A DNA stretch of 64,000 nt from a virus: IMG/VR virus record IMGVR_UViG_3300025834_000005; one strand, 5' to 3'. Position numbers and translations under genes: made by a program. Under the pieces are notes generated by a model, which was given only the letters and a program-made list of their open reading frames with translations, had not been told where the DNA came from and made no database searches. Positions 1 to 64,000 of the stretch are shown here, one piece after another; positions within the stretch are counted from its first letter, which is position 1, and the number at the start of each line of letters is the position of its first letter.

Positions 1-1752
1 AATAGCATTGTTAATGATCGTTATTTCGCCTGTAGAGGTGTTAGTAATTGCTTGTGAAACTGGATTTACAGAATAAACTCCGCCAACCTTATTATAAATT
101 TTCATACTTATAACATTGTTAACGCCGCTAATATTATTTATAGTGTTGTTTAGTTTACCTAAGAATATATCCTCATTCATTTCATGATCATTTATATTAA
201 AATATGTTGTAACTGCGTTAATAATATTGTTAGCGATCTGATTATCTGATAACGTATTAACGTAAACATCAATATCAATAGCTAAATTGTATATTCTGCC
301 ATCCTTTATCTCAACATAATCGTTAACCATTCTAAACCCACTTAAATACTCAGCAATATTCTCCTTTAAGATGGTGTTACTGGTGTTAGATAATTTACCG
401 TCAGAACCAATTCCGATCATACTTGCAACAACCTTATTATTTAATTCATAAACATTTACCCTAAATGGTGAACCGAATTTTCCAGACATCTTATATAATT
501 GAACAGCATAATCGGATAATCCGACACATCTATTCTGACCTGAATAATTATATCTTACAAGTTCCCTTATCTGTTCTATCGATAATCCGTCATTACCGCC
601 TATGGCTGCTATTGGGTTATTAACCTTTAAGCTCTTTGAAACAGCTGTATTAAAGTCTTGACGTGATCCATTTGATTTTAAATTGTATGAGCCAAGCTGA
701 TTTAAAGCACTTGCACCAATATTCGTATCTGAACCACCGCCTGATCTAAACTTAACATATAATGTGTAGTTTTCTTTTAGTTTATCGCCAAGAGCTGTGT
801 TGTTGAGGAAATTATCGAGAAAACTCTTATTAGTAACGCCATTTTTTATGAATCCATTTTTAAATGTATCGACGTCGCTATCACCAGAACCGAAAATAAT
901 TCTGCAATAGCCGTCAGATGTAAATTCCTTAATAAATTTCTTATTAATGTCAATCCACATTCCATTCTTTATATCGCCAGTAGATATACTACTATTCTCA
1001 ACAAATATTTTTGGCTGGGCTAAATACTCAACTTCATAATATCTAAATAAGCCAATTGCATCGCCGCTATTAAACTCGTCATTTGTTGGGTTGCTTGGGT
1101 TTGACGTTCCTTCCTTTAATATTATGCTCTCAATTTCGATAATGTCTCTATCAGGTAATGTTACACTGAAAAATGGCACAACGTCAGAGCTATTTATAAC
1201 CCTTTTAAACACTGTTGTTGATCCGTTGATGACTATCTCCCTTTTTGTAATGTTGTAGCTAATTATATTGCCATTTGTGTCGTAATTAGGTATGATCGAT
1301 CTATTAGGGTCACCTAAATTGCTAATTGGCGAACTCCAATCAATAACATCCTGTGTTTCGAATATCTTACCGCCACCCATAATTTGAGCACCTATAGCCA
1401 GAGTTGGGTAATACGATGCATCGGGTTTATCACCCAATACAGGGACATCAACCGAAAAATCGACAATGGTGACTGATGGTCTTTTATTTGGAATATTAAA
1501 TCCCATATTTTTAGCGATATCAATCATAGATTTTCTCAACTGTGCATTCTCAAGAGTAGTTTCCTGATATGCCCTATCAATGTTCATCGATAGGTTATTA
1601 TTAACACCAGCATTAATATCTATAAGCATTGCGCCAACACTCGAATCCATAAAATCACTAAGCACTTCGGGATATTGTTGTTTTATGTATGCTATTAAAT
1701 CGGTTTTGATATCGCCAAATGTTTTACTTGAATATCTTATAATATTTGTCAT
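1..1752 (-). CDS. Baseplate wedge protein, gp6 / Baseplate_J-like (partial; C-terminus lies beyond the window edge)
   Basis: Hand translation of the minus strand from the ATG at 1752 gives MTNIIRYSSKTFGDIKTDLIAYIKQQYPEVLSDFMDSSVGAMLIDINAGV... The frame stays open to position 1 (about 584 codons). The later stretch ...AAIGGNDGLSIEQIRELVRYNYSGQNRCVGLSDYAV... is typical of the Baseplate_J family. It sits directly downstream of a gp25-like gene. It is missing from the ORF track because no stop codon falls inside the window. Confidence 0.75.
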   Translation of the reverse strand, partial: MTNIIRYSSKTFGDIKTDLIAYIKQQYPEVLSDFMDSSVGAMLIDINAGVNNNLSMNIDRAYQETTLENAQLRKSMIDIAKNMGFNIPNKRPSVTIVDFSVDVPVLGDKPDASYYPTLAIGAQIMGGGKIFETQDVIDWSSPISNLGDPNRSIIPNYDTNGNIISYNITKREIVINGSTTVFKRVINSSDVVPFFSVTLPDRDIIEIESIILKEGTSNPSNPTNDEFNSGDAIGLFRYYEVEYLAQPKIFVENSSISTGDIKNGMWIDINKKFIKEFTSDGYCRIIFGSGDSDVDTFKNGFIKNGVTNKSFLDNFLNNTALGDKLKENYTLYVKFRSGGGSDTNIGASALNQLGSYNLKSNGSRQDFNTAVSKSLKVNNPIAAIGGNDGLSIEQIRELVRYNYSGQNRCVGLSDYAVQLYKMSGKFGSPFRVNVYELNNKVVASMIGIGSDGKLSNTSNTILKENIAEYLSGFRMVNDYVEIKDGRIYNLAIDIDVYVNTLSDNQIANNIINAVTTYFNINDHEMNEDIFLGKLNNTINNISGVNNVISMKIYNKVGGVYSVNPVSQAITNTSTGEITIINNAI

Positions 1753-1766
1753 TGTATATTTTTATA

Positions 1767-2159
1767 TTAAAATTTTAATGTTAGGGTATCGGGTTCTGAA
1801 AATGTATCGTCCATATACACGAAGCTGATATTAACAACTATCTGGTCATCGCTGAGAGAATTATCTGTGTCTGATCTTGAAAATGTCACACTCTTAATTG
1901 TTATATTCGGCATGTATTTGGATACAGTCCTTTTTATTTCCTCCAGAATATCTGTCGCTGTTGTGTCGTCATTAGGCTCAAACAAATATTTTTCTAAGTT
2001 TGTGCCATAGTCTGAATCATAATATCTCTCGCCTTTTTGGGTTAACAGTAATAACATTAAATCGGAAGTATACGCATCCTTTGTCACTCTGTTTAATTCA
2101 AAAAAGGTATTAGTAATATTATTATCAATAATTGGAAATTTTATGTTATATGCACCCAT
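1767..2159 (-). CDS. Baseplate wedge protein, gp25 / GPW-like
   Basis: 130 aa. The pattern LLLLTQKGERYYDSDYGTNLEKYLFEPND...ILEEIKRTVSKYMPNITIKSVTF matches the gp25/GPW signature (T..GER....fG..l..llFep). GTATTTATAT motif upstream; followed by the J-like gene. Confidence 0.8.
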   Translation of the reverse strand: MGAYNIKFPIIDNNITNTFFELNRVTKDAYTSDLMLLLLTQKGERYYDSDYGTNLEKYLFEPNDDTTATDILEEIKRTVSKYMPNITIKSVTFSRSDTDNSLSDDQIVVNISFVYMDDTFSEPDTLTLKF

Positions 2160-2171
2160 TCAATAGTTTTT

Positions 2172-2181
2172 ATATAAATAC
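2172..2181 (-). promoter_or_regulatory. Phage-specific (late-type) promoter motif GTATTTATAT
   Basis: Exact 10-mer in the gene orientation, 12 nt upstream of the gp25-like ATG and directly after a hairpin plus T9 terminator. Confidence 0.6.
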
Positions 2182-2190
2182 AAACAAAAA

Positions 2191-2219
2191 AAAATCCTAA
2201 TTCATTGAATTAGGATTTT
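2191..2219 (-). terminator. Intrinsic terminator (hairpin + T9)
   Basis: The minus strand reads ATCCTAATTC-aat-GAATTAGGAT followed by TTTTTTTTT. It lies between the stop of 2244-2708 and the late motif at 2172. Confidence 0.7.
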
Positions 2220-2243
2220 TCGATATTTTTAAACTATTTACGA

Positions 2244-2708
2244 TCAAGCTTTTGGTTTACGACCACGTTTAATGCCCTTTTCGGCTTTTAACTGTGTTTC
2301 TTCGTCACGAATTTTATCATAAACGCTTTTTACAGACTCTTTGAATGTGATAACCTTGTCGTCACCAAATTTCTTTAAGACACCTGTAAATGTGGTAAAG
2401 TCTGGTTTGTTAAGCGAAACAGCGTCAGTGTCGGATACTGATACACCTGCCAAGCATTCATGCAATGCGATTTTCTGAAATTCAGGAGTTAACATATCAA
2501 ATGCTTTTTCGTTAATAACGATAGCAAAATCGACGCCCTCTGATAACAATACTACTAAATCATTATTTCTAACGATTTTGGTAAGTTCTTTCTGAGTTAC
2601 ATTACAAAGTAACTTAAACACTAACCAACTTGGTAAAGAAGTTTCCTCAACCACCGAATCGAACAATTGTTCTAATTCATCACTTGCTTTTTCAAAATGT
2701 GTTGCCAT
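2244..2708 (-). CDS. Hypothetical early protein with a C-terminal AT-hook; possible degenerate phage-metallopeptidase-like fold
   Basis: 154 aa. The C-terminus GIKRGRKPKA is an AT-hook (RGRKP). The stretch ...FQKIALHECLAGVS...KPDFTTFTGVLKKFG loosely resembles the putative phage metallopeptidase family but lacks an intact HExxH. A host-type promoter lies upstream and a terminator downstream. Confidence 0.35.
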   Translation of the reverse strand: MATHFEKASDELEQLFDSVVEETSLPSWLVFKLLCNVTQKELTKIVRNNDLVVLLSEGVDFAIVINEKAFDMLTPEFQKIALHECLAGVSVSDTDAVSLNKPDFTTFTGVLKKFGDDKVITFKESVKSVYDKIRDEETQLKAEKGIKRGRKPKA

Positions 2709-2741
2709 ACAAATATATATAATTATTAAAATTTAACGATA

Positions 2742-2749
2742 CAAAAGTA
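2742..2749 (-). promoter_or_regulatory. Host-type Bacteroidota -7 promoter box (TACTTTTG = TAnnTTTG) with TTTG 19 nt upstream
   Basis: The minus strand reads gcTTTGatttgagataaatttattaTACTTTTGta. The box lies about 33 nt upstream of the ATG at 2708. Confidence 0.5.
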
Positions 2750-2767
2750 TAATAAATTTATCTCAAA

Positions 2768-3217
2768 TCAAAGCATTTTTTCATATTTATCTTTAATTTC
2801 AAGTAAAGATGTTTGAAACTCTTTGCCACCATTCTCTAAATCAGGTGTTAACGACTCAATATAAGCTAATATATTTTTTACCATTTCAATGACATTGGCT
2901 TTGGCTAAGTCAATCGCAGCGATTTCCTGTGTAAGATCATCGTCCATTTGAAATGCCTGAGCAAGTCTTGACAACGCAGCATCAGCATCCTGTAATTTCT
3001 TAATCTCTGCCTCATATGATACGCTTGCGGCATTAGCCGTAGCAGCATCCACTGCTGGTAGATTTTTCTGAATAGTTTCAAGCTTCTCTTTAATCTGCTC
3101 AAGATTGCCTAATTTACTCTCCGACAACTCAGCTATTTTATTTATATTCGCTGCTGATTTCGAATTGAAATCACCCTTTTCTAAGGACTCTTTCAAATTA
3201 TCTAAAAAATAACTCAT
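2768..3217 (-). CDS. Hypothetical coiled-coil protein
   Basis: 149 aa, helical heptad-rich sequence (LEQIKEKLETIQKNL..., ...EIKKLQDADAALSRLAQ). No enzymatic motif. Confidence 0.5.
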   Translation of the reverse strand: MSYFLDNLKESLEKGDFNSKSAANINKIAELSESKLGNLEQIKEKLETIQKNLPAVDAATANAASVSYEAEIKKLQDADAALSRLAQAFQMDDDLTQEIAAIDLAKANVIEMVKNILAYIESLTPDLENGGKEFQTSLLEIKDKYEKML

Positions 3218-3658
3218 TTATTTTAAAAAGTTTTTTACTAATTTATATGCGTCATAATCGAAATCAACATTAGGGCATTGATTCAAATCTATTAATTTAA
3301 CATTCATATCACACTCAAGTTCCATAAATGTTGTATAGTCCGCATATAAATCCGTATGCTTTTTCTTATCCTCTTCGGACAAATTTTCAAAACCTAAACG
3401 GAATCGTGCCTCAATTGATTTATCAATCGTATCTAATTCTTTTCCGATATTTTCATCAGCAAACTTAAAAATTGCCTTTTCAAGGTTTTTCAATTCTGGC
3501 GATATACTTTTCTCGATAGACGCAATCTCCTTTGATATAATCTCTTCTATTTCATTCAATTTTTTACTGTAATAGGTGTTTGAAATTTTATTCACCCTAC
3601 CATAAGCGATTAATTTACTAAAATCATCGCTAAGCGTTTTCACATCATTATATTTCAT
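3218..3658 (-). CDS. Hypothetical coiled-coil protein
   Basis: 146 aa. Abuts the neighbouring gene (stop and start adjacent). Charged helical repeats. Confidence 0.5.
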   Translation of the reverse strand: MKYNDVKTLSDDFSKLIAYGRVNKISNTYYSKKLNEIEEIISKEIASIEKSISPELKNLEKAIFKFADENIGKELDTIDKSIEARFRLGFENLSEEDKKKHTDLYADYTTFMELECDMNVKLIDLNQCPNVDFDYDAYKLVKNFLK

Positions 3659-3659
3659 A

Positions 3660-4598
3660 TTATCTTACCTCTTTTATTTCTTTTACCATGAACTTAAACA
3701 CATCATAAATGTTATCGTCATTCTTATCTTTAGTTGTGATTCTCTTTACAAAGCTATGGATTTTATAGCCTATAAGTTTACCATAAGTATCCTTTACAAA
3801 CACTTGATCAATATTTATAAGGTCTTTAACTATTTTAGAGTCATCAGCAAGTTTAATCGAGCCGTATTTAGCTGGTATGAAAAATTCAAGCCTAAGCAAT
3901 TCGCTCCCAATTGTTTTCACATGCATAATCTCTGTCAGCTGTTCAATCTTATTCAATGTTTCGGTTTCCCTGAGACATTTTATAGGGAATTCAAGTTGTT
4001 TGGATAATGTTGGGGCGTCATTTAGGATGAATTTATCAGCTTCAACTTCTGTCATAATATCCACAGATTTTGAGAATCCGATTTCAAACGGAGTATTATT
4101 ATAAATATACTCAATCTGATATTCATCGTCATCTGTTCGTCTATCATTATACTCGCCGTTTATAACCTCTTCAAGGGTTTTGCCTGAATTCTTGTTTTTT
4201 TCATCGAAAAAACCAAAATGTTCATATCTACGACCCCATTTATCCTTTTTACCGAAATTCATACCATGACGGTCAGTTGCCGCTGCAACCTGAAAAGGTG
4301 TGGATTTCTTTCTAAATTCATCGCTTTTCTTTAGAATCTCGTAGTACTCTTTAGTGTATTTCTCGTCCTCAGTACCATTATAGAACGATTCAAGTGTGTT
4401 ATTTCTATGACGATGTCTTTGTATCTTTTTATAACCCTCAGATACAGCGTGATCGATTGGTTTAAAAATTAGCTCATCGGCATAGCTTAATGCCATGCCG
4501 ATTCTAATTGCTATACTGTAAAATATATTTCTAATCCAATTAATCATTTTTTGTTGCGATTTTTTTATAAATCTCGACTCGTTTATTTGTAACGTCAA
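3660..4598 (-). CDS. Hypothetical protein with an N-terminal hydrophobic segment
   Basis: 312-aa ORF. The alternative start at 4547 (MINWIRNIFYSIAIRIG...) would give an ATGATTAA overlap with the upstream glycosyltransferase stop, instead of a 59-nt overlap. Confidence 0.5.
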   Translation of the reverse strand: MTLQINESRFIKKSQQKMINWIRNIFYSIAIRIGMALSYADELIFKPIDHAVSEGYKKIQRHRHRNNTLESFYNGTEDEKYTKEYYEILKKSDEFRKKSTPFQVAAATDRHGMNFGKKDKWGRRYEHFGFFDEKNKNSGKTLEEVINGEYNDRRTDDDEYQIEYIYNNTPFEIGFSKSVDIMTEVEADKFILNDAPTLSKQLEFPIKCLRETETLNKIEQLTEIMHVKTIGSELLRLEFFIPAKYGSIKLADDSKIVKDLINIDQVFVKDTYGKLIGYKIHSFVKRITTKDKNDDNIYDVFKFMVKEIKEVR

Positions 4599-5910
4599 TC
4601 AAATTGAAAGCAGTTTTAAAGTCGTTATGCAGTTGAGTTCCTAACTTCTCTCTAAGGTCTTTATCGAGAATAAGTCTCTTTAAATACTTAGCCCAAAATT
4701 TATTTGAGTTCTTTTGCGATGGAATCAAAATACAATTCTCCATATGTCTGCCATCAACATTATATGTTGGAATATCACTACATACAATTGGTAAACCCCT
4801 TGTCCAACACTCAACCTGTTTAAGATTCGATTTCATTCTGTTAAACAGGTTATCGGCTAATGGTGCTATAACAATATCTGTCTCATTTAACACATTTGCA
4901 TAAACATTAACCTTTTGAGTCCATCTTCTTGCATAATTACCCTCATTAGGATAGGTGTGATTCCTATCATATTTTTTCAAAAATGATAGATATTCCTTAT
5001 CCTTAATAATTCTATTATTATCTGTCAATATTTCCTCATAAAGATAATACGATGATTCTTGAGGTGTGATAGGTCTTTCTGTTTTCACAAAAACATTTTC
5101 AGGATACTTATCCCTTAATTCTTGTGGTAACTCATTAATATCAGAAATATCACCCTTATTAGCATTAATAAGCTTAATAATCTTATTATTATATAATTTA
5201 CGTTCTTGAAGTTCTTTACCGAATTCCTGATTGAATTTAATATCGGTTTGATTGCCATTAATGTCCCAGCCAGCCAAAATGATCTTAAACTTATCCTTTG
5301 TCAAGGAATCAGCATTTAAAATGTTTACCACGCCATTTAATTGAGTTAAATCGCCATGATGTGAAGAGCCACCCATATAAGTTATTCTGATTTTACCATC
5401 AGGGTCGGGTGTCCTGTTATTAACAAATTGATCCATAGATGTTGGGTCAACTGAATTAGGAATCACAAATACATTATCCTTTCCACTTAATTTTCGCAAT
5501 TCGACAGCGAATAATTCAGTTGTCGTTGTGACATAATCAGCATTCTTTACAGCAAGTTCGATATACTGTTGAAGTCTGTTATGTATATAAAAGTCATGCA
5601 AAGGATGTGATTCGGGTAATTGCCAGAAGTCATCAACGTCTAATATAAGTACAGTACCAGCTTCTTTTAAAGCCTTACGGAAACTTGGGTATTTTCTTGG
5701 GTTATATAATTCTTTATGATAATGAATTATATCAAACGACGTAAGATAATCTATAATGTTTGGTTCTTCAAAATTAATATTAGGATTAATTTCTACTATA
5801 AACTCATCACTATGATTTCTATCAACCTCCATTGCTGGGGTCAGGGTTCTATAATAATTAATGCCTGCGACATCGGTATTATAAAACAGTATTTTTAGCT
5901 TTTTTTCCAT
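4540..5910 (-). CDS. Glycosyltransferase, GT-B fold (GT1/GT4-like)
   Basis: 456 aa. The C-terminal nucleotide-sugar binding pattern ...DIVIAPLADNLFNRMKSNLKQVECWTRGLPIVCSD resembles the GT1 E/K..E..a.G.P.v motif. Two Rossmann-like halves. Confidence 0.6.
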   Translation of the reverse strand: MEKKLKILFYNTDVAGINYYRTLTPAMEVDRNHSDEFIVEINPNINFEEPNIIDYLTSFDIIHYHKELYNPRKYPSFRKALKEAGTVLILDVDDFWQLPESHPLHDFYIHNRLQQYIELAVKNADYVTTTTELFAVELRKLSGKDNVFVIPNSVDPTSMDQFVNNRTPDPDGKIRITYMGGSSHHGDLTQLNGVVNILNADSLTKDKFKIILAGWDINGNQTDIKFNQEFGKELQERKLYNNKIIKLINANKGDISDINELPQELRDKYPENVFVKTERPITPQESSYYLYEEILTDNNRIIKDKEYLSFLKKYDRNHTYPNEGNYARRWTQKVNVYANVLNETDIVIAPLADNLFNRMKSNLKQVECWTRGLPIVCSDIPTYNVDGRHMENCILIPSQKNSNKFWAKYLKRLILDKDLREKLGTQLHNDFKTAFNLIDVTNKRVEIYKKIATKND

Positions 5911-5991
5911 AATTAAATAATATTGTATCTTTATTGCAAAGTAACAATATTATTTTGACATAACAAAGCGTTTTCTAAAGAAATATAATAA

Positions 5992-6306
5992 TTATCGTAT
6001 TTTTTTAGTTATTGATGGTTTTTCAACAACCACAGGCTCCACAGGTACTAACTGTTTATAAACAGTACTAACATTTGATAACATTTCAGACCTACTGGCT
6101 TCGGATACAGATATCATATTCTTAGCTCTTAGCTTATGAATTGATATGGGTAATGCGCTTATTTCAATAAATAATGTTTCGCCAGCATTTAATGGTTTAC
6201 TCTGTTTCTCCATGTTATTCACATAATCAATTAATACAAGACTATTAAATCCTTGCTGTCTCTTATCAATTTTATTCGTTGTATTTGTAATTTTATATAT
6301 TCCCAT
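5992..6306 (-). CDS. Hypothetical protein
   Basis: 104-aa ORF in the co-directional gene array. No motif recognised. Confidence 0.45.
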   Translation of the reverse strand: MGIYKITNTTNKIDKRQQGFNSLVLIDYVNNMEKQSKPLNAGETLFIEISALPISIHKLRAKNMISVSEASRSEMLSNVSTVYKQLVPVEPVVVEKPSITKKIR

Positions 6307-6317
6307 AGCTTTTTTTT

Positions 6318-7112
6318 TTAAAATCCTTGTATTAATATTTCACCGTATTTGATTCCATCAAATCCATATTTTTTAGCCTTTTCAGCGATTGCTTTACATT
6401 TCAAATTAAACTCACTAATATTATTCTCTTGTGAAATAGCATTAAAGTTTACATGAGGAAACCATATCCTCGCTAATACATCCACAGGATTCTGACTGCT
6501 TTTATAAGAGACACCCAATTTATCAGTATCTAAAATATTGTCGAACTCAATTTCATATTTTTTCATACCCTCTTTAGGTGATAATGTGAAAAAATTGCCG
6601 TTAGTTGAATTATCCTTAAAATTATCTTTACGATAACCTATAAGTTTAACAACGTTCATCGAATCGCCGTCAATATCAGCCTCCTCAATAGTACCCTCAA
6701 TAGAATCTAAAAAACTATTCGGAACATTGCTATTCTCAGCTTCCTTTTGTTGATCGTAATCATATATATCCTGTATTTTATTTAAAAGTCTACAAGCATT
6801 TTTATGATCAAGGTCTACAAGTACGGCTTTAATAGTTTTCTTACCAGCATATAGCGACTTAACAAGTCTATGATGACCATCGAGAACGAATAATTCATTA
6901 TTAATCCAAATAGGATTTTCATCGTCATCGATATTTGCATCATCAACCTCATGTGAAAAAGTAATACCCTGTAAAGCTTTTAATATTGAAGGATTGATGT
7001 CAATAATTCTACCGTTCACCCCTTCAGCACCAAGTTTATCGATAACGATATCAAATGGAGCATTTACTTGAGGTAAATACGATGGTCTATGTTGCATGTC
7101 TATTGTACTCAT
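6318..7112 (-). CDS. ParB-like nuclease (ParB/Srx N-terminal) domain protein
   Basis: 264 aa. ...LFVLDGHHRLVKSLYAG... contains the DGHHR signature of the ParB/sulfiredoxin fold. It lies directly downstream of the polyvalent protein gene. Confidence 0.6.
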   Translation of the reverse strand: MSTIDMQHRPSYLPQVNAPFDIVIDKLGAEGVNGRIIDINPSILKALQGITFSHEVDDANIDDDENPIWINNELFVLDGHHRLVKSLYAGKKTIKAVLVDLDHKNACRLLNKIQDIYDYDQQKEAENSNVPNSFLDSIEGTIEEADIDGDSMNVVKLIGYRKDNFKDNSTNGNFFTLSPKEGMKKYEIEFDNILDTDKLGVSYKSSQNPVDVLARIWFPHVNFNAISQENNISEFNLKCKAIAEKAKKYGFDGIKYGEILIQGF

Positions 7113-7137
7113 GATTATAAATAGTTACTTTTTAAAT

Positions 7138-10100
7138 TTAAACTGGTACTTCCGTAACACGTCCTATTAGAAATAGAGGTTTACGATAAGGTATCCATTT
7201 TTTCAGATCATTTGACATTTTCGCAGTTGCCCCATTATTATCGTTTACAGCAAGAGTTATATGTCTATTATCATTAATAGACCCGAATCCAGAGACGCCA
7301 ACAGCCATAACATTTTCATCAATGGCATAACTCTCGACCTTTAATCTAAGTGTATATCCTAAATATTTCTCATAAAAACTGTCAATCTCTCCGAAATTAA
7401 TTGTCATATGATCACATATAAGTTCAGTGCCACCAGAGGCATTTGTTCTATATTGATTATAATCATCTGGAATCAAATCAGCGAAAGCGTTGCGTAATTT
7501 ATTGATTGATTTATCATCAAGAACAACGGCTGAATATTTTACAAGCTTTTTCTTACTCATTGGGTTTACGGAACTTAGTTCATTAACAGACTCCTCAACA
7601 AATTTATCGTTGGGTTTTACAAATTTATAAAAATCTGGATAATAATTATATTGAGGATTTCTTTTTTTAAAATTTCTTAAATTAGCTATTAACGAGCCAT
7701 CATTCTCATACTCATCATTCATTATCTCATATTGAGCATCACCTAAGCCAAATCCATTGGTTAGACCGATCCTATGCATCAACGTGTATTTTTTTAAGTT
7801 CTCTGTTGAGTAAATCTCGTTACCGCTTGTAAACAATCCAATATTCTCAGCCATTCTTGAATGCGTAAAATATTTATCCTGTAGAGCAACGTAAATGTTA
7901 CCGCTTGGGTCACCAATTGCTCGAACGTCAGCATCAAAATTAGCCAATGATCGTGGATTCTTATATATCGCAATACGATCACTTTTAGTGTCTAAAACAT
8001 ATGCCATAGGCTTTTCTTCCTGTGTCTGCAAATGTGTTTTATACTCTTTTTCAAATTCATCATCCTGATCAGGAATTCCGAATTTATTTGCAGCATATTT
8101 ATCGCCAACGCCTTCTTGGGTAATCTTGGTATCGTTAATTGGTTTATTATCGCTCTTAATATCTAAAAAATATCTATCATAATACCTAAACTGTGAGTTT
8201 TTTTGAATCAGTTTTTTAAATATCTTCAACATAACTATTCTACGATCACTTTCGTCAGCATTTACATAACTACTGGTTGTATCGCTAAGTCCGAATGTAT
8301 TAGTATTACCAACACGATTAAGAAGTAAAAATCGATCAAGATTATCATAAAAACTATCATCGGTAACAGCAAATTTTAAAGCTACCGCCATTTCGCCATG
8401 AATGAAATTACCATTCTTCTGAGCAACATAAATATTACCATAAACATCAGCAATGGCACGTGTAGATTGATCAAAATTACTTAAAGATTGCGGATTTTTA
8501 TATATCCCCACATTTTCACGTATATTATTTACATTATCATAATTTTTAACATATGCTACAGGTTTTTCAGACATTAGTAGGTTATGAAGCTTATAATCCT
8601 TTTCAAACTCGTCATCAGGGTCTGGGATACCAAATTTCTTTTCAGCGTATTTATCTCCGACGCCCTCTTGTTCAAGAGATTCCTGTAAGTTAAAGTTTTC
8701 GCTTGTAGCGTCAGGAACTTTACTAACCATATTTGTAATAGTAATTATAGCTGGATTATACGCTATAATATGTCTAACGCCACCATATTCCTTATTAATT
8801 AGTTGTCCATCAAAACCCAGCTTTGACATGCCTTGAATAAATAATCTGGGCTGATGTCTAAAAAAATCAACCCATATTTGTTGGTATAAATCCTTCTCGT
8901 TATCAGCGTACTCTGACATCATTGAAATCGCTTTAGCAAGTCCTCTGTTTGGGTTTATATCATAATTCTGAGCATCTTCCTTCCATTGAGGAGACATTTT
9001 AATTAAAGATGACATCATAGAGACCGATACAACCTTCTTATTTGCTGCGTTCGTCATCTTACGAGGTCTTAATACAACAGAATAAATATATTCACCATAC
9101 ATATGAGCCTCTTCTTCGGATTCGGTGAAGTAAATTCCAGGGCCTTCTTGATCGGTTGCATTTTCCTTACCGACAAATTCATCAGTAAACTTATCAAATT
9201 TATGCTTACTACCATGATACATAACATATTCGCCACCTTTTATAGTTTCATTTAAAGGTTCATCAGTACCATCTGGTGTGGGTTTATTATCAGAACTAAT
9301 GTATTTTAAAATATCCTCACGATTATTTTTCAGCTTATCAGTGTATATCTTCAATAAAATTTCCTTAAATTTATTCTTTATTTGTTCACCCCTAAAACCA
9401 AGATTCATAAGATCATTACCGTTTACAGGTAAATCTGCATTTGACTTTGGATACTTACCTGACAATAATTCGTCGCAAGCCATTTTTATAGACTTAGGTA
9501 TTATGTTTGACTTTAAAGACTCTGGATATGTTGCGTACATATTATAAGCAATTGATCTGGCTTTATATATGTTTACAGTATTGCCCTCTGAATCGAATGC
9601 AAACTTCAATGCTTTTATTTCCTTATAGGTGTTTATCTCACCACGCAATTTAGTTTTATAGAATTCATCGGGAGCATCTATAGTGTCGCCAATTAACAGG
9701 TAAATAAATTCGCCCATTGTTTTAGCATTCCTAAATAACTCAGCCTTAGAATTGAAATCAACCATTGGGTTAACTCCGAATAATTGTTTGTATATACCTG
9801 TCTCAACCAAAAGATTTGCACCGATTAAATGATCGCCCTTTTGGACTATTTTATCGAATTCAGTTAATATTCTCTCTGATGGTATTTCTCTTATCTTCGA
9901 AACGCTACCCTGAATAGCTTTCATGGTTTCAGGTTCGATTGTAAAACCAAATCTTGAAGCCATCTGAACAGCACGAAGCATACGCAAAGGGTCTTCGGTA
10001 AAAGCCGAAGGATCGACCATTCGAATAATTTTATTACGAATATCATCAACACCGCCAAAAGGGTCAATAACATTACCCTCAATATCGTTAGCTATCGCAT

Positions 10101-11361
10101 TGATTGTTAGGTCACGTCTACGTAAATCATCCTCAATTGGTAATGCATGATCTGATTTTGTCTCAATGCCCTTATGACCACCAGCACCTGTTGCTGTGTC
10201 GGTTCGTGGTATAGCAACATCAATATCCTCTGTACTACCAGTTGGTTTGAATTTCAGAACTCCAAATGATTTGCCCACAAGGTTTACTTGTCCATATTTA
10301 CCAAGTATCTGTTCAAGAGTGTCCATAGGAACGCCTGTGATCATAATATCAAGGTCTTTAGACTCTTTACCTAAATATTTATCACGCACAGCACCGCCAA
10401 CAGAGTATATCTTTCCGCCGAGCTTATTAATCTCAGCAGTGAAAGGTATTTGATCTAAACTATATATTTCGGCTTCATTCAAACTATTACCACTGGTTAT
10501 ATGCGCTTCCAATTCTTTTTTTAGCTCATCAAAATAAAAATCAATGCTTTCACCATCAAGGTCTGTGAAATTACCGTTAACGTCTCTGGCGATTCCGCCA
10601 TTATCATCCCTTTTAAAATATTTATGAATCCAGCCTTGCTGAGACATCATTCCTAAATGATTAACCTTCTGCTGTATTTCGTCAACATAATCGGATAATA
10701 CCATATTACCATTTCTATAGCCAAATTCACGAATAGCTTTAATATCTTTAGCCATTTCTATTTTAAAAGCAGGTAAATCCCTGTTTTTCACGGCAATCTC
10801 CAAAGGCTCTAACAATTTTAAAACCATTTCACTGAATTCGCTATCGCTTGGGTCTACAGATTCGTCAATCGGATTCTTTTTAAAACGAGACTTAATATAA
10901 TTGTTAATAGATTTATCGGTATAGCCAAGTAATTTACCCACTTCCACAGCCTCTTCTGGTGTTGTATCAGCAGCATAGCCATTATGAGCATTCATGTGAT
11001 CACGAAGCTTTAACGCATTTGCCTTATTAGTATAAATAATAAATGATTTTGTACCGTCCTTTCTAATGATAGGAATCGCATTAATGTTATGCATTGATAA
11101 ATTATTCCTAACATCAGCATCAAGATTATTCATAAGTAATAATCCCACGTCTCGTTTACCGTTTATTAATGTATTTACAGTTCCATCAGCACCGTAAGCC
11201 TCACTTGCATCAATTTCCTCATTAACAATTGAACTAATTTTCAGATTGTTCATATCACCCTGATTACATGCGGCAGATTTACCGTTAAGTTTCCCTAACT
11301 TGCATTTATCTTTAACCTCAACTGTTGAGCTATTTTTCATCCAAGATATAATTCTTTTCAT
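7138..11361 (-). CDS. Multi-domain 'polyvalent' protein: unknown N-terminal region + CCA-adding/poly(A) polymerase nucleotidyltransferase + ART-like domain + duplicated unknown domain + C-terminal 2H phosphoesterase
   Basis: 1407 aa.
- aa ~305-700: GGAVRDKYLGKESKDLDIMI, RRRDLTINAIA and EDPLRMLRAVQMASRF are class II tRNA nucleotidyltransferase / PolyA_pol motifs.
- aa ~710-880: YHGSKHKF...GPGIYFTESEEEAHMYGE, an ART-PolyVal-like H-Y-E pattern.
- aa 898-1081 and 1082-1255: two paralogous copies starting QEGVGDKYA(E/A)(K/N)KFGIPD.DDEFEK.YK.H.
- aa ~1270-1407: two HxT motifs (CDHMTI, NRHITL), consistent with a 2H phosphoesterase. Confidence 0.75.
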   Translation of the reverse strand: MKRIISWMKNSSTVEVKDKCKLGKLNGKSAACNQGDMNNLKISSIVNEEIDASEAYGADGTVNTLINGKRDVGLLLMNNLDADVRNNLSMHNINAIPIIRKDGTKSFIIYTNKANALKLRDHMNAHNGYAADTTPEEAVEVGKLLGYTDKSINNYIKSRFKKNPIDESVDPSDSEFSEMVLKLLEPLEIAVKNRDLPAFKIEMAKDIKAIREFGYRNGNMVLSDYVDEIQQKVNHLGMMSQQGWIHKYFKRDDNGGIARDVNGNFTDLDGESIDFYFDELKKELEAHITSGNSLNEAEIYSLDQIPFTAEINKLGGKIYSVGGAVRDKYLGKESKDLDIMITGVPMDTLEQILGKYGQVNLVGKSFGVLKFKPTGSTEDIDVAIPRTDTATGAGGHKGIETKSDHALPIEDDLRRRDLTINAIANDIEGNVIDPFGGVDDIRNKIIRMVDPSAFTEDPLRMLRAVQMASRFGFTIEPETMKAIQGSVSKIREIPSERILTEFDKIVQKGDHLIGANLLVETGIYKQLFGVNPMVDFNSKAELFRNAKTMGEFIYLLIGDTIDAPDEFYKTKLRGEINTYKEIKALKFAFDSEGNTVNIYKARSIAYNMYATYPESLKSNIIPKSIKMACDELLSGKYPKSNADLPVNGNDLMNLGFRGEQIKNKFKEILLKIYTDKLKNNREDILKYISSDNKPTPDGTDEPLNETIKGGEYVMYHGSKHKFDKFTDEFVGKENATDQEGPGIYFTESEEEAHMYGEYIYSVVLRPRKMTNAANKKVVSVSMMSSLIKMSPQWKEDAQNYDINPNRGLAKAISMMSEYADNEKDLYQQIWVDFFRHQPRLFIQGMSKLGFDGQLINKEYGGVRHIIAYNPAIITITNMVSKVPDATSENFNLQESLEQEGVGDKYAEKKFGIPDPDDEFEKDYKLHNLLMSEKPVAYVKNYDNVNNIRENVGIYKNPQSLSNFDQSTRAIADVYGNIYVAQKNGNFIHGEMAVALKFAVTDDSFYDNLDRFLLLNRVGNTNTFGLSDTTSSYVNADESDRRIVMLKIFKKLIQKNSQFRYYDRYFLDIKSDNKPINDTKITQEGVGDKYAANKFGIPDQDDEFEKEYKTHLQTQEEKPMAYVLDTKSDRIAIYKNPRSLANFDADVRAIGDPSGNIYVALQDKYFTHSRMAENIGLFTSGNEIYSTENLKKYTLMHRIGLTNGFGLGDAQYEIMNDEYENDGSLIANLRNFKKRNPQYNYYPDFYKFVKPNDKFVEESVNELSSVNPMSKKKLVKYSAVVLDDKSINKLRNAFADLIPDDYNQYRTNASGGTELICDHMTINFGEIDSFYEKYLGYTLRLKVESYAIDENVMAVGVSGFGSINDNRHITLAVNDNNGATAKMSNDLKKWIPYRKPLFLIGRVTEVPV
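7597..8670 (-). repeat. Intragenic duplication of a ~180-aa domain of unknown function in the polyvalent protein
   Basis: aa 898-1081 versus 1082-1255. Shared blocks in the same order:
- QEGVGDKYA.(K/N)KFGIPD.DDEFEK.YK.H
- IYKNP.SL.NFD...RAI.D..GNIYVA
- (N/H)R(V/I)G.TN.FGL.D
- (S/P)Q(F/Y).YY. Confidence 0.85.
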
Positions 11362-11379
11362 GTAATTAGATTGTATTTG

Positions 11380-12015
11380 TTATTTTAATTCTGCCGCAGC
11401 TTTTGCCTTTGCCTTCTGATTTGTTTGAATTTCCTGAATAATATCGATTACCATTCTACGAAGAACCTCACGACTATCGACCAAGCCTTGTTTAATTCTC
11501 TCAGCACTATACATTTCAAGTAAAGTCGAGTTTACAGTATTTTCCATTATTGCACCTAAATTAACTGTAAGGTATTCATTTACAAGTTGTTCAATATTAC
11601 CAGAATTAGTCGGGTTATTCTGAATTTTCGACTTAATCTCTGGCGATGCAAACTCGCTAATACTTTCAGCTAAAGTCCTATTTTTCTTGCCAAAGGATTC
11701 AAATAACTGTTCATCCCTATCAGCAGTTGTATTGTTATTTGGTCTCCTGACAGGAGACTGGATATTATCAGGAGTCTCTGTTAATATTTTTTTATATTCA
11801 TTTTTCAATGTGTCAGGGTCTTTTTTCTCAGCCAGTAATTCAATTACCTTTGTGGCGTGAGACGGACGACCAGTTTCACGTGATTTCAAAAGACCATTAA
11901 GGAAAAAATCCTTAGCTGTACCCTTTTCAGTCATACCCATTTCAGTATTTCTGGCTACTTGTCTTTCGTCAATTTCTTTTCGCAAACCGTTTAAATCAAT
12001 GTTGCTTTTTGTCAT
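11380..12015 (-). CDS. Hypothetical protein
   Basis: 211-aa ORF in the co-directional array. Lys/Ala-rich C-terminal tail. No motif recognised. Confidence 0.5.
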   Translation of the reverse strand: MTKSNIDLNGLRKEIDERQVARNTEMGMTEKGTAKDFFLNGLLKSRETGRPSHATKVIELLAEKKDPDTLKNEYKKILTETPDNIQSPVRRPNNNTTADRDEQLFESFGKKNRTLAESISEFASPEIKSKIQNNPTNSGNIEQLVNEYLTVNLGAIMENTVNSTLLEMYSAERIKQGLVDSREVLRRMVIDIIQEIQTNQKAKAKAAAELK

Positions 12016-12048
12016 AAAATATTTAATTTAATTTAAGCTATCATCAAT

Positions 12049-12909
12049 TTATTTAGATTTGAGACTATCGAAATATTTGACAGCTTTGTTATGTATATCG
12101 TTACGAAAGGTTTTATTATTTATTACTTTCGGCACATTTAATTTCAGATAGAGGTCGTTAAGATTACCTATAATGGATTCTTTAGGAACTCTTGTATCAT
12201 TCGCATTTCGCAAAGATACACCTTTTTTATCAGATACTACTATAAAATTCCTCGCTGGCTTATGTTTTACTTTGGTAACCACATTAAAAAAGTCTTTAAT
12301 ATCATTTGGGGTGGCTTCCTTTCGAATCATATCCAATGGCTCTTCAGCACCTTGAACAGGTTTAATAGGCTCGATCTTAGTAATTTCGCTGCCATTATCT
12401 GTTTCAGTATCCTCAATATCATTGCCATTACCTACATTTACAGATGCCATTATTCCGCCTGTCATTTGCTTATCGTCAGCATTATATTTATTAGGAATAT
12501 CCTCTGGAGCAACACTAAAATGTTTACCAGTGGGTAAAGCGGATGTTATATATTCCAGCTTAAACAATCTCCATGCAGGCTTACTGCTTGTCTTATTAGT
12601 CTCCCTGTTTGTATGATTCTGGTATTCATGATCAATTCTACGATTAGGGTCTCCAAAAGAGTCACTTGAACCGCTTTCTTGCCACGCCCTTACAGCGAGA
12701 CTACCATCGGACAATGTACCTAAAACGAAAGGTTTGATAATACGATACCCTTTCATCGCTGTATCAGGCGACGCATAGTAAATGTATAAGTACTTATTAT
12801 TCTCAATAGCTTCGAGAAAAATATTTGCACTCACACCCTCATTCAGCATGCCTCTAAAAGTCTGAATGTTTTCAAAAAGTATATTTAATTCATTTAATAC
12901 CATATACAT
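12049..12909 (-). CDS. Hypothetical protein
   Basis: 286-aa ORF. No catalytic motif recognised. Confidence 0.5.
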   Translation of the reverse strand: MYMVLNELNILFENIQTFRGMLNEGVSANIFLEAIENNKYLYIYYASPDTAMKGYRIIKPFVLGTLSDGSLAVRAWQESGSSDSFGDPNRRIDHEYQNHTNRETNKTSSKPAWRLFKLEYITSALPTGKHFSVAPEDIPNKYNADDKQMTGGIMASVNVGNGNDIEDTETDNGSEITKIEPIKPVQGAEEPLDMIRKEATPNDIKDFFNVVTKVKHKPARNFIVVSDKKGVSLRNANDTRVPKESIIGNLNDLYLKLNVPKVINNKTFRNDIHNKAVKYFDSLKSK

Positions 12910-13151
12910 TACGCATTTGATGAATTATATTCACCAGTGCCAGAACTATATTTATTTTTAGCTAATGCACCCTTTCTTTTATCGATATCGGTTTTACTTC
13001 CGATTGATTTATTAAGTTCACCTTTACCGTGATCGTCGCCGTCAGATAATGCACGTGAATTAGTTTGATCATATTCTTTAGACTTTGAGAATGTGCTAAA
13101 TTTTAAATTTGCTTCTCTAAATTCTTTGCTAATTTCTTCTAATCTGCTCAT
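12909..13151 (-). CDS. Hypothetical small hydrophilic protein
   Basis: 80 aa, low-complexity and Lys/Ser/Gly-rich. Tightly packed with its neighbours. Confidence 0.4.
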   Translation of the reverse strand: MSRLEEISKEFREANLKFSTFSKSKEYDQTNSRALSDGDDHGKGELNKSIGSKTDIDKRKGALAKNKYSSGTGEYNSSNA

Positions 13152-13169
13152 AATTAATATTTTATTTGT

Positions 13170-13871
13170 TTATTTATAATTTGTAAAACATATTGATATA
13201 TACTCAATTAAATTTGGAACAGTCTCCATTTTTTGTATCTCTTGCATTGTATACCATCCATATGCTGTATGTTCGCCATTTAATTTAACATCCGAATCAT
13301 CGCCATTAAAACGATCAGCGAATATATGCTCGACATTTAACACATCGTCATATGTTCTTTCAATTGTTAATCTTTTTATAATATTGTCAAGTTTAATTCC
13401 AGTTTCCTCATAAACCTCACGTTTACATGCATCCTCTGGTGATTCATCATCCTCTATTTTACCGCCAGCCAAACCATATTTACCAGCAGCCCAACAGTTC
13501 TCGCCTCTTTTTAAAAGCAGAAATTTATTATCCTTATTGGCGATAACACCGAGTGCATTCTCCTGTTTGTTTAAGTTTTCAGATTCATTTAAAGCACCTA
13601 TATTAATCTTTCTTGCTGAATTTAGACTATTATCAACATATTTTTGCATGTCAACGCCACCAGCTAATAAATATTGAACATCATTAGCACCCATTCCAGC
13701 CATATCATGTTTGAGCCTTTTTAATGCTTGGTATGTTAATGTCCTATTTTTTAGAATATACTTAGCCCTACGAATCCCATCGCTGTCAGGATATCTTGTA
13801 ATCGCAGCACTGATGATATTTAAAACATCTTTAGGTACTACGAAATTTTTGCCGTATAGTTCACTATTCAT
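13170..13871 (-). CDS. Nudix hydrolase with a ~110-aa N-terminal extension
   Basis: GGKIEDDESPEDACKREVYEETGI is a perfect Nudix box (GX5EX7REUXEEXGU). The N-terminal ~110 aa are of unknown function. Confidence 0.85.
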   Translation of the reverse strand: MNSELYGKNFVVPKDVLNIISAAITRYPDSDGIRRAKYILKNRTLTYQALKRLKHDMAGMGANDVQYLLAGGVDMQKYVDNSLNSARKINIGALNESENLNKQENALGVIANKDNKFLLLKRGENCWAAGKYGLAGGKIEDDESPEDACKREVYEETGIKLDNIIKRLTIERTYDDVLNVEHIFADRFNGDDSDVKLNGEHTAYGWYTMQEIQKMETVPNLIEYISICFTNYK

Positions 13872-14464
13872 TTAGCCTCTATTAAGTTTTTTAGTTTATC
13901 TTTTGATTTGTTATCTAATCTATTAATCAGTCCAGCTAATTTTGAAACGCTTTTGTCTGACATATCATGATCATTAGTCTTTGCTGATAGAAAATTTTCA
14001 GGTTTTTTTTCGATAATAATATCCTCGTCAACAACTGATTCGTCAACACTCTTTGGCTTACTTTCGAATTTTTTTACAATCTCTTTAGCATACACCTCAA
14101 AATATTTTACAACATCCTTGGAGATCGTTTCCTTTTCAGTATAAATTCTATAGTCATTTTTCAGATTATTTGGATTTTTATAGTAGTATTTCATGATTTC
14201 TTCATAGAATTTACGAAGAATATCTAAAGTATCTGTCAAGTCTTTATTCTTCTCGTCAGAACCCTCGCCCTCAAAGAATGGTAGCATGACAGAACCAAAA
14301 TATCCCATCATGCTATCACCAAACGGCTGATGTCCCACAGCCATATTATAATCTGTAATTTTTTTCGATACAGTGCTCATATTAGAACCTGTTTTTGGCG
14401 TGTTATCGTTGCCTATCAGACTCCCATCGCTATCTATAACCTCATTTATAAGACTAACTTTCAT
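13868..14464 (-). CDS. Hypothetical protein (first gene after a GTATTTATAT motif)
   Basis: 198-aa ORF. The motif at 14482-14491 lies 17 nt upstream of the ATG. There is a 4-nt overlap with the Nudix gene. Confidence 0.5.
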   Translation of the reverse strand: MKVSLINEVIDSDGSLIGNDNTPKTGSNMSTVSKKITDYNMAVGHQPFGDSMMGYFGSVMLPFFEGEGSDEKNKDLTDTLDILRKFYEEIMKYYYKNPNNLKNDYRIYTEKETISKDVVKYFEVYAKEIVKKFESKPKSVDESVVDEDIIIEKKPENFLSAKTNDHDMSDKSVSKLAGLINRLDNKSKDKLKNLIEAK

Positions 14465-14481
14465 GATTATTAAGTAATTTA

Positions 14482-14491
14482 ATATAAATAC
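14482..14491 (-). promoter_or_regulatory. Phage-specific (late-type) promoter motif GTATTTATAT
   Basis: Exact 10-mer, 17 nt upstream of the ATG at 14464. It heads the accessory operon that contains the Nudix and polyvalent genes. Confidence 0.55.
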
Positions 14492-14513
14492 TTAATTCTT
14501 AATAATAATTCAT

Positions 14514-17500
14514 TTAAAATGAATCCACATCAATCACATCAGTATCATCAGGTCGAGCATCAGCCTCTATGCCCTCAATAAAGGTGTCAAGCATTGATAA
14601 ACCTTCGTCACCATAAGCTACAACAAACTCCTCAAGTTTCTTAAACTCTAAACTGAACTGCTTCTTAAATTTAGCATAATATCGAACTCTTTTATTGTTC
14701 TTATTCTCTATAAATAATTCCTTATCAGTTTTCTCACTTATTGAAGCCTTTAAATTCTTTAACTTATCTTCGACTGATTTACGCTTCTCTTCGATCATCA
14801 ATTCGGTTTCTGATTTAGGAACGTCCTTAACCTCTTTAACCATTTTTATATAAGAACCGTTATGAAATCCTACCCAATACTGTAAGTTATTCTTTATTAG
14901 TATGTAATCGCCTTTAACATGTTTTTCGTTAATAGATTTAATCAAAGGCTTCCCAGCATCAATCATTTTCTGATTAACAAATTTCAATGCACTCTCATAA
15001 ACATCAAAGTATACCATATTTTCAGGAGTAACATGAAAGCCATCCCAAATCAATCGTGGGTCATAGCCAGTTTTATTCCAGAATATTGCCTCACGATCTT
15101 CAAGCTGTAACGATTCTTCGATACTATCCAAAGGATAACTATCGAGAGTTAACTCATGATCCATGAATACATTCTTTTTCAATTCCTCAATAACAACACT
15201 TTTACCAAATGTGTCTTTGGTTTTTTTCTTAACGATCTTCGCAAGAATCTGTCCAGATATTTCGGGATTAAATCCAGCTAACAGGATAGCAACCCTTTTA
15301 TTAAAAGCGGCTAAGTATTTCTGAACGTTATAGTCACCTGTCATATTAGGATTCATCGCTAAATCAGATGCATGTATAAGCTTTGAGTATAACTCACCAG
15401 TCTTTTCATCCCTACCCGAACTACTATCAGCAACCTTTTTGCCTGTATTAATCTGATAGACAACGCTATCAATCTCAGGCTCTGGTGGCATATAATTAGA
15501 TATTAACTTCATTTTCTGTTCGATTGACCAGCCTTTAGCAGAATTATCGAGATTTAACTCGTCAAAATGCTCATTAAAAAGTTCAGAGGCAATATGGTTA
15601 CGTTCCTCAATTAAGAGTTCCATATGAGCTTGTTTAGGCTTTTTAGAACCATTTTTAGTATTACCTCTATTAATGTACTGGTCTAATTTAACCTTAACCT
15701 TATTCTTACTCGCAATCTTTTTCATTGGGATTTGTTGATAATATAATTGATCAACATAATCATAATAGTAGTTTACAAAATCAACACCCCTACCGTGAAG
15801 AACCATATCAAGTCCTTTATCTATGAATTCCTCAATATACTCGGACATTACCTTTGATTTAATAGTAACGCCGACCATCTTGATTTTCTCCTTCATCTTA
15901 CCAGATTTCTTATCCTTTGATTCGGACATGATGGCATAGTTATTTCTCGATAAATTCAAGCATGATATAAATTCACCATCATTATCAACACTGATATAAC
16001 TTTGTTTTTCACGAATTTTTGCAGCAATTTGTTCCTGATCATTATATTTATCGATCAAGGCAGTGATACCAGTTTTACCCTTGAATTTCCATGCTTCCTC
16101 AATAGGAATAGGAACTTCAACCATATAATCCAAAACATCAACATTATCGCCGATAATTATATTAGTGGTATCAGGTATTTGAAAGTTCACACCGTCAGTA
16201 ATAGCTAACAAAGGAACGCACTTATAATCACTAAACCACGCAATAGCATGTCTAAGATGAAGCCTACCAGTACATGTGATACGTGCAGCACAGATATTAT
16301 CTGACCAGTTAAATGATACACCTGAACCTAAAGCACCGAATAATGAGTTATTTAAAATCTTGATAGGTAATTGCTTAATCTTAAACATTTTTCTATCCTC
16401 AGTCGTAAGAGTCTGATTAGTATACTTATGATAAGTATCATGGTCGATCTGACTTAAGATATATACCTCTTCTTCGTTAATTTCATCACTATTCGCCAGT
16501 TTTTTATAGATATTTCTGGTTGTAGTTAAATAAAATAGCATCTTTTTAATAACGCCAGTAATGTCAAAGATCGGAAAGATATCATCGGTTAACTGAATCA
16601 TAGGATACAGTGAAGCGTAGTCAATTTTCACCCATCTTCTGGTAAAACCAGTTCTAAAACACCTTGAAAGTCCGCCTGAAAACCCTTCCTTCTTTTCAGA
16701 ATATGGTATAGCAACACCATTATCATAACTCCATGCTGTCAACAGTAAGTTCCAGATTGATGCAGTTCCCATAGTACAAACACGCTGATATGTGGTTGGC
16801 ACAATTTTAGCAAGCATGAACGATGATTGATTATACAATTCATCGACTTGTTCGGTTTCCCATAAGTCATCAAGAAGATACTGCTTGATAATACTCTGAC
16901 CATCAATAAGCTTAAACATCTTACGAGGAATAGCCTCAGCTTTAAGCCATACTACGAATTCTTTATTATCAGCAAACAGCTTCTTTTTAGCGTCATTATA
17001 TTGATCATCGGTATAATTACCCCTATTAAGCTGTAAACTATATAATTCGCCTCCAACTTCCTGTAATTCAGCTGGAATTTCAATATAAGCATTATTATCA
17101 TCAATGAAAAAAAGTTTATTATCGTAATAAAAATCAGATATAACATCACCCTCAACATACATTCTATTCGCTTTAGCAATGCCCTCATGTTTTGATATAT
17201 ATTTCAGCTTTGTGTTCTTAATTTCAGTATTAACAGCCGCTGTCCTTTTTGCCGCATGCATAATATCGATAATCGAATAACCCCACATTTCAGTAGCAAC
17301 ATATTTATCAGATACGTTACCGTATTTTACTGAGACATTAGGTCTTCTTTTGATAGGCGTACTACGTTTATCAACAGCCATTGGGATTCCAGATAAATCC
17401 ATGTTTAATATCTCGGCTCTTCCTAATATAAAGTCAAAGTCAAAGTTTTCAGAATTATAGCCACATATAACAGCTGGCTGTAGATACATTAAAAGGTTGA

Positions 17501-18203
17501 AAAAATCCTGAATAAGGTTTCGCTCTTCTTGGTCATCATCCTTTTTCTTAGCTTCAAGAATGATCTCAAAGCCACGATTATCACGAACACCGATAGCGAA
17601 CATTCGTTTCAACTGATATTTTAAACCAGTTGTCTCGATATCGAAGACTACTTTATGAACGTCCTTATATTCCTCAAATCCTTTGAATAGTCTTGATTTT
17701 GTGGACATAAAAAACTGTTCGGTAGTTCTCGGAGAAAAGAAAAGATCACGGTATAAGTAAACTGGTTCATCCCTCTCATCTTTAATAACCCTACCACGCT
17801 CATCTTTCAATTTTTCATATGGATTAACATTCGCATCCTTTAAGAAATTAACAATTGAGTTGTATGACTTGTTACTCGTAAGCTTATAGCAATAGCCATC
17901 AATTAGTCGTCGCTGATTACCTGTCTCAAGTTTAGTGATCTCAACGCCATATTGAGCCAGCTTATTCTCAAGCAAATCAGGCATTTGGCTAAATAAATTA
18001 ACACCATTTTTCTCCAAATCCTTACAAAACATAAACGGTTGGTATTGTATTTTCGCAATCCTCGGTTTTGTGTTCGGCTCATGTATTACACATTCAGCGT
18101 AGTTGAAATTAGGGTTTGTCTCAACGTTTACAATATATTTTAAATCGTCATTATAGCCCTCAAGAAAGCCTTTTATCTCGCTTAAAACAGCTGCTTTATC
18201 CAT
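14514..18203 (-). CDS. DNA polymerase, family B
   Basis: 1229 aa. Exo I VFDIETTG; Exo II YNSENFDFDF; Pol motif A DYASLYPM; motif B KILNNSLFGALG; an apparent motif C variant LLAITDGVNF. There is a long C-terminal extension of about 300 aa. Confidence 0.9.
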   Translation of the reverse strand: MDKAAVLSEIKGFLEGYNDDLKYIVNVETNPNFNYAECVIHEPNTKPRIAKIQYQPFMFCKDLEKNGVNLFSQMPDLLENKLAQYGVEITKLETGNQRRLIDGYCYKLTSNKSYNSIVNFLKDANVNPYEKLKDERGRVIKDERDEPVYLYRDLFFSPRTTEQFFMSTKSRLFKGFEEYKDVHKVVFDIETTGLKYQLKRMFAIGVRDNRGFEIILEAKKKDDDQEERNLIQDFFNLLMYLQPAVICGYNSENFDFDFILGRAEILNMDLSGIPMAVDKRSTPIKRRPNVSVKYGNVSDKYVATEMWGYSIIDIMHAAKRTAAVNTEIKNTKLKYISKHEGIAKANRMYVEGDVISDFYYDNKLFFIDDNNAYIEIPAELQEVGGELYSLQLNRGNYTDDQYNDAKKKLFADNKEFVVWLKAEAIPRKMFKLIDGQSIIKQYLLDDLWETEQVDELYNQSSFMLAKIVPTTYQRVCTMGTASIWNLLLTAWSYDNGVAIPYSEKKEGFSGGLSRCFRTGFTRRWVKIDYASLYPMIQLTDDIFPIFDITGVIKKMLFYLTTTRNIYKKLANSDEINEEEVYILSQIDHDTYHKYTNQTLTTEDRKMFKIKQLPIKILNNSLFGALGSGVSFNWSDNICAARITCTGRLHLRHAIAWFSDYKCVPLLAITDGVNFQIPDTTNIIIGDNVDVLDYMVEVPIPIEEAWKFKGKTGITALIDKYNDQEQIAAKIREKQSYISVDNDGEFISCLNLSRNNYAIMSESKDKKSGKMKEKIKMVGVTIKSKVMSEYIEEFIDKGLDMVLHGRGVDFVNYYYDYVDQLYYQQIPMKKIASKNKVKVKLDQYINRGNTKNGSKKPKQAHMELLIEERNHIASELFNEHFDELNLDNSAKGWSIEQKMKLISNYMPPEPEIDSVVYQINTGKKVADSSSGRDEKTGELYSKLIHASDLAMNPNMTGDYNVQKYLAAFNKRVAILLAGFNPEISGQILAKIVKKKTKDTFGKSVVIEELKKNVFMDHELTLDSYPLDSIEESLQLEDREAIFWNKTGYDPRLIWDGFHVTPENMVYFDVYESALKFVNQKMIDAGKPLIKSINEKHVKGDYILIKNNLQYWVGFHNGSYIKMVKEVKDVPKSETELMIEEKRKSVEDKLKNLKASISEKTDKELFIENKNNKRVRYYAKFKKQFSLEFKKLEEFVVAYGDEGLSMLDTFIEGIEADARPDDTDVIDVDSF

Positions 18204-18240
18204 TTATTCTTTTATTAGTTAATTTTACACTTATCATCGC

Positions 18241-20031
18241 TCACAAATATTTATTTTTAATTCTATTAATAACATCGCTAAAAACCGATTCGGTTGCCTT
18301 GGATTCATATATCTCATTATCCATAACAATCGTTATCTCCCTTCTCTTACCCTCAATAGCGTCATAAACATATTCATCAATACTATCACGAACAATCGTT
18401 GGGTATATATTGACAACGTCTTTTTGACCAATTCTGTGACATCTATCGGCAACCTGATCATACTCGCCCACAGAATAGGGAAGAGACATTATAATCATTT
18501 TACTCGCTGCTGTGAGTGTTAATCCATAATTAGCTGTTTGTATTGTAGCTAAAAATATTTTTATATCACTCTGAGGGTCTTGAAATTGCTTTTTAAATTC
18601 CTCTCTTTCCTCTACAGTTTGATCACCTGTGTGCAGCACTGCAATATTACCATAAATTTTCTTAAACTCATGCAAACTTTCCTTAAAATAATCAACAATA
18701 ATTACCTTCTCGCCTGTTTCAAGTATAGAGTCGACAATTTCTGTGACAGATTTAATCTTAAAGCCAGCTGTTAATTGTCTAAGCCTAAGCATTGTAGTTA
18801 GGTGATTTTTTGCTGGGTTTGCGAAAATTTCGGTTGCGACATTTTTTTCAACATCCTCATAAATTTTCATTTCAGCATCACTAAGCTCGAATATCGTCTT
18901 CTGATAAATCTTATCGGGTAAGTCTTTTAATACCTCTGATTTTCGTTTCCTATGAGTGTACGGTGAAATTTTATAATATAATTCTTCAAGTCTTTTTTCT
19001 CCATCGGTATCAGTTTTCCATCCGAAACCGCCGATCTCATATGTCATCCCACAATAATACTCATAGAAATGCTTCTTAGTAGCAAAATCGAGAGGAGATA
19101 TTTGATTTAAAACGGAATACAACTCATATGCCCTGTTTGGTGCTGGAGTACCAGATAAATAAATCTTACTCGGTTTATTATCTGTAAAGATTTTTTCATT
19201 AAAAATCCTCTTATAATTCTGGTACGTGTTTGTATCTGTGTTTTTAAGCTTCTGGCATTCGTCGCATATCACAGCATTAATACTACCTATTTTTAATTTC
19301 TCCCACTTATGTAACATCTTTGTTTTATCACTTGGGTTGAAGAAATCATAATTAGTAATTATATATTTTGCCTCATCTATCGTACATGTGTTTCTCTTCC
19401 AATTAACAATATATGCTTTACTATTAGTAAAGTTCGTAACCTCATTATAGTAATTGAATTTAAGTGAGTTTGGAGTTACAACGATTACCTTTTTAAACTT
19501 ATTCATTTCAACGTAAAGTATTGAGCTTAATGTCTTACCTAAACCCATTTCATGCGAAATTAAAGCACTTCTCGTTTCATTCATAAACATAGCAGCGATG
19601 ATCTGATGTGGATACAGCTTAATAGGTATTTTTATCAATGCATGCATTTGCTCCGAATAATTCACATAAGTTGTCTCAAGCTCAATTTTAAACTTATCCC
19701 ATATGATTTTTTTAGCCTCAAGATCAGCAATAAGACTCAATTTATCAACCTCAATCTTCTCATGTTTCTTATACATATCGATGAAAACCTTACGGCTGTC
19801 CATAGAACCAAAATCGAAATGAATATACTCAGAACCTTTAAAACCTTTTATTAATGTGATTAGTCCGTCAACACTTACGTCCCAACATACTTTAGCTGGA
19901 TTCCATTTACGATCACTCGCATCAAGTTCTTTAATTTTATCTTTCAACTCCTCATTGTACATGAATTTAACGTAATACCATGATCTTCTGGGTATACGTT
20001 CGCAAAATACAATTAATTTAAAATCTGACAT
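18241..20031 (-). CDS. SNF2-family helicase/translocase
   Basis: Motif I HEMGLGKT, motif II DECQKLKN, motif V QTANYGLTLT, motif VI DRCHRIGQ. I place the start at M19 of the track ORF (MSDFKLIV..., ATG at 20031), because the 54-nt N-terminal extension reads through a TAnnTTTG promoter box (20055-20062). Confidence 0.85.
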   Translation of the reverse strand: MSDFKLIVFCERIPRRSWYYVKFMYNEELKDKIKELDASDRKWNPAKVCWDVSVDGLITLIKGFKGSEYIHFDFGSMDSRKVFIDMYKKHEKIEVDKLSLIADLEAKKIIWDKFKIELETTYVNYSEQMHALIKIPIKLYPHQIIAAMFMNETRSALISHEMGLGKTLSSILYVEMNKFKKVIVVTPNSLKFNYYNEVTNFTNSKAYIVNWKRNTCTIDEAKYIITNYDFFNPSDKTKMLHKWEKLKIGSINAVICDECQKLKNTDTNTYQNYKRIFNEKIFTDNKPSKIYLSGTPAPNRAYELYSVLNQISPLDFATKKHFYEYYCGMTYEIGGFGWKTDTDGEKRLEELYYKISPYTHRKRKSEVLKDLPDKIYQKTIFELSDAEMKIYEDVEKNVATEIFANPAKNHLTTMLRLRQLTAGFKIKSVTEIVDSILETGEKVIIVDYFKESLHEFKKIYGNIAVLHTGDQTVEEREEFKKQFQDPQSDIKIFLATIQTANYGLTLTAASKMIIMSLPYSVGEYDQVADRCHRIGQKDVVNIYPTIVRDSIDEYVYDAIEGKRREITIVMDNEIYESKATESVFSDVINRIKNKYL

Positions 20032-20054
20032 GAATGTGTGAATATGTGTGGGTA

Positions 20055-20062
20055 CAAAAGTA
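20055..20062 (-). promoter_or_regulatory. Host-type Bacteroidota -7 promoter box (TACTTTTG)
   Basis: Same 12-mer TATACTTTTGTA as at 2740-2751 and 23000-23011. It lies 23 nt upstream of the SNF2 ATG (20031) and directly after a terminator. Confidence 0.5.
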
Positions 20063-20069
20063 TACAAAA

Positions 20070-20098
20070 AAAACGTAAACCACAACAGTTTACGTTTT
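20070..20098 (-). terminator. Intrinsic terminator (hairpin + T8)
   Basis: The minus strand reads AACGTAAAC-tgttgtg-GTTTACGTT followed by TTTTTTT. It lies after the stop of 20119-20508. Confidence 0.65.
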
Positions 20099-20118
20099 TC
20101 ATTGTCAAATATATTTTA

Positions 20119-20508
20119 TTAAATCACAGTTGTCTTTGTGATGGAATCAAAAACAGTAATTTTAATAACACCGCTATTCGGAATAGATATTTTCATAGGA
20201 AAATCCACGTTTAAAAAATCTAATTTAAACTCTCCGATAAAATTTCCTGTTTTAGCTGTATCATCCAAAGTAAAATTATACTCAATCGAATACTTTGGAA
20301 CAGCCAGATAATCATTATCATTTCGAAATTTAATACAGCCACTAACATTTGCTATTGCAAATTCATCAGTATCCTCATCATACATTGAGAATGTGACAGC
20401 TGCATTATTTATGTCATCATCAGAAATGCCATATTTATCTAAAAATTCCTGATCTACGGCGTACTTTAAGGTCGGAAGAGTACTATCCTTTTTTATAAAA
20501 AAATTCAT
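20119..20508 (-). CDS. Hypothetical beta-rich protein, BppU_N/Ig-like pattern (probable virion protein)
   Basis: I place the start at M10 of the track ORF (MNFFIKKD..., ATG at 20508), because the GTATTTATAT motif (20524-20533) lies inside the longer ORF. The pattern ...AAVTFSMYDEDTDEFAIANVSG...TGNFIGEFKLDF resembles phage BppU N-terminal Ig-like domains. Confidence 0.45.
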   Translation of the reverse strand: MNFFIKKDSTLPTLKYAVDQEFLDKYGISDDDINNAAVTFSMYDEDTDEFAIANVSGCIKFRNDNDYLAVPKYSIEYNFTLDDTAKTGNFIGEFKLDFLNVDFPMKISIPNSGVIKITVFDSITKTTVI

Positions 20509-20523
20509 AATATAAGTTCTTTT

Positions 20524-20533
20524 ATATAAATAC
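20524..20533 (-). promoter_or_regulatory. Phage-specific (late-type) promoter motif GTATTTATAT
   Basis: Exact 10-mer, 15 nt upstream of the ATG at 20508. Confidence 0.55.
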
Positions 20534-20538
20534 AAACA

Positions 20539-22326
20539 TTATACGTTTTTAGGGTCTATACCGCCTTTTATTACATTCTGTGTTTGTCTCGATTGCATCA
20601 AAAAAGCGTTTACATCGTCTTTTGTATTCTCAGACATATGCTTATCATTAAGATTAATAGTCTCTTGCTTTATTTCAGGTATCTCGACACTATTTACATT
20701 AATTTCAATCGTTGTGCTTATTCTTGCAGCGATCTCACTTGTAATACTTCGATCAGGCGGAATCTTATCATCCACAGGATCTGCTTCGATAAACGTTAAA
20801 CCCTCTTCTGGTATAGGTGTCACAACTAAAGGCTTTGGACTGTCGAGAACATTTGTGAGACCGTCATGTTCAAAATCATGTTCCATTTCAGTACCTGTTT
20901 TATTTTTAAAACTCTCAAACTTGTCATTTGTGGCATCAATTTTACTCTCTGTCAGTTTTAAACTTCTACTATATTTGTACATATAGTCTTCATCATTAAT
21001 AACAATATTCATTTTATCGTTATCAAAGATACAATCTTTAAATGTTTGACCATCCTTTGCGAATCTCGCCTTGATAATTCGAATGTTAGCCAAATTAGCA
21101 TCTTTAGATGCTGGTGGCTTAGCTACCGACATGAAAAAGTGTGCTTTCTGTAAACGTTTAATACTTCCGCCAGCTTGACTTGCTTCAACAAACTCGCTAT
21201 CTAAGCCAGCACGTGAACTCTGAATAGCAGACCACGCAGGTATATCTAAGTCAGCAGCAAGTGCTAAAAAAGATTTAACAATTTGCAACTCAGCTTCCGT
21301 TCTATCAGCAGATTTTTTATTAGGTTCAAGACAATCTAAATAGTCTAATACTAATAAGTCGAATTTTATGCCAGTTTTTTTCTCGTAACGTGTGATGAAA
21401 TTTTTCACGTCGTTCATAGTGGTATTTTCCTGACTCATTCGTTTTATAACGATTTTACCGCCAGTCTTTTTTGACACATATTCATAACACTTCTGTCGAA
21501 CCTCAACATTTCTATCATCCATTTCGCTCAATCCGATCTTAGACCATATAGCATAATGTTTTCTCTTTATCTGTGCCTCTGTATCCTCAAAAATAATTTG
21601 TAATACGTTTTTATCGACATCATATCCAGTATTTGCAATCTTCGTAAGCAAAGTACTCTTACCAACACCCGATGGTGTTAAAATTAAGCCTATTTCGCCC
21701 TTACCAAGTCCGCCACCAGTCAAAGCATCCAATACAACAACACCTGTTGGAATTACCTCTCTAAACTCTTTGCTTAGTACGTCATCTATATCTTCAAGAA
21801 CTTCAGTTCCATAATCCTCAACGTCGCCGATTTCAGATATTAAACGTATTTTCTCCTCAATAGCCGCTAATGTTTCCTTTTTACGGATTTCGCCATTTTT
21901 GGTTTTGTCGAGAATGAACTCACCGAGTTTCCTATATTCCTGTTGTTTAATGAAAAATGTGGTCTCTAATTGGATGGCTTCTCCATTGTGATCTATATCA
22001 CGGTTTAGAACTCTATCATTCCAATTTTGAATTCTTTTAATATTGGCGAATAATAACTCCTCTTCGATTAGATTGTTAGGAGTTTTAAACTTATTTATAG
22101 CAAATATTATACTATCATTTTGAAGATTTGGTGCTTTGGCGAACTCATTATAATAGTTAGTCATTATAATGAATAATCGCTTCATAGTGGGATCATCAAA
22201 ATACATTGCACTTAATCTTGGGAGTGTTCTGATGGCAAATTCAGGTTCTACCATTAATTGCCACATTAAATGCTGTTGAAATTCAGGCCCTAAGTATTTC
22301 GTCAGGGTATTTTCAATTTGTTCCAT
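20539..22326 (-). CDS. DnaB-like replicative DNA helicase
   Basis: 595 aa. Walker A LILTPSGVGKSTLL; Walker B LLVLDYLD; RecA-fold C-terminal domain preceded by a DnaB-N-like helical region. Long acidic/low-complexity C-terminal tail. Confidence 0.75.
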   Translation of the reverse strand: MEQIENTLTKYLGPEFQQHLMWQLMVEPEFAIRTLPRLSAMYFDDPTMKRLFIIMTNYYNEFAKAPNLQNDSIIFAINKFKTPNNLIEEELLFANIKRIQNWNDRVLNRDIDHNGEAIQLETTFFIKQQEYRKLGEFILDKTKNGEIRKKETLAAIEEKIRLISEIGDVEDYGTEVLEDIDDVLSKEFREVIPTGVVVLDALTGGGLGKGEIGLILTPSGVGKSTLLTKIANTGYDVDKNVLQIIFEDTEAQIKRKHYAIWSKIGLSEMDDRNVEVRQKCYEYVSKKTGGKIVIKRMSQENTTMNDVKNFITRYEKKTGIKFDLLVLDYLDCLEPNKKSADRTEAELQIVKSFLALAADLDIPAWSAIQSSRAGLDSEFVEASQAGGSIKRLQKAHFFMSVAKPPASKDANLANIRIIKARFAKDGQTFKDCIFDNDKMNIVINDEDYMYKYSRSLKLTESKIDATNDKFESFKNKTGTEMEHDFEHDGLTNVLDSPKPLVVTPIPEEGLTFIEADPVDDKIPPDRSITSEIAARISTTIEINVNSVEIPEIKQETINLNDKHMSENTKDDVNAFLMQSRQTQNVIKGGIDPKNV

Positions 22327-22353
22327 TATAAGTTATTGTGAAAGTAATATGTT

Positions 22354-22394
22354 ATAAAAAATCTGGCAACCGCTTATTGAATAAACAATTGCCA
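22354..22394 (-). terminator. Intrinsic terminator (hairpin + T6)
   Basis: The minus strand reads TCTGGCAA-(19-nt loop)-TTGCCAGA followed by TTTTTT. It lies after the stop of 22425-22973. Confidence 0.5.
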
Positions 22395-22424
22395 GAATTT
22401 TATATGTTTATGACCTTCTGTTAA

Positions 22425-22973
22425 TTAAATTGAGGCGTATTCCATTGCCTCGAAATTTTCCGAAATAAATACCATATCACATTTTTTTATATGATTGTAA
22501 ATTTCGTTTGTGACCGTTTTAACAGCATCTACGATATCAGTAGAATACCTACAGGTCGGGTTAAAACCATTAACATAAAATGTTCTTTCTACAATTGTTT
22601 TACCGTTTACATAAAAACCGATAGAACATGGCACACCTTTAATAGTTTTACCTTCAATCTGATAGGTTACTATAGAAGGATCATAGATAAGATCATTACG
22701 AATATCATCCTCATAAGAGTCAATTATGTCATTAGCATAATTGAAAAGATCATAATGTTTTTCTTCGCCAGTATATGCAAAAGTTTCATAATATCTTTTC
22801 GATAAAGCTTTTTGGAAAAGACCAATAGCTTTAGGTAGAATGTGACGAATGTTAATCGGATATCTAACCTCTGGTGAAAAGTCCGAAGCATCAATCATTT
22901 TTTCGCAAAGTAATATGTCACCCTGAAAAAGTGAAAACTTAAAAATCTTACTAAACTCGTTATCGTTACTCAT
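22425..22973 (-). CDS. Hypothetical early protein (monocistronic unit)
   Basis: 182-aa ORF bracketed by a host-type promoter box (23002-23009) and a hairpin plus T-run terminator (22354-22394). Confidence 0.5.
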   Translation of the reverse strand: MSNDNEFSKIFKFSLFQGDILLCEKMIDASDFSPEVRYPINIRHILPKAIGLFQKALSKRYYETFAYTGEEKHYDLFNYANDIIDSYEDDIRNDLIYDPSIVTYQIEGKTIKGVPCSIGFYVNGKTIVERTFYVNGFNPTCRYSTDIVDAVKTVTNEIYNHIKKCDMVFISENFEAMEYASI

Positions 22974-23001
22974 TATTTATATATTTAGAATTATTACGCT
23001 A

Positions 23002-23009
23002 CAAAAGTA
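23002..23009 (-). promoter_or_regulatory. Host-type Bacteroidota -7 promoter box (TACTTTTG)
   Basis: 12-mer TATACTTTTGTA, 28 nt upstream of the ATG at 22973. TTTC sits at the -33 position. Confidence 0.5.
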
Positions 23010-23038
23010 TACAAAAGAAATTAGAAATGAAAGTCTTT

Positions 23039-24091
23039 TTACTTTTTTCTTTGAGAATTTGTATAATTAGTTAAAAGTTGCTTCTCAAACATAACAACTG
23101 TATAAAAAGGCTCAAGATAATTAACAAAATTTCCGCCTGTGAATATCGTTAAAAAACCATCTTCTATCATCAACTTATACAGGTTCTTACTACCTCTATT
23201 AACAGGTGATAAGGGCATATCTAATTGAGCCAACTCTTCCTTTGCTTGATCGTTTAGAAATGGCTCAGATAGATTCGTAAGCAAATAATTAAGTTTAAGT
23301 CTATCAATGTTATTCAACAGATTCTCAAATATTTTTAAAGGCTTCTGCTTATTGATGATACGTTCTTCGTTAATCACTTTAGCACGTTGGCATATCTCAC
23401 GAACCGTTAATTTTCTGAATTTAATATCTGGAAAATGTTTTATTAATGCACCTTCTTTAATCCCTGCAATCCCTTGAATATTATCGGCAACATCGCCACC
23501 AATGATTTTCATAATCAAGCCATTAGAATAATGGTAATCAAAATCATAATGAAAATTAAGTTTAGTTGTCGGGTGAGGTAGATTCCCGAAAATGATAGTT
23601 ATATTATACTCAAGCAATTGGACAAAATCCCTATCATTTGTGAATAAGAATATTATCTCTTTTTTCGAGTTATACATACAATATGCTGCAATTAAATCAT
23701 CAGCCTCAATTTCATCAACCTCAATTTGACGTATAAATAGTTCCTCAATGTATTGTTGAATACGCTTTTTATTTTTTAAGATTGATTCGTCCTTAGCTTG
23801 TTCTCGTTTTATTTCAGCATCAGTTAACTCTATTTTTGTGTGCCACGATTTATCCTTACGATTAGCCTTATAAGCTCTATCGAGTCTATAACGATCAATA
23901 CCGCCGTTTTCACCGTCCCAACATACAACAACTTTATTTATCTGATGTTCTTTTATTAGCTTTCGAATTGTTGTTAGAAAACCATATAAACCACCAATTG
24001 ATCCAAAAGACGCTGTGTAAGCGTCTTTTGCACCAAAGTATGATCTTTTTAGAAGATAATTACCATCAACCAATAAAGTTCTAATTTCCAT
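23039..24091 (-). CDS. 5'-3' exonuclease / flap endonuclease (RNase H-like, FEN family)
   Basis: LLVDGNYLLKRSYFG, VVVCWDGENGGIDRYRLDRAYKANRK, EADDLIAAY and NDRDFVQLL match the 53EXO/PIN-like motifs of the phage T4 rnh / T5 D15 family. Confidence 0.85.
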   Translation of the reverse strand: MEIRTLLVDGNYLLKRSYFGAKDAYTASFGSIGGLYGFLTTIRKLIKEHQINKVVVCWDGENGGIDRYRLDRAYKANRKDKSWHTKIELTDAEIKREQAKDESILKNKKRIQQYIEELFIRQIEVDEIEADDLIAAYCMYNSKKEIIFLFTNDRDFVQLLEYNITIIFGNLPHPTTKLNFHYDFDYHYSNGLIMKIIGGDVADNIQGIAGIKEGALIKHFPDIKFRKLTVREICQRAKVINEERIINKQKPLKIFENLLNNIDRLKLNYLLTNLSEPFLNDQAKEELAQLDMPLSPVNRGSKNLYKLMIEDGFLTIFTGGNFVNYLEPFYTVVMFEKQLLTNYTNSQRKK

Positions 24092-25179
24092 TAATCCTCT
24101 GTTGATATATCGTTAATCTCTTTTGATTCGAATGTGATATCGTCAGCTGTCATTGAATCGTCATTAAAGATATTCCTGAAATATAGAATATTTTTCTTCT
24201 TATACGCTTCAACGCCATCCTTGTAGATAAATCCATGAGGGGTTGAAATTACTTTCCCTTCCATAGAAATGCCACCCAAATCTCCGTCGACGTGATTTTT
24301 TGCAACGTTTACTCTCGCCTCAATACCATAATGGATTGTACGACCCTTGCTAATCGCTGAAATCTTACTTGTTCCGTGAGCAGCGATACCACCGAAGTGA
24401 TAAATAAGCCTTGAACCGAAATAAAATGTTTCTCCGCCTTTATGTTTAACGCCTCCGCCATTCATATTATCAATCCAAATTTTCTGGATAGCGATAACAG
24501 TGTTTGTGAATTCTTTATCAACCTTCCTACTATTTGGAATAGTATTGTTCAAGAAAGATAAGAAACTCTTTTCATAAGCATTAGCATTCCACATATTATT
24601 CTGTGAAGTTTCTTTAACCTGTGCATTAATCGTAGCATTACAGTTAAGCGTTCCGATTGAGTCGATAGCAAATACTATGTTACGTGGTAACAAGCCAGCT
24701 TCCTGATCATCAACGAATGAATACATACATTTAGCTAAGTCTTCAATTGAAGCCTCTCTACGGTCTTTATCTTGTTTCTTACCAAAGTTTTCAAGTAAAT
24801 ATTCATTATCAATTAAGATAAATTCGCCATCTAAGTCAAAACCCATTTTTGCGAGTCTTTCCATACCCATGTTATTCTCAGTATCGATAATAATTACCAA
24901 ATCACCGTCTTTTTGGGCTGAAACAATACCTTCGCATAATGCTGTAGACTTGCCTGTATTCGAAAATCCCCTACAAAGATTAACATAACCTTTCGCAAAT
25001 CCTGGCAATCCTGTCGCAGTTTCTAAGGCTGCTGACGATTTAATCCAGTATAAAGGCTTATCTGGAACATCTTCACATCCCTTTTTCTTTTTGAAATCAT
25101 TCAGCGAAAAATCTTTTTTTGCCGTAGGTTTTCTCACCGCTATATTAGGCGGTACTACATTTGCATCCTTCTCTTTCAT
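24091..25179 (-). CDS. RecA/UvsX-like recombinase (RecA-superfamily ATPase)
   Basis: GYVNLCRGFSNTGKSTALCEGIVSAQKDGDLVIIIDTENNMGMERLAKMGFD parallels the RecA Walker A region through the ...fiDaE... segment. Walker B is VFAIDSIG. Confidence 0.7.
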   Translation of the reverse strand: MKEKDANVVPPNIAVRKPTAKKDFSLNDFKKKKGCEDVPDKPLYWIKSSAALETATGLPGFAKGYVNLCRGFSNTGKSTALCEGIVSAQKDGDLVIIIDTENNMGMERLAKMGFDLDGEFILIDNEYLLENFGKKQDKDRREASIEDLAKCMYSFVDDQEAGLLPRNIVFAIDSIGTLNCNATINAQVKETSQNNMWNANAYEKSFLSFLNNTIPNSRKVDKEFTNTVIAIQKIWIDNMNGGGVKHKGGETFYFGSRLIYHFGGIAAHGTSKISAISKGRTIHYGIEARVNVAKNHVDGDLGGISMEGKVISTPHGFIYKDGVEAYKKKNILYFRNIFNDDSMTADDITFESKEINDISTED

Positions 25180-25200
25180 ATTATATATTATTTGTGTTTA

Positions 25201-25233
25201 ATAACATGGGATATTATTAGTATCCCATGTTAT
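25201..25233 (-). other. Perfect 13-bp inverted repeat between the SSB and RecA-like genes (no U-tract)
   Basis: ATAACATGGGATA-ttattag-TATCCCATGTTAT. It is not followed by a T-run on either strand, so it is more likely an RNA processing or regulatory hairpin than a classical terminator. Confidence 0.4.
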
Positions 25234-25239
25234 ATTTTA

Positions 25240-26487
25240 TTAAAACGGAAGTCCGTTCATTTCATCGTCATCGCCTTGGTCGTTTTCAGATGATTCCTGT
25301 TCATTTTTTACAACTGTGTTAGCTGAGGGGATAACTGAGGGAATAACTGAGGGAATAACTTCGGCTAATTTTTCAGCTTTAGGCTGTGTTGCTTCCTGTT
25401 CTTTAATCAAAGCAGCGGCAACATCTAAAGAGTTGTCAACATATGTGCCAACATCTTGTTTTGTTACGTTGCTAATGTTTACGCCATCCTCAATATCAGA
25501 AGCGTGTTGGAAGTTTTCGTCATCCGAATCATCGCTAAGTTTTCTTGTATTAGCCAATACCTCAAGATCAGGATGATTAGGGAATACCCAATGTTTATGT
25601 TCAGGGTCAGTATCTTCCCAATATGGACTGTTTCCCTCAACAATAAGTTCTAAGAACTGTGCAGCTGTAATTGCTGGTGCATTTTTAGGTTTAAATACTT
25701 CTCTCCATGTGATCGTATCGTCGAGCCATTGCTGTGCTACAATAGGGTCTGCATGTAAAGGAGATTTACCTTTTGTGGTGATAGCTGATACAGCTTTATA
25801 GGTGATACCCATAAATACGCTTTCGCCCATAGTGATTGAAATATCTGTACCGACATTTTCATCAGCGAAATGTACTTTATGCTGCTCACAGAAATCTTCA
25901 AGAGGTGGCATTAATTTGTCAAGAACGCCCTGATTCTTAAAGTTAAACTTAAATCTCCAGAATTTTACGCCATCTTTTTCCTGACCTTTGTCAATACCAC
26001 GAATAATATAAAATTGTTTCGCCTGCCATTGGGTCATTTCTTTGTAGAACTTGTCGTTAACCTCTCTGATGGCTGTTTGAGCAGGTGTCATGTTCTCCTT
26101 TTTAACGTATTTAATGGATTTATCCATTTTAGCCTCAGCTTTCTTAGCTTGATCACATAGAGGACAATAAGCTGGAATCATAACAGGATTACCGTTAAGG
26201 TCTAATACTGGATTACCATCTTTACCGATTTTCGGAACTGCTGGGTCATTGTGAGCTGGACAGTAAATAGTGCTGGTTTTCTTCAAGCCACCTTTAATGT
26301 TTACTGGAACTACGTGGAAGAATGCCGTTGCATAGAATAATTTACCTTTATAAGGTAAAATTCTAAAAATTTCTTTAGGCTTTCTTGGGACAAAATACTT
26401 GGCAAGTATTTCTTCTGCGGTTTTCTTTTTGTTCGTGCCTTGATTTTTTTGGTAATCAGCGAACATTTGTTTCAAATCATTTTCCAT
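25240..26487 (-). CDS. Single-stranded DNA-binding protein, gp32-like
   Basis: 415 aa. Candidate Zn ligands CPAH...CPLC, as in T4 gp32. Acidic C-terminal tail ending DDDEMNGLPF (compare the bacterial SSB tip DDDIPF). Located in the replication/recombination module. Confidence 0.7.
   Translation of the reverse strand: MENDLKQMFADYQKNQGTNKKKTAEEILAKYFVPRKPKEIFRILPYKGKLFYATAFFHVVPVNIKGGLKKTSTIYCPAHNDPAVPKIGKDGNPVLDLNGNPVMIPAYCPLCDQAKKAEAKMDKSIKYVKKENMTPAQTAIREVNDKFYKEMTQWQAKQFYIIRGIDKGQEKDGVKFWRFKFNFKNQGVLDKLMPPLEDFCEQHKVHFADENVGTDISITMGESVFMGITYKAVSAITTKGKSPLHADPIVAQQWLDDTITWREVFKPKNAPAITAAQFLELIVEGNSPYWEDTDPEHKHWVFPNHPDLEVLANTRKLSDDSDDENFQHASDIEDGVNISNVTKQDVGTYVDNSLDVAAALIKEQEATQPKAEKLAEVIPSVIPSVIPSANTVVKNEQESSENDQGDDDEMNGLPF
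25323..25360 (-). repeat. 12-bp in-frame tandem repeat (about 3 copies) encoding (VIPS)3 in the SSB C-terminal linker
   Basis: The plus strand reads ctgaggggataa ctgagggaataa ctgagggaataa. The protein reads EVIPSVIPSVIPSAN. Confidence 0.8.
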
Positions 26488-26590
26488 TTTTTTGATATTA
26501 CAATTTATTACTTATTTTTCAATTTTTGTTACAATTTTTGTTTCAGTACTTGTTTACTTTATACAAAAAATAAACTTATTTGAATTGATA

Positions 26591-26598
26591 CAAAGGTA
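26591..26598 (-). promoter_or_regulatory. Candidate host-type -7 box (TACCTTTG) upstream of the SSB gene
   Basis: The minus strand reads gTATTACCTTTGtatc, about 100 nt upstream of the SSB ATG (26487). This would give a long A-rich leader. Confidence 0.35.
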
Positions 26599-26632
26599 AT
26601 ACTTTTTTATCAATTAGCAACTAATTTATTTT

Positions 26633-27988
26633 TTATTTCTTAATAATTCTAAATTTAACAACATTTTTTACAACGCTATTATTTCCAGATATTTGTTTAA
26701 TCTTTAAATAATAATCTTGAGGTATTAACCATGAGGTATTTAAATCAATCGAAAATTCGCTACCGATTTTATTCACCTTTGTGAATGGTATTATTTCAAG
26801 TTGTGCGTCCACACCTATTTGGGTGAATATGCCATACTCGAATTTTAAATCAGTCTTTTTCGACGGATAAAGGTCTCTCGTTTGTAATACAACATGTCTA
26901 AGATCGCCCTGTGTTATAACCTCATTTTCAAGAAGTCCATTGATACTAACGTAATAGTTATCGATATTCACAGTACTCTGATATAAATACTCAGAAAAAG
27001 ATTTTAAGTAGAATTTATTCTTAATTTTACTTGATTTTCCATTAATAATTACATTCCATTCATCATGAAATATAACGGCATCAGGGTAGTTAGTTGAACT
27101 CACAGCAATGTCAATTTTATATAAACCTTTGGTGATTGTTGTCACATTAGTACCAGATATATTATTGATTAATACGTTCTGGTAATCGTAAATATTTACG
27201 CTATCTATTGTAACACTATCACTTATATTTCTAAGGTCTAAATATAATGAATTATTCTTATCAAGATAGAAAGAGCTACGATCATCATCAACAAGATAGT
27301 TGAATTTAGTCTCAACATAAGGTACGTAATATGTGTTAGTGTCTTTGGCGTGAAATGCCACTGACTGCATATTAGTGGTAGTTCCAGTTTCGATAACATC
27401 CGAATATTTAATACCTAATCCGTATGAAACATCGGTATTATCAATAATTGAGTTAACATAATCTGTGATATCAATATCAATATCCTCAGTTCCGTTATCA
27501 AAGTCTTGATAGCCTATAACATCGCTACTATTACCGCTAAATGATCCACTGTTATTCCAAGGCTCTCCATTTTTTGCATTATTCCAATTACAAAGTTCAT
27601 CATTTGGTTTTAATTGATTTAAAATATCGAGGTTAAAATCATATTTATTTCCATCAAACCAATCCTGATTAATCTTGAAGAATTCAAGTCTAAAGCTTGA
27701 TGAACGCTGCATATCCAGTAAATATGTTCTTTTGCCTGCGTATTGTGCTGCATTTCTTATCGTATTTGTTAAATGCAAAGTATGACTCGAAATATCGCTT
27801 CTTATGTATGTGCCATCGCTAATTGACGATAATAAGTTGGTAAGGTCAATACTAAAAACGAAACGTGTAATCATGTTATTAACTCCGCCATGAATTAACT
27901 CAGTCACAGGGTTTTTGGCATTATTACTGTTATTAACATTAATTAATGTATCATTCTTACTAAAATATGATCTAAATTTTGCGGACAT
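26633..27988 (-). CDS. Hypothetical beta-rich protein, possible DNRLRE-like glycan-binding domain
   Basis: 451 aa. The N-terminal pattern ...ITRFVFSIDLTNL...SHTLHLTN...FRLEFFKINQDWFDGN...CNWNNAKNGEPWNNSG resembles the DNRLRE domain signature. Last gene of a late-motif operon. Confidence 0.35.
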   Translation of the reverse strand: MSAKFRSYFSKNDTLINVNNSNNAKNPVTELIHGGVNNMITRFVFSIDLTNLLSSISDGTYIRSDISSHTLHLTNTIRNAAQYAGKRTYLLDMQRSSSFRLEFFKINQDWFDGNKYDFNLDILNQLKPNDELCNWNNAKNGEPWNNSGSFSGNSSDVIGYQDFDNGTEDIDIDITDYVNSIIDNTDVSYGLGIKYSDVIETGTTTNMQSVAFHAKDTNTYYVPYVETKFNYLVDDDRSSFYLDKNNSLYLDLRNISDSVTIDSVNIYDYQNVLINNISGTNVTTITKGLYKIDIAVSSTNYPDAVIFHDEWNVIINGKSSKIKNKFYLKSFSEYLYQSTVNIDNYYVSINGLLENEVITQGDLRHVVLQTRDLYPSKKTDLKFEYGIFTQIGVDAQLEIIPFTKVNKIGSEFSIDLNTSWLIPQDYYLKIKQISGNNSVVKNVVKFRIIKK

Positions 27989-28012
27989 TCTTTTTATATT
28001 AATTTAAAATGC

Positions 28013-28438
28013 TTATTTTAAAGGGAAATTGCTGCCGAGTTTATTAGACTTAAATCCTAACAATACATCAGTTAACTGATCATCGTCAGATTTTTCAACC
28101 TCTTCAGGCTTATTAGTGTCAACCATTGCTTGACACTGAGCCATTTCTTCGGGATTCTCATCCGTACCATAGTATTTAGGGTCTTCTGTTAAATGATCAA
28201 ACACAATATCCAATGCAACCATAGGGTCTGAGGCATGTTCTCTTTCAACTGAAAGACCTTTTTTTATCTGATCTCTACTGAATTTAGATATATCAGCATT
28301 ATCGCCTTTTCCGCCATGAATCTCATCGCCAATAGCCTCTTTATCATCAATGATAGAATCAACTGTTTCTTCCTTGAGTGGCATACCAGCGACTTTATTC
28401 ATCATTTCCATTAAGGTATATCTTTTTATATTACTCAT
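28013..28438 (-). CDS. Hypothetical conserved small phage protein (E-R-E-H ... DHL..DP.YY motif)
   Basis: 141 aa. LSVEREHASDPMVALDIVFDHLTEDPKYY is a motif I recall from a phage DUF family. Overlaps the upstream HExxH gene by 8 nt. Confidence 0.4.
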   Translation of the reverse strand: MSNIKRYTLMEMMNKVAGMPLKEETVDSIIDDKEAIGDEIHGGKGDNADISKFSRDQIKKGLSVEREHASDPMVALDIVFDHLTEDPKYYGTDENPEEMAQCQAMVDTNKPEEVEKSDDDQLTDVLLGFKSNKLGSNFPLK

Positions 28439-28850
28439 AAATTTCGTCGTTTATCTTACCAAATTCTCTTAATAATACGCCAGCTGTGGCATTTGCATCG
28501 TTTTCCTCATCACTACCTGTTTCGCCAGACTGTGCATTAATCTTACCTTGAAGATTTTGCTCGTGATGCGTTAATTCATGTCCTAACGTTCTTAAAATAT
28601 CAGCCAAGTTCCTATTTGCGCCAACAATACTGATAGTCATATCATAAGGAGAGTATCCACCAAACGAATGCATTTTTTTAGCTTCACCATCAGCATAAGT
28701 AATTTCGATTTTAGGTATGTTACCGCCTAAACCCAATCTCTTATCGGCAAAGGTAATAAATTCTTTGATTATTACATCCCTTTTATCCTGATCGCTATCT
28801 AATTTAATATTATTAACTTTTTCGAATATTTCAAATAGTTTATTCTTCAT
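28431..28850 (-). CDS. Putative small Zn-metallopeptidase (HExxH)
   Basis: 139 aa. LRTLGHELTHHEQN contains HELTH (HExxH), followed by an acidic region with a candidate third ligand. Confidence 0.5.
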   Translation of the reverse strand: MKNKLFEIFEKVNNIKLDSDQDKRDVIIKEFITFADKRLGLGGNIPKIEITYADGEAKKMHSFGGYSPYDMTISIVGANRNLADILRTLGHELTHHEQNLQGKINAQSGETGSDEENDANATAGVLLREFGKINDEIYE

Positions 28851-28853
28851 TTT

Positions 28854-29522
28854 TTACGTTAATCTATTGAAACTGTCTTTTATGTCATCGCTTTCAGGGA
28901 GATCATCAAAATTAGCTGCAAATGTACCATCCTCAAGCTCTTTAATACCTTTATCCTGATTATTTCTATCGAACCACGAATCAGACCAAAAGTCATTTAA
29001 ATTGAAGTAATAAGGGTATGAAACTTTAGATTTACTCATAAGTTTCTCAGAATTTGTAGGTTCTCTAACTTCCTCAACATCTGTATTTAAAACATCGAGT
29101 TTACCATTGATTTGATTAACAAAATTACTAAGGCTCTCCATTTGGTCATGGATTGATTTCATAGCAATTATATTACTTTTTATAATCTCATTCTGTAAAG
29201 AATTAACATCAGCCACAGGCTCTTGCGATACTGGCGGCATTGCCATTGGCTCAGGTGTTACCTGATCTTCTGGAGCTACTTGCTCAGGTTGTTCAGCTGG
29301 AGCACCTTCTGCTGGTGGTAGTTCTTCGGCTGGTGGCATATCAGGTTTTAAACCTTTTTGTGCTTCTTCACCTTCTTCATTAGATTCCTCATATAATTCA
29401 TCTGGTAAATTGTCAAACTCGTCATCATTACCCATTACCGATTTATATCTCGGAGATTCGCTTACGACATAAGTCATCTTATGGATCATTTTATCCAAAT
29501 TAGTAATAAGTTGTTTTTTCAT
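28854..29522 (-). CDS. Hypothetical acidic, Pro/Glu-rich protein
   Basis: 222 aa. Low-complexity segment PPAEELPPAEGAPAEQPEQVAPEDQVTPEP followed by a coiled coil. Confidence 0.5.
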   Translation of the reverse strand: MKKQLITNLDKMIHKMTYVVSESPRYKSVMGNDDEFDNLPDELYEESNEEGEEAQKGLKPDMPPAEELPPAEGAPAEQPEQVAPEDQVTPEPMAMPPVSQEPVADVNSLQNEIIKSNIIAMKSIHDQMESLSNFVNQINGKLDVLNTDVEEVREPTNSEKLMSKSKVSYPYYFNLNDFWSDSWFDRNNQDKGIKELEDGTFAANFDDLPESDDIKDSFNRLT

Positions 29523-29532
29523 ATCTCGACTA

Positions 29533-29709
29533 TTAGTATTGTTCTCTCAATAATTGACGTCCATCTTCAACAAGGTACACTTTATCAACTCTTTCGATAA
29601 TTGAAAAGTTATTCTGAAGTATTACTTCTTTTTTGTTTTTCTTTTGAAGTTCTGTCATGCTTTCGTCTTCCATGAAGTTATCTAAAGCATTTCCTAAATC
29701 TTTATTCAT
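29533..29709 (-). CDS. Hypothetical small protein
   Basis: I place the start at M16 of the track ORF (MNKDLGN..., ATG at 29709), because a GTATTTATAT motif (29724-29733) lies 14 nt upstream, inside the longer track ORF. Confidence 0.45.
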   Translation of the reverse strand: MNKDLGNALDNFMEDESMTELQKKNKKEVILQNNFSIIERVDKVYLVEDGRQLLREQY

Positions 29710-29723
29710 AGCAATATATTTTA

Positions 29724-29733
29724 ATATAAATAC
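29724..29733 (-). promoter_or_regulatory. Phage-specific (late-type) promoter motif GTATTTATAT
   Basis: Exact 10-mer, 14 nt upstream of the ATG at 29709, in a 34-nt intergenic gap. Confidence 0.55.
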
Positions 29734-29743
29734 TACAAGATAT

Positions 29744-30373
29744 TTATTTGGCAATTATGGTGACAATAAATCTTTTAAGTAAGTCGAATCCGTTGTATAT
29801 CTTATAATAACTCATATAAATATTTCCGTCAAAATCATCAATATATTCGTCACATCTATTTAATAGTTCAATACTAAATATGTCGAGATCAAATTTCAAA
29901 TAATTAAGTAGTTTTAAATTAACGCCAATAATCTCATTTTCGATTACCATATATAAACACTCATTTTTATATTTATAAATTCTATCGATTTTGTTAGGTA
30001 AAACGGATAAAAAATCATTAACGTTATGAATATTAAGGTATGTTGGGTCAAAATTAGTATAATTGAATCTTGAGGAGAAATATAATTCAGGTGCTTTATC
30101 AACAAAACCATTTACGCCAATAATACTCATAGACTTATACTCATTAAATGAAAATTCCCAATATAATTTATTAGGGATAATGCATTTACTTAAAATATCT
30201 GCGTTTATAATTATGTTATCATCATTACATGATTTCATAAATTTCCAGCCAACATATAATGTGGGTAAAGTTCTGTCAATATCTGTGTAACTAACAGGCT
30301 TCTGAATATAGTTTATATACTCAACTTGTGTGTGGTTCACAAGATTCTCGTAAACCACATTTGCGATTTTCAT
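29744..30373 (-). CDS. Hypothetical protein
   Basis: 209-aa ORF downstream of the GT2 gene. No motif recognised. Confidence 0.5.
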   Translation of the reverse strand: MKIANVVYENLVNHTQVEYINYIQKPVSYTDIDRTLPTLYVGWKFMKSCNDDNIIINADILSKCIIPNKLYWEFSFNEYKSMSIIGVNGFVDKAPELYFSSRFNYTNFDPTYLNIHNVNDFLSVLPNKIDRIYKYKNECLYMVIENEIIGVNLKLLNYLKFDLDIFSIELLNRCDEYIDDFDGNIYMSYYKIYNGFDLLKRFIVTIIAK

Positions 30374-30391
30374 AAATTCATTACTAAAAGG

Positions 30392-31894
30392 TTAAACAAC
30401 ATTGAAAAACTCGCCCAATATAAGTTTATTTTCGTTATAAAAAGGAACGAGGGTATTATAATAATCCTTATTCAAATTTTTTAATTTATTCTCGTTTTTA
30501 TTTCGTGATACAGACTCAAGATGATATGCCACAGAATCGCATGCTGTTATATTTTTCAAGCCACTTATTAAGCATTTAAAGTTTAGTTCAACATCCTCAA
30601 AACATTCAATATAGTTTTCATTAAATTGTCCGAGAAAATTAAAAAGCTTTTTATTTATCATTAAAAACGCACCTGTATTACCAATCGATCTATAATTTAC
30701 ATGTGTTGAGTAATCATTTGTTTTATTCAAATCAACATGGGTGAGTCCTATATTGCCATTTTTATCTAATCTGGCATCGATTCCACAATGCTGGACAGAG
30801 CCATTTTCATAATGAAGTCTGATTCCAATAGTGCCTATAGCTCTACAATCTTCAAGATAAATTTGAACGCATCGACTTAATGCATCATTAAGCAGTTCAA
30901 TATCGTCATTACAAAATACAATAAGTTCTGTATCTTCTGATACATGATTCGTAACAACATCGTTATTAATCTTTGCAAAATTATAATAGTCGTATTTTAT
31001 AACACTAACATTATTAGTAATAAAATTGGTGTATTTATCGATTATTTCCTGATCACTACCTGTGTCAGCAATAATGATATTATAATTAAGGTAAAGAACA
31101 TTAAATTGCCATGACAATATATTATTTTTTAAGATTTCATAATTATTTTTTGTTGGTATAATTACGGTTACTTTAGGGTCTGTGTCTTTAGGTTTTATAT
31201 TTAAATCATCATACGATGGAGTAATTGACAAAGGTAGATCATCACCATATAACTTCACGAACTTCATTCTATTCTCGTCCCATTTAGGACTTGTCTGTCC
31301 CACAGATTTGTGAAGTATTCGTATTGTGGTAATAACGCCTATTTCAACATCGTTTAAATAGTTATCCAAACTGAATGAAATATCATAAAAATGAAACCCA
31401 TCAAATGTCTCGTTAAATCCTACGGTTTTGGATGGATCAACAGCCATAAAAACGCCATCAACTATAACAACATCCTGAATATTTTTAATAGGTGGTGAGA
31501 AATTACTAACCCATGTGTTAATTTCATCCGTATGTTCAACAATACCGAACATCGTATGTTTATCTTCCCACCATATACCAGACTTGGGCATTGACGTTGT
31601 TCCAGCTAAGCCTATAATACCGTAACCAGTGGTATTAAATTTAGCAAGCAATATTCGACCCCAATTGAGTGTCTTAAAAACAATGTCATTATGAATGAAG
31701 CATAAAATAGCATCTTTTGAGTTCGTCTCATCTAAAGCCCTATTATATAGTGACGTTAGTGAAAACTCATTAAAATTAGGAAAACATAATATTTCATGCT
31801 TTGAGCCTATCGTATTTTTAATATGCTGATCAAATGATCTATTAGTTGCATCATCATAATGCGATGAATATACCACAATAATTTTAGTCTTCAT
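30392..31894 (-). CDS. Glycosyltransferase family 2 (GT-A), two-domain
   Basis: 500 aa. The C-terminal half has KVTVIIPTKNNYEIL, ADTGSDQ and FCNDDIEL (DxD), which are classic GT2 motifs. The N-terminal half (KIIVVYSSHYDD..., VDGVFMAV) looks like a second GT-A-like domain. Confidence 0.7.
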   Translation of the reverse strand: MKTKIIVVYSSHYDDATNRSFDQHIKNTIGSKHEILCFPNFNEFSLTSLYNRALDETNSKDAILCFIHNDIVFKTLNWGRILLAKFNTTGYGIIGLAGTTSMPKSGIWWEDKHTMFGIVEHTDEINTWVSNFSPPIKNIQDVVIVDGVFMAVDPSKTVGFNETFDGFHFYDISFSLDNYLNDVEIGVITTIRILHKSVGQTSPKWDENRMKFVKLYGDDLPLSITPSYDDLNIKPKDTDPKVTVIIPTKNNYEILKNNILSWQFNVLYLNYNIIIADTGSDQEIIDKYTNFITNNVSVIKYDYYNFAKINNDVVTNHVSEDTELIVFCNDDIELLNDALSRCVQIYLEDCRAIGTIGIRLHYENGSVQHCGIDARLDKNGNIGLTHVDLNKTNDYSTHVNYRSIGNTGAFLMINKKLFNFLGQFNENYIECFEDVELNFKCLISGLKNITACDSVAYHLESVSRNKNENKLKNLNKDYYNTLVPFYNENKLILGEFFNVV

Positions 31895-31905
31895 TCTATT
31901 ATCTT

Positions 31906-31915
31906 TAAGAAATAC
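31906..31915 (-). promoter_or_regulatory. Variant of the late-type motif (GTATTTCTTA)
   Basis: Two mismatches to GTATTTATAT. It lies 11 nt upstream of the GT2 ATG (31894). Confidence 0.3.
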
Positions 31916-31950
31916 AAAATAAGACTAAATATTTCACATATGCAAGTAAT

Positions 31951-32259
31951 TTATCTATTATTTATAATAAATTGTTCATAGTCCGCTTTTGCTTTAGATA
32001 ATGGAAATGGGATTCGCACCAATTCTCCGTCAGGAATATCCCATTCACTTATATATATAGGATTTCCGTATAAGATCAGAAAATCGTAAAATGGATTACC
32101 ATAATATTTTTGAGCCAACTTATCATACCTATGTAGAGAAACATTCCAATATTCATATTTATCAGTCGTATTATTAGGTAATGTCACGAATGGTAACATT
32201 TCTGTTACACCATTCACAACATCTAAAAAAGCATATCTATCATAATCTTGTCTACTCAT
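31951..32259 (-). CDS. Small LysM-like tail/baseplate protein (P2 gpX / T4 gp53-like)
   Basis: 102 aa. YDKLAQKYYGNPFYDFLILYGNPIY...IPDGELVRIPFP follows the LysM-like pattern of phage tail protein X. 4-nt overlap with the upstream 999-aa structural gene. Confidence 0.4.
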   Translation of the reverse strand: MSRQDYDRYAFLDVVNGVTEMLPFVTLPNNTTDKYEYWNVSLHRYDKLAQKYYGNPFYDFLILYGNPIYISEWDIPDGELVRIPFPLSKAKADYEQFIINNR

Positions 32260-35255
32260 TTTTTTAATTTATTATCGAGAGGCGTATTTATTTTTGATGA
32301 CGCAACTAACTGACCATTCTTACTCACCATAGGTTTTATACTATATTGATCATGTTCAACTTGCGACGGTTTTATGTAAATATCCTTATTAGTAAAGGTT
32401 GAATTAGCATAATAGTTCATCGACAATGCATTCTGTAGAATGTCAATAGGGCCTTTGAGTGACTGACCACCAATAATCTTTATCTGTAAAGTTACATTAC
32501 ACATAAGATACTGCATACCAAACCCTTCAGGATTCATATCCCAAGGCATTTCATTATAATCAATAGTTAAAGTTTCTGGAACTATCTTACTATGAATAAA
32601 ATCACCAAGTCTTAGAATCAATATAGGTTGCTTACCAAATATTGAATTCTTTATATCATTACCAGTTGTTGTTTTCTGTGGCATACCCTGTCTCATACAT
32701 TGCTGTAAAAACGTTAAGCGTCTATGAAAATCTTCTGGAGTTTGTGAGTGAAAACATGGTTTAAATGCATTCTCGCTTATAGACTTTGTACCGCTAATTA
32801 TCTTTCCATCTGTACTATTTGGAGCCACAACTTTACTATCCGAATATAAATTATTATACCTATCAATATTACCGCCCTTATCCCCAAGTAATTTAACATA
32901 GTAATCCCTTTCGGTAGTTAATACCTTTAGTCTGGCTTCTTCCTCTGGATTCAGTAATTTTTGTGGTCTTGTCGTTATTAAGCCCTTATTTTTAACAATT
33001 GTGATCTTAACACTTCTTTCAGATTTAGCACTTAAACTATTAATGGTTTCTTTTGACACGTTGTTCATGCTTGCAATACCTTTTGGTTTTAAAATAAAAT
33101 CAACAACCACATCAGAACCAAGCAATGCTTTAAGTCTCGCATTAATAAATGTCTTAGCGGCTTCAGTTCTTCTAACGCTTAAATTATAATTATATTCTTT
33201 ACTGTTTTTACCCAGATATAATGCTGTTGAGCTACCTTCGATCTGTATACTATAATATTGTCTGAATACAGGATTTGTAAACGTTTTAATTAAAAAGTCA
33301 TTAAACGGACAACTACCATTAAAGCTATATTGCGGAACATCTATATTTAAATTTGCTTGAGTACCTGAAGTATAATCAATATAAATATTTGAAGTATCAT
33401 AGATATTACTGTTTAAGCCGTTACTATTATCAAGATCATCAATCGTATATAAACCAGATTTAACCTCATAATTTTTCTTATACATCGTATCGAATACTGT
33501 ATCAATATCGCTGGTATTCGGTGAATCATTCATAAATGAAATTAAAAATTCTCCCGACGCATTTAATGTTGGAGCATATTCAGCTGGTTTCTTAAATTTA
33601 TCAATCTCGATCTGTAACTTATTTATCTTTGCCTGATAATCATCCTGTAGAGACACGTTATTATCAAGACTATTATAGCCGAAAGAAAAGAATTCAGATA
33701 TAGCACGATGTTTATCCTTGCCTCTATAACGATTATCGTTTAATTGAGGTGGATAATCGACAAGCAATGTAAAAGTTAATGTACCGCTTCGTTCTGAACC
33801 AGTATATGAATATATAGGCTCATTTCTACCCAGAATTGTGGTTGAATTAAACTTAGATGATGTGGTTTCCATAAATTGGATGTTGTATGGCGGAAACCAC
33901 ATAAGTCTGCCATGATGTGGTTCAGATAATCCGACCTCAGATAATGGAACTTTTGACCCATCATCACAAAGTCCGCTATCTAAAACATTATATGCGAGAT
34001 TCTCTATTGAGAACATTAAATTTCTGTTATTGGTCTTACCATTATCGTCAATAATAGGATGGAATTTAGGTACAACTGTCTTATATATGGTTGAGTTAGG
34101 ATTACCGCCATATATATTATTACCATTATATCTAATAGCTTTAGCAAATCTATTATATTGATTAAGCATGGTATGTTGTCTCATACCTATTGTTGAACCT
34201 ACCAATGAATCGGATGGAGATTCCCATACACCTGAACCGTTATAATGCATGCCATCGCTATTTTTAAATTTAGCATTGGTAATATCAATAACTTGACCTT
34301 CCTTTTTTACTAAATTTATATCGTTCATTAATTCACGAGTATAATCTAACAATCCTGTTTGAACCCCAAATGTTTTAGTATTACTTGATTTATTATCAAT
34401 ATCAATGTTTGAACCCCAAATAAGTGTTGTATCGTTATTGAAGCCATTATCGTCATTTATATTTGAATTGATATCAGTACTATCATTATTATAATGAACT
34501 GATGTATTTCCGAAATTAGTTGGAGATTTGAAATGATTACTTTCTCTATATCCATATTCAACATGATCAGAACTGCTACCTATAGTTATTAAAGGATTCC
34601 AACTATTCGTAGGAGTTATTGGGTTATCCTTATCTTCATATTTAATGAAAAAATCAGCTTTATATAGATTTTTATTCATTGATCTATAAAGCATATTTAA
34701 TTGACCAGAACCAGTATTGGTCATTACAGCATCTAATGAATCATTCAACGATTTCTCTGTTGTGTGTTCAAGATTATGAAACGGACTATTAGTATATGGA
34801 TAAGCACCTGTTATATTATTAACAAAATCTAAAAAATTAGATGATCCTTCTTTTTTTGTGATACTGTAATTAAATTTCTTGGTAAATAATTTTGTGTTTT
34901 TATCACCATCAAATAAATTCATTATGCTTATTTTTGGAATAACCTTTAAAGCTTCTAACGAAGCATTGGCTATAAAATTATAAGATAATTGCTTCCCAAG
35001 CATCGCTAATCCTATTTCAGTTATTGGTGTTTTATTAGACACTAACCTGCCAATAACCGAATTGGATAAATCAAAGGTTGAATAAGGCATTAAAGTGCTA
35101 ACAACACTATCAACTGAATTGATAATCTTTGTTAATTTAGTATCATTATCTAAAGGGTATGGTTGATCAGGAGAATATAGGCTTCTCGTTAATAACTTTT
35201 GTCTCAATTCCTCTGTTGAAGTCAATAATCTTGATTTTATCAAATCATTTTCCAT
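32256..35255 (-). CDS. Large virion (baseplate/tail-associated) protein with an OmpA-like peptidoglycan-binding motif
   Basis: 999 aa, Asn/Ser-rich and beta-rich. Internal SIQIEGSSTALYLGKNSKEYNYNLSVRRTEAAKTFINARL resembles the OmpA_C pattern (i.GhTD..G....N..LS..RA..V). The GTATTTATAT motif lies 14 nt upstream. Confidence 0.45.
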   Translation of the reverse strand: MENDLIKSRLLTSTEELRQKLLTRSLYSPDQPYPLDNDTKLTKIINSVDSVVSTLMPYSTFDLSNSVIGRLVSNKTPITEIGLAMLGKQLSYNFIANASLEALKVIPKISIMNLFDGDKNTKLFTKKFNYSITKKEGSSNFLDFVNNITGAYPYTNSPFHNLEHTTEKSLNDSLDAVMTNTGSGQLNMLYRSMNKNLYKADFFIKYEDKDNPITPTNSWNPLITIGSSSDHVEYGYRESNHFKSPTNFGNTSVHYNNDSTDINSNINDDNGFNNDTTLIWGSNIDIDNKSSNTKTFGVQTGLLDYTRELMNDINLVKKEGQVIDITNAKFKNSDGMHYNGSGVWESPSDSLVGSTIGMRQHTMLNQYNRFAKAIRYNGNNIYGGNPNSTIYKTVVPKFHPIIDDNGKTNNRNLMFSIENLAYNVLDSGLCDDGSKVPLSEVGLSEPHHGRLMWFPPYNIQFMETTSSKFNSTTILGRNEPIYSYTGSERSGTLTFTLLVDYPPQLNDNRYRGKDKHRAISEFFSFGYNSLDNNVSLQDDYQAKINKLQIEIDKFKKPAEYAPTLNASGEFLISFMNDSPNTSDIDTVFDTMYKKNYEVKSGLYTIDDLDNSNGLNSNIYDTSNIYIDYTSGTQANLNIDVPQYSFNGSCPFNDFLIKTFTNPVFRQYYSIQIEGSSTALYLGKNSKEYNYNLSVRRTEAAKTFINARLKALLGSDVVVDFILKPKGIASMNNVSKETINSLSAKSERSVKITIVKNKGLITTRPQKLLNPEEEARLKVLTTERDYYVKLLGDKGGNIDRYNNLYSDSKVVAPNSTDGKIISGTKSISENAFKPCFHSQTPEDFHRRLTFLQQCMRQGMPQKTTTGNDIKNSIFGKQPILILRLGDFIHSKIVPETLTIDYNEMPWDMNPEGFGMQYLMCNVTLQIKIIGGQSLKGPIDILQNALSMNYYANSTFTNKDIYIKPSQVEHDQYSIKPMVSKNGQLVASSKINTPLDNKLKK

Positions 35256-35269
35256 TAATTACATATTTC

Positions 35270-35279
35270 ATATAAATAC
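35270..35279 (-). promoter_or_regulatory. Phage-specific (late-type) promoter motif GTATTTATAT
   Basis: Exact 10-mer, 14 nt upstream of the ATG at 35255 (999-aa structural gene). Confidence 0.6.
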
Positions 35280-35599
35280 TTATTGGAAAAATAATTGAGA
35301 ACCAAACTCTGATATTTGATTTGAAGAATCAAATAAACATAAAACCCCTAACATTTAAATGTTTTTTCTTTATTCGAAGATTAAAGGAAACAAAATTTGG
35401 AAGTTTGTTTTACGGTTGCAAATCTAAAAAGAGGATTTTTTTATTCTTTTGTCTTTAAAAACATATATAAAAGAAGACTCGGCAAAGTTACAAAGAATTT
35501 TTGACATTATTACTATGTTTTTTCTAAAATTTAGATAATTATTTTTCATCAACATAAATTAATCTCTTTAAATCTCTTGCGAAGATACAAATAATAATC

Positions 35600-35607
35600 T
35601 ATATTTG
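35600..35607 (+). promoter_or_regulatory. Host-type -7 promoter box (TATATTTG) for the Bro-N gene
   Basis: cTTGcgaagatacaaataataatcTATATTTGc, which is CTTG N20 TAnnTTTG. It lies 32 nt upstream of the ATG at 35640. Confidence 0.5.
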
Positions 35608-35639
35608 CAACTAATTTTAAAAATAAAACTGTAAATAAT

Positions 35640-36437
35640 ATGAGTGAAAGTGCGTTAATACCAAAAATTATAAATAATAGTGAGTTCGGAATAGACTTTC
35701 GTTATTGGGATAGTAAAAAATTAGGTCAAAGAGTATACTTAGGCACTGAAATAGTTAATTATCTGGGTTATAATAGCGGAACAAAAAATCTCCATAGATA
35801 TGAACTTGAGGAAGGCATTGATATGATTAAGTTAGTAAAAAAGGGTAATGAGGATTTCTTTAAACAACTACACGTATCAAATACGCTTGGTCAAAGAGCA
35901 GGCTCGGTGATACTTATAACTGAGAGTGGTATATTCAAGTTGTTATTAAAATCAAAAAAAGCGTTTGCTAAGAACATGCGTGACTGGATTTGCCGAACTG
36001 TTTTACCTTCAATTAAGGACACTGGTAAATATATTGTAGGCGAGGAAATGATCGCTCCGAATCAATTAACTGAATTAGGGCAATATACCTTCGGCGTAAA
36101 ACAAAAAGAGATTAGTAAAGTAACTAATTATAAAATTAGTATTGGTACTGGCGATTACGCTTCCGAGAATAATAATATACATCTTATAGTTCATGGAAGA
36201 ACTGCTGGACAGTTACGTTCTAAATATCATGAAAATGGTTCTGCTAAGGATATATTAAGAAAACATGAGCCAGCAATTGCATGTACATTGGCATTATTTG
36301 AAAATTTATCTAATAATGATATTGATCGAGATAAAATTATTGATAGCGGAGTTATTAAAATGAGTAAGGAAATATATAATGGTTTTGAAAAATTAGGAAT
36401 ACCTTTATATATTCCAGTCCCAAAAGCATTGAAATAA
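35640..36437 (+). CDS. Bro-N domain protein (BRO / antirepressor-like DNA-binding family)
   Basis: The N-terminus ...FGIDFRYWDSKKLGQRVYLGTEIVNYLGY...ITESGIFKLLLKSKKAFAKNMRDWICRTVLPSIKDTGKY matches the Bro-N signature (F..ir......wF.a.di...LGy...i.E.glY.Li..S....A..F..Wv...VlP.irk.G.Y). It is the lone plus-strand gene among minus-strand structural genes, with its own promoter box and a bidirectional terminator. Confidence 0.8.
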   Translation: MSESALIPKIINNSEFGIDFRYWDSKKLGQRVYLGTEIVNYLGYNSGTKNLHRYELEEGIDMIKLVKKGNEDFFKQLHVSNTLGQRAGSVILITESGIFKLLLKSKKAFAKNMRDWICRTVLPSIKDTGKYIVGEEMIAPNQLTELGQYTFGVKQKEISKVTNYKISIGTGDYASENNNIHLIVHGRTAGQLRSKYHENGSAKDILRKHEPAIACTLALFENLSNNDIDRDKIIDSGVIKMSKEIYNGFEKLGIPLYIPVPKALK

Positions 36438-36439
36438 TG

Positions 36440-36471
36440 AAAAAGCCAGTAAAACTAATTACTGGCTTTTT
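36440..36471. terminator. Bidirectional intrinsic terminator
   Basis: AAAAAGCCAGT-aaaactaatt-ACTGGCTTTTT lies between the convergent Bro-N gene (+) and the last fibre-operon gene (-). A/T runs flank both sides. Confidence 0.75.
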
Positions 36472-36476
36472 CATTA

Positions 36477-36944
36477 TTAGATGGAGTTTATAGATATGTT
36501 TATAGTAGTACCTGAATCAGTTACAGGTATTGATAAATAATTAGTCATACCATATGATGTGACATTAGTGGTGCTATATAGTGCACCATTAATATCTAAG
36601 TCTAATTTTAATGATACGCCTGATGGTAGAGTACCTCCAACGCTATCTAAAATAATACTTAATGTACCTGATGGCGTGCCAGAAGTAATTCCAATAGCAT
36701 TAAAAGCAACTGGATAACTAAATGTTGGTAATCCAGAAACTCCGCTCATAGACGCAAATCTCATACCATATGATGGTAATAGTTCAAAATTACCTAAAGG
36801 TAATGAACATGCTGATTCATCGTATACTGGTGCAACATAGTCAGGATCATCAACAGAATTTAATTTTGTGATTCCTGTTGATGTATTATCATCAGTATAA
36901 TATTCCTCTAACGTACTCCAAGCTTTATATCCTGTGTTTGGCAT
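36477..36944 (-). CDS. Hypothetical tail-fibre-associated protein
   Basis: 155 aa, Ser/Thr/Gly-rich and beta-rich. Last gene of the fibre operon. Confidence 0.45.
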   Translation of the reverse strand: MPNTGYKAWSTLEEYYTDDNTSTGITKLNSVDDPDYVAPVYDESACSLPLGNFELLPSYGMRFASMSGVSGLPTFSYPVAFNAIGITSGTPSGTLSIILDSVGGTLPSGVSLKLDLDINGALYSTTNVTSYGMTNYLSIPVTDSGTTINISINSI

Positions 36945-36962
36945 AATTTAAATTTTTATTTA

Positions 36963-38624
36963 TTAAGGTATTGGACAACTCATTGTAAATGACCAAACCG
37001 TACCGCCGATAGGAGCATATACTTTTACAGTTGCTGTTGTTGTAGCCGTTGACTTAACGAATGTAGCACTCCCAAGCCCAACGCCTTGTATTATTTCATT
37101 TGGTAAACCTTTTAATGCTAAAGCATCTGTTAATGATTGTTGATTACCTGAATGTCCTCTATATCCAGTGTCTATAACAGGCACTCCATCAAATTCAACA
37201 ATAAATTTATCAGGCACATTTTTAGCATCATATGATAAAGTAACCGTTCCTGTTCCGCTACCCAAATTAATTGTTTTTAAAGATGGGAATGCCGCACCAC
37301 CATTATAATTCGTAGGTGTTCCGCATGGTATTATATTAGGTGCTACAGTTGTTGTGGTTGTTGTTCCAACTGGACAACCTGTTTGCGATGTAGTTGTAAC
37401 AGCAATGTTATTACCAAATGAGGGTTCTTGTGTTACCATAGTCCCAACAGTATAATAAACATCTGTCGCTCCCATAACTCTCTCATTATTAGTGAGAGCT
37501 TGTGTTAAGTAAGGCCCTGTAAAATATGTTTGACCATCCGAAACACATTTAGATAATCCATACCAGTATTGTGTTTGAACAGATTGAACACAGTACTGAT
37601 TAATAGGTCTCCACGCTGTTGTTCTTGTTGACGGCGGTAACTCTCCACAAGCTAAATGTGTAAACTTATAACATGTAGGAGTACCTAACGGATTTCCTAA
37701 AATATATCCTATATCACATGTATATCCTTGATTCATATTTCCTATTAAAACTGGTTGACCCACCTCATCTTTACTACTAAAAATAAGGTTTGATCCCATA
37801 TCAGCATAGCTTGTACAGTTCATAAGATCGGTCTCTGACATGTCGTAAATATCCATACCAACAGCAGCGGCATTTACTGTATTATGACCAATTAATTCTA
37901 TTATATGACTACCAGCTGATAATAAAACTGGATATATATACCATAATCTGAAAGTGCTTTCACTTGCGTTAGGTATTGACCATCCATTAGTTGTAAACAT
38001 AGAATATAATGACGCTGTATCTTGCATTAATATAGATACACCGTCTAATTTAATCTCAGCAATATTATCACACCCAAGTCCAATATAATATTGTTTTTCA
38101 ACAACTGTTGTAAAATATATTGGAAATCCTATATACTGATTATCTAATGTTAATGATGACCAAACAGCATTAACATTCATTATACCATGAACAGTATCTC
38201 CGTTTCCACCACTTATTACAGGATTTACCCAAAACGATCCGCCATTATAATAGTTGAATACTGATCCTGAACCGTTATAATTCCATCCAGCACCGAAAAC
38301 AACTGTACCCGTAGTTCCATATCTTATATTAGAGTTATGAACCAGATTTCTTGGGTCTGTTGGACTTGTTGGCGTGAGATTTTCAGTCTTTTCACATCCA
38401 CCCACAACATAAGTATAGCCAGATGGACATGTTAAACATTGTTGAACATTAATTATTTTCGAACAGCCTAAATTATCTACAATTAGTAAATTTGTAGCAG
38501 CTGTTACACCTATAAATGAATATTGTCCATATGATGAACGAACCTGATCAGGTAAACCACTTCCTTCAAGTGATACCGTCATAGGTAGATTTCCAGTAAC
38601 CAGTTCGTATCTAATTATTCCCAT
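36963..38624 (-). CDS. Putative receptor-binding / carbohydrate-binding tail protein (Cys-rich; PA14-like central region)
   Basis: 553 aa with many Cys. The central ...YYIGLGCDNIAEIKLDGVSILMQD... resembles a PA14/GLEYA-type beta-sandwich. Thr-rich linker TTTTTVAP. Located in the fibre operon. Confidence 0.4.
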   Translation of the reverse strand: MGIIRYELVTGNLPMTVSLEGSGLPDQVRSSYGQYSFIGVTAATNLLIVDNLGCSKIINVQQCLTCPSGYTYVVGGCEKTENLTPTSPTDPRNLVHNSNIRYGTTGTVVFGAGWNYNGSGSVFNYYNGGSFWVNPVISGGNGDTVHGIMNVNAVWSSLTLDNQYIGFPIYFTTVVEKQYYIGLGCDNIAEIKLDGVSILMQDTASLYSMFTTNGWSIPNASESTFRLWYIYPVLLSAGSHIIELIGHNTVNAAAVGMDIYDMSETDLMNCTSYADMGSNLIFSSKDEVGQPVLIGNMNQGYTCDIGYILGNPLGTPTCYKFTHLACGELPPSTRTTAWRPINQYCVQSVQTQYWYGLSKCVSDGQTYFTGPYLTQALTNNERVMGATDVYYTVGTMVTQEPSFGNNIAVTTTSQTGCPVGTTTTTTVAPNIIPCGTPTNYNGGAAFPSLKTINLGSGTGTVTLSYDAKNVPDKFIVEFDGVPVIDTGYRGHSGNQQSLTDALALKGLPNEIIQGVGLGSATFVKSTATTTATVKVYAPIGGTVWSFTMSCPIP

Positions 38625-38635
38625 TATGCTATATA

Positions 38636-38887
38636 TTAATATGTTATCTCTAATACGTCAACAGTAACGTTACATGTTACTGCTGTTGAAGATAGTGATC
38701 CTTTAGTTACCCATTGGCTTCCAGTATATCCAGCTAAAGGTAATGCATCCACCGAAATATAGTATATACAATTATCCTTTGTCATAAATTGACTTGATGT
38801 CGGTAACGATACTAATTGTGTGAATCCGCTACCCTGAGCATCAGTAAATGATACAAATTGATTACCTAATAAATCTCCCCAAGCCAT
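38636..38887 (-). CDS. Hypothetical small tail-fibre-associated protein
   Basis: 83-aa ORF immediately downstream of the fibre gene. Confidence 0.4.
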   Translation of the reverse strand: MAWGDLLGNQFVSFTDAQGSGFTQLVSLPTSSQFMTKDNCIYYISVDALPLAGYTGSQWVTKGSLSSTAVTCNVTVDVLEITY

Positions 38888-38889
38888 AT

Positions 38890-41361
38890 TTAATTATTTA
38901 TAATTTCTTCTAATGCTAATACTCTTTTTTTAAGAATATCTAATTCAGCTTTTTCTTCCTGATGTGCTTTAAAACTTATACCTATCATCGTATAATTATT
39001 TATAGCATTATATTCTTCTCCCATTAAGAAATATTCTCTAACATTTGCTGGGACTTCATCAATAATAAAACCTAAAGTTCTATCTGAATTTGGTCTTGAC
39101 TTATAATGAAAGTCTCTTAATTTAAAACCATCAATAACATCCATAGCTGAGCCGTTCCAATCCTCATTAATATTTTTCATTGATCTTAATGAATTAAAAC
39201 CACCACCAGCGAATGTACCAGAGCCTACAGTATATAAATTACCAGTATCTGATAACGTCATTCTTGATTGAACTGAGCCATTGGTAACTAATTTCCATTC
39301 AAATTTAGCTGCCTCAACACCTACTGTTGGATTTGTTAATACTGCGCCAAAATCACCAGCCATAAATGTTTCAGTTGGGTCTACACTGGCTGATGGAAAT
39401 CTCCATCCCATATTAACACCAAACCCAGCTTCAGGGGTAACCACATCACCATGTAGTAATAATCCTAATTTTGATTGATTAGGTACGCCATTCAATGCGG
39501 TTGCTTGTACTGCGATATTGTCTGACATACCTACAATTCCATAACTAAATGATCCATTTGCTGTGCCAATTATTGCTACACCGCCATTTGATGTAACATC
39601 AAAAGCATAACTTCTAAAGCCAGGACTATTAACTGTTACAGGCCCTGATACAGCACCTCCAATTAATGGCAGATATCGGCTTGCATGATCACCCCAACTG
39701 TATGCCGTTTGACCGTTAGCTATGTTTCCATGATTATATGTTGAATTATGTGTTGACATTATTCCAGCGGCTGTGCCAGCTGACTCACCATTCAATCCAG
39801 CTAATGTATAATTAGGAATATTGAATACACCTGTAGCTTGTGTATATGTTCCAGCACCTGAACTACCTGTTGTTGATAGGCTTATAGCTGCTCTTGTGTC
39901 AGAGTTTGTGTATTGTGTTATGGTACAGTTTATAACGCCAGTTGACGCAACATAATTAATACCAGTCCCAGATGACAAAGAATTTCTTACGTCTGTAGTT
40001 GTAAACTGTGTTATGGTGCAAGCTATAACACCTGTTGATGCAACATAATTAATACCAGCTCCTTGTGATAAAGAATTTCTTGCGTCAGCAGTTGTAAATT
40101 GTGTTATGGTACAGTTGATTACACCTGTTGATGCTACATAGTTAATTCCTGTTCCTGAACTTAATGTATTTCTTGCGTCAGAGTTTGTGTATTGTGTTAT
40201 TGTACAAGCTATAACGCCTGTTGATGATGAATAGCTAATACCAGTTCCTTGTGATAAAGCATTTCTTGCGTCAGTAGTTGTAAATTGTGTTATTGTGCAA
40301 TTGATTACTCCAGTTGACGATACATAATTAATTCCAGTTCCAGATGATAATGAGGCTCTTGCAGCTGTATCTGTATACTGCGTTATTGTACAATTGATTA
40401 CTCCAGTTGATGAAACATAATTAATTCCAGTTCCAGAGCTTAATGCATTTCTTGCTCTTGAGTCGAGATAATATTTATTTGTAGCACCTTCTGATATATT
40501 ATCTGATGTTAATGATACAGCACCCATAAATCCGTTTACTGATGATACAGCATCTGTATTATCTACCTTCTGCCAATTAGTACCATCATAAATTATCCAG
40601 TCGCCAACTTTCCATTCCGAAATACCATTAAATGTTGTTGTTCCTGAAACATTAACAACATAATAATGTCCCTTAGTTCCTACGCCGTTTGTAATTGTAG
40701 GACTATTAGTTGATGCATTCCATACAGTTTGAAATGTGACGCCGCCAAGTAACGCTGTTAATTGATTTTGTACTTTGCCGAATGCCACTAAAATTGAGTC
40801 TGTGGTTGAAATTGATCCGCCTCCAATTGTATTTAATCCTGTTAATAGCTTGCCTGTTACAGCTGATTCTAATAATGTAACATTAATAGATGTTGCACCA
40901 GTTCCAGAAGCTTCTCCAGAAAGTGTTATTGCTTGATTACCAGTTAAATATGTATTAGTGTCTACCGAACCATCGGCTTTTAAAAATTGCGTTGATACCC
41001 CACCAGTTTTAACGATTGATCCGCCTGTTATAGCACCTGTCGCATTAACTGACGCACCTCTTATAGCACCTGTAATCCACATTGTTGCTGATTGAGGTGT
41101 TGCACTTTGATTTTGAATATAATTAGCTGACCCAATTATAGGCGCATATAAACCAGCCATAGAAATCCATGCATTTCGTGCCAAGTTTAAAACATATATA
41201 CTTGAATCAACTTCTAAGCAAGACACTATTTGTCCAGCATATCTTAACGGATTTGTTAAATATGCATTTAATTCACTAACTGTATCAAATATATCGTCAG
41301 GATCAAGTGAATCTGAATATTGTCTTTTTATTTGTAAAGGTAAAATTGTAAATGCTGTCAT
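38890..41361 (-). CDS. Tail fibre protein with six tandem 31-aa repeats and a C-terminal intramolecular chaperone (peptidase S74-like) domain
   Basis: 823 aa. N-terminal ...FLKADGSVDTNTYLT fibre motif. Repeats of (A/V)RN.LS.GTGINYV.STGVI.CTITQ.T... The C-terminus ...GGFNSLRSMKNINEDW...LRDFHYK...LGFIIDEVP...NNYTMIGISFKAHQEEKAELDILKKRVLALEE follows the S74 autochaperone pattern. Confidence 0.8.
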   Translation of the reverse strand: MTAFTILPLQIKRQYSDSLDPDDIFDTVSELNAYLTNPLRYAGQIVSCLEVDSSIYVLNLARNAWISMAGLYAPIIGSANYIQNQSATPQSATMWITGAIRGASVNATGAITGGSIVKTGGVSTQFLKADGSVDTNTYLTGNQAITLSGEASGTGATSINVTLLESAVTGKLLTGLNTIGGGSISTTDSILVAFGKVQNQLTALLGGVTFQTVWNASTNSPTITNGVGTKGHYYVVNVSGTTTFNGISEWKVGDWIIYDGTNWQKVDNTDAVSSVNGFMGAVSLTSDNISEGATNKYYLDSRARNALSSGTGINYVSSTGVINCTITQYTDTAARASLSSGTGINYVSSTGVINCTITQFTTTDARNALSQGTGISYSSSTGVIACTITQYTNSDARNTLSSGTGINYVASTGVINCTITQFTTADARNSLSQGAGINYVASTGVIACTITQFTTTDVRNSLSSGTGINYVASTGVINCTITQYTNSDTRAAISLSTTGSSGAGTYTQATGVFNIPNYTLAGLNGESAGTAAGIMSTHNSTYNHGNIANGQTAYSWGDHASRYLPLIGGAVSGPVTVNSPGFRSYAFDVTSNGGVAIIGTANGSFSYGIVGMSDNIAVQATALNGVPNQSKLGLLLHGDVVTPEAGFGVNMGWRFPSASVDPTETFMAGDFGAVLTNPTVGVEAAKFEWKLVTNGSVQSRMTLSDTGNLYTVGSGTFAGGGFNSLRSMKNINEDWNGSAMDVIDGFKLRDFHYKSRPNSDRTLGFIIDEVPANVREYFLMGEEYNAINNYTMIGISFKAHQEEKAELDILKKRVLALEEIINN
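39898..40455 (-). repeat. Six in-frame tandem repeats of 93 bp (31 aa) inside the tail fibre gene
   Basis: aa 303-488. The six units are:
- ARNALSSGTGINYVSSTGVINCTITQYTDTA
- ARASLSSGTGINYVSSTGVINCTITQFTTTD
- ARNALSQGTGISYSSSTGVIACTITQYTNSD
- ARNTLSSGTGINYVASTGVINCTITQFTTAD
- ARNSLSQGAGINYVASTGVIACTITQFTTTD
- VRNSLSSGTGINYVASTGVINCTITQYTNSD. Confidence 0.9.
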
Positions 41362-41365
41362 ATTT

Positions 41366-42658
41366 TTAAATTATTACGTTATAAGTTGCTGTGGTTGGAA
41401 ATGGCGATACAGGCGTAAACATGTATCGTTTATATAATATGGATGTGTATCCTTCAGCACCTTCAACCAATAAATCAGCTAATTTTGTAAATGCTGTTTG
41501 AACAGGCGTATTTGCAAATTCAACAAATAATACTAAATGTACATCAGATAATGTTGCTGGATAAGCAAAAACCACATTTGTAGCACCTATAGGAATATTT
41601 ATAGTGAATGTTGAAAGATTGAAAGTGCTTGGTAATGATCTTATTGACGCACTTGAGTCTAAAGCATTTGATATTCCATAAAATGCTTTTCTTCTGCCTA
41701 CAATTGATGTTGATAATGATGATGTTCCAGCTGCTAATGGCGCATCTGGCGTACCGTCATGATTAGGGTCTGATGGGTCACCATATGAGTCAAGTGGCTG
41801 AGTACCTATAGCATATTGAAGTGATCCATTGAATGTGTTTGTACCATCAGTTATTAGTCTCGGATTTCTTGTTAATGTTAAGCCAGTCCCCACAGATGTA
41901 CCATCAATTATACATTCAACAATGCTTCCAGCTCTGTAATTTTGAAATGTGGATGGGTTCCAAATACCACCAACAACTAATCCGTTTATACTACCTCTGT
42001 TGAATGAATATGTTAATGCTACATTAGCATTCGTTCCAGCCTCAACATTGCTGCCATTTAAATTAGTTGTAAACCCAAATGATGATGCGCTAAATGTTGG
42101 ATAATATGTTGTTATTAATAATTTCTTAACAAAATCCGTGAAAGATGTTCCAGATAACATTAATCTCTGATCCCAGATACCACCAACCTCAACATTAGCT
42201 CTAACATCTTCATCAAGATAAGGTATTTCATTACCTTCTAATGTATGAGCAACTAATTGATGGTTTTCATATCTTATAACATCTTTTTCAGATGCGCCGC
42301 TTATTATTACTGGCACATCTGCATGATTTTCATCGGTTAATATAAATCCATCAACCTTATTTATGCGTGTATTTCCAGATAGATTTAATTCGCTACCTAA
42401 GCTTTGTTTAAAATTTAGATCGGATAAATTTGGCTTATACTCACGTACTACCTTATTATTTACAATTCTAATAAAATCACCCTCAGTTGTTGATTCAGAT
42501 ATTGATACAACTATATCATTATGATTACTATCTGTTAGTATAAGACCCTCATTTTTATTTATACGAGTATCGCCAGATAGATTTAATTCGCTATCTGGAT
42601 TTTGCTTAAATTGTATGTCGGATAAATCTGGTCTTGATTTAAATTTTGTAATTGTCAT
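41366..42658 (-). CDS. Tail fibre/baseplate-proximal protein with a duplicated N-terminal module
   Basis: 430 aa. First gene after the GTATTTATAT motif at 42671-42680. Two 66-aa N-terminal repeats (RPDLSDIQFKQNPDSELNLSGDTRINK... and KPNLSDLNFKQSLGSELNLSGNTRINK...). Confidence 0.5.
   Translation of the reverse strand: MTITKFKSRPDLSDIQFKQNPDSELNLSGDTRINKNEGLILTDSNHNDIVVSISESTTEGDFIRIVNNKVVREYKPNLSDLNFKQSLGSELNLSGNTRINKVDGFILTDENHADVPVIISGASEKDVIRYENHQLVAHTLEGNEIPYLDEDVRANVEVGGIWDQRLMLSGTSFTDFVKKLLITTYYPTFSASSFGFTTNLNGSNVEAGTNANVALTYSFNRGSINGLVVGGIWNPSTFQNYRAGSIVECIIDGTSVGTGLTLTRNPRLITDGTNTFNGSLQYAIGTQPLDSYGDPSDPNHDGTPDAPLAAGTSSLSTSIVGRRKAFYGISNALDSSASIRSLPSTFNLSTFTINIPIGATNVVFAYPATLSDVHLVLFVEFANTPVQTAFTKLADLLVEGAEGYTSILYKRYMFTPVSPFPTTATYNVII
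42248..42634 (-). repeat. Tandem duplication (2 x ~198 bp / 66 aa) at the 5' end of gene 41366-42658
   Basis: aa 9-74 versus 75-137. The DNA is also similar (cagatagatttaattcgcta... occurs in both copies). Confidence 0.8.
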
Positions 42659-42670
42659 GCTATGTTTATT

Positions 42671-42680
42671 ATATAAATAC
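42671..42680 (-). promoter_or_regulatory. Phage-specific (late-type) promoter motif GTATTTATAT
   Basis: Exact 10-mer, 12 nt upstream of the ATG at 42658 (head of the tail-fibre operon). Confidence 0.6.
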
Positions 42681-42701
42681 TTTTATTAATATTATTCTTC
42701 A

Positions 42702-45209
42702 TTAAGATTTACCTCTTTCGTAGCTTTTCATTCTGTTAATTAAGATCGGTATATTAATAGCTTTAGCTGTGAATCTTTCTCCGTCAATATCTAACGTAAT
42801 ATTAGCCTTCATTGTAACATCTTTATCGGCAAACTCAACCTTTAATGGCTTGCTTAATAATGTTGCTAATTCAGCGAATGCTGATCCACTTTTTGTATTC
42901 ATTTTTGATATTGATGCGACAACATTAGCTATAGCCTCATAATCAGATGCATTACCTGCAAGTGCTGTGTTAATCTCCTTAAATGCAGTTCCAATTTTTT
43001 CAATTTTTGGAGCATATGCTGAGATAGCACCTAATGTGGCAAGTAACCCAATTCCGCCTATCATACCTATACCAGCACCACCCATTGCAAGACCAATAGC
43101 ACCTATACCACTTGCAACGCCTAATAGAGCACCTTCAGAACCTTTTGCAGAATCTATCATCTTACTAAATCCCTCAGCCATATAACCTATACCAGCAGCA
43201 GCGACGCCTATACCAGCACCGATACCTAAAGCCGCTAATCCAAATGCTGCAACAGGTGCGGTAGCAAAAGCAGCAGCCACACCCATGCCTATCATAGTTA
43301 CACCAATAATTCCTATAGTCCAATTTAACTTTGTTAGTTTTTCGCTATCAACATCCTTAATGGCTGAAGCTAACTGGCTTATACCGAGTGCTGCAACACC
43401 TATACCAGCACCTACGCCAGCAGCAGCAGCACCTACGCCTAACCCACCTCTCATCAGTCCCTTACCAACATTAGCATTGCCAGCACCACCGATTCCGCCA
43501 CCTAATCCGCCAGCACCACTCATAGCACTACCAGCATTTCGTGTAGCTCTCGCACCTCTTCCTAAACTTGTACCACCGAGCATATTTCTACCAGAGGCTA
43601 TATAAACTATTTTTGATAAAGCAGTTACGCCACCATTTAATAGCACAGCAGCACCAGTTATAATACCAGCAGCTTTTAGAAAATCATGATTTATATTTTC
43701 TTTAAACCATTTAGCGACTGCCTGAAATTTAGGTATAAAGAACTGCATAACATCGTTTACGCCTCTTAGCATCGGTAATAATATGGTTTTAAATGAAGCT
43801 AACGTTGCTTGTAATGCTTCTTCAAATGTTAATGAATCTTTAGCTCTTTGTTCTAATGTCGCTTTTTGTTGTATAAATAAATCTGCCTCAGATTTGGTAA
43901 GATCAGAGATATTTTTAGCTGTCGTCCCAATTATCACTTGAAATTGACCCGATTTAGAATTAAATATAGCTGAACCTTCTATAGCGTCTTTATTCTCTTT
44001 AGACATTCCAGAACCAAGCATATTTCTACGCATTTTTGAAATGTCAGCCATTCTTAAAGCTTGCTGGGTAAGTTCACCATTCTGTAAACCTAACGACTTC
44101 TCAACGGAAGCCATTCTATCTCTGTCAGCAGGCGATATAAATTTAGAAAATGAACCATCAGCTTGTCTTTGAAAAGTAACAACACCTTTAGTCATCTCAT
44201 TAATCTTCTCTGTAAACTTAGCTGGGTCATTACGTGATAAGAATAGCATTTCAAATGGGTCTGATTTAGCAAATTCTCCGCCCATTACTTGTAAACTGGC
44301 TGCTAATCCTATAGCACCTTCCAATGTTTTTGCTGTATCAATAGCGTTAAACGCTTGACTAAAATCAACATTCATTTTTGTAGCATACGCCGACATCTTC
44401 ATCATACCAGCAACACCACCTTTAAAATTATATAAGTTTAGTTTCTTGAAATTTTCATTAACATTCTTTAATGCTTTAGCTGTATTTATGCCATATTTTT
44501 CGCTTGAATGAACGAATTTTTCAGTCATTTCAAATGTTGTTTGAGCGTCAACACCCATTAACTCAAACTGAGCAGCCATTTTTGTGGCATTCTCAACACC
44601 CAATCCAGTGCCTCTACCGATCTTTACTATATCGACAATCATTTGCTCTGACATGACTCTGGCTCTGCCAGTTTCATCAGCAAATCCTTGCATAACTTGC
44701 TGTACATCGACCAATGAGCCACCCATTTCAGCAACAGACATAGCCGAATTTTCGAAAGACGTCCTAATCATTTCAGCTTTAACGCCAGACATTCCAAGAT
44801 TTAGAATAGTTTGTCTAATGATCTTATCAGAATCCATTAAGCCTTTTATCCAAACGGCTTCTAATTTAGTTTGACTAATTAAGAGGTCTTTAATCTTCTG
44901 ATGCTGCTCAACTCTCTGTTTATCAACCTTTAAATTTTCTTTTGAATTTATAAGATTATCTTTGGCAATTTTTAAAGCTTCTTTTTGGGTATCTGTAGCA
45001 GTTCCATTATTTTTTACAGCTGCTTTTATTATCTTCTCCTGTTTTTTTAATTCGAGAGTTAATATAGCTTCCTGAACTCTATGAGCCTCATCAAGTGCCT
45101 GTATTTTCTTTTTTTGATCGAAAATAGAACTTAGTGTAGCAGCTTGATCATCATAGTACTGCTTCTCAACCTTTAAAAAGTTTATTTCGTCGTCGTAATT
45201 TCTTGCCAT
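42702..45209 (-). CDS. Tail tape measure protein
   Basis: 835 aa. N-terminal coiled coil and a long helical core. Gly/Ala-rich hydrophobic segments (GGLGGGIGGAGNANVGKG..., GVGAAAAGVGAGIGVAALG...). Downstream of a chaperone-like gene that carries a slippery site. Confidence 0.8.
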   Translation of the reverse strand: MARNYDDEINFLKVEKQYYDDQAATLSSIFDQKKKIQALDEAHRVQEAILTLELKKQEKIIKAAVKNNGTATDTQKEALKIAKDNLINSKENLKVDKQRVEQHQKIKDLLISQTKLEAVWIKGLMDSDKIIRQTILNLGMSGVKAEMIRTSFENSAMSVAEMGGSLVDVQQVMQGFADETGRARVMSEQMIVDIVKIGRGTGLGVENATKMAAQFELMGVDAQTTFEMTEKFVHSSEKYGINTAKALKNVNENFKKLNLYNFKGGVAGMMKMSAYATKMNVDFSQAFNAIDTAKTLEGAIGLAASLQVMGGEFAKSDPFEMLFLSRNDPAKFTEKINEMTKGVVTFQRQADGSFSKFISPADRDRMASVEKSLGLQNGELTQQALRMADISKMRRNMLGSGMSKENKDAIEGSAIFNSKSGQFQVIIGTTAKNISDLTKSEADLFIQQKATLEQRAKDSLTFEEALQATLASFKTILLPMLRGVNDVMQFFIPKFQAVAKWFKENINHDFLKAAGIITGAAVLLNGGVTALSKIVYIASGRNMLGGTSLGRGARATRNAGSAMSGAGGLGGGIGGAGNANVGKGLMRGGLGVGAAAAGVGAGIGVAALGISQLASAIKDVDSEKLTKLNWTIGIIGVTMIGMGVAAAFATAPVAAFGLAALGIGAGIGVAAAGIGYMAEGFSKMIDSAKGSEGALLGVASGIGAIGLAMGGAGIGMIGGIGLLATLGAISAYAPKIEKIGTAFKEINTALAGNASDYEAIANVVASISKMNTKSGSAFAELATLLSKPLKVEFADKDVTMKANITLDIDGERFTAKAINIPILINRMKSYERGKS

Positions 45210-45225
45210 TGTTCTAATCTATATC

Positions 45226-45235
45226 ATATAAATAC
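45226..45235 (-). promoter_or_regulatory. Phage-specific (late-type) promoter motif GTATTTATAT
   Basis: Exact 10-mer, 16 nt upstream of the tape measure ATG (45209) and directly after a hairpin. Confidence 0.6.
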
Positions 45236-45236
45236 A

Positions 45237-45269
45237 AAAGGAACTAAATTATAATAACTTAGTTCCTTT
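45237..45269 (-). terminator. Hairpin/terminator between the chaperone region and the tape measure promoter
   Basis: 11-bp stem AAAGGAACTAA / TTAGTTCCTTT with an 11-nt loop. On the minus strand it is followed by TGTATTTAT (U-rich) and runs into the late motif. Confidence 0.5.
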
Positions 45270-45272
45270 TTT

Positions 45273-45431
45273 TTATTTATTTGATGCTCTTGCTCTTTGA
45301 CTTTCTATTTCATCGTTTTCTTTTTCCATTAAGTGTAGAAAGTATCTTCGTTTCCATACAGGTATGCTTTCCACATATTCGGCTTGAAATTTACCATGCT
45401 TTGTTAGAATATAAATTTCGTCATTTACCAT
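45273..45431 (-). CDS. Small ORF (52 aa from an internal ATG). Alternatively the -1 frame extension of the upstream chaperone-like gene.
   Basis: Hand translation of the -1 frame after the T9 run gives PKQLAGDYKKMVNDEIYILTKHGKFQAEYVESIPVWKRRYFLHLMEKENDEIESQRARASNK*, 62 codons open with the stop at 45273-45275. It is below the ORF-track length cut-off. Confidence 0.35.
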   Translation of the reverse strand: MVNDEIYILTKHGKFQAEYVESIPVWKRRYFLHLMEKENDEIESQRARASNK

Positions 45432-45448
45432 TTTCTTATAGTCACCTG

Positions 45449-46318
45449 CTAACTGTTTGGGAAAAAAAAATCTATACCGAGAGTTAATGTTGATGTGAAT
45501 TTGTATCCATCATCAGCTGTAAATGTATATCTAAGATCAACATCTGGTGATACTTCACCAATTTTTTTACGAATTGTAAATGAGTCTAAGGCTGGCATAG
45601 CATCGACAAACTTATCAATATAACCTCTGTCGGTATTACCATCAATTGATATAATACTTGCTTTAAGTCTTAGTGTGCCATATGAGCTGAAAGATTCTTG
45701 AAAGGCTGATTTCATGGCTTCTGCTCTTTTTGATACGATATCATCCTCATTATATGTTAAAATCCTAAATTTTACGGTTTTCTTTCTCATGGGAATATTA
45801 ACTGTAAAATGTCCCTCAGCATCTGGTTCTTCACCTATGGATTTGTATGTTAAATCTAATAGGTTTACAACTGATTTAAATGGTACACCTGTCCTTGGAT
45901 CGGTTACGATAACTGAATAGTCAGCACCGTATGATGACGTCCTTAAAAAGAGTATTAACGCATTTCTATCGCCTTGAAGTAAATCTTGAATGTTTACATT
46001 CGGTGTTTTCACCTTTCTTCTTAATAATAAATCGAGAACAGTACCATTTTCAATTAAAGACGGAGTTGTTAAAAGGTCTTCGTCCTTTGACGTCATGTAT
46101 TCGATGTTAATTTCACTTAAATGATTATCATAATACATTCCCTTTGAAGGTAAACTTACTGTTTCGTAAGGTATAATGAGATCAGGGTCAACTTCTTTAC
46201 CCATTACATTATTAAAACCGCCTGTCATAGGAATAACATCTGCGCTTTTTACATCAGTATTTTGTTTATATCCTTGTATAGCATTTTTGAGTGCTTGTGC
46301 TCCTGTTTCTTTACCCAT
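45449..46318 (-). CDS. Baseplate-hub assembly / tape-measure chaperone-like protein (T4 gp26-like pattern)
   Basis: 289 aa. ...VSLPSKGMYY...IEYMTSKDEDLL... resembles the T4 gp26 baseplate family pattern as I recall it. It sits immediately upstream of the tape measure gene. A T9 slippery run lies 5 codons before its stop. Confidence 0.4.
   Translation of the reverse strand: MGKETGAQALKNAIQGYKQNTDVKSADVIPMTGGFNNVMGKEVDPDLIIPYETVSLPSKGMYYDNHLSEINIEYMTSKDEDLLTTPSLIENGTVLDLLLRRKVKTPNVNIQDLLQGDRNALILFLRTSSYGADYSVIVTDPRTGVPFKSVVNLLDLTYKSIGEEPDAEGHFTVNIPMRKKTVKFRILTYNEDDIVSKRAEAMKSAFQESFSSYGTLRLKASIISIDGNTDRGYIDKFVDAMPALDSFTIRKKIGEVSPDVDLRYTFTADDGYKFTSTLTLGIDFFFPNS
45462..45470 (-). promoter_or_regulatory. 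Candidate -1 programmed frameshift / transcriptional slippage site (T9 run; heptamer T_TTT_TTC)
   Basis: The minus strand reads GAT TTT TTT TTC CCA AAC AGT TAG. The run lies 5 codons before the stop, and the -1 frame is open for 62 further codons. Confidence 0.45.
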
Positions 46319-46431
46319 ATTATATAATTATTTATAATTTTTTATTAATTTAATAATAAATAGTGCTTTTTTCAAAATAAATTCAAGATTCAAAATTCTT
46401 ATGTGTATAATGTAATAAAATTATATGTCAT

Positions 46432-47220
46432 ATGGGAAAAAAGAATACTAAACTCGAAGATACAAAGCAAGAGGAAAGGGATTATCAAAGCATCGTTAAT
46501 GGTGCTGATAAGAGTATTTCAACCTTGAAATTCGAGATAAATAAAATTATTACGAGCGATATTAAAGTAGAGGCAAAAAATGATAGCCAGAAAAAAATCA
46601 TTAAATCGATTAAATCTAATGAGGTTACGATTTGTTCTGGATTTGCTGGAACTGGTAAAACATATGTAGCGTTGGGTATTGCTCTTGATTTGCTTAGAAA
46701 GGCAAATACACCCTATAGAAGAATTTATTTATTGAAATCTGTTACGCCTTTAAAAGGTGAGGAGGTTGGATTTCTAAAGGGTGGTATTGAAGAAAAGATT
46801 GATCCTTTTATGTGGAGTTTTAATTTAAATATTACTAAATTAATTCCAGAGAAAGCATTTAAATCTTTAACAGACGCTAATTTCATTAAAGCTGTTCCGC
46901 TAACATATTTAAGGGGAACAACCTTGGATGATTGTATTATGATTTTAGATGAGACTCAGAATGTCGCAATTAAAAATGTTAGAACAGCGATGACACGTAT
47001 AGGTACTAATTGTAAATTGATTATGCTTGGTGACGTTGATCAGATAGATTTAAAGAATGAAACGGAAAGTGCTTTAAAACCGATTATTGACATGTTTGGC
47101 GATACGCCGAGTATCGGAGTTATCGAAATGGATGTTAATGATAAAAATGTTAGAAATCCATTAATAGCATTAATTGAAGCAAAATTTAAAGAATATTTTA
47201 ATAAAACAAATAAAAAATGA
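46432..47220 (+). CDS. phoH: PhoH-like ATPase
   Basis: Walker A CSGFAGTGKTYVALG and Walker B IMILDETQN, followed by ...MLGDVDQIDL, the typical PhoH pattern. Confidence 0.85.
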   Translation: MGKKNTKLEDTKQEERDYQSIVNGADKSISTLKFEINKIITSDIKVEAKNDSQKKIIKSIKSNEVTICSGFAGTGKTYVALGIALDLLRKANTPYRRIYLLKSVTPLKGEEVGFLKGGIEEKIDPFMWSFNLNITKLIPEKAFKSLTDANFIKAVPLTYLRGTTLDDCIMILDETQNVAIKNVRTAMTRIGTNCKLIMLGDVDQIDLKNETESALKPIIDMFGDTPSIGVIEMDVNDKNVRNPLIALIEAKFKEYFNKTNKK

Positions 47221-47948
47221 AAAAAGTAAAAATAGGAATTGATATTAATGAAATTCTAAGAGCAAAATGGTTACAATTTGACCGTTATTACCTCAATGAA
47301 TTTGGCGAAGAGGGTGTGCCAGCGAAAATACCTTATGTATATGATTATTTTAATACATATGCGTGGAATGCAACATCGGAACAGATTAATGTTTTGAAAG
47401 AGAAATTTGATGATAACTTCAATACTCTTGATTATGTTGTGGATGAAGAAACTGGTGAAGCACCAGTAGATACGTTTATTTCTAATAAAGAAATTGTAAG
47501 CGAAACAGCACTTGAGGTTTATAATAAGTTCATGCATCTTGATTTTGTATTTGAAATCTCAGGGTCAGCACCTTTTATGTATAAGGGACTTGATTTAGAC
47601 TTAAAAAACTTTTTGTATAAGTATGGTAAGTTTATTGATGTTACAATATTTTCGGTTGAAAATGTTCACACAATTCCGCCGACTCTATTCTTTTTAAGTA
47701 GAATAATGTCACGTTTTAGTACCTATAAGTTTGTTGAGAACTCAACAGATATTATTGAAGATGTTGACGTTATTATTACAACTGATCCTAAATTGTTGAA
47801 TGTTAAATTACCTGAAGGTAAAACAATCATCAAAGTAAATAGACCTTACAACGTTGATAACGGAACTGATTATTCATCGGTACTTCAATTAGTTGAATTG
47901 GTTGATAACGTTGAGTTTGAAAAATTAATTGGTTACGAAAAAAAATGA
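47217..47948 (+). CDS. Hypothetical protein, possibly a degenerate NT5C/HAD-like 5'-nucleotidase
   Basis: 243 aa. The N-terminal KIGIDINEIL aligns with the HAD motif I (DxDxV), but the second Asp is Asn. Near the C-terminus VDVIITTDP stands in place of the IDD motif. ATGA overlaps with both neighbours. Confidence 0.3.
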   Translation: MKKVKIGIDINEILRAKWLQFDRYYLNEFGEEGVPAKIPYVYDYFNTYAWNATSEQINVLKEKFDDNFNTLDYVVDEETGEAPVDTFISNKEIVSETALEVYNKFMHLDFVFEISGSAPFMYKGLDLDLKNFLYKYGKFIDVTIFSVENVHTIPPTLFFLSRIMSRFSTYKFVENSTDIIEDVDVIITTDPKLLNVKLPEGKTIIKVNRPYNVDNGTDYSSVLQLVELVDNVEFEKLIGYEKK

Positions 47949-49066
47949 CGAAACAAATAAATAAGAATATGTTAGAAAATAATGAATTAAATAAAGAAAA
48001 CATAGCAGTTTTAAGTAAAGCTGCTACGAGATTAGAGTCGAAAGAGTCTAAGTTTATATTCTGTGTACCAGAATCTATTAGTCCATCTGCCTCAGTATAT
48101 GAGATATATACTCACGCAAATGTTGTAAAAAGTATGGGTTATAATGTTATAATTATGACTGAAAATACAGATCTTAAAGCACCTGAATGGATGGAATCAT
48201 CATTAGGCGACCTTAAGCATGTGTTGATTAGTGATTCGAAAATAAACGTATCACCTGATGATTTCATGGTAATTCCAGAAGTATTCACAAATATTATGGA
48301 GCAGGTTAAAAACCTACCATGTAAAAAAATCTGTTTATTACAATCATTCGATTACATGTTAAATGGCTTAATTCCAGGATCTGACATTGAATTATTCGGT
48401 ATTAATGATATTATTACCACGTCTGAGACATTGAAAAATATGTTAAACACTTTTTACGGCGAAAAGTTTAAAGTTGAGACTTATAATATCGGTATACCTG
48501 ATTACTTCCATGCATCTGACAAGCCTCAGAATCCTGTGATCTCAATCGTAGGCAGAAATAATAACGATATTACTAAGGTGATTAAATTATTTTTCAGTAA
48601 ATATCCACATTTGAAGTGGATTACTTTTGATCCATTACTCACAAATACAAAGCCACCAACACAGTTGGATAGGGTTAGCTTTGCTGAGAGACTGCGTAAT
48701 AACTTTGCGGCTGTATGGATCGATAGAATCGCATCTTTCGGTACTTTCCCTGTTGAGTGTATGAAAAGCGGTGTAATTCCAATTTTCATTGTACCTGATA
48801 TTGAACCTGAATATTTAAAAAATGATCAGGGAGAATATGTTGAGGCTGGCATGTACACGAGCAACATTTACGATTTACCTATAATGATCGGCGATCTTCT
48901 TACTAAGTTTATTGATGATAGTATTCCAGAGGGAATTTACGAAACAATGGCTGAAATTTCAAAAAGATATGATATGAGTAATTCTATCGAGCAGATTACA
49001 AATATTTATGCTAAATATGCTGAGGAAAGAATTAGTTTTTTAAAAAATGCAATAAATTTACAATAA
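47945..49066 (+). CDS. Putative glycosyltransferase (GT-B-like)
   Basis: 373 aa. Rossmann-like N-terminus KFIFCVPESISPSASVYEIY...GYNVIIM. The C-terminal ...FGTFPVECMKSGVIPIFIVPD resembles the GT1 E..a.G.P motif. Confidence 0.45.
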   Translation: MTKQINKNMLENNELNKENIAVLSKAATRLESKESKFIFCVPESISPSASVYEIYTHANVVKSMGYNVIIMTENTDLKAPEWMESSLGDLKHVLISDSKINVSPDDFMVIPEVFTNIMEQVKNLPCKKICLLQSFDYMLNGLIPGSDIELFGINDIITTSETLKNMLNTFYGEKFKVETYNIGIPDYFHASDKPQNPVISIVGRNNNDITKVIKLFFSKYPHLKWITFDPLLTNTKPPTQLDRVSFAERLRNNFAAVWIDRIASFGTFPVECMKSGVIPIFIVPDIEPEYLKNDQGEYVEAGMYTSNIYDLPIMIGDLLTKFIDDSIPEGIYETMAEISKRYDMSNSIEQITNIYAKYAEERISFLKNAINLQ

Positions 49067-49067
49067 A

Positions 49068-49865
49068 ATGACACAATTAAGTATAATAATTCCAGTACAT
49101 GAATTTAATGATACTGTTAAAGAATATCTCATTAAGGCTATAAATTCGATTGAGGCTCAAACTGAGATATCTGAAAAACCTCGAATGGTTTTCGTGTTTC
49201 CACCTTCAATTAGTAGAGACGTTCAAGATACTGTTGCTGCTATTCAGCCTAATAACGTTACTTATATTAATAATACTGGTTTAACTGATTATCAGTCTCA
49301 AGTAAATTTAGCCTTATCTGTAGTTGATTCAGAGTATTTTTCAGTATTCGAATTCGACGACGAACTTGGTACAACATATGCGAAAAATGTTGAAAAATAC
49401 ATTAAAGCATATCCACTTGTTGACTTGTTCATTCCTATGATGCTTGAGGTTGACGCTGATAATAAGCCTTTAAAAATCTCTAATGAGGTTGCATGGTCAC
49501 AGCATTTTGCTGGTGATATCGAAAAACTTGGGTTTCTTAGCATTGATACTGTTAAATCATACTCTGATTTTAAATTATCTGGTGCTGTAATCAGAAAATC
49601 TAATTATCTGAAAAATGGTGGATATAAGACGAATATTAAATTAACTTTTATGTTTGAATATCTCTTAAGGGTGTTAAATAATGATGGTAAGGTATTTATA
49701 ATTCCGAAAATCGTTTACAAGCATTTAGTTGACCGTACCGATAGCATGTTCGAGGTGTACTCGAAAACAATGCCTAAACTCGAACGTAAATTCTGGTTCG
49801 ATGTAGCAATGAAAGAATATTTCTTCAGCAAAGATAGAGAAATTAATCTATTGAGCATTAGTTAA
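49068..49865 (+). CDS. Glycosyltransferase family 2 (GT-A)
   Basis: 265 aa. LSIIIPVHEFND (compare vSiiiP.yN) and FEFDDE (DxD). Confidence 0.65.
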   Translation: MTQLSIIIPVHEFNDTVKEYLIKAINSIEAQTEISEKPRMVFVFPPSISRDVQDTVAAIQPNNVTYINNTGLTDYQSQVNLALSVVDSEYFSVFEFDDELGTTYAKNVEKYIKAYPLVDLFIPMMLEVDADNKPLKISNEVAWSQHFAGDIEKLGFLSIDTVKSYSDFKLSGAVIRKSNYLKNGGYKTNIKLTFMFEYLLRVLNNDGKVFIIPKIVYKHLVDRTDSMFEVYSKTMPKLERKFWFDVAMKEYFFSKDREINLLSIS

Positions 49866-49882
49866 AAACCCTCTATAATTAA

Positions 49883-50626
49883 ATGAAAAAGAAATATGAA
49901 TTATACTTCGCCGAAAAGGAGGATCAAGCTGTAATAGACTATATAACAACTGATTCCGCTGAGGAAAAGAATAGAATTTACAATGAGATATTGGTTGTAC
50001 CATTTAGTAAAATGATACAATCAATACTTAGAAAGTATCCTATATATATTGGGAACTATGATGTGGCTGAGGTTGAGGAAAACGCTTTAACCCACCTCAT
50101 TGAGCAAATGGTTAAATATAAACCGAATACGATAACAAAGGCAGGGTTTAAAACAAAAGCTTTTAGTTATTGCCAGACGATTGTACGCAACTATTATAAG
50201 GATCATGGTAGAAAAAGCTACATTGATAAAAAAACAAATTTATCGTATGAAGATTATACCGACGATTTTGATAATAGCTCGTCATATGCGTATGAAATTG
50301 ACGGTGATAATAATGTCGATATTCTCGATAACCTTATTCAATCTATAATCACTGAAATCATTGAAAAAATATCACAGCCCAATATTAAGAAAAATGAGTT
50401 AATTGTTGGCGATGCTATTATTAATATTTTACAAAATTGGGAATCTCTATTTAAAGAGGAAACACCTGATGGTAAATATAATAAGAGAGTTAGTAATATT
50501 TTTGCGAAAAATAAAATACTTCTATACCTGAAAGAGATAACAAATTTATCAACTAAAGAGATTAGAGTAGCCATTAAGCCTTTTAAAGAACTGTATTATA
50601 TGAAGAAACAGAGTTTTTTCTTGTAA
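49883..50626 (+). CDS. Phage-encoded sigma-70-family-like (ECF-like) transcription factor
   Basis: 247 aa. The region-2-like stretch ...AFSYCQTIVRNYYKDHGRK resembles F..wl..I..N...D..Rk. The region-4-like HTH is ...LYLKEITNLSTKEIRVAIKPF. Confidence 0.55.
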   Translation: MKKKYELYFAEKEDQAVIDYITTDSAEEKNRIYNEILVVPFSKMIQSILRKYPIYIGNYDVAEVEENALTHLIEQMVKYKPNTITKAGFKTKAFSYCQTIVRNYYKDHGRKSYIDKKTNLSYEDYTDDFDNSSSYAYEIDGDNNVDILDNLIQSIITEIIEKISQPNIKKNELIVGDAIINILQNWESLFKEETPDGKYNKRVSNIFAKNKILLYLKEITNLSTKEIRVAIKPFKELYYMKKQSFFL

Positions 50627-50639
50627 AATCATTTCTCAA

Positions 50640-50649
50640 GTATTTATAT
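50640..50649 (+). promoter_or_regulatory. Phage-specific (late-type) promoter motif GTATTTATAT
   Basis: The only plus-strand copy. It lies 14 nt upstream of the ATG at 50664 (baseplate hub operon), so the motif orientation follows gene orientation. Confidence 0.6.
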
Positions 50650-50663
50650 TTAAATAAGAAATA

Positions 50664-51026
50664 ATGACAAGACCTGTAAGAAAAAGAATTAAGTTTGATG
50701 AGGATAGCATGAATGATCTTTTACAAGAGATTTATGATGACTCTCATAATATTAGACAGAAAGCCATTAGATTATTTAATAAGTGGGAAATAAAGATTAA
50801 GGAAACTGGCGAGGTTGCCGCTATCGGTGATCAGCTGATAAAACTTATAGCAGCTGAAGCTAAAAATCAGGATCAGAAAATTCTACTTTTAAAATATTTG
50901 AAGGAAGTTGTCTTTGACTCAAAAAGCAAGGAAGTTGTTGGCGATGAGGATAAAGGCGTCGTTAGTAATGAGCGTAAGCAAGCTTTAATTGATATGGTTC
51001 ATGATGAGTTAGATAAAAGGTTATAA
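50664..51026 (+). CDS. Hypothetical protein (first gene after the plus-strand GTATTTATAT motif)
   Basis: 120-aa helical protein. The motif at 50640-50649 lies 14 nt upstream. Confidence 0.5.
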   Translation: MTRPVRKRIKFDEDSMNDLLQEIYDDSHNIRQKAIRLFNKWEIKIKETGEVAAIGDQLIKLIAAEAKNQDQKILLLKYLKEVVFDSKSKEVVGDEDKGVVSNERKQALIDMVHDELDKRL

Positions 51027-51028
51027 TT

Positions 51029-52327
51029 ATGAGTATCGGCGAAAGAAAGCAAAGTATTTTCAATACTATAGGTGCGCTTTCGTCATTACATGATGAAAAT
51101 GAAATTAAAAGGTTAAAAAAGACCTATAGTTCCATAAAAACAAAATCTAATGACGAAATCGCTTTTCTACTTGACATACTAAAACAAGTGGTTGGCGGAG
51201 CATTGCTTAAGCAAATGATAGGCGGATTATTAACAGACTTTTTTACGAAGGTTGAAACTGAGATGAGAACGCCTCTTAAGAAACAGTTTATCCAAGGCAA
51301 TAGCAATAGTCCTATACCCTCTTCTTTCACAGACGGCATAAGAGTCCCATTAAAAAATATTGATCCATATTCTAAGTTTAAAATAAAAACAGGCACAGTA
51401 GCTGACACTTTAAAATTCAACGCTGTGCCTGATTTTGATACAAAGGTTAGGGAAGCTGTATTATCGCAAGTTCCGAACATACCTTACCATAATCTTTTAA
51501 TAACATTCGATCAATCAACACAATCATTAATTTTTAAGCCTGATTTATCGTCTGCAACTATTGGCGAATGGTTTGCTAATTATATTGATACCGTCTCATT
51601 GATTAATAAACAAGAGGTTGTTACAAATGTTCTTGATGCTATTTTTGGTACTATAACAAAGTCGGAGGATAAAAGCATTGATCAGATATTAAATGAGCTG
51701 AAGGCTCAGCAGGCTTTAAATAATTTGATTGATGGTAATAATGATCCATTGGATTTGACACGATTAGCTAATGACGCAAATAATATAAAAAACGGCACAG
51801 CTGAATATGATATGGGTTGCGGCTATATTTATAGTAGCAGTACAACTGAATTTTTTTCAGGTGCAACAGTAAATATTACAACATCGACAGACCCTATATT
51901 CGTTGGCGATACTTTTGAGTCTTTTATAACTCAAGACGCCTCGAATAAATCGATTATAGATGATAATGCATCATCTGTTCGAGATAATTTTTTCACTAAG
52001 ATTATTAATATGATTAAGGGGAAGATTATAAATGCATTGGTGTTATCACCACAAATTATAGCATTAAGATCGATATCATCAACACTTTCATCTGGCGTTA
52101 CATCAACATCTGATAATATTTTAAGTGAGATTGATAATTCGAAGCAATTTATAAAATGTATAGCACCTGTGTTTATTAGTATGATGGTTGATTATATATA
52201 CGTTATCGTGGTGTCCGAATTGTCTAAATTATTAACACCTATAATCACAAAATTAGTGAAAGAGAAAACCAATCAGGTGAAAAGAATTATAAGAAGCCTA
52301 ATTCCAACAAAAATAATTAAGATATGA
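51029..52327 (+). CDS. Hypothetical virion/baseplate-associated protein with a hydrophobic C-terminal region
   Basis: 432-aa ORF in the late operon upstream of the spike gene. The C-terminal segment is hydrophobic (FIKCIAPVFISMMVDYIYVIVVSEL). Confidence 0.45.
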   Translation: MSIGERKQSIFNTIGALSSLHDENEIKRLKKTYSSIKTKSNDEIAFLLDILKQVVGGALLKQMIGGLLTDFFTKVETEMRTPLKKQFIQGNSNSPIPSSFTDGIRVPLKNIDPYSKFKIKTGTVADTLKFNAVPDFDTKVREAVLSQVPNIPYHNLLITFDQSTQSLIFKPDLSSATIGEWFANYIDTVSLINKQEVVTNVLDAIFGTITKSEDKSIDQILNELKAQQALNNLIDGNNDPLDLTRLANDANNIKNGTAEYDMGCGYIYSSSTTEFFSGATVNITTSTDPIFVGDTFESFITQDASNKSIIDDNASSVRDNFFTKIINMIKGKIINALVLSPQIIALRSISSTLSSGVTSTSDNILSEIDNSKQFIKCIAPVFISMMVDYIYVIVVSELSKLLTPIITKLVKEKTNQVKRIIRSLIPTKIIKI

Positions 52328-52713
52328 GCATAGAATCTATAATCGATAGCATATCCAAATTGCTTAACATAAATATCAGTTCAGCACCGACTGTCCCAAC
52401 ACCTTTAATTTTAACAGGCGTCGGAAACAGATCAGGATTATCGCCGATAAAGATTGCTTCGAGAATTATAGCCAGAAAAGCTGAGGCTGGTTTGCCAGTT
52501 GGTGTGTTATCGACAGGTGAAGCCGCTCCCGATGAAATAATGGAAAGAATTAGAGTTGAGGAGATAATTAGAGCACTTCAGGAAGAGGCTATCATATTGA
52601 TAGCCATACCCCCAGGCATTCCGATTAATGCGACAGGTACATCACCAGCAGGCCCTGTAACCGTACTCGGATCAACCGTAAAAATATCAGGTGGTAAAGG
52701 AATAATACTATAA
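52324..52713 (+). CDS. Hypothetical protein
   Basis: 129-aa ORF with a 4-nt overlap with the upstream gene. In the late baseplate operon. Confidence 0.45.
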   Translation: MSIESIIDSISKLLNINISSAPTVPTPLILTGVGNRSGLSPIKIASRIIARKAEAGLPVGVLSTGEAAPDEIMERIRVEEIIRALQEEAIILIAIPPGIPINATGTSPAGPVTVLGSTVKISGGKGIIL

Positions 52714-52714
52714 T

Positions 52715-52933
52715 ATGGAGACTTTAACAGAATATACACCAACAGAATTGCTTCATGAAATTAATATCGTTAAAGCATCTCATGAGAGATTAAAAAATGA
52801 TGTTATCGAGCTAACTCAAGTTATTGACGAGACAACGATACTTATTAACAATAAATTGGATTTTATAAGAGACCTTGAGAAGAGATATATTGAGCTTATT
52901 GATGAAATGAATGACAGAAATTTAATCGAATAA
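52715..52933 (+). CDS. Hypothetical small coiled-coil protein
   Basis: 72-aa ORF, tightly packed between neighbours. Confidence 0.4.
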   Translation: METLTEYTPTELLHEINIVKASHERLKNDVIELTQVIDETTILINNKLDFIRDLEKRYIELIDEMNDRNLIE

Positions 52934-52935
52934 AA

Positions 52936-53823
52936 ATGTATACCGAAAAAACAATACATACAAATAGGATATTCACAAGCGGTGCTGACCATAGTGATAA
53001 TACGAGATCAATCTATTATGGCGAGGTTATATCCATTGATGACCCTACCGATGGCGGTAGAATAAAGGTAAAAATACTTGAATTAGATAATAAAATCGCT
53101 GAAAAAGAATTACCTTATTGTAGTCCTATTTTACCTAAGTATATTCATTTATATCCTAAAATAGGTGAAGTTGTTAGAGTTTTTATAATGGATGTTAAAT
53201 ATCCTAATAGAAATAGATTATGGCTTGGTAGTGTCATATCACAACCTCAGAAAATAGAATTCGATTCAGTATACACAGCATTATCAACCACTGAAATGGG
53301 TATGATTGAGCCGTTAAAGTCAATTAAGACGAACCCAAATGCTAAGGATGTGTTTCCAGATAGTGAAGATATTGGTATTATAGGTAGAGTTAATACAGAT
53401 GTGATTCTAAAAAAGAATCAGGTTGTGATAAGAGCTGGAAAACATGTCAATGGCGATATAACTACTCTCAATACAACGAACCCAGCTGCGTTGATAATGA
53501 CATTTGAGCCAAAAATTAATAGTACAGATTATTATAGTAGTTCAATTTTAATGTCGGATAAAATTGCTTTATTATCTCACGATGGAAATCCTAATTTTAA
53601 GCCATCGAGACTTACGGCACAGGATAGGATTAATATATTTGAAAATGGTCACCCGATAGGTAGAGGTGATGTTATTCTACAAATTTTTGAAATGTTTAAA
53701 AAGGCATTATTAACACATAGACATGGTTACTCAAATACTCCGCCGTTAGCTGAACCCTTATTAACGGATATTGAGAAATTTGAATTAGAAAAACTTCTAC
53801 AGAAAAATATCGTAACAAATTAA
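52936..53823 (+). CDS. Baseplate central spike/hub protein (gpV / gp5 OB-fold, VgrG-like N-terminal domain)
   Basis: 295 aa. YYGEVISIDDPTDGGRIKVKILELD...LPYCSPILPKYIHLYPKIGEVVRVFIMD matches the Phage_base_V/gp5 OB-fold pattern (G.V...dDP...gRvkV......wa.p.....P.vGd.V.v.F). Confidence 0.7.
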   Translation: MYTEKTIHTNRIFTSGADHSDNTRSIYYGEVISIDDPTDGGRIKVKILELDNKIAEKELPYCSPILPKYIHLYPKIGEVVRVFIMDVKYPNRNRLWLGSVISQPQKIEFDSVYTALSTTEMGMIEPLKSIKTNPNAKDVFPDSEDIGIIGRVNTDVILKKNQVVIRAGKHVNGDITTLNTTNPAALIMTFEPKINSTDYYSSSILMSDKIALLSHDGNPNFKPSRLTAQDRINIFENGHPIGRGDVILQIFEMFKKALLTHRHGYSNTPPLAEPLLTDIEKFELEKLLQKNIVTN

Positions 53824-53826
53824 AAC

Positions 53827-53861
53827 AAAAAAAAATCGTATAAATAATATACGATTTTTTT
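53827..53861. terminator. Bidirectional intrinsic terminator
   Basis: AAAAAAAAATCGTATA-aataa-TATACGATTTTTTT lies between the convergent spike gene (+) and the tube gene (-). Confidence 0.7.
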
Positions 53862-53875
53862 GTTTGTTTAGTCTG

Positions 53876-54364
53876 TTATACGTTAAGTATGCATCTCCAA
53901 GGTTGAATTTTTACATTCACTGTAGCAAGACCGTCATCATCATAACTGTTTTCTCCGAAGTCAATGGATACGATCTGGCACTGCTCTAACAACCATTTTT
54001 CAACCTCAACACCTGTTGGGTCGAGAGCGAACACTAAAAGGTCTTTTTTATATCCAGCAGCATAACCCATACGTCCAGTTAATGACTCTACATGAAGACG
54101 AGTCCATTCCATAAGTTGCTGTGAAGTCGATGGCCCGATTACATCAAGGAATGTAAGGTCAATCTCTTGCCAAGCATATGCACCTGCGACATAATTTGTC
54201 TCATTCATAAACTTGACCTCTGTTTTATTTATGTTCAATGCTGGTCTTTTTGCTTTCTGAATAGACCATACTTCAATTCCTAATTCGTCTGGAAAACGTA
54301 CATAGAATCTGTTTATGCGTTTTGGTTCATATGCTAAAGGAATCCCCCTAATTAAATCTGCCAT
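53876..54364 (-). CDS. Tail tube protein (T4 gp19-like)
   Basis: 162 aa, immediately downstream of the sheath gene. The N-terminal ...PKRINRFYVRFPDELG...VWSIQKAKRPALNINKTEV... is typical of the gp19 tube family. GTATTTATAT motif upstream. Confidence 0.75.
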   Translation of the reverse strand: MADLIRGIPLAYEPKRINRFYVRFPDELGIEVWSIQKAKRPALNINKTEVKFMNETNYVAGAYAWQEIDLTFLDVIGPSTSQQLMEWTRLHVESLTGRMGYAAGYKKDLLVFALDPTGVEVEKWLLEQCQIVSIDFGENSYDDDGLATVNVKIQPWRCILNV

Positions 54365-54377
54365 GTTATCAATTTTT

Positions 54378-54387
54378 ATATAAATAC
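54378..54387 (-). promoter_or_regulatory. Phage-specific (late-type) promoter motif GTATTTATAT
   Basis: Exact 10-mer, 13 nt upstream of the tail tube ATG (54364) and directly after the post-sheath hairpin. Confidence 0.6.
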
Positions 54388-54397
54388 TTATTTTTTT

Positions 54398-54436
54398 AAA
54401 AATTGAGCTTATAAAATATTCATAAGCTCAATTTTT
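54398..54436 (-). terminator. Hairpin + U5 between the sheath and tube genes (probable attenuating terminator)
   Basis: AAAAATTGAGCTTAT-(9-nt loop)-ATAAGCTCAATTTTT. It is followed on the minus strand by the late motif for the tube gene. Confidence 0.6.
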
Positions 54437-54438
54437 GT

Positions 54439-57222
54439 TTAAATCTCTGAAAACGATGCGCCAGATGCTGCAATCGTGAAACCGATTCCGATCTTTTCAA
54501 GTGAACGAGTAGGTTTTAAATAAATCTCACCATATAACTCATTTCTATCTAAAGACTCAGGAGTGTTTAAAGTTTCATCCATTACAACCTTAAATTCTAA
54601 CAAACCTCTTTCTCTTTTTATACCATCCAAAATCGGATTTGTTTTTAATTTGAATTGATCGATAGTGGCTTGATCGTTTTGATCAAATATAAGTCTCATG
54701 GCAATGTTTGAAATTAATACTTTAACCTGAAGTAATAATCTTCTAACGTTTATTCTATCAAGAGCACTTTCTCTAATCTGTAATGTTTTCTGACCAAAAA
54801 TAGCTGTGCCAGTGTTTGTGAAATCTACCATAGGATTGATTCTACCTTTGCCGAGAATATCACGAGCATCTTGACTTAGTTTATATTTCGATCTTCTCGC
54901 ATCGGTAACACCACGTTCTAAACCAGCTGGTGCAAACCAAGGTGCTTTTTTTGTATCAGTATAAGCGATTGCTTTAACAACCTCACCTGTAGGTGGAAGA
55001 TACACATTTACATTATTCTGAGTATCTTTAACCTGAACATATGGGAAATATGTGCATGCGTAGCTACTATCAATACCTGTACTATCCAAAAGATCAACAA
55101 TATCATTCGATGCTACAACATCTGTATTATTATTATCGCCGATTGCCATTGATATATCAATGTTTGGTGCATCGATAATATATAAGCTATCTGTTCTCTG
55201 TTCTTCGATCATTTCAATGGTTTTTGTAACCAATGTTGTATTATCTGACCAGTTGATTGCAGGTGTTGCAAATATGTTTATCGTTACCTTCTCAGGGTTT
55301 GAATATGTATTTATAGCAGTTTCCCATGCCTGATAGTCATTTGACGGTGTAATTCCATCATCTACGCCATCATATAAAGCAGACTTGTTGTAAAGGTCTG
55401 TATTGGTGCGGAAAGTTCTGTTAATATCCCATCCATCAAATCCACCAGAAAGTGCAAATGTAAATTTTCTTGTTTTTATAGAGTAGTATGCATTTGATTG
55501 ACTGAAAACATCAAATACTGTTTTAAAGCTGCTTACGCCAACTTCAAATTCAACAGGTTCAAGGGTATTTGTTAATACACTTGCAGCATCTACGTCCATG
55601 TGGAAACCCTTAGTTTTTGTAAAACCAGTAGGATTGCTTTCGCCACTCTTCCATCCGTTAAAATTAAACATATTCTGATTAATACCCGAACCTGCGGTAC
55701 TTGTTGTACTATAAGCTGTGTTAGATATTCCTAAATAAGTTTTAGCAACCTTATCAGTGTATGTGTAGTTTGATTTGTAGTGAATTTTTGGTGATATGAT
55801 ACCATTATTATAAGTATTGAACATATAACCTTCAAATCCAGCTGGAAATGATTCAGGAGTAATGCTATCAGCTAATTCAATCATAACATAGCTGCTCATA
55901 AGATCGTAATTCTCATCAATAGTCCCGATTCTCTTACCAATATAATTGGTTTTTGTTTGGATCAGTGAACACCTTGAAAATGATTCAAGTACATTTGGAT
56001 TCGCATCTGTGTCATAGAATGATCTAATCAATACATCAAATTCAAGAGATTCTGGGTTAATATTTACAATACTAACTTTAATTTCTTGATTAGCAGAGTC
56101 ACCGTCAGAAATTGAGATAAATCTAAACAATCTATCAACAATATTACCTTTTAATTGAGATACTACCCAAGGTGATTCAGGTGTTTTAAACATTGTTTTA
56201 CGATTCGTAAAGATATCGTTTGTATGTTTTGTAACGATATCAGATACCCCAAAAGCATATGGAGATACGCCAGATAAATTTGTATCTGATGTAAAATCAA
56301 TACCATCAACATCTAAAGTCTTGATAAGGTCTGGATATACAGATTCTACCCAAATATGTGTCTGTTTATCTGTTGGCGTTGTGCCTAATACATTTGAAAT
56401 GAAATTACTGCTATTAGGATTTAAAGACACATTATATGTGGCTGTTCCACCAGTTGGTAGATCAGAATTAATTGCTAATGTAGCTGTTATTGTGAATTCG
56501 CCAAATAAGTCTCCAGATAAATCATTAGTGTTATTAGTTGTTATGTTAATGTCTGTTACAGCAAATATAGTGCTTGATGGTGCATTTACGCCGTCGATTA
56601 CAACCGCCTTACTTCTAAGAACAGCTAATACCATGTTTTGATGATCAGCATAAGGCGCACCTGTCAAAGTTGTTTTTACGAATGAGACAGTGCCTATTTT
56701 TCCTGTAATGGCTGTAACTTCGAAAGTATAATAATCACCTGCAAATGTTCCTAAATTTAAGCCAAAACCATTGAAGGTATTACCTGTCTGACCTATAGAC
56801 GTTAAATTTACGCCATAAAAAGTACCATCAGTGAATCCTGATGTACCACTAACAACTGTCGTACCTGACACTGTTGAAGGGTCAACGCCAGCATTTAGGA
56901 CAACTGTCCAAGCAGCACCAGCATCATATCCTGACAACCCTAATACTCTGGTAACCCATAGTTGATTAGACTCCTGTAAATATGAATTGGCAACATATGG
57001 TAATTGATATCTTAAGTTTCCATTACTATATTTAGAAGTATCTTGTCCTCCAAATTTATTTAAAAATTGAGGTCTATCTTCGATGTAAAATGGCTCGAAT
57101 GCAGGGCCTTTTAACGTTTCGCCCACAAGTCCAAGCGTTGTAACACCAACATTACGAGTAACATAGGTTAGATCACGTTCCTTAAACTTGACCCCAGGCG
57201 AGGTAAAAATAAATTCAGTCAT
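54439..57222 (-). CDS. Contractile tail sheath protein
   Basis: 927 aa. The N-terminal FTSPGVKFKERDLT and the C-terminal ...INPMVDFTNTGTAIFGQKTLQIRESALDRINVRRLLLQVK match conserved sheath termini. Confidence 0.85.
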   Translation of the reverse strand: MTEFIFTSPGVKFKERDLTYVTRNVGVTTLGLVGETLKGPAFEPFYIEDRPQFLNKFGGQDTSKYSNGNLRYQLPYVANSYLQESNQLWVTRVLGLSGYDAGAAWTVVLNAGVDPSTVSGTTVVSGTSGFTDGTFYGVNLTSIGQTGNTFNGFGLNLGTFAGDYYTFEVTAITGKIGTVSFVKTTLTGAPYADHQNMVLAVLRSKAVVIDGVNAPSSTIFAVTDINITTNNTNDLSGDLFGEFTITATLAINSDLPTGGTATYNVSLNPNSSNFISNVLGTTPTDKQTHIWVESVYPDLIKTLDVDGIDFTSDTNLSGVSPYAFGVSDIVTKHTNDIFTNRKTMFKTPESPWVVSQLKGNIVDRLFRFISISDGDSANQEIKVSIVNINPESLEFDVLIRSFYDTDANPNVLESFSRCSLIQTKTNYIGKRIGTIDENYDLMSSYVMIELADSITPESFPAGFEGYMFNTYNNGIISPKIHYKSNYTYTDKVAKTYLGISNTAYSTTSTAGSGINQNMFNFNGWKSGESNPTGFTKTKGFHMDVDAASVLTNTLEPVEFEVGVSSFKTVFDVFSQSNAYYSIKTRKFTFALSGGFDGWDINRTFRTNTDLYNKSALYDGVDDGITPSNDYQAWETAINTYSNPEKVTINIFATPAINWSDNTTLVTKTIEMIEEQRTDSLYIIDAPNIDISMAIGDNNNTDVVASNDIVDLLDSTGIDSSYACTYFPYVQVKDTQNNVNVYLPPTGEVVKAIAYTDTKKAPWFAPAGLERGVTDARRSKYKLSQDARDILGKGRINPMVDFTNTGTAIFGQKTLQIRESALDRINVRRLLLQVKVLISNIAMRLIFDQNDQATIDQFKLKTNPILDGIKRERGLLEFKVVMDETLNTPESLDRNELYGEIYLKPTRSLEKIGIGFTIAASGASFSEI

Positions 57223-57255
57223 ATCTTATTGTTTAATTTTTATTAATTATTTTAT

Positions 57256-57265
57256 ATATAAATAC
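57256..57265 (-). promoter_or_regulatory. Phage-specific (late-type) promoter motif GTATTTATAT
   Basis: Exact 10-mer, 33 nt upstream of the sheath ATG (57222). Confidence 0.55.
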
Positions 57266-57372
57266 TATTTATTACGCTAAAAGATTGAATTACAAAAAAA
57301 TTTGTTAGCGAATTGATGTCGCTTTTTTATAAAAAACAAAAACGAGTATTTATCATTGAATATATAAATAGT

Positions 57373-59517
57373 ATGAATAAAACGAGTGTAATAGTTTCAG
57401 GCACAACTAATGATGATAAATATATTAAGCTTAAATTAGAGCAAGACGTTAAATCGTTAGAAGTCCTTAGTTTAAGCATTTCCACGAGTGATGTATATCA
57501 GGATTTTAATTCAAATTATGGCATTTTAGTCGGCAGAGTAAATGGTAACGATAGCGTGGGTATCCCCAATGCAAAAATATCTGTTTTTATTCCTTTAACC
57601 GATGAAGATTCCACAAATAGTGTGATTAAAGGTTTATATCCTTACACTAATCCACGAATGAAAAATATAGATGGGAAACGATATAATTTATTGCCACGTG
57701 TTGGTAAAAGCAATCCAGTTACAGGCATCGTAGCACCTATGCAGCCATTTGGGTCATTTCCAATTAAGGAGGAGGTTATCACAAGTGAATCATTTATGGG
57801 CGTTTATAAGAAGTACTATAAATATACAGCCATTACTAACGATTCAGGTGATTATATGATATTTGGCGTACCTATTGGTCAGCAAACCGTACATTTAAGC
57901 GTAGATATTACCGATATAGGTAAATACTCAATGACGCCAGCTGCAATGGTTATAAACCTTGGTTATTCTCCTAATCTATTCTATAATAATAGAACAAGAA
58001 TCAAGGAAAGTAATGATCTAAATGACTTGCCTAATATTGAAACACAAGAAGTTGGTGTGGACATTGTTCCATTTTGGGGCGATACAGTAAATTATGAGAT
58101 AGGTATTACTCGACAGGATTTTAAAATAAGATCAATACTTGCCAATACATTCACATTATTCGGCTCTATATTTACTGATGGAGAACTATCATCATGGGGT
58201 GCTGACGAGGCTGAGAATAATAGATTAATACGTGAGTTATATAATTTAAGATCTATAAATGGCGACGATGGCTTATTTAATGTGGGTATAGCATCAAAAA
58301 GAAATGCTATCGTTACAGAAAAAATATACTATTATCCTTCGGATATCACTGATGATGATATTACTTCTGGCAGAGCAACATCACGAAATATGGCTGTTTT
58401 AGATAAAAATGAATATTCATCATATTATAAGAACGGTTCATTTGCGTTTATTGTTAATTGTAATCGACGTAAAGTAATAACAGATAAGTTAGGTAATGAA
58501 ACCGTTGTCGATAATAACTTTAATGGTGGTATTTACACCAGATTTAGAGGTTTTGCTACATTTGAAATTAGTGATAGATTTGCTCCGTTAAACCTCGATG
58601 ATGAGATTGGTCATGCGACAAGACTTAGATCGTTCAGATATAAGTTGAAAGTACCTCAATCAGCCGCACAAAATAATTCTTTCAAACAGTTTAATCCTGA
58701 TGGTAGCGAATCAAGTGGAACAACTGCTTGGCGTAAACAGGATTATGTTTTTACAGGTGGTACTTATTACAGCGTTGCTAAATTTCATGGTATGGTGTAT
58801 AATGATCAGGATGATTCACAGGGTAGAGATTTGAATAATGGATACTTAGACCTTGATAAAGTTAATAACGGTACTTTTTACTATAGACATAATGTTGGAA
58901 TCATTCAAACAGATGATTCGATAGTGATTAATCCTGTTACAACAGGTAGCACTTCTGGCGATACACCTTTAGAGAATCATTTATATAATTTTCCATCAAA
59001 TATAACCAATGGCGGACATAAATATTTTGGCGGTAACTGGCTTAATTTTTCGTTACATTTTCCGCAGGTTGGATATTGTTATACTGGTTACAGTAATATA
59101 AGAAGTATGAGATCAACAACGAATTTTACTCCCGATTGTACAGCTCCTTTCTTTTTTGAGGATAATGATCAGGAAATAGCAGCTGGTGAGACAAATACAC
59201 GAGGGTTTGCACGTTCAGATTTACATTTTACATCATTTGTAAATATAGATAAAGCAGATTTACTTAATTTTGTTGAGGTTTATAATACTACAGGTGGAAC
59301 TATAAACGGCTTTACTGATCTTGATGTTTCTGGATTAACATCACTCTCATCTTTTAAAAATGGCTCTGATGATTGTCCTGTTAACATGAGCGGAGTGAAA
59401 ACAGGTGGTAAAATAAATTCAGACCCAGCGCAATCCATTGACCCTCGTACTTATTTCTTCAAGGGACTTGGCGTTTCAGATTGCTTTAGACTTTTAAGAG
59501 AGATTGGCATAATATAA
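57373..59517 (+). CDS. Structural protein with an N-terminal carboxypeptidase-regulatory-like (transthyretin-like) domain
   Basis: LVGRVNGNDSVGIPNAKISVFIP and YKYTAITNDSGDYMIFGVPIGQQTVHLS match the CarboxypepD_reg pattern. I prefer the start at ATG 57373 (MNKTSVIV...), 17 nt downstream of the variant motif GTATTTATCA (57346-57355). The ORF track extends the ORF to a TTG at 57313. Confidence 0.5.
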   Translation: MNKTSVIVSGTTNDDKYIKLKLEQDVKSLEVLSLSISTSDVYQDFNSNYGILVGRVNGNDSVGIPNAKISVFIPLTDEDSTNSVIKGLYPYTNPRMKNIDGKRYNLLPRVGKSNPVTGIVAPMQPFGSFPIKEEVITSESFMGVYKKYYKYTAITNDSGDYMIFGVPIGQQTVHLSVDITDIGKYSMTPAAMVINLGYSPNLFYNNRTRIKESNDLNDLPNIETQEVGVDIVPFWGDTVNYEIGITRQDFKIRSILANTFTLFGSIFTDGELSSWGADEAENNRLIRELYNLRSINGDDGLFNVGIASKRNAIVTEKIYYYPSDITDDDITSGRATSRNMAVLDKNEYSSYYKNGSFAFIVNCNRRKVITDKLGNETVVDNNFNGGIYTRFRGFATFEISDRFAPLNLDDEIGHATRLRSFRYKLKVPQSAAQNNSFKQFNPDGSESSGTTAWRKQDYVFTGGTYYSVAKFHGMVYNDQDDSQGRDLNNGYLDLDKVNNGTFYYRHNVGIIQTDDSIVINPVTTGSTSGDTPLENHLYNFPSNITNGGHKYFGGNWLNFSLHFPQVGYCYTGYSNIRSMRSTTNFTPDCTAPFFFEDNDQEIAAGETNTRGFARSDLHFTSFVNIDKADLLNFVEVYNTTGGTINGFTDLDVSGLTSLSSFKNGSDDCPVNMSGVKTGGKINSDPAQSIDPRTYFFKGLGVSDCFRLLREIGII

Positions 59518-59521
59518 AACT

Positions 59522-60802
59522 ATGGACAATAAATATAAAATATTAATAAATAAGGCTAAAAATATTGATTCGGTTAATACCGATACCAATATTAGAATAG
59601 AACTTACCAGAAAATCTGATTCGGTTGAAGAATCTGAGTACGATAAGAACGTTAGCTCCACCGATGTGTTCAATTCTGAGAGAGAGTCTAATAATAATTA
59701 TCGAATATATGGCTCAATCGAATATATGTCAATGTTGAACGGTATAAAAAACAACTTAAGTGCAGCCAGTAGAGATGACTACTTTATAACTGTTACTGGC
59801 GATACAAAAAGCCTTTTAAACTCATTTGAATTTTACCTATTAAAACCAAAAGTGGCTTCCGCTTATTCAGGTGTTACGGCAAGCACATATACCAGATATT
59901 TTGATGTTATAGCTAAGCCAGAAGATTTCGACGTGTATAATGCTGGATTTTCGAAGAATGTTTACGGCGATCAGAAATTCTCATTTGTGATTAATAAAGA
60001 TATCAAGGAAAATGATTTAGAAATTACTATCAATCCAGATACTCTAATGCCTTTCGGTAAATTTTATGAAAGAAATAATTTACCTGTTACAGAACTTTTT
60101 ATTTATGCTAAATATCTTGTAGGTGTCGGCGAAACAATGCAAGGACTATCTTGGGATATAAACGGTAATCCTATAACAGGTTCTACAAGTATGAGCGACT
60201 ATATGTCGATGGATATGTCAACATTTTCGCAATCGGGCGTATCAACACAGATTAATTATATTAATACACCATATATTGAAACAGGATCAACTAAATACTT
60301 CTCATGGTACTATTCTCCAATGATTCCTGTTAGAATAAATATGCTTAGCGATGAATTATTTAAAGTTGGATATCAGAAGGTAATTATATCTGGAAATACT
60401 ATTAACAGCAGTCCAACAAGTCCATTACCTTGGAGTTATGACCCTGTAATACCTATAGAACTTGGCGTATTATCAGGAAACACGTTCGATGTATATTCAG
60501 GAACAACTTCATATGATTTAATTAACTCAATGCCTGAACATGCTTATAATTTAGGTGATGGTAATTTTGTTTGGAGAAATATACTTCCGCAGAATTATAT
60601 TAATCCTGTAACAAGTGTTACGCTTAATAATCCATTCATGAATGGCAATAGATATATATTCAGTAGTATTATTTTGGATGTTAAAGCAAATAAGGGTGTA
60701 TTAAATACGGCAAACCTATTTAGTAATATAGGATTTAATTTTCAGAGTGTAAATAATGTTCCAGTTAGTGATATAAATGATATAGGTAAGCCATGCAAAT
60801 AA
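59522..60802 (+). CDS. Hypothetical structural protein
   Basis: 426-aa ORF co-directional with the preceding structural gene and 4 nt after its stop. Confidence 0.5.
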   Translation: MDNKYKILINKAKNIDSVNTDTNIRIELTRKSDSVEESEYDKNVSSTDVFNSERESNNNYRIYGSIEYMSMLNGIKNNLSAASRDDYFITVTGDTKSLLNSFEFYLLKPKVASAYSGVTASTYTRYFDVIAKPEDFDVYNAGFSKNVYGDQKFSFVINKDIKENDLEITINPDTLMPFGKFYERNNLPVTELFIYAKYLVGVGETMQGLSWDINGNPITGSTSMSDYMSMDMSTFSQSGVSTQINYINTPYIETGSTKYFSWYYSPMIPVRINMLSDELFKVGYQKVIISGNTINSSPTSPLPWSYDPVIPIELGVLSGNTFDVYSGTTSYDLINSMPEHAYNLGDGNFVWRNILPQNYINPVTSVTLNNPFMNGNRYIFSSIILDVKANKGVLNTANLFSNIGFNFQSVNNVPVSDINDIGKPCK

Positions 60803-61563
60803 AAAAGGTAGTAAGATATGTGGGTAGCGATGTTGTATTCAAAATACCATTATCTAATAATATGAATACTGTGGGGTCTGACGGCGATATCGATAAGATT
60901 GTTGATAGAGTTGAACCATTGTTTATAAATCCTATCGTTGATAACGAGGTGAAGAGGATTATGTATGAGTCAGGTGTAACCGCAAACATCAACTTCAAAT
61001 ATTATAATTATAGCGGTAGCACGTATACAACATCGCTTATAGATAGTGGAAACTTTACGTTATCCGAGTATGATTCGTATGATCAGAAATTATTAAACAG
61101 TTTCTACATATTTGACGTATTTGATAGCCCTAATGTTTTAAAACAGAGCAGAATATATCGATCATATCTATCAAAAATACATGTTGATAATGCTTTTACG
61201 ATATCAAATAGAACGAATCAGTTGAATTCTATATTTATTCCGTCTTATTTAGTGCAAAGCGACACTACCGAATATTACGGTAGACTTATGTTCTATAATG
61301 CAAAAAGAAATCGAATAATTACATTTTATAATGAATCACATAATGGTGATACCGTTACAATTAATAAAATGTTTTTTAAGCTATCTGTTAACTCAAATAC
61401 GAAAAGATGGTATTTTACAGAACCAGCTAATGCTATAGAAATTGTTGAGACTGGAAATGCTTTTGTTAATAAAGTAAACAGCAGCATGGAAGGTTTTGAG
61501 GTTATAAAACCTGTATATGCCGCTGGTACTAAATTTGATTACACGAATATTGATTACGTTTAA
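60793..61563 (+). CDS. Hypothetical structural protein
   Basis: 256-aa ORF overlapping the upstream gene by 10 nt. Confidence 0.5.
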   Translation: MQIKKVVRYVGSDVVFKIPLSNNMNTVGSDGDIDKIVDRVEPLFINPIVDNEVKRIMYESGVTANINFKYYNYSGSTYTTSLIDSGNFTLSEYDSYDQKLLNSFYIFDVFDSPNVLKQSRIYRSYLSKIHVDNAFTISNRTNQLNSIFIPSYLVQSDTTEYYGRLMFYNAKRNRIITFYNESHNGDTVTINKMFFKLSVNSNTKRWYFTEPANAIEIVETGNAFVNKVNSSMEGFEVIKPVYAAGTKFDYTNIDYV

Positions 61564-62321
61564 GAAAAACTAAAACCAAGTTTTGGTGGTCTTTTTGATT
61601 TGGATATTTCGAAGTCTTTCTCGTCTTGTATAAAACCCATTAAATTTATGGTGTATTTTGTCACGAATAATCTTTCGCCTTCAATATTTTCAATAGGATT
61701 ATTTTCAGCAACGTCTTCGAATACCAAAGGCATTGGGTGATTCTTAACAAAAACAAATGCTTGACTTGACGCAAATGCTTTCAATGTTTGTTCATCGAAT
61801 AAATTAATATCTACACGATATTTAGTGAATAGTGATATTTCAAATTTTAGATCGACATTAATAGGCTCAGGAGTTTTAAATAAAAGATAAATTAATTCAC
61901 CATTATCCATTATAGGAACTTCGTAGAATCTGAATTTTTTTAACTGTGGTATCAAATATTTAATAGCACCTAATCGTGTGCCTTTGCCTTTTTCAGTTCG
62001 TCTCACAGTAATATAAGGTGTTGCTATATTTTTATCACCATCTGAAAATTTCCATGTCTTTGAAAATTCACCCCATCTATCATTATCAAGATAAAAACTT
62101 GGTACAATCTTACCATCAATAACAAGTTTCATTTTTTCACTGTTAACGAAATCGAATATAGCTGTATCTAAATCCTCAAGCTGTATGGTTCTCGGTAAAT
62201 ATTTAGTATTGATCTTTGTATCATTCATTAATTTCTCGATCCTATCCAAGCCATAATGCATGTAATCAGTTCCTATAATAGGCGGATTTGTATCGATAAT
62301 AATTCTTTTTGGTAATGACAT
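61560..62321 (-). CDS. Hypothetical late (probable virion) protein
   Basis: 253-aa ORF. The GTATTTATAT motif at 62331-62340 lies 9 nt upstream of the ATG. Convergent 4-nt overlap with the plus-strand gene. Confidence 0.5.
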   Translation of the reverse strand: MSLPKRIIIDTNPPIIGTDYMHYGLDRIEKLMNDTKINTKYLPRTIQLEDLDTAIFDFVNSEKMKLVIDGKIVPSFYLDNDRWGEFSKTWKFSDGDKNIATPYITVRRTEKGKGTRLGAIKYLIPQLKKFRFYEVPIMDNGELIYLLFKTPEPINVDLKFEISLFTKYRVDINLFDEQTLKAFASSQAFVFVKNHPMPLVFEDVAENNPIENIEGERLFVTKYTINLMGFIQDEKDFEISKSKRPPKLGFSFS

Positions 62322-62330
62322 ACTTTTTTA

Positions 62331-62340
62331 ATATAAATAC
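62331..62340 (-). promoter_or_regulatory. Phage-specific (late-type) promoter motif GTATTTATAT
   Basis: Exact 10-mer, 9 nt upstream of the ATG at 62321. Confidence 0.5.
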
Positions 62341-62363
62341 TTGCTTTTCATTATAGATATTAA

Positions 62364-62371
62364 TACCTTTG
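62364..62371 (+). promoter_or_regulatory. Host-type -7 promoter box (TACCTTTG) for the KTSC-dut early block
   Basis: TTGC at 62341 sits about 20 nt upstream of the box. The box ends 14 nt before the ATG at 62386. Confidence 0.5.
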
Positions 62372-62385
62372 CAAGAAAAATATTT

Positions 62386-62751
62386 ATGCTGATTAATAGA
62401 AAAGAAAAACTAAATGAGGATGGTACAATAGGATACATCGAATCGGTCTTCAATTCAGGAAATGTTATGAAAACAACATACTTTCCAGCTGATAATAAGC
62501 TATATATAGCGTTTAACAGAGGCGAAACATATAGTTATGCCAACGTATTGAATGAGCTGTATAATACATTTGAAAAGGCTGAATCTCAAGGCGTATTCTT
62601 CTTTAAAACCTTTAACAAGAATTCAAAATATCCGTCACGAAAGGAATTTACACTTTACCCAACTGAGGTGAAAGAGATAAAAGAAGAGATTAAGCAAATA
62701 ATTGAAGACCATAGTGGCGACGAAATGTTAATTACTGAGGGTGATGACTAA
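62386..62751 (+). CDS. KTSC domain protein
   Basis: ...MKTTYFPADNKLYIAFNRGETYSYANVLNELYNTFEKAESQGVFF matches the KTSC pattern (Yd...l.v.F..G..Y.Y..Vp......l..A.S.G.yf). I place the start at ATG 62386 (MLINRKEK...), because a TACCTTTG promoter box (62364-62371) lies inside the longer track ORF. Confidence 0.6.
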   Translation: MLINRKEKLNEDGTIGYIESVFNSGNVMKTTYFPADNKLYIAFNRGETYSYANVLNELYNTFEKAESQGVFFFKTFNKNSKYPSRKEFTLYPTEVKEIKEEIKQIIEDHSGDEMLITEGDD

Positions 62752-63085
62752 AACAAATAATATTGATTGGAAATCAAAGGGATTTTTTAAATTCTTACCC
62801 GAAGAAAAGCATAAATATGCTGCAAATGTGCTTAATTTTATGTTTGACCATATGCTTGAAAATTATGGTGAACATGGACATTCATATATTTTCGCATGTG
62901 TGTTGCGAATTATGACTGAATACATCTTGATAAAAAGCGAAGTTCTCGATATTATTGATGAACTCATGTCAGACGAATTTAGACGACAGGCATCAAATCC
63001 TGATTTATTTGGTATCGACGCAGAGGCTACATTCATCCGTGCATATTGCGAAAATAAGGTTAAACAATTAAAAAACATAAAATAA
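62741..63085 (+). CDS. Hypothetical early protein
   Basis: 114-aa ORF overlapping the upstream gene by 11 nt. Confidence 0.45.
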   Translation: MMTKTNNIDWKSKGFFKFLPEEKHKYAANVLNFMFDHMLENYGEHGHSYIFACVLRIMTEYILIKSEVLDIIDELMSDEFRRQASNPDLFGIDAEATFIRAYCENKVKQLKNIK

Positions 63086-63408
63086 TGAATACTAAATATT
63101 ATACCGATTATCAAAACCCAGAAGGCGAGGATTGTGGAATGCTCATGCATGAAAAGCTGGATAGATTGAAACGAAACATGCAAAATGACCATCCATACAT
63201 ATTTAGCGATGTGATATATACTTTATTATCAGATAAAAGGGTTCATGTATCTGAATCGACTATTTTTGAGGTTGATGATGTAACAGTTACAGCCGATTTT
63301 CTTAATATTTATCAGATTAAATGGATGTTAAAAGAAGATAAGAGCGTGGTAATCTATAGCGTTCATTATGATACAGCACAAGACACATTAAGAGGATTTA
63401 TTTTTTAA
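63085..63408 (+). CDS. Hypothetical early protein
   Basis: 107-aa ORF. The TAATG arrangement overlaps the stop and start codons. Confidence 0.45.
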   Translation: MNTKYYTDYQNPEGEDCGMLMHEKLDRLKRNMQNDHPYIFSDVIYTLLSDKRVHVSESTIFEVDDVTVTADFLNIYQIKWMLKEDKSVVIYSVHYDTAQDTLRGFIF

Positions 63409-63415
63409 ATAATAT

Positions 63416-63895
63416 ATGAAAGCAAAAATTTACATTAAGTATCACAACCAGAATTGTAAACTGGAATCACATGGTAATTGGATTGATTTAAAATCCGCCG
63501 AATCAGTAGTTATGCCAAAAGCTACGCATCGTTTAATTAACTTAGGCTTCGCATGTAAGCTCCCTAAGTATTTTCAGGCAAACATTGCACCAAGGTCTTC
63601 AACTTATAATAAGTTTGGATTAATACAGGCTAATCATTATGGTGTGGTTGACGGGCCTGATGCGACAAGCGATGGATATTCTGGTAATGACGACCACTGG
63701 AAATTTAGTGCATTATCTATGGGTACTGCTAAAGTGAATGAGGGTGATAGAATTTGTCAGTTTGAAATTAGACCAGCTATGTTCGCACCTTGGTATGTTA
63801 AATTGAAATGGATATTTACGAACGGAGTTAAGTTTATCGAAGTCGATGATCTTAAATCAAAAAGCAGAGGCGGATATGGTAGTACAGGAAAATAA
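63416..63895 (+). CDS. dut: dUTP diphosphatase (trimeric dUTPase)
   Basis: 159 aa. ...IAPRSSTYNKFGL (motif 2), GVVDGPD...Y.G (motif 3 with an insertion), RICQFEI (motif 4) and SRGGYGSTGK (motif 5). Confidence 0.8.
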   Translation: MKAKIYIKYHNQNCKLESHGNWIDLKSAESVVMPKATHRLINLGFACKLPKYFQANIAPRSSTYNKFGLIQANHYGVVDGPDATSDGYSGNDDHWKFSALSMGTAKVNEGDRICQFEIRPAMFAPWYVKLKWIFTNGVKFIEVDDLKSKSRGGYGSTGK

Positions 63896-64000
63896 ACTTA
63901 GTCCTTTGAAGAGACTTAATCATAGTATTGATGATTTGAATAGCTCATTTAAACTTTATTGTATAAAAAAATATCCAGAAGACGAATTTCTACAGTCTAT
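63876..64000 (+). CDS. Hypothetical protein (partial; continues beyond the window)
   Basis: Hand translation from ATG 63876 gives MVVQENKLSPLKRLNHSIDDLNSSFKLYCIKKYPEDEFLQS..., open to the window end. Overlaps the dut stop by 20 nt. Confidence 0.3.
   Translation, partial: MVVQENKLSPLKRLNHSIDDLNSSFKLYCIKKYPEDEFLQS

Follow-up and report, generated by a model that had tools for sequence, protein, structure and literature searches.

The sequence (A)GTATTTAT, which recurs shortly upstream of start codons in an uncultured T4-like phage, probably serves as the -10-type recognition element of promoters that are specific to the phage and mainly late. The source genome is a 328,453-bp contig, of which 82 kb was examined, including the 64-kb stretch analyzed throughout (the window). 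A phage-specific promoter class had been proposed in a sequence-only reading of this DNA. It is now supported computationally by the bias in position and orientation of the motif, its conservation at orthologous sites, its successful prediction in flanking DNA, its adjacency to terminators, and the lack of a Shine-Dalgarno or host-type consensus. Most likely, the box represents a T4-type, -10-only late promoter in a new variant form.

Distribution of the motif in the window

The 10-mer GTATTTATAT has 12 exact copies in the window, 11 on the minus strand and one on the plus strand, all at the positions reported earlier. Dinucleotide shuffles of the window yielded 1.09 ± 1.01 copies and never more than 4 (n = 100 shuffles), in agreement with the previous estimate of about one copy by chance. 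An unbiased Markov-3 scan of the window returned GTATTTATAT as the top over-represented 10-mer, and AGTATTTATAT was observed 9 times versus 0.32 expected. Eleven of the 12 copies are intergenic and have an ATG on the same strand 9, 12, 12, 13, 14, 14, 14, 15, 16, 17, or 33 nt further on, confirming the distances and gene orientation given by the sequence-only reading. Intergenic DNA accounts for 6.4% of the window; with this share taken as 5.5%, the probability of at least 11 of 12 copies being intergenic is ~1.6e-13. The copies are extremely biased in both position and orientation.

Although its over-representation is real, the 10-mer is too strict a description of the element. Its one-mismatch variants are at background level (27 versus ~23 expected), and the 8-mer GTATTTAT occurs 21 times versus 8.9 expected. 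Nine of these copies are intragenic, equal to background, and the excess of 12 is entirely intergenic and co-oriented with genes. The 8-mer lies 11 to 19 nt from the ATG at 11 of the 12 window sites. An element acting at the mRNA level would be expected to show equally tight spacing.

The genome has a G+C content of 32%, and its intergenic regions are richer still in A/T, which speaks for an artefact of composition or chance as the source of the motif. Against this stand the 12 copies versus 1.09 expected (0 of 100 shuffles reached 5), the fixed G that the motif carries, the lack of enrichment among one-mismatch neighbors, and the uniform orientation (12 of 12), together with conservation of orthologous sites across ~100 contigs and a successful out-of-sample prediction, both described below. 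Statistics and conservation thus refute the artefact, to which we assign a negligible probability.

The earlier statement that the motif mostly precedes structural genes stands for the gp25-like, tube, sheath, tape-measure-like, hub, and capsid operons. On the minus strand, the copy at 2172..2181 is located 12 nt upstream of the ATG of a gp25-like baseplate wedge gene (1767-2159), directly after a hairpin. The copy at 35270..35279 (-) lies 14 nt upstream of a 999-aa gene (32256-35255), which is followed by a wedge-subunit-like gene (31951-32259), and that at 42671..42680 (-) lies 12 nt upstream of a 430-aa gene (41366-42658) followed by a tail-protein gene (38890-41361). Three further minus-strand copies, at 45226..45235, 54378..54387, and 57256..57265, precede the tape-measure-like gene (42702-45209), the tail tube gene (53876-54364), and the tail sheath gene (54439-57222) by 16, 13, and 33 nt, respectively. 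On the plus strand, the copy at 50640..50649 lies 14 nt past the stop of a sigma-like gene and 14 nt upstream of gene 50664-51026, the head of the hub operon (gp5-like gene, 52936-53823). In relatives, this copy is kept just after the sigma-like gene as GTATTTATATGTACTAAAACTAT. It had been taken as the sole plus-strand site, but the exact 10-mer search missed a variant copy, AGTATTTATca, at 57345..57353 (+), 19 nt upstream of the in-frame ATG (57373) of a 714-aa gene divergent from the sheath gene. This site is orthologous to site L001 9346(-) of a relative, and 50640 is therefore not the only site on the plus strand.

The remaining intergenic copies are all on the minus strand. The copy at 62331..62340 is positioned 9 nt upstream of a 253-aa gene (61560-62321), and relatives keep its orthologue as AGTATTTATATAAAAA. 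Another, at 29724..29733, lies 14 nt upstream of a small gene (29533-29709; 58 aa), the first in a run of small genes. The copy at 20524..20533 lies 15 nt upstream of a 129-aa gene (20119-20508) inside the replication module, with a DnaB-like helicase on one side and helicase/DNA polymerase genes on the other; the gene is unannotated, and the label "BppU-like" given to it previously finds no support. As to the accessory operon reported at 14482..14491, the copy is present 17 nt upstream of a 198-aa gene (13868-14464), which itself lacks annotation and is followed by NUDIX hydrolase and tRNA nucleotidyltransferase genes. Two to three copies thus precede nonstructural or unannotated genes, and "late" is therefore not a strict designation. 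The exact intragenic copy at 26981..26990 (-), inside ORF 26633-27988, is probably a chance copy, since the A-rich flank found downstream of other copies (A-patch) is missing there and the ATG that follows is not in frame. The number of intragenic 10-mer copies, one, matches the chance prediction.

Architecture and conservation of the box

The functional core of the element is (A)GTATTTAT followed by a conserved A-patch 4 to 6 nt downstream, without a -35 partner. In a profile of 280 aligned family sites, the core is invariant, A occurs at 75% at position -1, and the A-patch at +11, +12, and +13 has 69%, 90%, and 76% A, respectively. Three weakly constrained bases separate the last T of the core from the A-patch, and positions +8 to +19 are 68 to 98% A+T. 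No -35 block was found in the 280 sites, where the information content is ~0 from -60 to -13, and the same holds for the 12 window sites.

A wider genome scan was run as an out-of-sample test on 18.1 kb flanking the window in the same contig, which holds six copies. Five of these are intergenic and co-oriented, 15 to 34 nt upstream of starts, and one of these five heads the operon with the Gp23 major capsid gene. This flanking DNA uses GTATTTATTA. In ~100 related metagenomic contigs, the core of the box is kept at orthologous positions while the flanks diverge. The same pattern is seen upstream of the sheath gene, where the core AGTATTTAT is kept in all relatives with 52 to 77% protein identity. 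Across 80 further loci, 165 of 176 unique sites are intergenic, and 124 of the 176 face an ORF start within 100 nt.

Related boxes also precede late genes of two cultured phages, Flavobacterium phage immuto and Microcystis phage Mel-JY01 ([AC]TATTTATA and ATATTTAT). Immuto has 28 same-strand copies of TATTTATA, of which 24 are intergenic; they precede the terminase, portal, sheath, tube, and tailspike genes, and a copy also immediately follows the sigma-like gp118. In Mel-JY01, ATATTTAT boxes are found before the tube and sheath operons.

Terminators, translation signals, and host-type promoters

Two copies directly follow terminator-like hairpins on the minus strand. The hairpin at 2189..2221 (15 pairs and a T-run) closes the upstream transcription unit just before copy 2172, and the stem of the hairpin at 45236..45270 (16 pairs) ends immediately before the G of copy 45226. 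At both locations, the motif is the sole conserved element between terminator and ATG. Shine-Dalgarno sequences are absent genome-wide, in keeping with the SD-independent initiation suggested earlier.

This absence, together with the tight ATG spacing, is what would be expected of an RNA-level element in the 5' untranslated region, either a translation enhancer replacing the Shine-Dalgarno sequence or an endonuclease site that makes the mature 5' ends of late mRNAs. Processing can create mapped 5' ends, as a review of T4 points out. However, the box is present before ~12 of 59 genes, mostly those with a larger upstream gap or an upstream terminator, and its distribution is therefore unlike that of a general translation signal. 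Upstream transcripts should stop just before copies 2172 and 45226, since terminator hairpins abut both of them. In addition, the box and the start are 11 to 66 nt apart in relatives, the distances falling into two broad classes, and Mel-JY01 combines the box with ordinary GGAG Shine-Dalgarno sequences. An RNA-level role therefore appears quite improbable, and somewhat more so than the two protein-based alternatives considered below.

Host-type promoter elements were not associated with the box. Matches to E. coli-type sigma-70 hexamers (TTGACA-17-TATAAT) in observed versus shuffled sequence numbered 130 versus 104, 126 versus 111, and 102 versus 102, and none is conserved at motif sites. Bacteroidota housekeeping promoters have a -33 TTTG and a -7 TAnnTTTG element. 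The hosts appear to be Bacteroidota (cyanobacteria for Mel-JY01), and such promoters probably share with the present system the host range and A/T-rich leaders without Shine-Dalgarno sequences. However, the box does not match or contain TAnnTTTG, which is also not enriched in the window (104 versus 94 overall; 9 versus 7.2 ± 2.6 intergenic).

These observations also bear on the idea that the box is not a core promoter element but the site of a late activator or regulator beside a weak host-type promoter. An asymmetric, monomeric DNA-binding protein could explain an exact, orientation-specific element upstream of starts, and the modeled helical C-terminal domain of the sigma-like protein might bind DNA. 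Nonetheless, no conserved host-type element is found nearby (no -35, no TAnnTTTG, and no enrichment of sigma-70-type matches), and the box is neither palindromic nor repeated. At 45226, moreover, the 26 nt between the terminator stem and the ATG include 10 nt of box. An activator site is accordingly an unlikely explanation.

Under the favored promoter reading, the box would act as a single-element promoter without a -35 partner, with the A-patch, beyond the three weakly constrained bases, as the probable start region. Initiation in the A-patch would yield leaders of ~5 to 14 nt (~29 nt for the sheath gene), and such short leaders would be translated without a Shine-Dalgarno sequence. Promoter activity, start site, late timing, and the identity of the reading protein are what we infer from these genomic patterns.

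Candidate specificity factor and relation to T4 late promoters

The box would most likely be read by the host RNA polymerase core together with a phage-encoded sigma-region-2 protein. The leading candidate, ORF 49883..50626 (+), encodes 247 aa and would be the counterpart of T4 gp55; its N-terminal domain is putatively sigma-70 region-2-like, and its C-terminal domain is helical. The motif is absent from the upstream side of this ORF. Described earlier as sigma-like, it belongs to a large family with weak but repeated, sub-threshold links to sigma-70 region 2 and T4 gp55; the window protein itself has no Pfam match and stays below the curated cut-offs of Pfam, PHROGs, and NCBIfam alike. NCBIfam sigma70-ECF gave E values of 8.6e-5 to 1.6e-3, and TIGR02937 scored the window protein at 18.1 bits (cut-off, 42.9). 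Among 48 diverse family members, 16 match Pfam Sigma70_r2 (PF04542; best E, 5e-7) and 7 match PHROG 234, which T4 gp55 itself matches at 3e-69. When compared to the PDB, the family profile aligned with SigA (E, 0.04), SigK, an ECF sigma, and gp55, in each case across one common region. An hhalign comparison with T4 gp55 is collinear (P = 6e-4), although pairwise BLAST against gp55 is not significant.

Among structure predictions, the best compact match of a first model (pLDDT, 66.6) is sigma-E region 2 (2map; probability, 0.92; target TM, 0.62), and the top matches of a second model (pLDDT, 89.5) are WhiG, FliA, and SigA domain 2; none of the fold-search matches of either model has an E of ≤0.001. 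The top neighbors among viral models (BFVD) are phage sigma factors, below significance, including those of Synechococcus phage S-CBWM1 and Tenacibaculum phage PTm1. The second domain of the protein could be of the sigma-4 type, in which case a -35 element would normally be expected, yet none is seen.

Alternatively, the phage could encode its own RNA polymerase, for which the box would serve as promoter in place of host polymerase directed by a phage sigma factor; such an enzyme could be a single-subunit or a non-canonical multisubunit one (compare phiKZ, AR9, and N4). Phage RNA polymerases typically use short, exact promoters made of a single block, and non-canonical enzymes encoded by jumbo phages offer precedents. 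This is a jumbo genome of 328 kb, of which 82 kb was inspected, and a phage RNA polymerase, a canonical gp55, or another sigma factor could be encoded in the ~244 kb beyond. However, no RNA polymerase-like PHROG or Pfam match occurs in the 82 kb. The fully sequenced immuto shares the box class and has no annotated RNA polymerase and no DFDGD catalytic motif in any ORF. A canonical gp55 was likewise not found in the complete immuto genome (best E, 0.23), which does contain a member of the sigma-like family at 4.5e-36. Furthermore, the conserved sigma-like gene adjoins the late operon in all three lineages (the source phage, immuto, and Mel-JY01). We thus hold a phage polymerase to be about as improbable as an activator site and return to a phage sigma factor acting with the host core.

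In T4, the late promoter consists of an 8-bp box, TATAAATA, near -10 on the non-template strand, with the start ~6 nt downstream; gp55 recognizes it together with gp33 and the gp45 sliding clamp, which activates via the C-terminal hydrophobic/acidic tails of gp55 and gp33 (PMC2988020, PMC7892883). In gene orientation, the box TATTTATA agrees with TATAAATA in 6 of 8 bases; it has TT in place of the central AA, and a G precedes it. Owing to this central change, the box is the exact reverse complement of the T4 box. The sequence-only reading was correct that the motif is not the T4 late box and contains its reverse complement, but the relationship is closer than stated: the 6/8 match in the same orientation and the reverse complementarity describe one relationship from opposite strands.

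The two systems share a single, tightly kept, A/T-rich box of 8 to 9 bp at about -10 (a predicted position in the present phage) before virion genes, with no -35 element and with A/T-rich DNA directly downstream. The aligned A at -12 and A at -8 are two of the three positions flipped out by gp55, and a start ~6 nt downstream of the box would fit the A-patch, which lies 4 to 6 nt past the final T of the core. Moreover, the source phage has T4-type sheath, tube, gp25, Gp23 capsid, and S77 protease genes, and it encodes nearby a small phage protein that is putatively of the sigma-region-2 type. Proteins closely related to this candidate end in …EK[IM]DY[LFM][DE]D (e.g., …IDYLDD), a hydrophobic/acidic tail reminiscent of the clamp-binding epitope of gp55, whereas the window protein ends in …KKQSFFL. 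In contrast to T4, a G with its preceding A is additionally fixed in the present box, the hosts are apparently Bacteroidota or, for Mel-JY01, cyanobacteria, and initiation would proceed without a Shine-Dalgarno sequence. The candidate also differs from gp55 in length (247 versus 185 aa), in its extra helical C-terminal domain, and in not being detectably gp55 in pairwise comparison, and no gp33 or clamp (gp45) homologue was identified in the 82 kb examined.

Late consensus sequences have been described in silico for KVP40, 44RR, and S-PM2 and, as a variant differing at -13/-12, for Aeh1 (PMC2988020, PMC7892883). Like the present box, these are clade-wide -10-type elements before late genes, found by comparative genomics and showing small lineage-specific changes. 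They differ in keeping an ATAAATA core and a recognizable gp55, whereas the present box has the core TATTTAT(A) and no recognizable gp55, as checked on the complete immuto genome. The candidate also resembles phage ECF-like/sigma-24-like and late sigma factors (Bacillus SPO1-type, S-CBWM1, and PTm1) in its two-domain, all-helical build and similar size. Sigma factors with two domains usually recognize bipartite -35/-10 promoters; the present box differs in that no -35 element is conserved. If the promoter reading is correct, this phage lineage would possess a T4 late-promoter system with an altered box, read by a divergent phage sigma factor.

Placement of the box in the window

The 10-mer GTATTTATAT (the box) is present in 12 exact copies in the window, 11 on the minus strand and one on the plus strand, precisely where the sequence-only reading had placed them. 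Dinucleotide-preserving shuffles yield 1.09 ± 1.01 copies (maximum, 4), in agreement with the earlier estimate of about one copy by chance. An unbiased Markov-3 scan identified it as the most over-represented 10-mer of the window, and the extended 11-mer AGTATTTATAT occurs nine times against 0.32 expected. In motif orientation, 11 of the 12 copies are followed by an ATG at distances of 9, 12, 12, 13, 14, 14, 14, 15, 16, 17, and 33 nt, as the claimed spacing of 9 to 33 nt to 11 start codons requires. The twelfth copy (26981) is located within ORF 26633-27988, lacks the A-rich downstream flank and an in-frame ATG, and is the single copy predicted by chance. A mechanical gene map contains 59 genes and leaves 6.4% of the window intergenic; with the intergenic share set to 5.5%, the probability of finding at least 11 of 12 copies between genes is approximately 1.6e-13. 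One-mismatch variants of the 10-mer remain at background (27 versus approximately 23 expected). The 8-mer GTATTTAT has 21 copies versus 8.9 expected, nine of them intragenic, which equals the background, while every copy of the excess (n = 12) is intergenic and co-oriented.

The exact 10-mer thus captures a real motif but is too strict as a definition of the element, as it misses the variant AGTATTTATca (57345-57353, plus strand). This variant is positioned 19 nt upstream of an in-frame ATG (57373) of a gene divergent from the sheath gene and has an orthologous counterpart in the closest relative, so that the TTG start called mechanically at 57313 is probably wrong. It also means that the copy at 50640 is not the sole plus-strand site. 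A palindromic hairpin with T-runs on both strands (57307-57323) lies exactly between the divergent copies at 57256 (minus) and 57345 (plus). The hairpin and T-run upstream of the sheath box are kept in relatives as well, although no upstream gene needs terminating there.

The targets had been described as mostly structural, which annotation supports for only part of the downstream genes, namely the gp25-like wedge, tube, sheath, gp5-like hub operon, and tail proteins; support for the tape measure assignment is weak. The genes after the copies at 14482 and 20524 are unannotated. The former adjoins NUDIX hydrolase and tRNA nucleotidyltransferase genes. The latter, whose "BppU-like" label finds no support in any annotation, sits within a replication module with a DNA polymerase (14514-18203), helicases, an exonuclease, and a UvsX-like recombinase.

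The copies at 2172 and 45226 each directly follow a strong terminator-like hairpin. In the latter case, the stem abuts the G of the motif, leaving 26 nt, including the box, before the ATG. Shine-Dalgarno cores precede only 6 of the 59 genes in the window, and G accounts for at most 12% at each position from -23 to -4 before the starts. Scans for Escherichia coli-type σ70 promoters gave matches at or slightly above shuffle level (130 versus 104, 126 versus 111, and 102 versus 102, observed versus shuffle), with no conservation at the motif sites. With hairpins abutting boxes, Shine-Dalgarno sequences rare, and host-type promoters neither conserved nor enriched, the box is the only conserved signal from terminators to start codons. 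A role as an mRNA element, acting after transcription, is disfavored.

The Bacteroidota -7 box TAnnTTTG was considered as the promoter of the motif-less genes and rejected. It is seen before four or five of them, including four sites 20 to 33 nt upstream (2742-2749, 20106-20113, and 23002-23009, minus strand; 35600-35607, plus strand), and is not enriched in the intergenic DNA of the window (9 versus 7.2 ± 2.6). A 384-nt non-coding gap (35256-35639), unusually long for a genome that is approximately 94% coding, separates the motif-bearing 999-aa gene from a divergent Ant-like anti-repressor gene (35640-36437, plus strand). Other features of the window include a 1,407-aa protein (7138-11361, minus strand) in which PolyA_pol/tRNA nucleotidyltransferase domains are fused to an ART-PolyVal domain, and scattered, strongly over-represented G/C-containing 8- to 10-mers, CAGGGCCT (five copies versus 0.04 expected), TCCTGATCA, TAGCGATG, and CTGGTATAGG, which are probably coding repeats of fiber or baseplate genes. 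A tRNA scan detected no tRNA genes.

Conservation in the same genome and in relatives

The window corresponds to approximately 98.3 to 162.3 kb of ENA contig ERZ27245488 k141_1156773 (328,453 bp). Look-up of the outermost window proteins retrieved 18.1 kb of new flanking sequence as out-of-sample DNA. It contains six copies of GTATTTAT, five of which are intergenic, co-oriented, and 15 to 34 nt before starts. Three of these boxes precede genes without family matches that lie on the downstream side of the gp25-like wedge gene, in what is presumed to be the baseplate/fiber region. Another is located before a 375-aa gene, and the last before a 442-aa gene heading an operon with a Pfam Gp23 major capsid gene, beside an S77 prohead protease. 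Four of the five read GTATTTATTA, confirming the core as an 8/9-mer. The capsid, 442-aa, and protease genes constitute a T4-type head module just outside the window (L113:17241-20480, a locus of the same genome), separated from its right side by thymidylate synthase and UvrD helicase genes.

Relatives retrieved from IMG/VR via the sheath protein (52 to 77% identity; contigs up to 357 kb, 25 to 40% G+C) all carry AGTATTTAT upstream of the sheath gene, 35 to 66 nt from the ATG and in otherwise diverged surroundings, and almost every intergenic copy in these loci is oriented toward a start codon. A second set of 80 further loci (1.04 Mb), with a crudely estimated intergenic fraction of 16%, was retrieved via the putative sigma-like protein encoded by ORF 49883-50626. 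Among its 176 unique sites, 165 are intergenic, and at 124 an ORF begins within 100 nt in the same orientation. The copy following the sigma-like gene is kept in relatives as GTATTTATATGTACTAAAACTAT, and its rare variants CTATTTATAT and GGTATTTATAA retain TATTTATA. In six loci (L040, L041, L056, L061, L104, and L108), this conserved box is displaced by an extra gene, whose product contains GHGNCMQAAIASL and which separates the sigma-like gene from the hub operon.

Alignment of 280 unique sites resolves the architecture of the element. Position -1 is A in 75% of sites, the core GTATTTAT is invariant and followed by three weakly constrained positions, and an A-patch covers +11 to +13 (A in 69%, 90%, and 76%). 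Upstream, where a -35 element would lie, the information content is about zero. A repeated mobile cassette of hairpin plus motif was ruled out, since 12 sites have only the box and A-patch in common.

Judged by capsid and sigma-like protein, Flavobacterium phage vB_FspM_immuto (immuto) and Microcystis phage Mel-JY01 are the nearest relatives in culture; uncultured huge phages are also close. The first 150 kb of the 160-kb immuto genome, whose DNA is 93% coding, contains 28 copies of TATTTATA on the coding strand, 24 of them intergenic. The terminase, portal, sheath, tube, and tailspike genes have boxes of the form [AC]TATTTATA[AT] 10 to 25 nt ahead of them, and a box directly follows the sigma-like gene gp118. 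In Mel-JY01, where ribosome-binding sites are ordinary GGAG, ATATTTAT[AG]TAT precedes the tube and sheath operons, often after hairpins. At the sequence level, the box is a character of the clade. A megablast search of 24 kb against a phage collection gave no match.

The box is likely a promoter element acting at the DNA level and belonging to a phage-specific, mainly late class. An alternative role as an activator site, assisting a promoter rather than forming one, is disfavored.

A candidate sigma-like factor

The product of ORF 49883-50626 (plus strand, 247 aa) had been called sigma-like. The protein alone has no Pfam, PHROG, or significant PDB match, and support for the label comes from its family, which is weakly tied to Sigma70_r2 and gp55. 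The protein is highly conserved, with 63 to 85% identity among relatives whose sheath proteins share 52 to 77%, and its family comprises 637 representative clusters. Comparison with NCBIfam sigma70-ECF gives E values of 8.6e-5 to 1.6e-3. Among 48 diverse members, 16 match Pfam Sigma70_r2 and 7 match PHROG 234, to which T4 gp55 itself belongs (3e-69). A PDB search with the family profile retrieves SigA, SigK, an ECF sigma, and gp55, with every match covering one shared region, and hhalign of the family against gp55 is collinear (P = 6e-4). Among viral models, the nearest structural neighbors of the sigma-like model are phage sigma factors, while three fold searches returned nothing at an E value of ≤0.001, even at a model pLDDT of 89.5. 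BLASTP against T4 gp55 and PDB sequence searches with the single protein or a shallow profile yielded nothing significant. In tblastn, the ORF had no match at an E value of ≤1e-5 and weak matches to immuto, Mel-JY01, and LR756508 only at ≤1. The positive lines, each weak individually, converge on a putative sigma-like identity.

The complete immuto genome encodes a clear family member (4.5e-36) and no gp55-like ORF (best E value, 0.23). It also lacks a DFDGD RNA polymerase motif, and recognition of the box as the promoter of a phage RNA polymerase is disfavored. There is roughly an even chance that the product of ORF 49883-50626, together with host core RNA polymerase, would read the box. Its gene has no box ahead and is located at the end of a divergent PhoH-led cluster, which fits a factor that would be made before late transcription begins.

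Several relatives (L058:4483-5555, L060, L063, L068, L082, and L098-L103) carry a tandem short paralogue of approximately 125 aa after the sigma-like gene. It is limited to the sigma-2-like N-terminal domain, with 27.6% identity to residues 9-124, and comes nearer to T4 gp55 in size. This paralogue accounts for a longer match in some relatives, ruling out an intron or intein. In alignment A1 of the family, close members share a conserved hydrophobic/acidic C-terminal tail, …EK[IM]DY[LFM][DE]D, which resembles the clamp-binding tail of T4 gp55 (…SLDFLYEAND). The window protein ends in …KKQSFFL, and the window DNA polymerase in …DVIDVDSF.

Relation to the T4 late promoter

T4 late promoters have a tightly conserved box of 8 bp at -10, followed by A/T-rich DNA, and lack a -35 element; gp55 (sigma domain 2) reads them together with gp33 and the sliding clamp (PMC2988020). 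The non-template bases at -12, -9, and -8 are flipped out by gp55 (PMC7892883). In gene orientation, the T4 box TATAAATA and TATTTATA are identical at six of eight positions. In the inferred register, the A residues at -12 and -8 are kept here, and AA at -10/-9 is replaced by TT. As the TAT/ATA flanks are mutually complementary, this swap also turns the T4 box into its exact reverse complement, and ATAAATACT read on the opposite strand gives the family core AGTATTTAT. In addition, the window 11-mer AGTATTTATAT agrees at 10 of 11 positions with the T4 P23 late promoter when the latter is read on its template strand, which we regard as the same reverse-complement fact plus two coincident bases.

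The reverse-complement core and the P23 match raise an alternative, in which a divergent sigma-like factor might read the ancestral box on the template strand or dock on it in reversed geometry. To our knowledge, the non-canonical RNA polymerase of phage AR9 is the sole case described to date in which a promoter is recognized on its template strand. It is very improbable, judged from sequence, that the element is a T4 late box working in inverted orientation. A two-base change in a near-palindromic box, with ordinary non-template-strand recognition, is more economical.

Late boxes conserved ahead of structural genes are already a familiar type of feature. The literature searched contained no description of this box sequence, its clade, or the divergent two-domain factor. 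For a widespread and so far uncultured family of 240- to 365-kb T4-like phages, the box would define the late, or phage-specific, promoter and tie it to related boxes in cultured Flavobacterium and Microcystis phages. It would be useful for operon calling and temporal-class prediction in metagenomic phage genomes and as a source of phage-controlled expression parts for Bacteroidota. As immuto is cultured with its Flavobacterium host, the prediction is directly testable. The comparison suggests replacement or remodeling of gp55, in a deep branch of the T4 superfamily, into a larger two-domain sigma-like protein, with a matching two-base change in the late box, which would represent a natural experiment in the co-evolution of sigma factors and promoters.

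Follow-up and report, generated by a model that had tools for sequence, protein, structure and literature searches.

Among the closest described systems is the E. coli-type Cca, in which a class II nucleotidyltransferase (NTase) of the CCA-adding kind is likewise fused to a phosphoesterase, an HD phosphohydrolase. Yakunin and colleagues are said to have reported in 2004 that this HD domain has 2',3'-cyclic phosphodiesterase and phosphatase activities. The NCBI model for the E. coli type, NF008137, bears the name 'multifunctional CCA addition/repair protein' and thus gives a precedent for joining a CCA enzyme with a phosphoesterase that heals ends. Jumbo phages often encode stand-alone CCA-adding enzymes, single-domain proteins of ~250-450 aa, and these are interpreted as serving tRNA maintenance or 3'-end restoration (Iyer et al. 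2021, PMC7824862). Polyvalent proteins combine many effector domains, including ART-PolyVal, with its H-Y-D triad, and 2H domains that were argued to be likelier RNases or signalling-nucleotide degraders (Iyer et al. 2017, PMC5512222); the text of that paper contains 'CCA' zero times. Defences that cut the CCA tails of tRNAs exist, and the authors of the Cas12a3 study call the viral counter unknown (PMC12851939).

We analysed a window of 64 kb (the whole stretch of DNA, 64,000 nucleotides) from an uncultured phage of ~328 kb. It encodes a protein of 1407 aa, on the minus strand and at exactly the coordinates given by an earlier sequence-only reading. The product has 100% identity to P0001, encoded on a contig of 328,453 bp, for which the gene caller had chosen a shorter start (1400 aa); this start is less likely, given that the alignments with homologues begin at residue 2. 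The protein is viral, is three times longer than the E. coli Cca, has a 2H instead of an HD healing domain, and adds ART, NleE-like, and unknown modules; the body and tail of its NTase are closer to the Bacillus type (NF009814). It shares the enzyme family and the large phage genome with the stand-alone jumbo-phage enzymes, whereas in this family it forms the centre of a modular protein. Like polyvalent proteins, it carries many effector domains, and its relatives vary strongly in composition, with GNAT and ArdC-N in or beside them; unlike polyvalent proteins, its family has a fixed core and a fixed domain order. Our preferred reading, to which we give a probability of about 0.55, is that this core (2H and CCA-adding NTase) repairs tRNA 3' ends and is accompanied by variable accessory effector modules. 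Possibly the family mends tRNA ends after bacterial defences have cut them. The features of the locus are:

14482..14491, minus strand: promoter-like motif GTATTTATAT; it precedes, by 17 nt, the first gene in a run of six whose last is the ORF 7138..11361
11380..14464, minus strand: the five upstream genes of this run (198 aa, NUDIX of 233 aa, 80 aa, 286 aa, 211 aa)
13170..13871, minus strand: NUDIX hydrolase gene, in a co-directional run with the CCA-enzyme gene
7138..11361, minus strand: whole ORF of the modular CCA-enzyme protein (ATG start, 1407 aa and stop codon)
11218..11358, minus strand: N1a, aa 2-48 (116 copies in the 120 relatives)
10852..11217, minus strand: NleE-like domain, aa 49-170 (profile against PDB 4r29; Pfam matches of relatives)
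10471..10851, minus strand: unique segment, aa 171-297, ending with the junction L294-N-E296
9262..10446, minus strand: class II tRNA nucleotidyltransferase, CCA-adding type, aa 306-700 (Pfam, PDB, NCBIfam)
8707..9246, minus strand: ART-PolyVal ADP-ribosyltransferase domain, aa 706-885 (Pfam, phrog_25279)
8119..8706, minus strand: DupA, first copy of an uncharacterised alpha/beta domain, aa 886-1081 (family alignment, AlphaFold)
7576..8118, minus strand: DupB, second copy of the DupA-type domain, aa 1082-1262 (similarity to DupA)
7141..7575, minus strand: 2H phosphoesterase, CPD/CNPase type, aa 1263-1407 (HxT motifs, Pfam matches of relatives, fold)

The nucleotidyltransferase and 2H modules

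The NTase module is complete, with head, neck, body, and tail. It contains GGAVRD (322-327), DLD (336-338, with the catalytic D336 and D338), RRRDLTINA (414-422; motif B, R414RRD417), and EDPLRMLRA (456-464; motif D, E456DPLR460), and its motifs A-E align residue for residue with those of the Bacillus CCA-adding enzyme (PDB 1miv, 9e-28). Pfam finds PolyA_pol (5.5e-24) and PolyA_pol_RNAbd (2.7e-14) in the ORF product, and NF008137 matches the NTase head (8.8e-41). The best and sole full-length NCBIfam match is NF009814 (CCA tRNA nucleotidyltransferase, 2e-49), which covers profile positions 14-394 of 396 (381 positions), body and tail included. Judged by fold, motifs, and catalytic residues, the module is confirmed as an intact class II CCA-adding enzyme, as the sequence-only reading had proposed from motifs that are all present. 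It is the constant, highly conserved part of the family, present in 120/120 relatives, with 45-62% identity among the relatives listed.

The 2H module has a weak Pfam match when the query is used alone (0.006). Its catalytic motifs are H1318-M-T1320 and H1367-I-T1369 (within DHMTI, 1317-1321, and RHITL, 1366-1370). These H-x-T pairs are invariant in 25 relatives, 24 of which match the Pfam family tRNA_lig_CPD, and an AlphaFold model of the domain (pLDDT 87.9) matches the CNPase catalytic domain with probability 1.0 and TM 0.6-0.7. For these reasons the suggested C-terminal 2H phosphoesterase is confirmed, at the level of motifs and predicted fold, as CNPase-like. Pfam and Foldseek give the CPD domain of the fungal tRNA ligase Trl1 and vertebrate CNPase as its best matches; the fold and both HxT motifs are shared with these, but identity is 10-14%, the phage domain is compact (145 aa), and its fusion partner is a nucleotidyltransferase and not a kinase and ligase.

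Proteins of this family number more than 360 in metagenomes, have 800-2700 aa, and come from myophages of 220-360 kb; we counted domains over 120 relatives. The 2H domain occurs in 87 of these, and of its 102 copies 101 are found on the C-terminal side of the NTase. Minimal proteins made of NT and 2H have 541 and 826 aa. In split-gene relatives, the NT gene precedes two others, one for a stand-alone CPD-type 2H of 127 aa and one for HAD_SAK_1. HAD_SAK_1 is fused to or adjoins the NT protein in many relatives; Pfam describes it as 'HAD domain ... in Swiss Army Knife RNA repair proteins'. The modules other than the NTase are shuffled between relatives or split into adjoining genes, and some (GNAT, NUDIX, a LigT/Acb1-type 2H) are found elsewhere in the family. 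The architecture had been called unfamiliar, and indeed our literature search found neither a description of it nor a CCA enzyme linked to polyvalent proteins, and no INPHARED phage has it. Yet this exact combination is one among dozens of permutations in which the core is kept and the combination is not. What is undescribed is a large family of CCA-enzyme modular proteins.

Accessory modules and gene neighbourhood

The boundaries proposed from the sequence lie within ~10 residues of those we derived. The segment aa 1-300 had been left blank, and it is not. It starts with N1a, a near-invariant 45-aa motif with two conserved cysteines, C20 and C32 (family consensus ERxxSxMxGSxxVxVKKKCRLGGLGNTSxACNQGDINNLxxKxIxE), which stands at the very start of this protein but within the chain of most relatives, always N-terminal to the NTase. 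The following domain resembles the type III effector cysteine methyltransferases NleE/OspZ. The protein alone scores 15.1 bits against Pfam NleE, under the cutoff, and it falls under the NCBIfam cutoff too, whereas the family profile matches PDB 4r29 (NleE) with E 8.6e-4 and 14 of 34 relatives match Pfam NleE (best 1.1e-5). Residues 49-170 align to NleE 85-219, such that G68-K69-R70, E137, and Y155 match the three SAM-binding residues of NleE, R107, E191, and Y212 (PMC4239114). The first 84 residues of NleE have no counterpart here, and the context is a phage and not a secreted bacterial effector. This domain is likely a putative SAM-dependent methyltransferase of NleE-like type. For the segment aa 171-297, homologue searches returned P0001 only.

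The proposed ART-PolyVal-type domain holds: it scores 33.9 bits in Pfam against a cutoff of 31.2, matches phrog_25279 (1.2e-21), and has the motifs YHGS (715-718) and GIYFT (742-746) and a near-invariant H-Y-D triad (H716, Y744, D851). Purely as speculation, it might act on a defence component. DupA and DupB, also noted earlier as paralogous domains of ~180 aa, share 42.7% identity over 185 aa (E 5e-46). The family alignment has invariant N-P, R, G, H, and R, and the AlphaFold model is confident (pLDDT 88.9); no match was found in Pfam, PDB sequences, PDB folds, or BFVD.

The replication module is found just upstream of the gene, whose position is conserved in at least 5 distant phage contigs of 220-360 kb. 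Four of the five upstream genes have no recognisable family; the order and sizes of the run are kept in relatives. The NUDIX gene keeps its place upstream in relatives, two of which (P0009 and P0017) carry NUDIX as an N-terminal fusion. We found neither tRNA genes nor an RNA ligase near the CCA-enzyme gene. In one relative, a gene with ArdC-N, a domain known from anti-restriction proteins, adjoins it. The window has 12 perfect copies of the motif GTATTTATAT, where 1.09 would be expected, and aligned copies lie 12-33 nt ahead of start codons. The motif noted at 14482 is therefore real; its label 'late-type' is unjustified because it also heads the SNF2-PolB replication operon.

Proposed repair of tRNA ends and other readings

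In the proposed pathway, the substrate would be a tRNA trimmed by a metal-independent RNase, which leaves a 2',3'-cyclic phosphate. The 2H cyclic phosphodiesterase would open it, a HAD_SAK_1 phosphatase, in the many relatives that have one, would strip the leftover phosphate, and the CCA-adding enzyme would then restore the CCA tail on the healed 3'-OH. The ART, NleE-like domain, and Dup pair of this protein, and the GNAT, NUDIX, and LigT/Acb1-type 2H of others, would probably act on other host molecules. The sequence-only reading had put forward the 2H and NTase steps, and the near-fixed domain order, the NT-2H fusions, and the HAD_SAK_1 association lend them comparative support. CPD/CNPase-type 2H enzymes, as established for Trl1-CPD and CNPase, leave a 2'-phosphate, and no HAD_SAK phosphatase was found in the 64-kb window, so that the pathway would be incomplete here unless another module or gene supplies the phosphatase. 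Metal-dependent nucleases such as Cas12a3 should leave no cyclic phosphate. Cas12a3, a RuvC nuclease, removes the discriminator base too (PMC12851939); this base is not restored by a CCA enzyme, which counts against the repair reading.

The protein could instead be an intact cytoplasmic enzyme that matures and maintains the CCA ends of phage-encoded or host tRNAs during a long infection, with no link to defence. This fits the interpretation of the stand-alone jumbo-phage enzymes (PMC7824862), the 506 phage records that match the NTase, the adjoining replication module, the promoter-like motif shared with SNF2-PolB, and the split relatives, where NT, 2H, and HAD are ordinary small leaderless genes. 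We nevertheless regard it as unlikely, since it does not account for the steady presence of ART, GNAT, NleE-like, and multi-copy unknown domains or for their rapid shuffling, typical of conflict genes; the ArdC-N neighbour also speaks against it. The role predicted for the 2H domains of polyvalent proteins (PMC5512222) suggests another reading, a counter-defence cocktail in which the 2H breaks down the nucleotides of immune signalling (2'-5' or cyclic oligonucleotides, as Acb1 does) and the NTase is functionally unrelated. A second 2H, of LigT/Acb1 type, occurs in 39/120 relatives, three of which score 25-27 bits with Pfam Acb1, at or just under the cutoff of 27. The 2H studied here is of the tRNA-ligase CPD/CNPase type and not of the Acb1 type, and its fixed place after the NTase and the HAD_SAK_1 association argue for RNA-end coupling, making the cocktail improbable. 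We hold it for very improbable that the NTase polyadenylates or otherwise tails RNA, marking host RNAs for decay or modifying 3' ends. Head-domain motifs do not safely separate class II CCA enzymes from bacterial poly(A) polymerases, and both PcnB models (1.2e-37) and PDB poly(A) polymerases match; but the PcnB matches cover head and neck only, the sole full-length match is a CCA tRNA nucleotidyltransferase, and motif D (EDxxR), which serves as nucleotide template, is preserved.

Junctions between modules

All four hydrophobic-N-E tripeptides of the protein sit at module junctions:

11218..11226, minus strand: V46-N-E48, N1a/NleE-like (E 100% in 77 junctions)
10474..10482, minus strand: L294-N-E296, before the NTase (E 97%, hydrophobic -2 98%, 116 junctions)
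9247..9255, minus strand: L703-N-E705, NTase/ART (E 95%, hydrophobic -2 100%, 19 junctions)
7579..7587, minus strand: V1259-N-E1261, DupB/2H (E 92%, hydrophobic -2 95%, 63 junctions)

The tripeptides are 92-100% conserved before six module types (NleE-like, NT, ART, Dup, CPD-type 2H, and GNAT), and the pattern is also present, as judged by eye, at N1a. Domain interiors have only 2 such triplets in 1282 columns. Prohead proteases of the gp21 family cut after Glu, with an L/I-x-E specificity in T4. The junctions resemble such sites, and the phage encodes a protease of this type; it is thus possible, though we propose it tentatively and by analogy, that the protein is processed inside the capsid into separate enzymes, which are then injected. 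T4 Alt and the internal proteins, which are capsid-targeted, processed by gp21, and injected, similarly have a short hydrophobic-x-Glu element before a variable payload; here, in contrast, the motif separates the many modules of a single giant protein and is known from sequence. For polyvalent proteins, packaging was predicted from MuF, portal, or relaxase links, whereas no such link was found for this protein. If the enzyme were a housekeeping one, the tripeptides would be linkers or recombination features that enable shuffling, but linkers are normally not 92-100% conserved across unrelated modules. The stand-alone NT and 2H genes of relatives have no junction leader, and the repair enzymes would therefore need no packaging. 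The gene of the T4 gp21-type protease (Peptidase_S77) lies 8-10 kb past the window, as do those of a gp23-type capsid protein and a scaffold-position protein, the latter enriched in the hydrophobic-N-E tripeptide (5 against 0.84 expected).

Module composition of the protein

The gene of the modular CCA-enzyme protein (hereafter the query) encodes the following segments, and every motif that the sequence-only reading had quoted was found at its given position in the translation.

7138-11361, minus strand: query ORF, ATG start, 1407 aa
aa 2-48: N1a, a 45-aa motif
aa 49-170: NleE-like domain
aa 171-297: segment confined to the query protein
aa 318-447: head of the nucleotidyltransferase (NTase), Pfam PolyA_pol, 5.5e-24
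aa 472-528: RNA-binding neck of the NTase, Pfam, 2.7e-14
aa 639-687: NTase tail, a weak Pfam match to tRNA_NucTran2_2
aa 709-871: ART-PolyVal domain (PF18760)
thereafter: two copies of a duplicated domain (DupA, DupB) and a 2H domain

PHROGs assigns the middle of the query to tRNA nucleotidyltransferases (4.5e-63), and the closest solved structure in the PDB search is the Bacillus CCA-adding enzyme 1miv. Aligned to that structure, motif A (G322GAVRD327 with D336-L-D338) and motifs B (R414RRD417), C (D433PFGG), D (E456DPLR460) and E (E496R) are all intact, and the carboxylates of the catalytic DxD, on which the assignment made from sequence turned, are in place in this alignment. The sole full-length NCBIfam match is to NF009814, the CCA tRNA nucleotidyltransferase (profile positions 14-394 of 396, 2e-49), at 168.7 bits and hence below the equivalog cutoff of 290; the poly(A) polymerase models rank behind it and span head and neck alone. 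By its motifs A-E and its full-length body and tail homology, the NTase is a class II enzyme, for which CCA addition is the predicted activity.

The first 300 residues, left blank in the sequence-only reading, could be recognised up to residue 170. N1a (...VKKKCRLGGLGNTSxACNQGD...) is near-invariant family-wide. The domain that follows matches the structure of the cysteine methyltransferase NleE (4r29, 8.6e-4, family profile against the PDB): the SAM-binding residues R107, E191 and Y212 of NleE (PMC4239114) align to R70 of the query (R or K in relatives), an invariant E137 and Y155, and Pfam NleE is matched independently by 14 of 34 relatives. Since the query taken alone falls under threshold (15.1 bits where Pfam requires 27, and 17.7 bits where NCBIfam requires 75), we term this domain NleE-like and not a member of NleE.

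The ART-like domain proposed from sequence is borne out by a score of 33.9 bits, above the Pfam gathering cutoff of 31.2. Its H716, Y744 and D851 are near-invariant across the 19 ART copies of the family (D851 being placed on strand 5 by position only), and they reproduce the H-Y-D triad described by Iyer et al. 2017 for polyvalent-protein ARTs (PMC5512222). At the C-terminus, both H-x-T motifs (H1318-M-T1320 and H1367-I-T1369) are invariant in all 25 aligned relatives. The query domain scores 20.5 bits with Pfam tRNA_lig_CPD (cutoff 23), stand-alone relatives score 23.4-24.2 bits, and 24 of the 25 relatives match, the best at 1.1e-7. The AlphaFold model made from the alignment of these 25 relatives (pLDDT 87.9) gave Foldseek top matches that were all CNPase catalytic domains (probability 1.0, TM 0.60-0.71), with LigT next, so that the 2H fold suggested from the motifs stands.

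DupA and DupB are 42.7% identical, in agreement with the paralogous pair without a nameable motif described from sequence, and have no family or fold match. The family alignment shows invariant N-P, R, G, H and R positions, and the AlphaFold model is confident (pLDDT 88.9). None of 27 members matches Pfam, no PDB sequence was found, and the best fold matches were at E 0.69 (TM 0.16) in the PDB by Foldseek and at E 0.023 (TM 0.24) in BFVD; on these grounds we rejected the idea that Dup is a diverged form of an ART, a 2H, a phosphatase or another known fold. An exhaustive profile search recovered 811 clusters of the domain at 50% identity. Many of these clusters consist of separate proteins of 170-210 aa or of arrays with as many as six tandem copies, and the stand-alone examples looked up are all metagenomic. 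At one locus (L044:5977-7161), stand-alone Dup genes directly adjoin a stand-alone LigT-type 2H gene, outside CCA proteins; at another (L047:1-7184), Dup genes form a tandem pair and an NleE-like ORF lies on the same 12-kb locus. Dup thus keeps the same module company even when unfused. On a 159-kb IMG/VR viral contig, a predicted tmRNA gene precedes a stand-alone Dup gene by about 800 nt (L013:4803-5165 and L013:5968-6492).

A syntenic family with a central CCA enzyme

The protein search retrieved more than 360 relatives of 800-2400 aa, on contigs of up to 357 kb. A census of modules was made on the best 120.

Modules in the best 120 of more than 360 relatives
NTase: 120/120, 45-62% identical to the query
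N1a 45-aa motif: 113/120
Any 2H: 87/120
NleE-like: 82/120
CPD-type 2H: 63/120
Dup: 60/120
LigT/Acb1-type 2H: 39/120
GNAT: 29/120
ART: 19/120
HAD_SAK_1: 4/120
NUDIX: 2/120

The number of recognised modules is 7 in the query and ranges from 2 to 10 in the relatives. Their order is fixed within the 120: N1a and NleE copies lie N-terminal to the NTase in 202 of 202 cases, and 2H copies C-terminal to it in 101 of 102. The exact module order of the query recurs among them only in P0001, the identical protein on the 328,453-bp contig. Split versions occur in IMG/VR loci, one consisting of an N1a protein, an NT-Dup protein, a 127-aa CPD-type 2H and a HAD_SAK_1 phosphatase, and another of N1a-NleE-Dup3, a 541-aa NT-2H protein and HAD_SAK_1; a HAD_SAK_1 gene lies downstream in about 20 IMG/VR loci. 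A second conserved linker, EDLEYNHVxGDATxDEYxL, precedes N1a or ART in many relatives (P0010-P0031 and others) and does not occur in the window.

The genomic setting is conserved as well. Four distant relatives keep the order SNF2 helicase, PolB, a protein of about 200 aa, NUDIX, proteins of about 80, 300 and 220 aa, and the CCA-enzyme gene, then a variable slot (ArdC-N or HAD_SAK_1 in relatives), a protein of about 460 aa and, further on, the gp25 baseplate wedge. The query gene itself is preceded by PolB, SNF2 and NUDIX and followed by glycosyltransferase-like and baseplate genes. No tRNA genes were found near the query gene or its relatives. We considered whether the upstream ORFs are detached N-terminal parts of longer relatives, and found a fused counterpart for the NUDIX gene alone. 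The sheath, tube and baseplate genes identify the phage as a myovirus. Recognisable genes of the window, among them 23039-25179 (-), 46432-47220 (+) and 63416-63895 (+), include an exonuclease, a UvsX-like recombinase, a PhoH-like ATPase and a weakly matching dUTPase; genes for thymidylate synthase and a UvrD helicase follow shortly after its end, and many large ORFs, of 999, 835, 734, 553 and 500 aa, have no family match. In a relative's locus (L005:39-2882), the SNF2 helicase has 947 aa against the usual 600 or so and a weak LAGLIDADG_3 match; these features suggest an intein or homing-endonuclease insertion.

Searches of 50,697 phage records by megablast and tblastn matched the NTase segment only, returning no close deposited phage, and neither the first 172 aa nor the segment of Dup and 2H had a match there. 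The architecture, unrecognised when the sequence alone was read, has no annotated counterpart among these records. Phage CCA enzymes, polyvalent proteins and 2H healing domains are each already known. For their union, a syntenic hub-and-modules family with a central CCA enzyme, an NleE-like domain, an unmatched domain and conserved junctions, we found no description in the literature; the RNA-repair survey of Burroughs & Aravind 2016, which may mention CCA-2H or CCA-HAD, lies outside the scope of this statement. The family supplies uncharacterised parts: Dup without a structural match, an NleE-like domain that is not from a bacterial pathogen, and the 45-aa motif.

Proposed RNA 3'-end repair and its alternatives

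The analysis shows folds, residues and associations. Among the associations, NTase and 2H are constantly paired and in one order, minimal NT-2H proteins exist and an RNA-repair HAD phosphatase recurs, which together point to a unit that heals and rebuilds 3' ends. The 2H domain would open a 2',3'-cyclic phosphate and the NTase would rebuild CCA, the leftover phosphate being taken off in between by a phosphatase where there is one; the substrate, the order of reactions and the link to defence are those we infer. A functional precedent is the "multifunctional CCA addition/repair protein" of E. coli, in which an HD domain stands in place of the 2H. Bacterial defence by tRNA cleavage is a rapidly expanding field, and a widespread huge-phage family that combines a CCA-adding enzyme with end-healing phosphoesterases is a testable candidate counter to attack on tRNA tails.

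One weak point of this reading is the product of the 2H step. CPD/CNPase-type 2H enzymes leave a 2'-phosphate, yet two HMMs found no HAD_SAK phosphatase within the 64-kb window, nor was any other phosphatase found there. We weighed the ART domain as a Tpt1/KptA-like remover of this phosphate because 2H and KptA are a known pair; the domain falls in the H-Y-D ART-PolyVal clade and not with KptA, and we give this role low weight. Cas12a3, the known nuclease of CCA tails, is a RuvC enzyme, and a 2H domain would therefore be superfluous against it. For the 2H domains of polyvalent proteins, Iyer et al. 2017 (PMC5512222) favour RNase or signal-degrading roles, which also tells against healing. The query fits the polyvalent proteins of that study in its seven modules, within their two to fifteen conflict-type domains per polypeptide, but differs in its linkage: their delivery is predicted from MuF, portal or conjugation linkage, and none of these was seen at the query locus. 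MuF or portal linkage was not seen at the relatives' loci either.

Module junctions, possible delivery and expression

Every module type starts right behind a conserved hydrophobic-x-Glu, chiefly L/I/V-N-E. The Glu is 92-100% conserved in six module types (NleE-like, NT, ART, Dup, CPD-type 2H and GNAT) and the hydrophobic residue 68-100% in five of the six; in the NleE-like type, alignment gaps defeat the automated count of that position, which is L/I/V/M in all listed sequences. N1a shows the same pattern by eye. Within domains, only two conserved hydrophobic-x-Glu triplets occur in 1282 columns, and the only hydrophobic-N-E tripeptides of the query, four in number (46, 294, 703 and 1259), all fall at junctions. 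Stand-alone 2H and NT proteins have no junction leader; stand-alone Dup proteins carry leaders of 5-25 aa that end in hydrophobic-x-E before GVGDKY and are similar to T4 capsid-targeting propeptides. In the same gene run as the query, two proteins have such tripeptides early, 12049-12909 (-) with LNE at 5 and 22, and 13868-14464 (-) with INE at 6, possibly as short cleavable leaders. Such tripeptides occur in the first 25 residues of 4 of the 56 window proteins, no excess over chance.

Head genes were not found within the window (phmmer with cyanophage gp13-gp23 recovered the sheath alone), and two large ORFs without a family had no PDB match. A T4-type head module was found further along the contig of the window, 7-10 kb past position 64000.

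Head module, L059:17241-20480
gp23-family major capsid gene: 548 aa
scaffold-position protein: 442 aa, acidic
Peptidase_S77 (gp21-family) prohead protease gene: adjoins the capsid gene, incomplete at the end of L059; contig ERZ27245488 k141_1156773, about 172 kb

Five hydrophobic-N-E tripeptides occur in the scaffold-position protein, where 0.84 would be expected (P 0.0018), and the capsid propeptide has I58-N-E60 a short way before its conserved IRRV core. T4 and giant-phage prohead proteases all cleave after Glu in short x-x-E motifs (PMC5694885). The query phage shares with T4-type systems of processed proteins an encoded Glu-specific prohead protease, and packaging and cleavage of the query itself are predictions. 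That the query is a polyprotein cut in the prohead and then injected is a tentative proposal, somewhat short of an even chance. The junctions and the S77 protease of the head module would support the packaged effector envisaged in the sequence-only reading, by a route absent from it. The near-invariant N-terminal motif would direct the protein to the prohead, the S77 (T4 gp21-type) protease would cleave behind each hydrophobic-N-E junction, and the virion would inject separate enzymes (CCA-adding, 2H cyclic phosphodiesterase, ADP-ribosyltransferase, NleE-like methyltransferase and new-fold proteins) that would mend tRNA tails and disarm defences ahead of any phage gene expression. To this joint reading of a capsid-targeted, S77-cleaved and injected enzyme kit we assign a probability of about 0.35. 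If it is true, module shuffling among relatives would be the phage equivalent of T4 internal-protein cassette swapping and, if it is confirmed, hydrophobic-N-E junctions would be a rule by which giant phages load and process enzyme cargo.

The six-gene run that ends in the query ORF is headed by GTATTTATAT, which has 12 copies in the window against 1.09 expected.

Positions of GTATTTATAT in the window
copies 1-8: 2172, 14482, 20524, 26981, 29724, 35270, 42671, 45226
copies 9-12: 50640(+), 54378, 57256, 62331

Ten or eleven copies are sense-oriented and lie 12-33 nt ahead of start codons, which implies very short leaders. The motif also heads the sheath, tube and gp25 genes. The copy at 14482 had been called late-type; it is real, but the SNF2-PolB replication operon has the motif too, and because it precedes that 129-aa/SNF2/PolB run we read it as promoter-like and not as a late-gene marker. 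It is likely a phage-specific promoter. The listed TTG start of 20119-20535 (-) overlaps a copy, and translation probably begins instead at an ATG at 20508, 16 nt past the motif, giving a 129-aa product. Upstream of 2244-2708, 4540-5910, 22425-22973 and 30392-31894 are TATACTTTTGTA, TTACTTTGCAAT and similar sequences, which we take to resemble the Bacteroidota -7 box, TAnnTTTG. These sequences, with weak SprB and Fib_succ_major matches in relatives' neighbouring genes (L001, L006), hint that the host belongs to Bacteroidota or Fibrobacterota and that there is a second class of promoter. Immediately upstream of the promoter-like motif that heads gp25, a perfect 14-15-bp hairpin followed by a T run (2189-2221) has the appearance of an intrinsic terminator that acts in both directions and separates two operons.

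Follow-up and report, generated by a model that had tools for sequence, protein, structure and literature searches.

Comparison across its protein family suggests that the gene directly upstream of the probable tail tape measure gene in this viral DNA is likely to be decoded by programmed -1 ribosomal frameshifting, which would give a short and a long form of a chaperone, like the G and GT products of phage lambda. It is textbook knowledge that long-tailed phages use a programmed frameshift in the chaperone gene preceding their tape measure gene, and what is new here is a putative G/GT-like frameshift in a gene of the T4 gp26 family, from a group held to be the exception. An earlier note on this DNA had proposed a frameshift of the G/GT type, and that reading is now supported by conservation, by a coding signature, by independent assemblies and by gene position. 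The window is the whole 64,000-nucleotide stretch that was analysed (IMG/VR record IMGVR_UViG_3300025834_000005), and the features considered within it are as follows.

42702..45209, minus strand: probable tail tape measure protein, 835 aa; matches phrog_167 'tail length tape measure protein' (E 2.1e-5)
45236..45270, minus strand: terminator-like hairpin, 16-bp stem and T tract, lying past the extension stop and before the tape measure start
45273..45461, minus strand: -1 extension, 62 codons (PKQLAGDYKK...RARASNK) and the stop TAA at 45273-45275
45429..45431, minus strand: ATG of a rival 52-aa ORF, which spans 45273-45431
45449..46318, minus strand: short-form gene, a 289-aa ORF for a hub/tail assembly chaperone of the T4 gp26/gp51 family (PF12322)
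45459..45472, minus strand: putative shift site GAT TTT TTT TTC CC, with T9 at 45462-45470
46329..46336, minus strand: TATAAATA, a T4 late-promoter-like motif, 10 nt upstream of the chaperone ATG

At the end of the 289-aa ORF the minus strand reads GGT ATA GAT TTT TTT TTC CCA AAC AGT TAG, where the TAG at 45449-45451 is the zero-frame stop and the run of nine T's, which the plus strand shows as A9, gives two phased -1 heptamers, U_UUU_UUU and U_UUU_UUC. Translation of the -1 frame from CCC (45459-45461) through 62 codons to a final K gives FFPKQLAGDYKKMVNDEIYILTKHGKFQAEYVESIPVWKRRYFLHLMEKENDEIESQRARASNK followed by the stop, and residues 1-286 joined to this extension make up the 348-aa long form. 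Rereading and translation bore out the T9 run, the upstream 289-aa ORF and the open 62-codon -1 frame to 45273-45275 of the earlier note; its placing of T9 five codons before the stop had to be corrected to three, the last codon of the run being TTC and the codons that follow CCA AAC AGT TAG. There are four A/T runs of at least nine in the 64 kb, of which T9 is the sole coding one and the other three are intergenic, and runs of at least eight are depleted in the window (8 observed vs 17.8 expected under an order-3 Markov model). An alternative genetic code with TAG as a sense codon was considered and rejected, as the zero frame would gain just seven codons before a TAA, and with the standard code the long ORFs nearby are uninterrupted.

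In the mechanism that we propose, most ribosomes would stop at the TAG, giving the 289-aa short form, and a fraction would slip back by one nucleotide on U9, the tandem tRNA-Phe re-pairing on U_UUU_UUU or U_UUU_UUC. The slipped ribosomes would read CCC AAA CAG... as far as the TAA, giving a long form with the predicted junction ...GIDFFF-PKQLAGDYK..., in which the added segment would form a separate small domain that a disordered linker joins to the body. If lambda gpG/gpGT and P2 E/E+E' are a guide, the shared body would act on the tape measure protein and the nascent hub; the long form, the rarer of the two, would gain a second binding activity via its tail. It is from the sequence that we infer production of the fusion protein, together with the occurrence and efficiency of slippage, its ribosomal rather than transcriptional nature and the role of each form. 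No conserved downstream stimulatory RNA structure was found by RNAalifold on 14 sequences (-2 kcal/mol, no covariation), and the single-sequence fold downstream of the site (z -0.44) gave no support for a stimulator either, so the efficiency of the shift may be low. The sole recurrent pairing is between the U-run and the downstream A-rich Lys-Lys stretch, and the ribosome would melt such a pairing. Upstream of the site no Shine-Dalgarno-like stimulator is visible, the Gly codon GGN being all that is conserved there, and in E. coli U_UUU_UUU has been reported to shift less readily than A_AAA_AAG (PMC5009743).

No DNA-level relative of the locus turned up when 50,697 phage records were searched with blastn, and all comparisons were therefore made at the protein level. 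The identical 289-aa protein is present on 14 independently assembled contigs from ENA and JGI; 11 contigs fall in the 0.2-1 Mb class, and the two shown are ~328 kb. All 26 close IMG/VR loci, representing 13 distinct sequences with 55-76% identity, retain GAT TTT TTT TTC CC as well as the conserved -1 extension, and the 14-nt GATTTTTTTTTCCC is invariant across 14 distinct sequences, the relatives among which have 55-76% protein identity. With L037 and L038 included, T9 and the -1 extension are kept in 16 of 16 distinct clade loci, so that conservation of the T-run and of the open -1 frame in relatives, a point which the earlier note had raised, holds for the whole clade. Several loci have a TGA that shuts the -1 frame directly before the T-run, and in L011, L022, L026 and L038 the permitted shift window, counted from the start of the run, is only 19 nt.

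Across the wider family, the extension is out of frame in 96 of 96 distinct related loci, at the T-rich FF motif. The shift needed is +1 in 78 of the 96, 70 of these with a phased TTT TTT T, and -1 in the other 18, where T9 is found in 16 and a phased T_TTT_TTC in two; the same split occurs in the isolated phages immuto, Mel-JY01, HSE3, GXN1, Xoo-sp13, S-WAM1 and OLIVR5. Short runs only (TTT_T, TTT_C or CTT_T) are found in L079, L109, L075, immuto, LR756508 and HSE3, and a T6C site in S-WAM1 and OLIVR5; because such runs are too short for the polymerase and sufficient for tRNA re-pairing, a ribosomal slip is suggested as the family mechanism. The family set comprised 2,246 representatives, the best 150 of which were examined for long forms: 148 end at the junction and two (P0333 and P0370) are in-frame long forms, each directly preceded, in tandem, by a separate gene for a short PF12322 paralog. 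The lineages found to lack a shift site encode separate short and long genes, which lends indirect support to a requirement for two products, and on the loci compared the putative frameshift is a property of the whole gp26/gp51 family (PF12322). The survey also bears on whether the split is an artefact or a sign of decay, that is, a miscounted homopolymer or a frameshift mutation that recently broke up one 348-aa ORF. Sequencing is prone to errors in homopolymers, and the fusion does fit the family profile end to end, but a single error or a recent lesion would have to be squared with an identical product on all 14 contigs, with T9 and the split in every distinct clade member, with an extension that is out of frame throughout the 96 loci, with the stop at the junction in 148 of the best 150 representatives and with purifying selection on the extension. 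The independent assemblies rule against the homopolymer error that the earlier note had wished to exclude, and the comparisons leave this explanation effectively refuted, its probability being negligible.

Shigella mxiE is a case of bacterial polymerase slippage on a run of nine T's, and a similar event here would place the choice between the two products at transcription: the polymerase would add one U on T9/A9 in some transcripts, and the resulting U10 mRNA, read normally as GAU UUU UUU UUU CCC AAA..., would give the same 348-aa form. The mxiE slippage is mentioned in PMC5009743. We regard a transcriptional origin as unlikely, while giving it some weight, as nine T's fall in the length class of the known bacterial slippage cases, the search for an RNA element that would stimulate a ribosomal shift found none, all 16 distinct loci have an unchanged T9, and runs of at least eight are otherwise avoided in the genome, with the other three of at least nine lying between genes. 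T2-T9 are, however, set by three Phe codons together with the phased heptamer, and the CCC that follows is set by the Pro that either frame encodes there; this leaves the T of GAT as the one free position, and 76% of Asp codons are GAT in any case. Once these codon constraints are counted, the invariance of T9 is uninformative as a sign of polymerase slippage. Recoding in relatives with T6C, TTT_C or CTT_T would be implausible for the polymerase, and since relatives with short runs recode likewise, the ribosomal mechanism is the more economical one family-wide.

Judged by codon-position entropy, the extension evolves as -1-frame coding sequence from the shift site, and not from the ATG at 45429-45431, which is probably an internal Met codon of the extension. 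In the -1 frame the entropies at the three codon positions are 0.53, 0.18 and 0.96, the third position dominating the variation, and the 10 codons upstream of the ATG give 0.38, 0.04 and 0.73, which indicates protein-level constraint before the ATG is reached. The ATG itself is replaced in two of 14 clade members (TTG in L022, CTT in L025); over the whole family, 89 of 95 distinct extensions lack a Met ahead of the conserved core, and the first Met falls inside that core in 60 of 77 +1-clade sequences. Fusion extends the match to phrog_150 from profile positions 12-233 (28.8 bits) to 12-281 of 282 (35.7 bits), and in an AF2 model the junction lies in a disordered linker (residues 289-303, pLDDT ~42) that separates the confident core from a separately folded tail. 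A word-indexed search of the close clade with the extension alone returned 14 small ORFs only and no fused protein.

These observations also speak against an alternative put forward in the earlier note, in which the extension is an independent 52-aa gene. Two polypeptides would then be made with no recoding, the product started at the ATG at 45431, possibly by termination-reinitiation 18 nt past the TAG, acting in trans with the 289-aa protein. The ATG-initiated ORF does exist, gene callers predict it in some assemblies, at 51-62 aa, the annotations of HSE3, Xoo-sp13, OLIVR5 and Mel-JY01 include small downstream ORFs, and AGGTGA sits 10 nt 5' of the ATG, although Shine-Dalgarno motifs are absent from neighbouring window genes and the AGGTGA is for that reason more simply read as Ala-Gly-Asp codons. 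A separate gene is at odds with the loss of the ATG in L022 and L025, with the -1-frame constraint on the 10 codons that lead from the shift site to the ATG and with the family-wide position of Met relative to the core; moreover, the zero frame and the extension frame always overlap at a slippery T-rich motif, and the in-frame extensions (T4 gp51, P0333 and P0370) are covalently joined to the PF12322 body. We therefore disfavour the independent gene and consider it very improbable.

The 289-aa protein scores 22.6 bits against PF12322, just below the cut-off of 24.5, and matches phrog_150 'baseplate hub' with an E of 1.5e-6, or 1.3e-8 for the fusion. PF12322 is precomputed on close homologs, a 76%-identical one included, and hhalign of the fusion profile with the gp51 family runs through the junction (probability 94.6%, E 6.8e-8). 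Fold matches in BFVD to 'baseplate hub subunit' have E values between 4e-24 and 4e-17, and those ranked 1 and 3 have target TM-scores of 0.84-0.86. Taken together, the profile, homolog, hhalign and fold matches point to the window protein as a member of PF12322, and this answers the doubt in the earlier note that a gp26-like protein of 289 aa is too long for a gpG: it is read as a PF12322 protein and not as a member of the classical gpG group. No second gp26/gp51 paralog was found in the window. The family profile has no sequence relatives in the PDB, none of 11 diverse members matched a TAC Pfam family at E up to 10, and Foldseek against the PDB gave weak matches only, to 2ob9 (HK97 chaperone, probability 0.44) and 3klu. 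Homology to classical TACs (HK97 TAC and a YqbN lead) was rejected when the gp51 model did not reproduce the weak Foldseek matches, and judged on these comparisons the link to G/GT is one of analogy, not of homology.

The gene that follows, starting 64 nt past the extension stop, probably encodes the tape measure protein, the presumed client of the chaperone. Besides its match to phrog_167, which the annotated tape measure of Bacillus phage HSE3 also matches, the 835-aa ORF has Gly/Ala-rich hydrophobic C-terminal segments; a BLASTP comparison with the immuto tape measure did not reach significance, and neither NCBIfam nor Pfam had a match. Of the 90 related loci with sufficient flanking sequence, 88 have an ORF of 550-900 aa after the extension, and immuto, Mel-JY01 and HSE3 are annotated examples of a chaperone gene before a tape measure gene. 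The position directly upstream of the probable tape measure gene, as given in the earlier note, is thus upheld by the phrog_167 match and by the relatives. The tube gene is directly upstream in 70 of 76 +1-clade loci, and not in the clade of the window. The hairpin that the earlier note had placed right after the extension stop was found at 45236-45270, the region having two terminator-like sites vs 0.4 expected. Copies of TATAAATA number 41 in the window vs 18.7 expected, a count reached in 0 of 100 shuffles, and the one near the tape measure gene (45227-45234), which had been taken as its promoter motif, is on the opposite strand and so does not support that reading.

T4 gp26 and gp51 each match full-length PF12322. 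The former is PF12322 alone and ends at the FF motif, as the short form of the window does, and the latter is PF12322 with a 48-aa in-frame tail that aligns with the window extension. An HMM of the extension matches gp51 residues 219-249, and hhalign of the tails only (E 3e-4, score 23.0 vs at most 16.0 in 30 column shuffles) is moderately significant by itself; the predicted tail topologies of the window protein and gp51 agree in the last two helices and differ in the preceding segment, and a precomputed PF28602 covers the C-terminal tail in gp51 homologs. The two T4 proteins are listed as 'hub assembly chaperones' and not as structural proteins (PMC3004832), and T4 has been cited as the one exception to the conserved G-T frameshift (PMC5009743). 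We think it reasonably probable that in a very large group of phages with contractile tails PF12322 serves as the tail/hub assembly chaperone and obeys the same rule as lambda G/GT, a short form and a rare long form, reached by -1 shifting, +1 shifting or duplication, with T4 gp26 being G-like and gp51 GT-like. There would then be three interchangeable routes, namely slipping back on U9 or U_UUU_UUC (-1), slipping forward on UUU_UUU_U (+1) and gene duplication. No prior description of a frameshift in the gp26 family, or of gp26/gp51 as the equivalent of G/GT, was found in the full-text literature outside subscription-only sources.

If this is true, T4 is not an exception, and gp51, the 'catalytic' hub assembly factor, is the GT-like form and acquires for the first time a concrete, testable role. 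Confirmation would unify the logic of tail-length and hub assembly across long-tailed phages and supply a mechanism for T4 gp26 and gp51, whose roles have been obscure for decades. It would also correct the annotation of many phage genomes, in which the extension is unannotated, a hypothetical small ORF or a 'hub assembly catalyst', and offer a natural series of -1, +1 and no-shift members for studies of how recoding sites evolve.

The frameshift in the lambda gpG/gpGT tail assembly chaperone is said to have been described by Levin in 1993 and by Xu, Hendrix and Duda in 2004. As in lambda G/GT and in P2 E/E+E' of contractile-tailed phages, the gene considered here is immediately upstream of the probable tape measure gene and, in most members of the family, comes after the tube gene; only a few codons separate its slippery site from the stop, a short extension read in another frame would yield two products with a common N-terminal body, and the arrangement outlasts sequence divergence, with -1 and +1 shifts in different lineages. 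Unlike lambda G/GT, the protein belongs to PF12322 and members are 210-320 aa long vs ~100-140 aa in the TAC families, with no TAC Pfam match and no reproducible fold similarity, the site is a U-run and not G_GGA_AAG, and in the clade of the window the tube gene is not adjacent. By analogy with G/GT, the body may bind the tape measure protein and the extension the tube protein, and the products may be absent from the virion and be made in a set ratio.

Like the T9 of Shigella mxiE and the A9 of Thermus dnaX, the site is a coding run of nine at which a one-base insertion in the RNA would join the frames, whereas in this family, unlike those slippage cases, relatives with much shorter runs recode in the same way. 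Programmed +1 frameshifts are known from the structural genes of Listeria phage PSA and from prfB, at CUU_UGA. The sister clade resembles these, its UUU_UUU_U, UUU_C or CUU_U sites allowing +1 re-pairing of the P-site tRNA; the window differs from PSA and prfB in that the predicted shift is -1 and the A site holds no stop or known hungry codon. With respect to T4, the window protein has 45 extra, disordered N-terminal residues and is without the Cys pairs found in T4 and many other members. T4 has two diverged paralogs (~20% identity) in place of one recoded gene, and its gene 26 is on the opposite strand and does not adjoin the tape measure gene 29, but it too has a short and a long form, like the two predicted for the window, in its case as the adjacent genes gp26 and gp51.

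The proposed shift site lies on the minus strand of the window, where the sequence reads ...GGT ATA GAT TTT TTT TTC CCA AAC AGT TAG, among the following features.

45449-46318, minus strand: 289-aa ORF, giving the short form
45462-45470, minus strand: T9 run close to the 3' end of the 289-aa ORF
45459-45461 (CCC) to 45273-45275 (TAA), minus strand: -1 frame extension, 62 codons
45236-45270, minus strand: strong terminator-like hairpin (16-bp stem plus T tract) 3' of the extension
45209: start of an 835-aa ORF, 3' of the hairpin
46329-46336, minus strand: TATAAATA motif, 10 nt before the chaperone ATG
46432-47220, plus strand: PhoH-like gene, transcribed divergently from the chaperone gene
2186-2194 (A9), 6310-6319 (T10) and 53827-53835 (A9): other A/T runs of at least nine, in short intergenic gaps beside gene ends

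An earlier note had described the T9 run, the ORF end and the open -1 frame accurately save for two minor points: the distance from the end of the run to the stop is three codons rather than five, and the TATAAATA copy near the 835-aa gene, taken for a promoter of the tape measure gene, is on the opposite strand. The G+C content of the window is 33%, and A/T runs of at least eight are depleted about twofold (8 observed versus 17.8 expected); only four reach nine, and the three besides T9 are all intergenic. A homopolymer sequencing error is excluded because the identical 289-aa product recurs on 14 contigs, which come from independent assemblies at ENA and JGI. Eleven of these contigs fall in the 0.2-1 Mb class, two of the contigs are about 328 kb, and the source of the window is an uncultivated jumbo phage.

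Scanning viral contigs for close relatives gave 26 loci (13 distinct sequences, protein identity 55-76%), and the T-run and open -1 frame proved conserved: GAT TTT TTT TTC CC is kept in 26/26 loci, the zero frame ends in DFFFPNx-stop in every one, and all continue in the -1 frame for 45-69 residues whose protein sequence is well conserved. The longest invariant block is the 14-nt GATTTTTTTTTCCC. Entropy per codon position in the -1 frame 3' of the run is 0.53/0.18/0.96, the same signature as in the zero frame upstream of it (0.61/0.38/1.01), and the signature is already present in the ten codons ahead of ATG 45431 (0.38/0.04/0.73). In four loci (L011, L022, L026 and L038) a TGA shuts the -1 frame immediately 5' of the run, so that the shift is confined to 19 nt starting at the T-run. 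The possibility raised earlier of an independent 52-aa gene starting at ATG 45431 is very unlikely, as constraint begins before this codon, which is replaced by TTG in L022 and CTT in L025. The upstream coding signature, the 19-nt interval and the loss of the ATG together indicate that the extension is translated by entry from the upstream ORF and not as an independent gene.

A profile-guided IMG/VR scan yielded 587 confirmed relatives, and an HMM of the extension was applied to the best 80; adding the first close set and eight isolated phages brings the total to 96 distinct loci, none of which has the extension in frame. Independent initiation is ruled out as a general explanation because 89 of 95 distinct extensions have no Met ahead of the conserved core. 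Outside the window, the sites and gene pairs discussed here are as follows.

L001 3700-3720 and L002 3740-3762: +1 shift sites
L115 3650-3865: Synechococcus phage S-WAM1, extension in the -1 frame at TCT TTT TTC
L116 3660-3860: Agrobacterium phage OLIVR5, extension annotated as a 46-aa 'baseplate hub assembly catalyst'
L119 4101-5966 and L120 986-2734 (also L121, L122): tandem PF12322 paralogs

A +1 shift is needed in 78 of the 96 loci, 70 of them with phased TTT TTT T followed by GG CC or AC CC; in L039-L114 the motif takes the form NNN TTT TTT TGG CCN (FFWP) or TTT TTT TAC CCT (FFYP). This sister clade retains T7 even in G+C-rich surroundings, and in a few members only TTC TTT T, TTT C or CTT T is left. 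The remaining 18 loci need -1, 16 at T9 and two, S-WAM1 and OLIVR5, at phased T_TTT_TTC; judged by eye, Xoo-sp13 (GCT TTT TTT ATT, -1) also fits this pattern, its extension being too diverged for the HMM. In S-WAM1, a T4-like cyanophage, the extension sits inside an unannotated 190-nt gap behind the gp26 homolog, and this region and that of OLIVR5 are both probably frameshift extensions that have been annotated wrongly; in some annotations the small ORF bears the label 'hub assembly catalyst'. An exhaustive phmmer search with the 348-aa conceptual fusion against 1.84 billion representatives found 2,246 family members (E ≤ 1e-3); among the best 150, 148 matches end at or before query residue 290, and for the full-length hits among these the stop coincides with the protein's own C-terminus.

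The best-supported reading of the site is that ribosomes undergo a programmed -1 frameshift at U_UUU_UUU or U_UUU_UUC inside U9, which would create the junction ...GIDFFF-PKQLAGDYK.... Polymerase slippage from U9 to U10 in the window's clade would yield the same protein, but we consider it less likely, since the invariance of T9 is mostly accounted for by the Phe codons, the heptamer and the dual coding of Pro, and the relatives with short runs favour a ribosomal mechanism. Seven +1 exceptions (L079, L109, L075, immuto, LR756508, HSE3 and GXN1) have only TTT_T, TTT_C or CTT_T, sites that are too short for polymerase slippage and enough for +1 P-site tRNA re-pairing. As no conserved RNA stimulator of shifting was found at the site, efficiency of the ribosomal frameshift is probably modest; several other phage G/GT sites likewise have no such element.

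The 289-aa protein scores 22.6 bits against PF12322 (T4_baseplate), slightly below the cut-off of 24.5, its close homologs carry precomputed PF12322 annotation, and it matches PHROG 150 'baseplate hub'. With the fusion, the PHROG 150 score rises from 28.8 to 35.7 bits and coverage from positions 12-233 to 12-281 of 282; the match thus reaches the profile end, and in part of the family the extension is the usual C-terminus. AlphaFold models the fusion (pLDDT 84) as a confident core (45-285), a disordered linker (289-303) falling exactly at the frame junction, and a separately folded tail. In BFVD this model has many phage matches labelled 'baseplate hub subunit / hub assembly chaperone' (E down to 4e-24); sequence profile and fold searches matched no solved structure. 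Residues 1-45 (window 46184-46318, minus strand) form an extra N-terminus of about 45 residues, predicted to be disordered, that is a feature of the window's clade and has no counterpart in most family members. The window's clade lacks the Cys pairs (CxxC-like motifs) of T4 gp26/gp51, HSE3, GXN1 and the Xanthomonas jumbo phages. In P0256, P0260, P0261, P0264 and about 40 other representative proteins (350-506 aa) the match is broken near query residue 200, which suggests a large insertion (domain or mobile element) within the PF12322 body in some lineages.

For the 835-aa ORF the tape measure assignment comes from a weak match to PHROG 167 ('tail length tape measure protein', E 2e-5), a family also hit by the tape measure annotated in Bacillus phage HSE3. 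In HSE3, Flavobacterium phage immuto and Microcystis phage Mel-JY01, the sheath and tube genes are followed by the gp26-like gene, then a small ORF or gap, then the tape measure gene. In 88 of 90 related loci with enough flank, the extension is closely followed by a large ORF (at least 250 aa, typically 550-900), and a tube homolog lies directly upstream in 70 of 76 sister-clade loci. The position between tube and tape measure genes is the canonical tail assembly chaperone slot. The window's clade has lost the linkage to the tube gene, and a divergent PhoH gene lies upstream instead. The TATAAATA motif, the consensus of T4 late promoters, occurs in the window about twice as often as expected (41 copies versus 18.7; 0/100 shuffles reach 41), and its copy before the chaperone ATG would imply a very short leader; genes around the locus have no Shine-Dalgarno motifs. 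The hairpin between extension and tape measure gene could fix the relative transcript levels of both. Upstream, a block in the same orientation (14514-25179, minus strand) encodes a replication/recombination module of DNA polymerase, two helicases, exonuclease and a UvsX-like recombinase.

T4 gp26 (208 aa) ends in ...GLKEFFELL, with the same FF motif as the short form of the window, and has no extension. Gene 51 adjoins gene 26 on the other strand; its 249-aa product covers the full PF12322 profile with residues 1-201 (177.5 bits), leaving 48 more residues, and is a paralog of gp26 (BLASTP E 2e-6). The extension HMM matches the extreme C-terminus of gp51, and a profile from 95 conceptual fusions aligned gp51 through the junction, whereas gp26 halts there. 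hhalign of the fusion alignment against a gp51-homolog alignment gave 232 continuous columns (probability 94.6%, E 6.8e-8), and extension against gp51 tail alone gave 51 collinear columns (E 3e-4, score 23.0; best of 30 column-shuffled controls, 16.0). Homologs of gp51 carry a second precomputed Pfam domain, PF28602. A gp51-type model (pLDDT 91) shares with the fusion tail a final short helix plus long helix, although the segment before differs. Because gp26 stops at the junction and gp51 aligns beyond it, T4 appears to encode short and long forms as two separate genes.

If both forms are required, an in-frame long form should be accompanied in its lineage by a separate short one, and this prediction was tested. 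Among the best 150 representatives only P0333 and P0370 are in-frame long forms, and directly upstream of each, in tandem, lies a second PF12322 gene 34-36% identical to its partner. The upstream copies end in ...KLFWPN.. and match the fusion profile to the junction only; in the downstream copies the match runs through the extension. The tandem arrangement of L119 and L120 is independent of the gp26/gp51 pair of T4. No second PF12322 paralog was found in the window, so both forms would have to come from its one gene.

Tail assembly chaperone Pfam families gave no match to the 11 diverse gp26-family members compared, and a weak structural similarity to the HK97 chaperone did not recur with the gp51 model. 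By analogy, the system of the window would work like G/GT, with a protein that is outside the classical chaperone families. We infer product ratio, binding partners and tail role from the lambda G/GT paradigm (summarised in PMC5009743) and from PMC3004832, which classes T4 gp26 and T4 gp51 as chaperones of hub assembly. Databases already place gp26 and gp51 in one Pfam family; in the full-text literature searched, neither a gp26-family frameshift nor a gp26/gp51 equivalence to G/GT is described. The recoding principle is already established, and what appears to be new is its occurrence in the gp26 family through three interchangeable solutions. Atkins et al. 2016 (PMC5009743) describe G-T frameshifting as conserved among long-tailed phages 'except T4', and the gp26/gp51 pair is a plausible, and apparently new, resolution of that exception.
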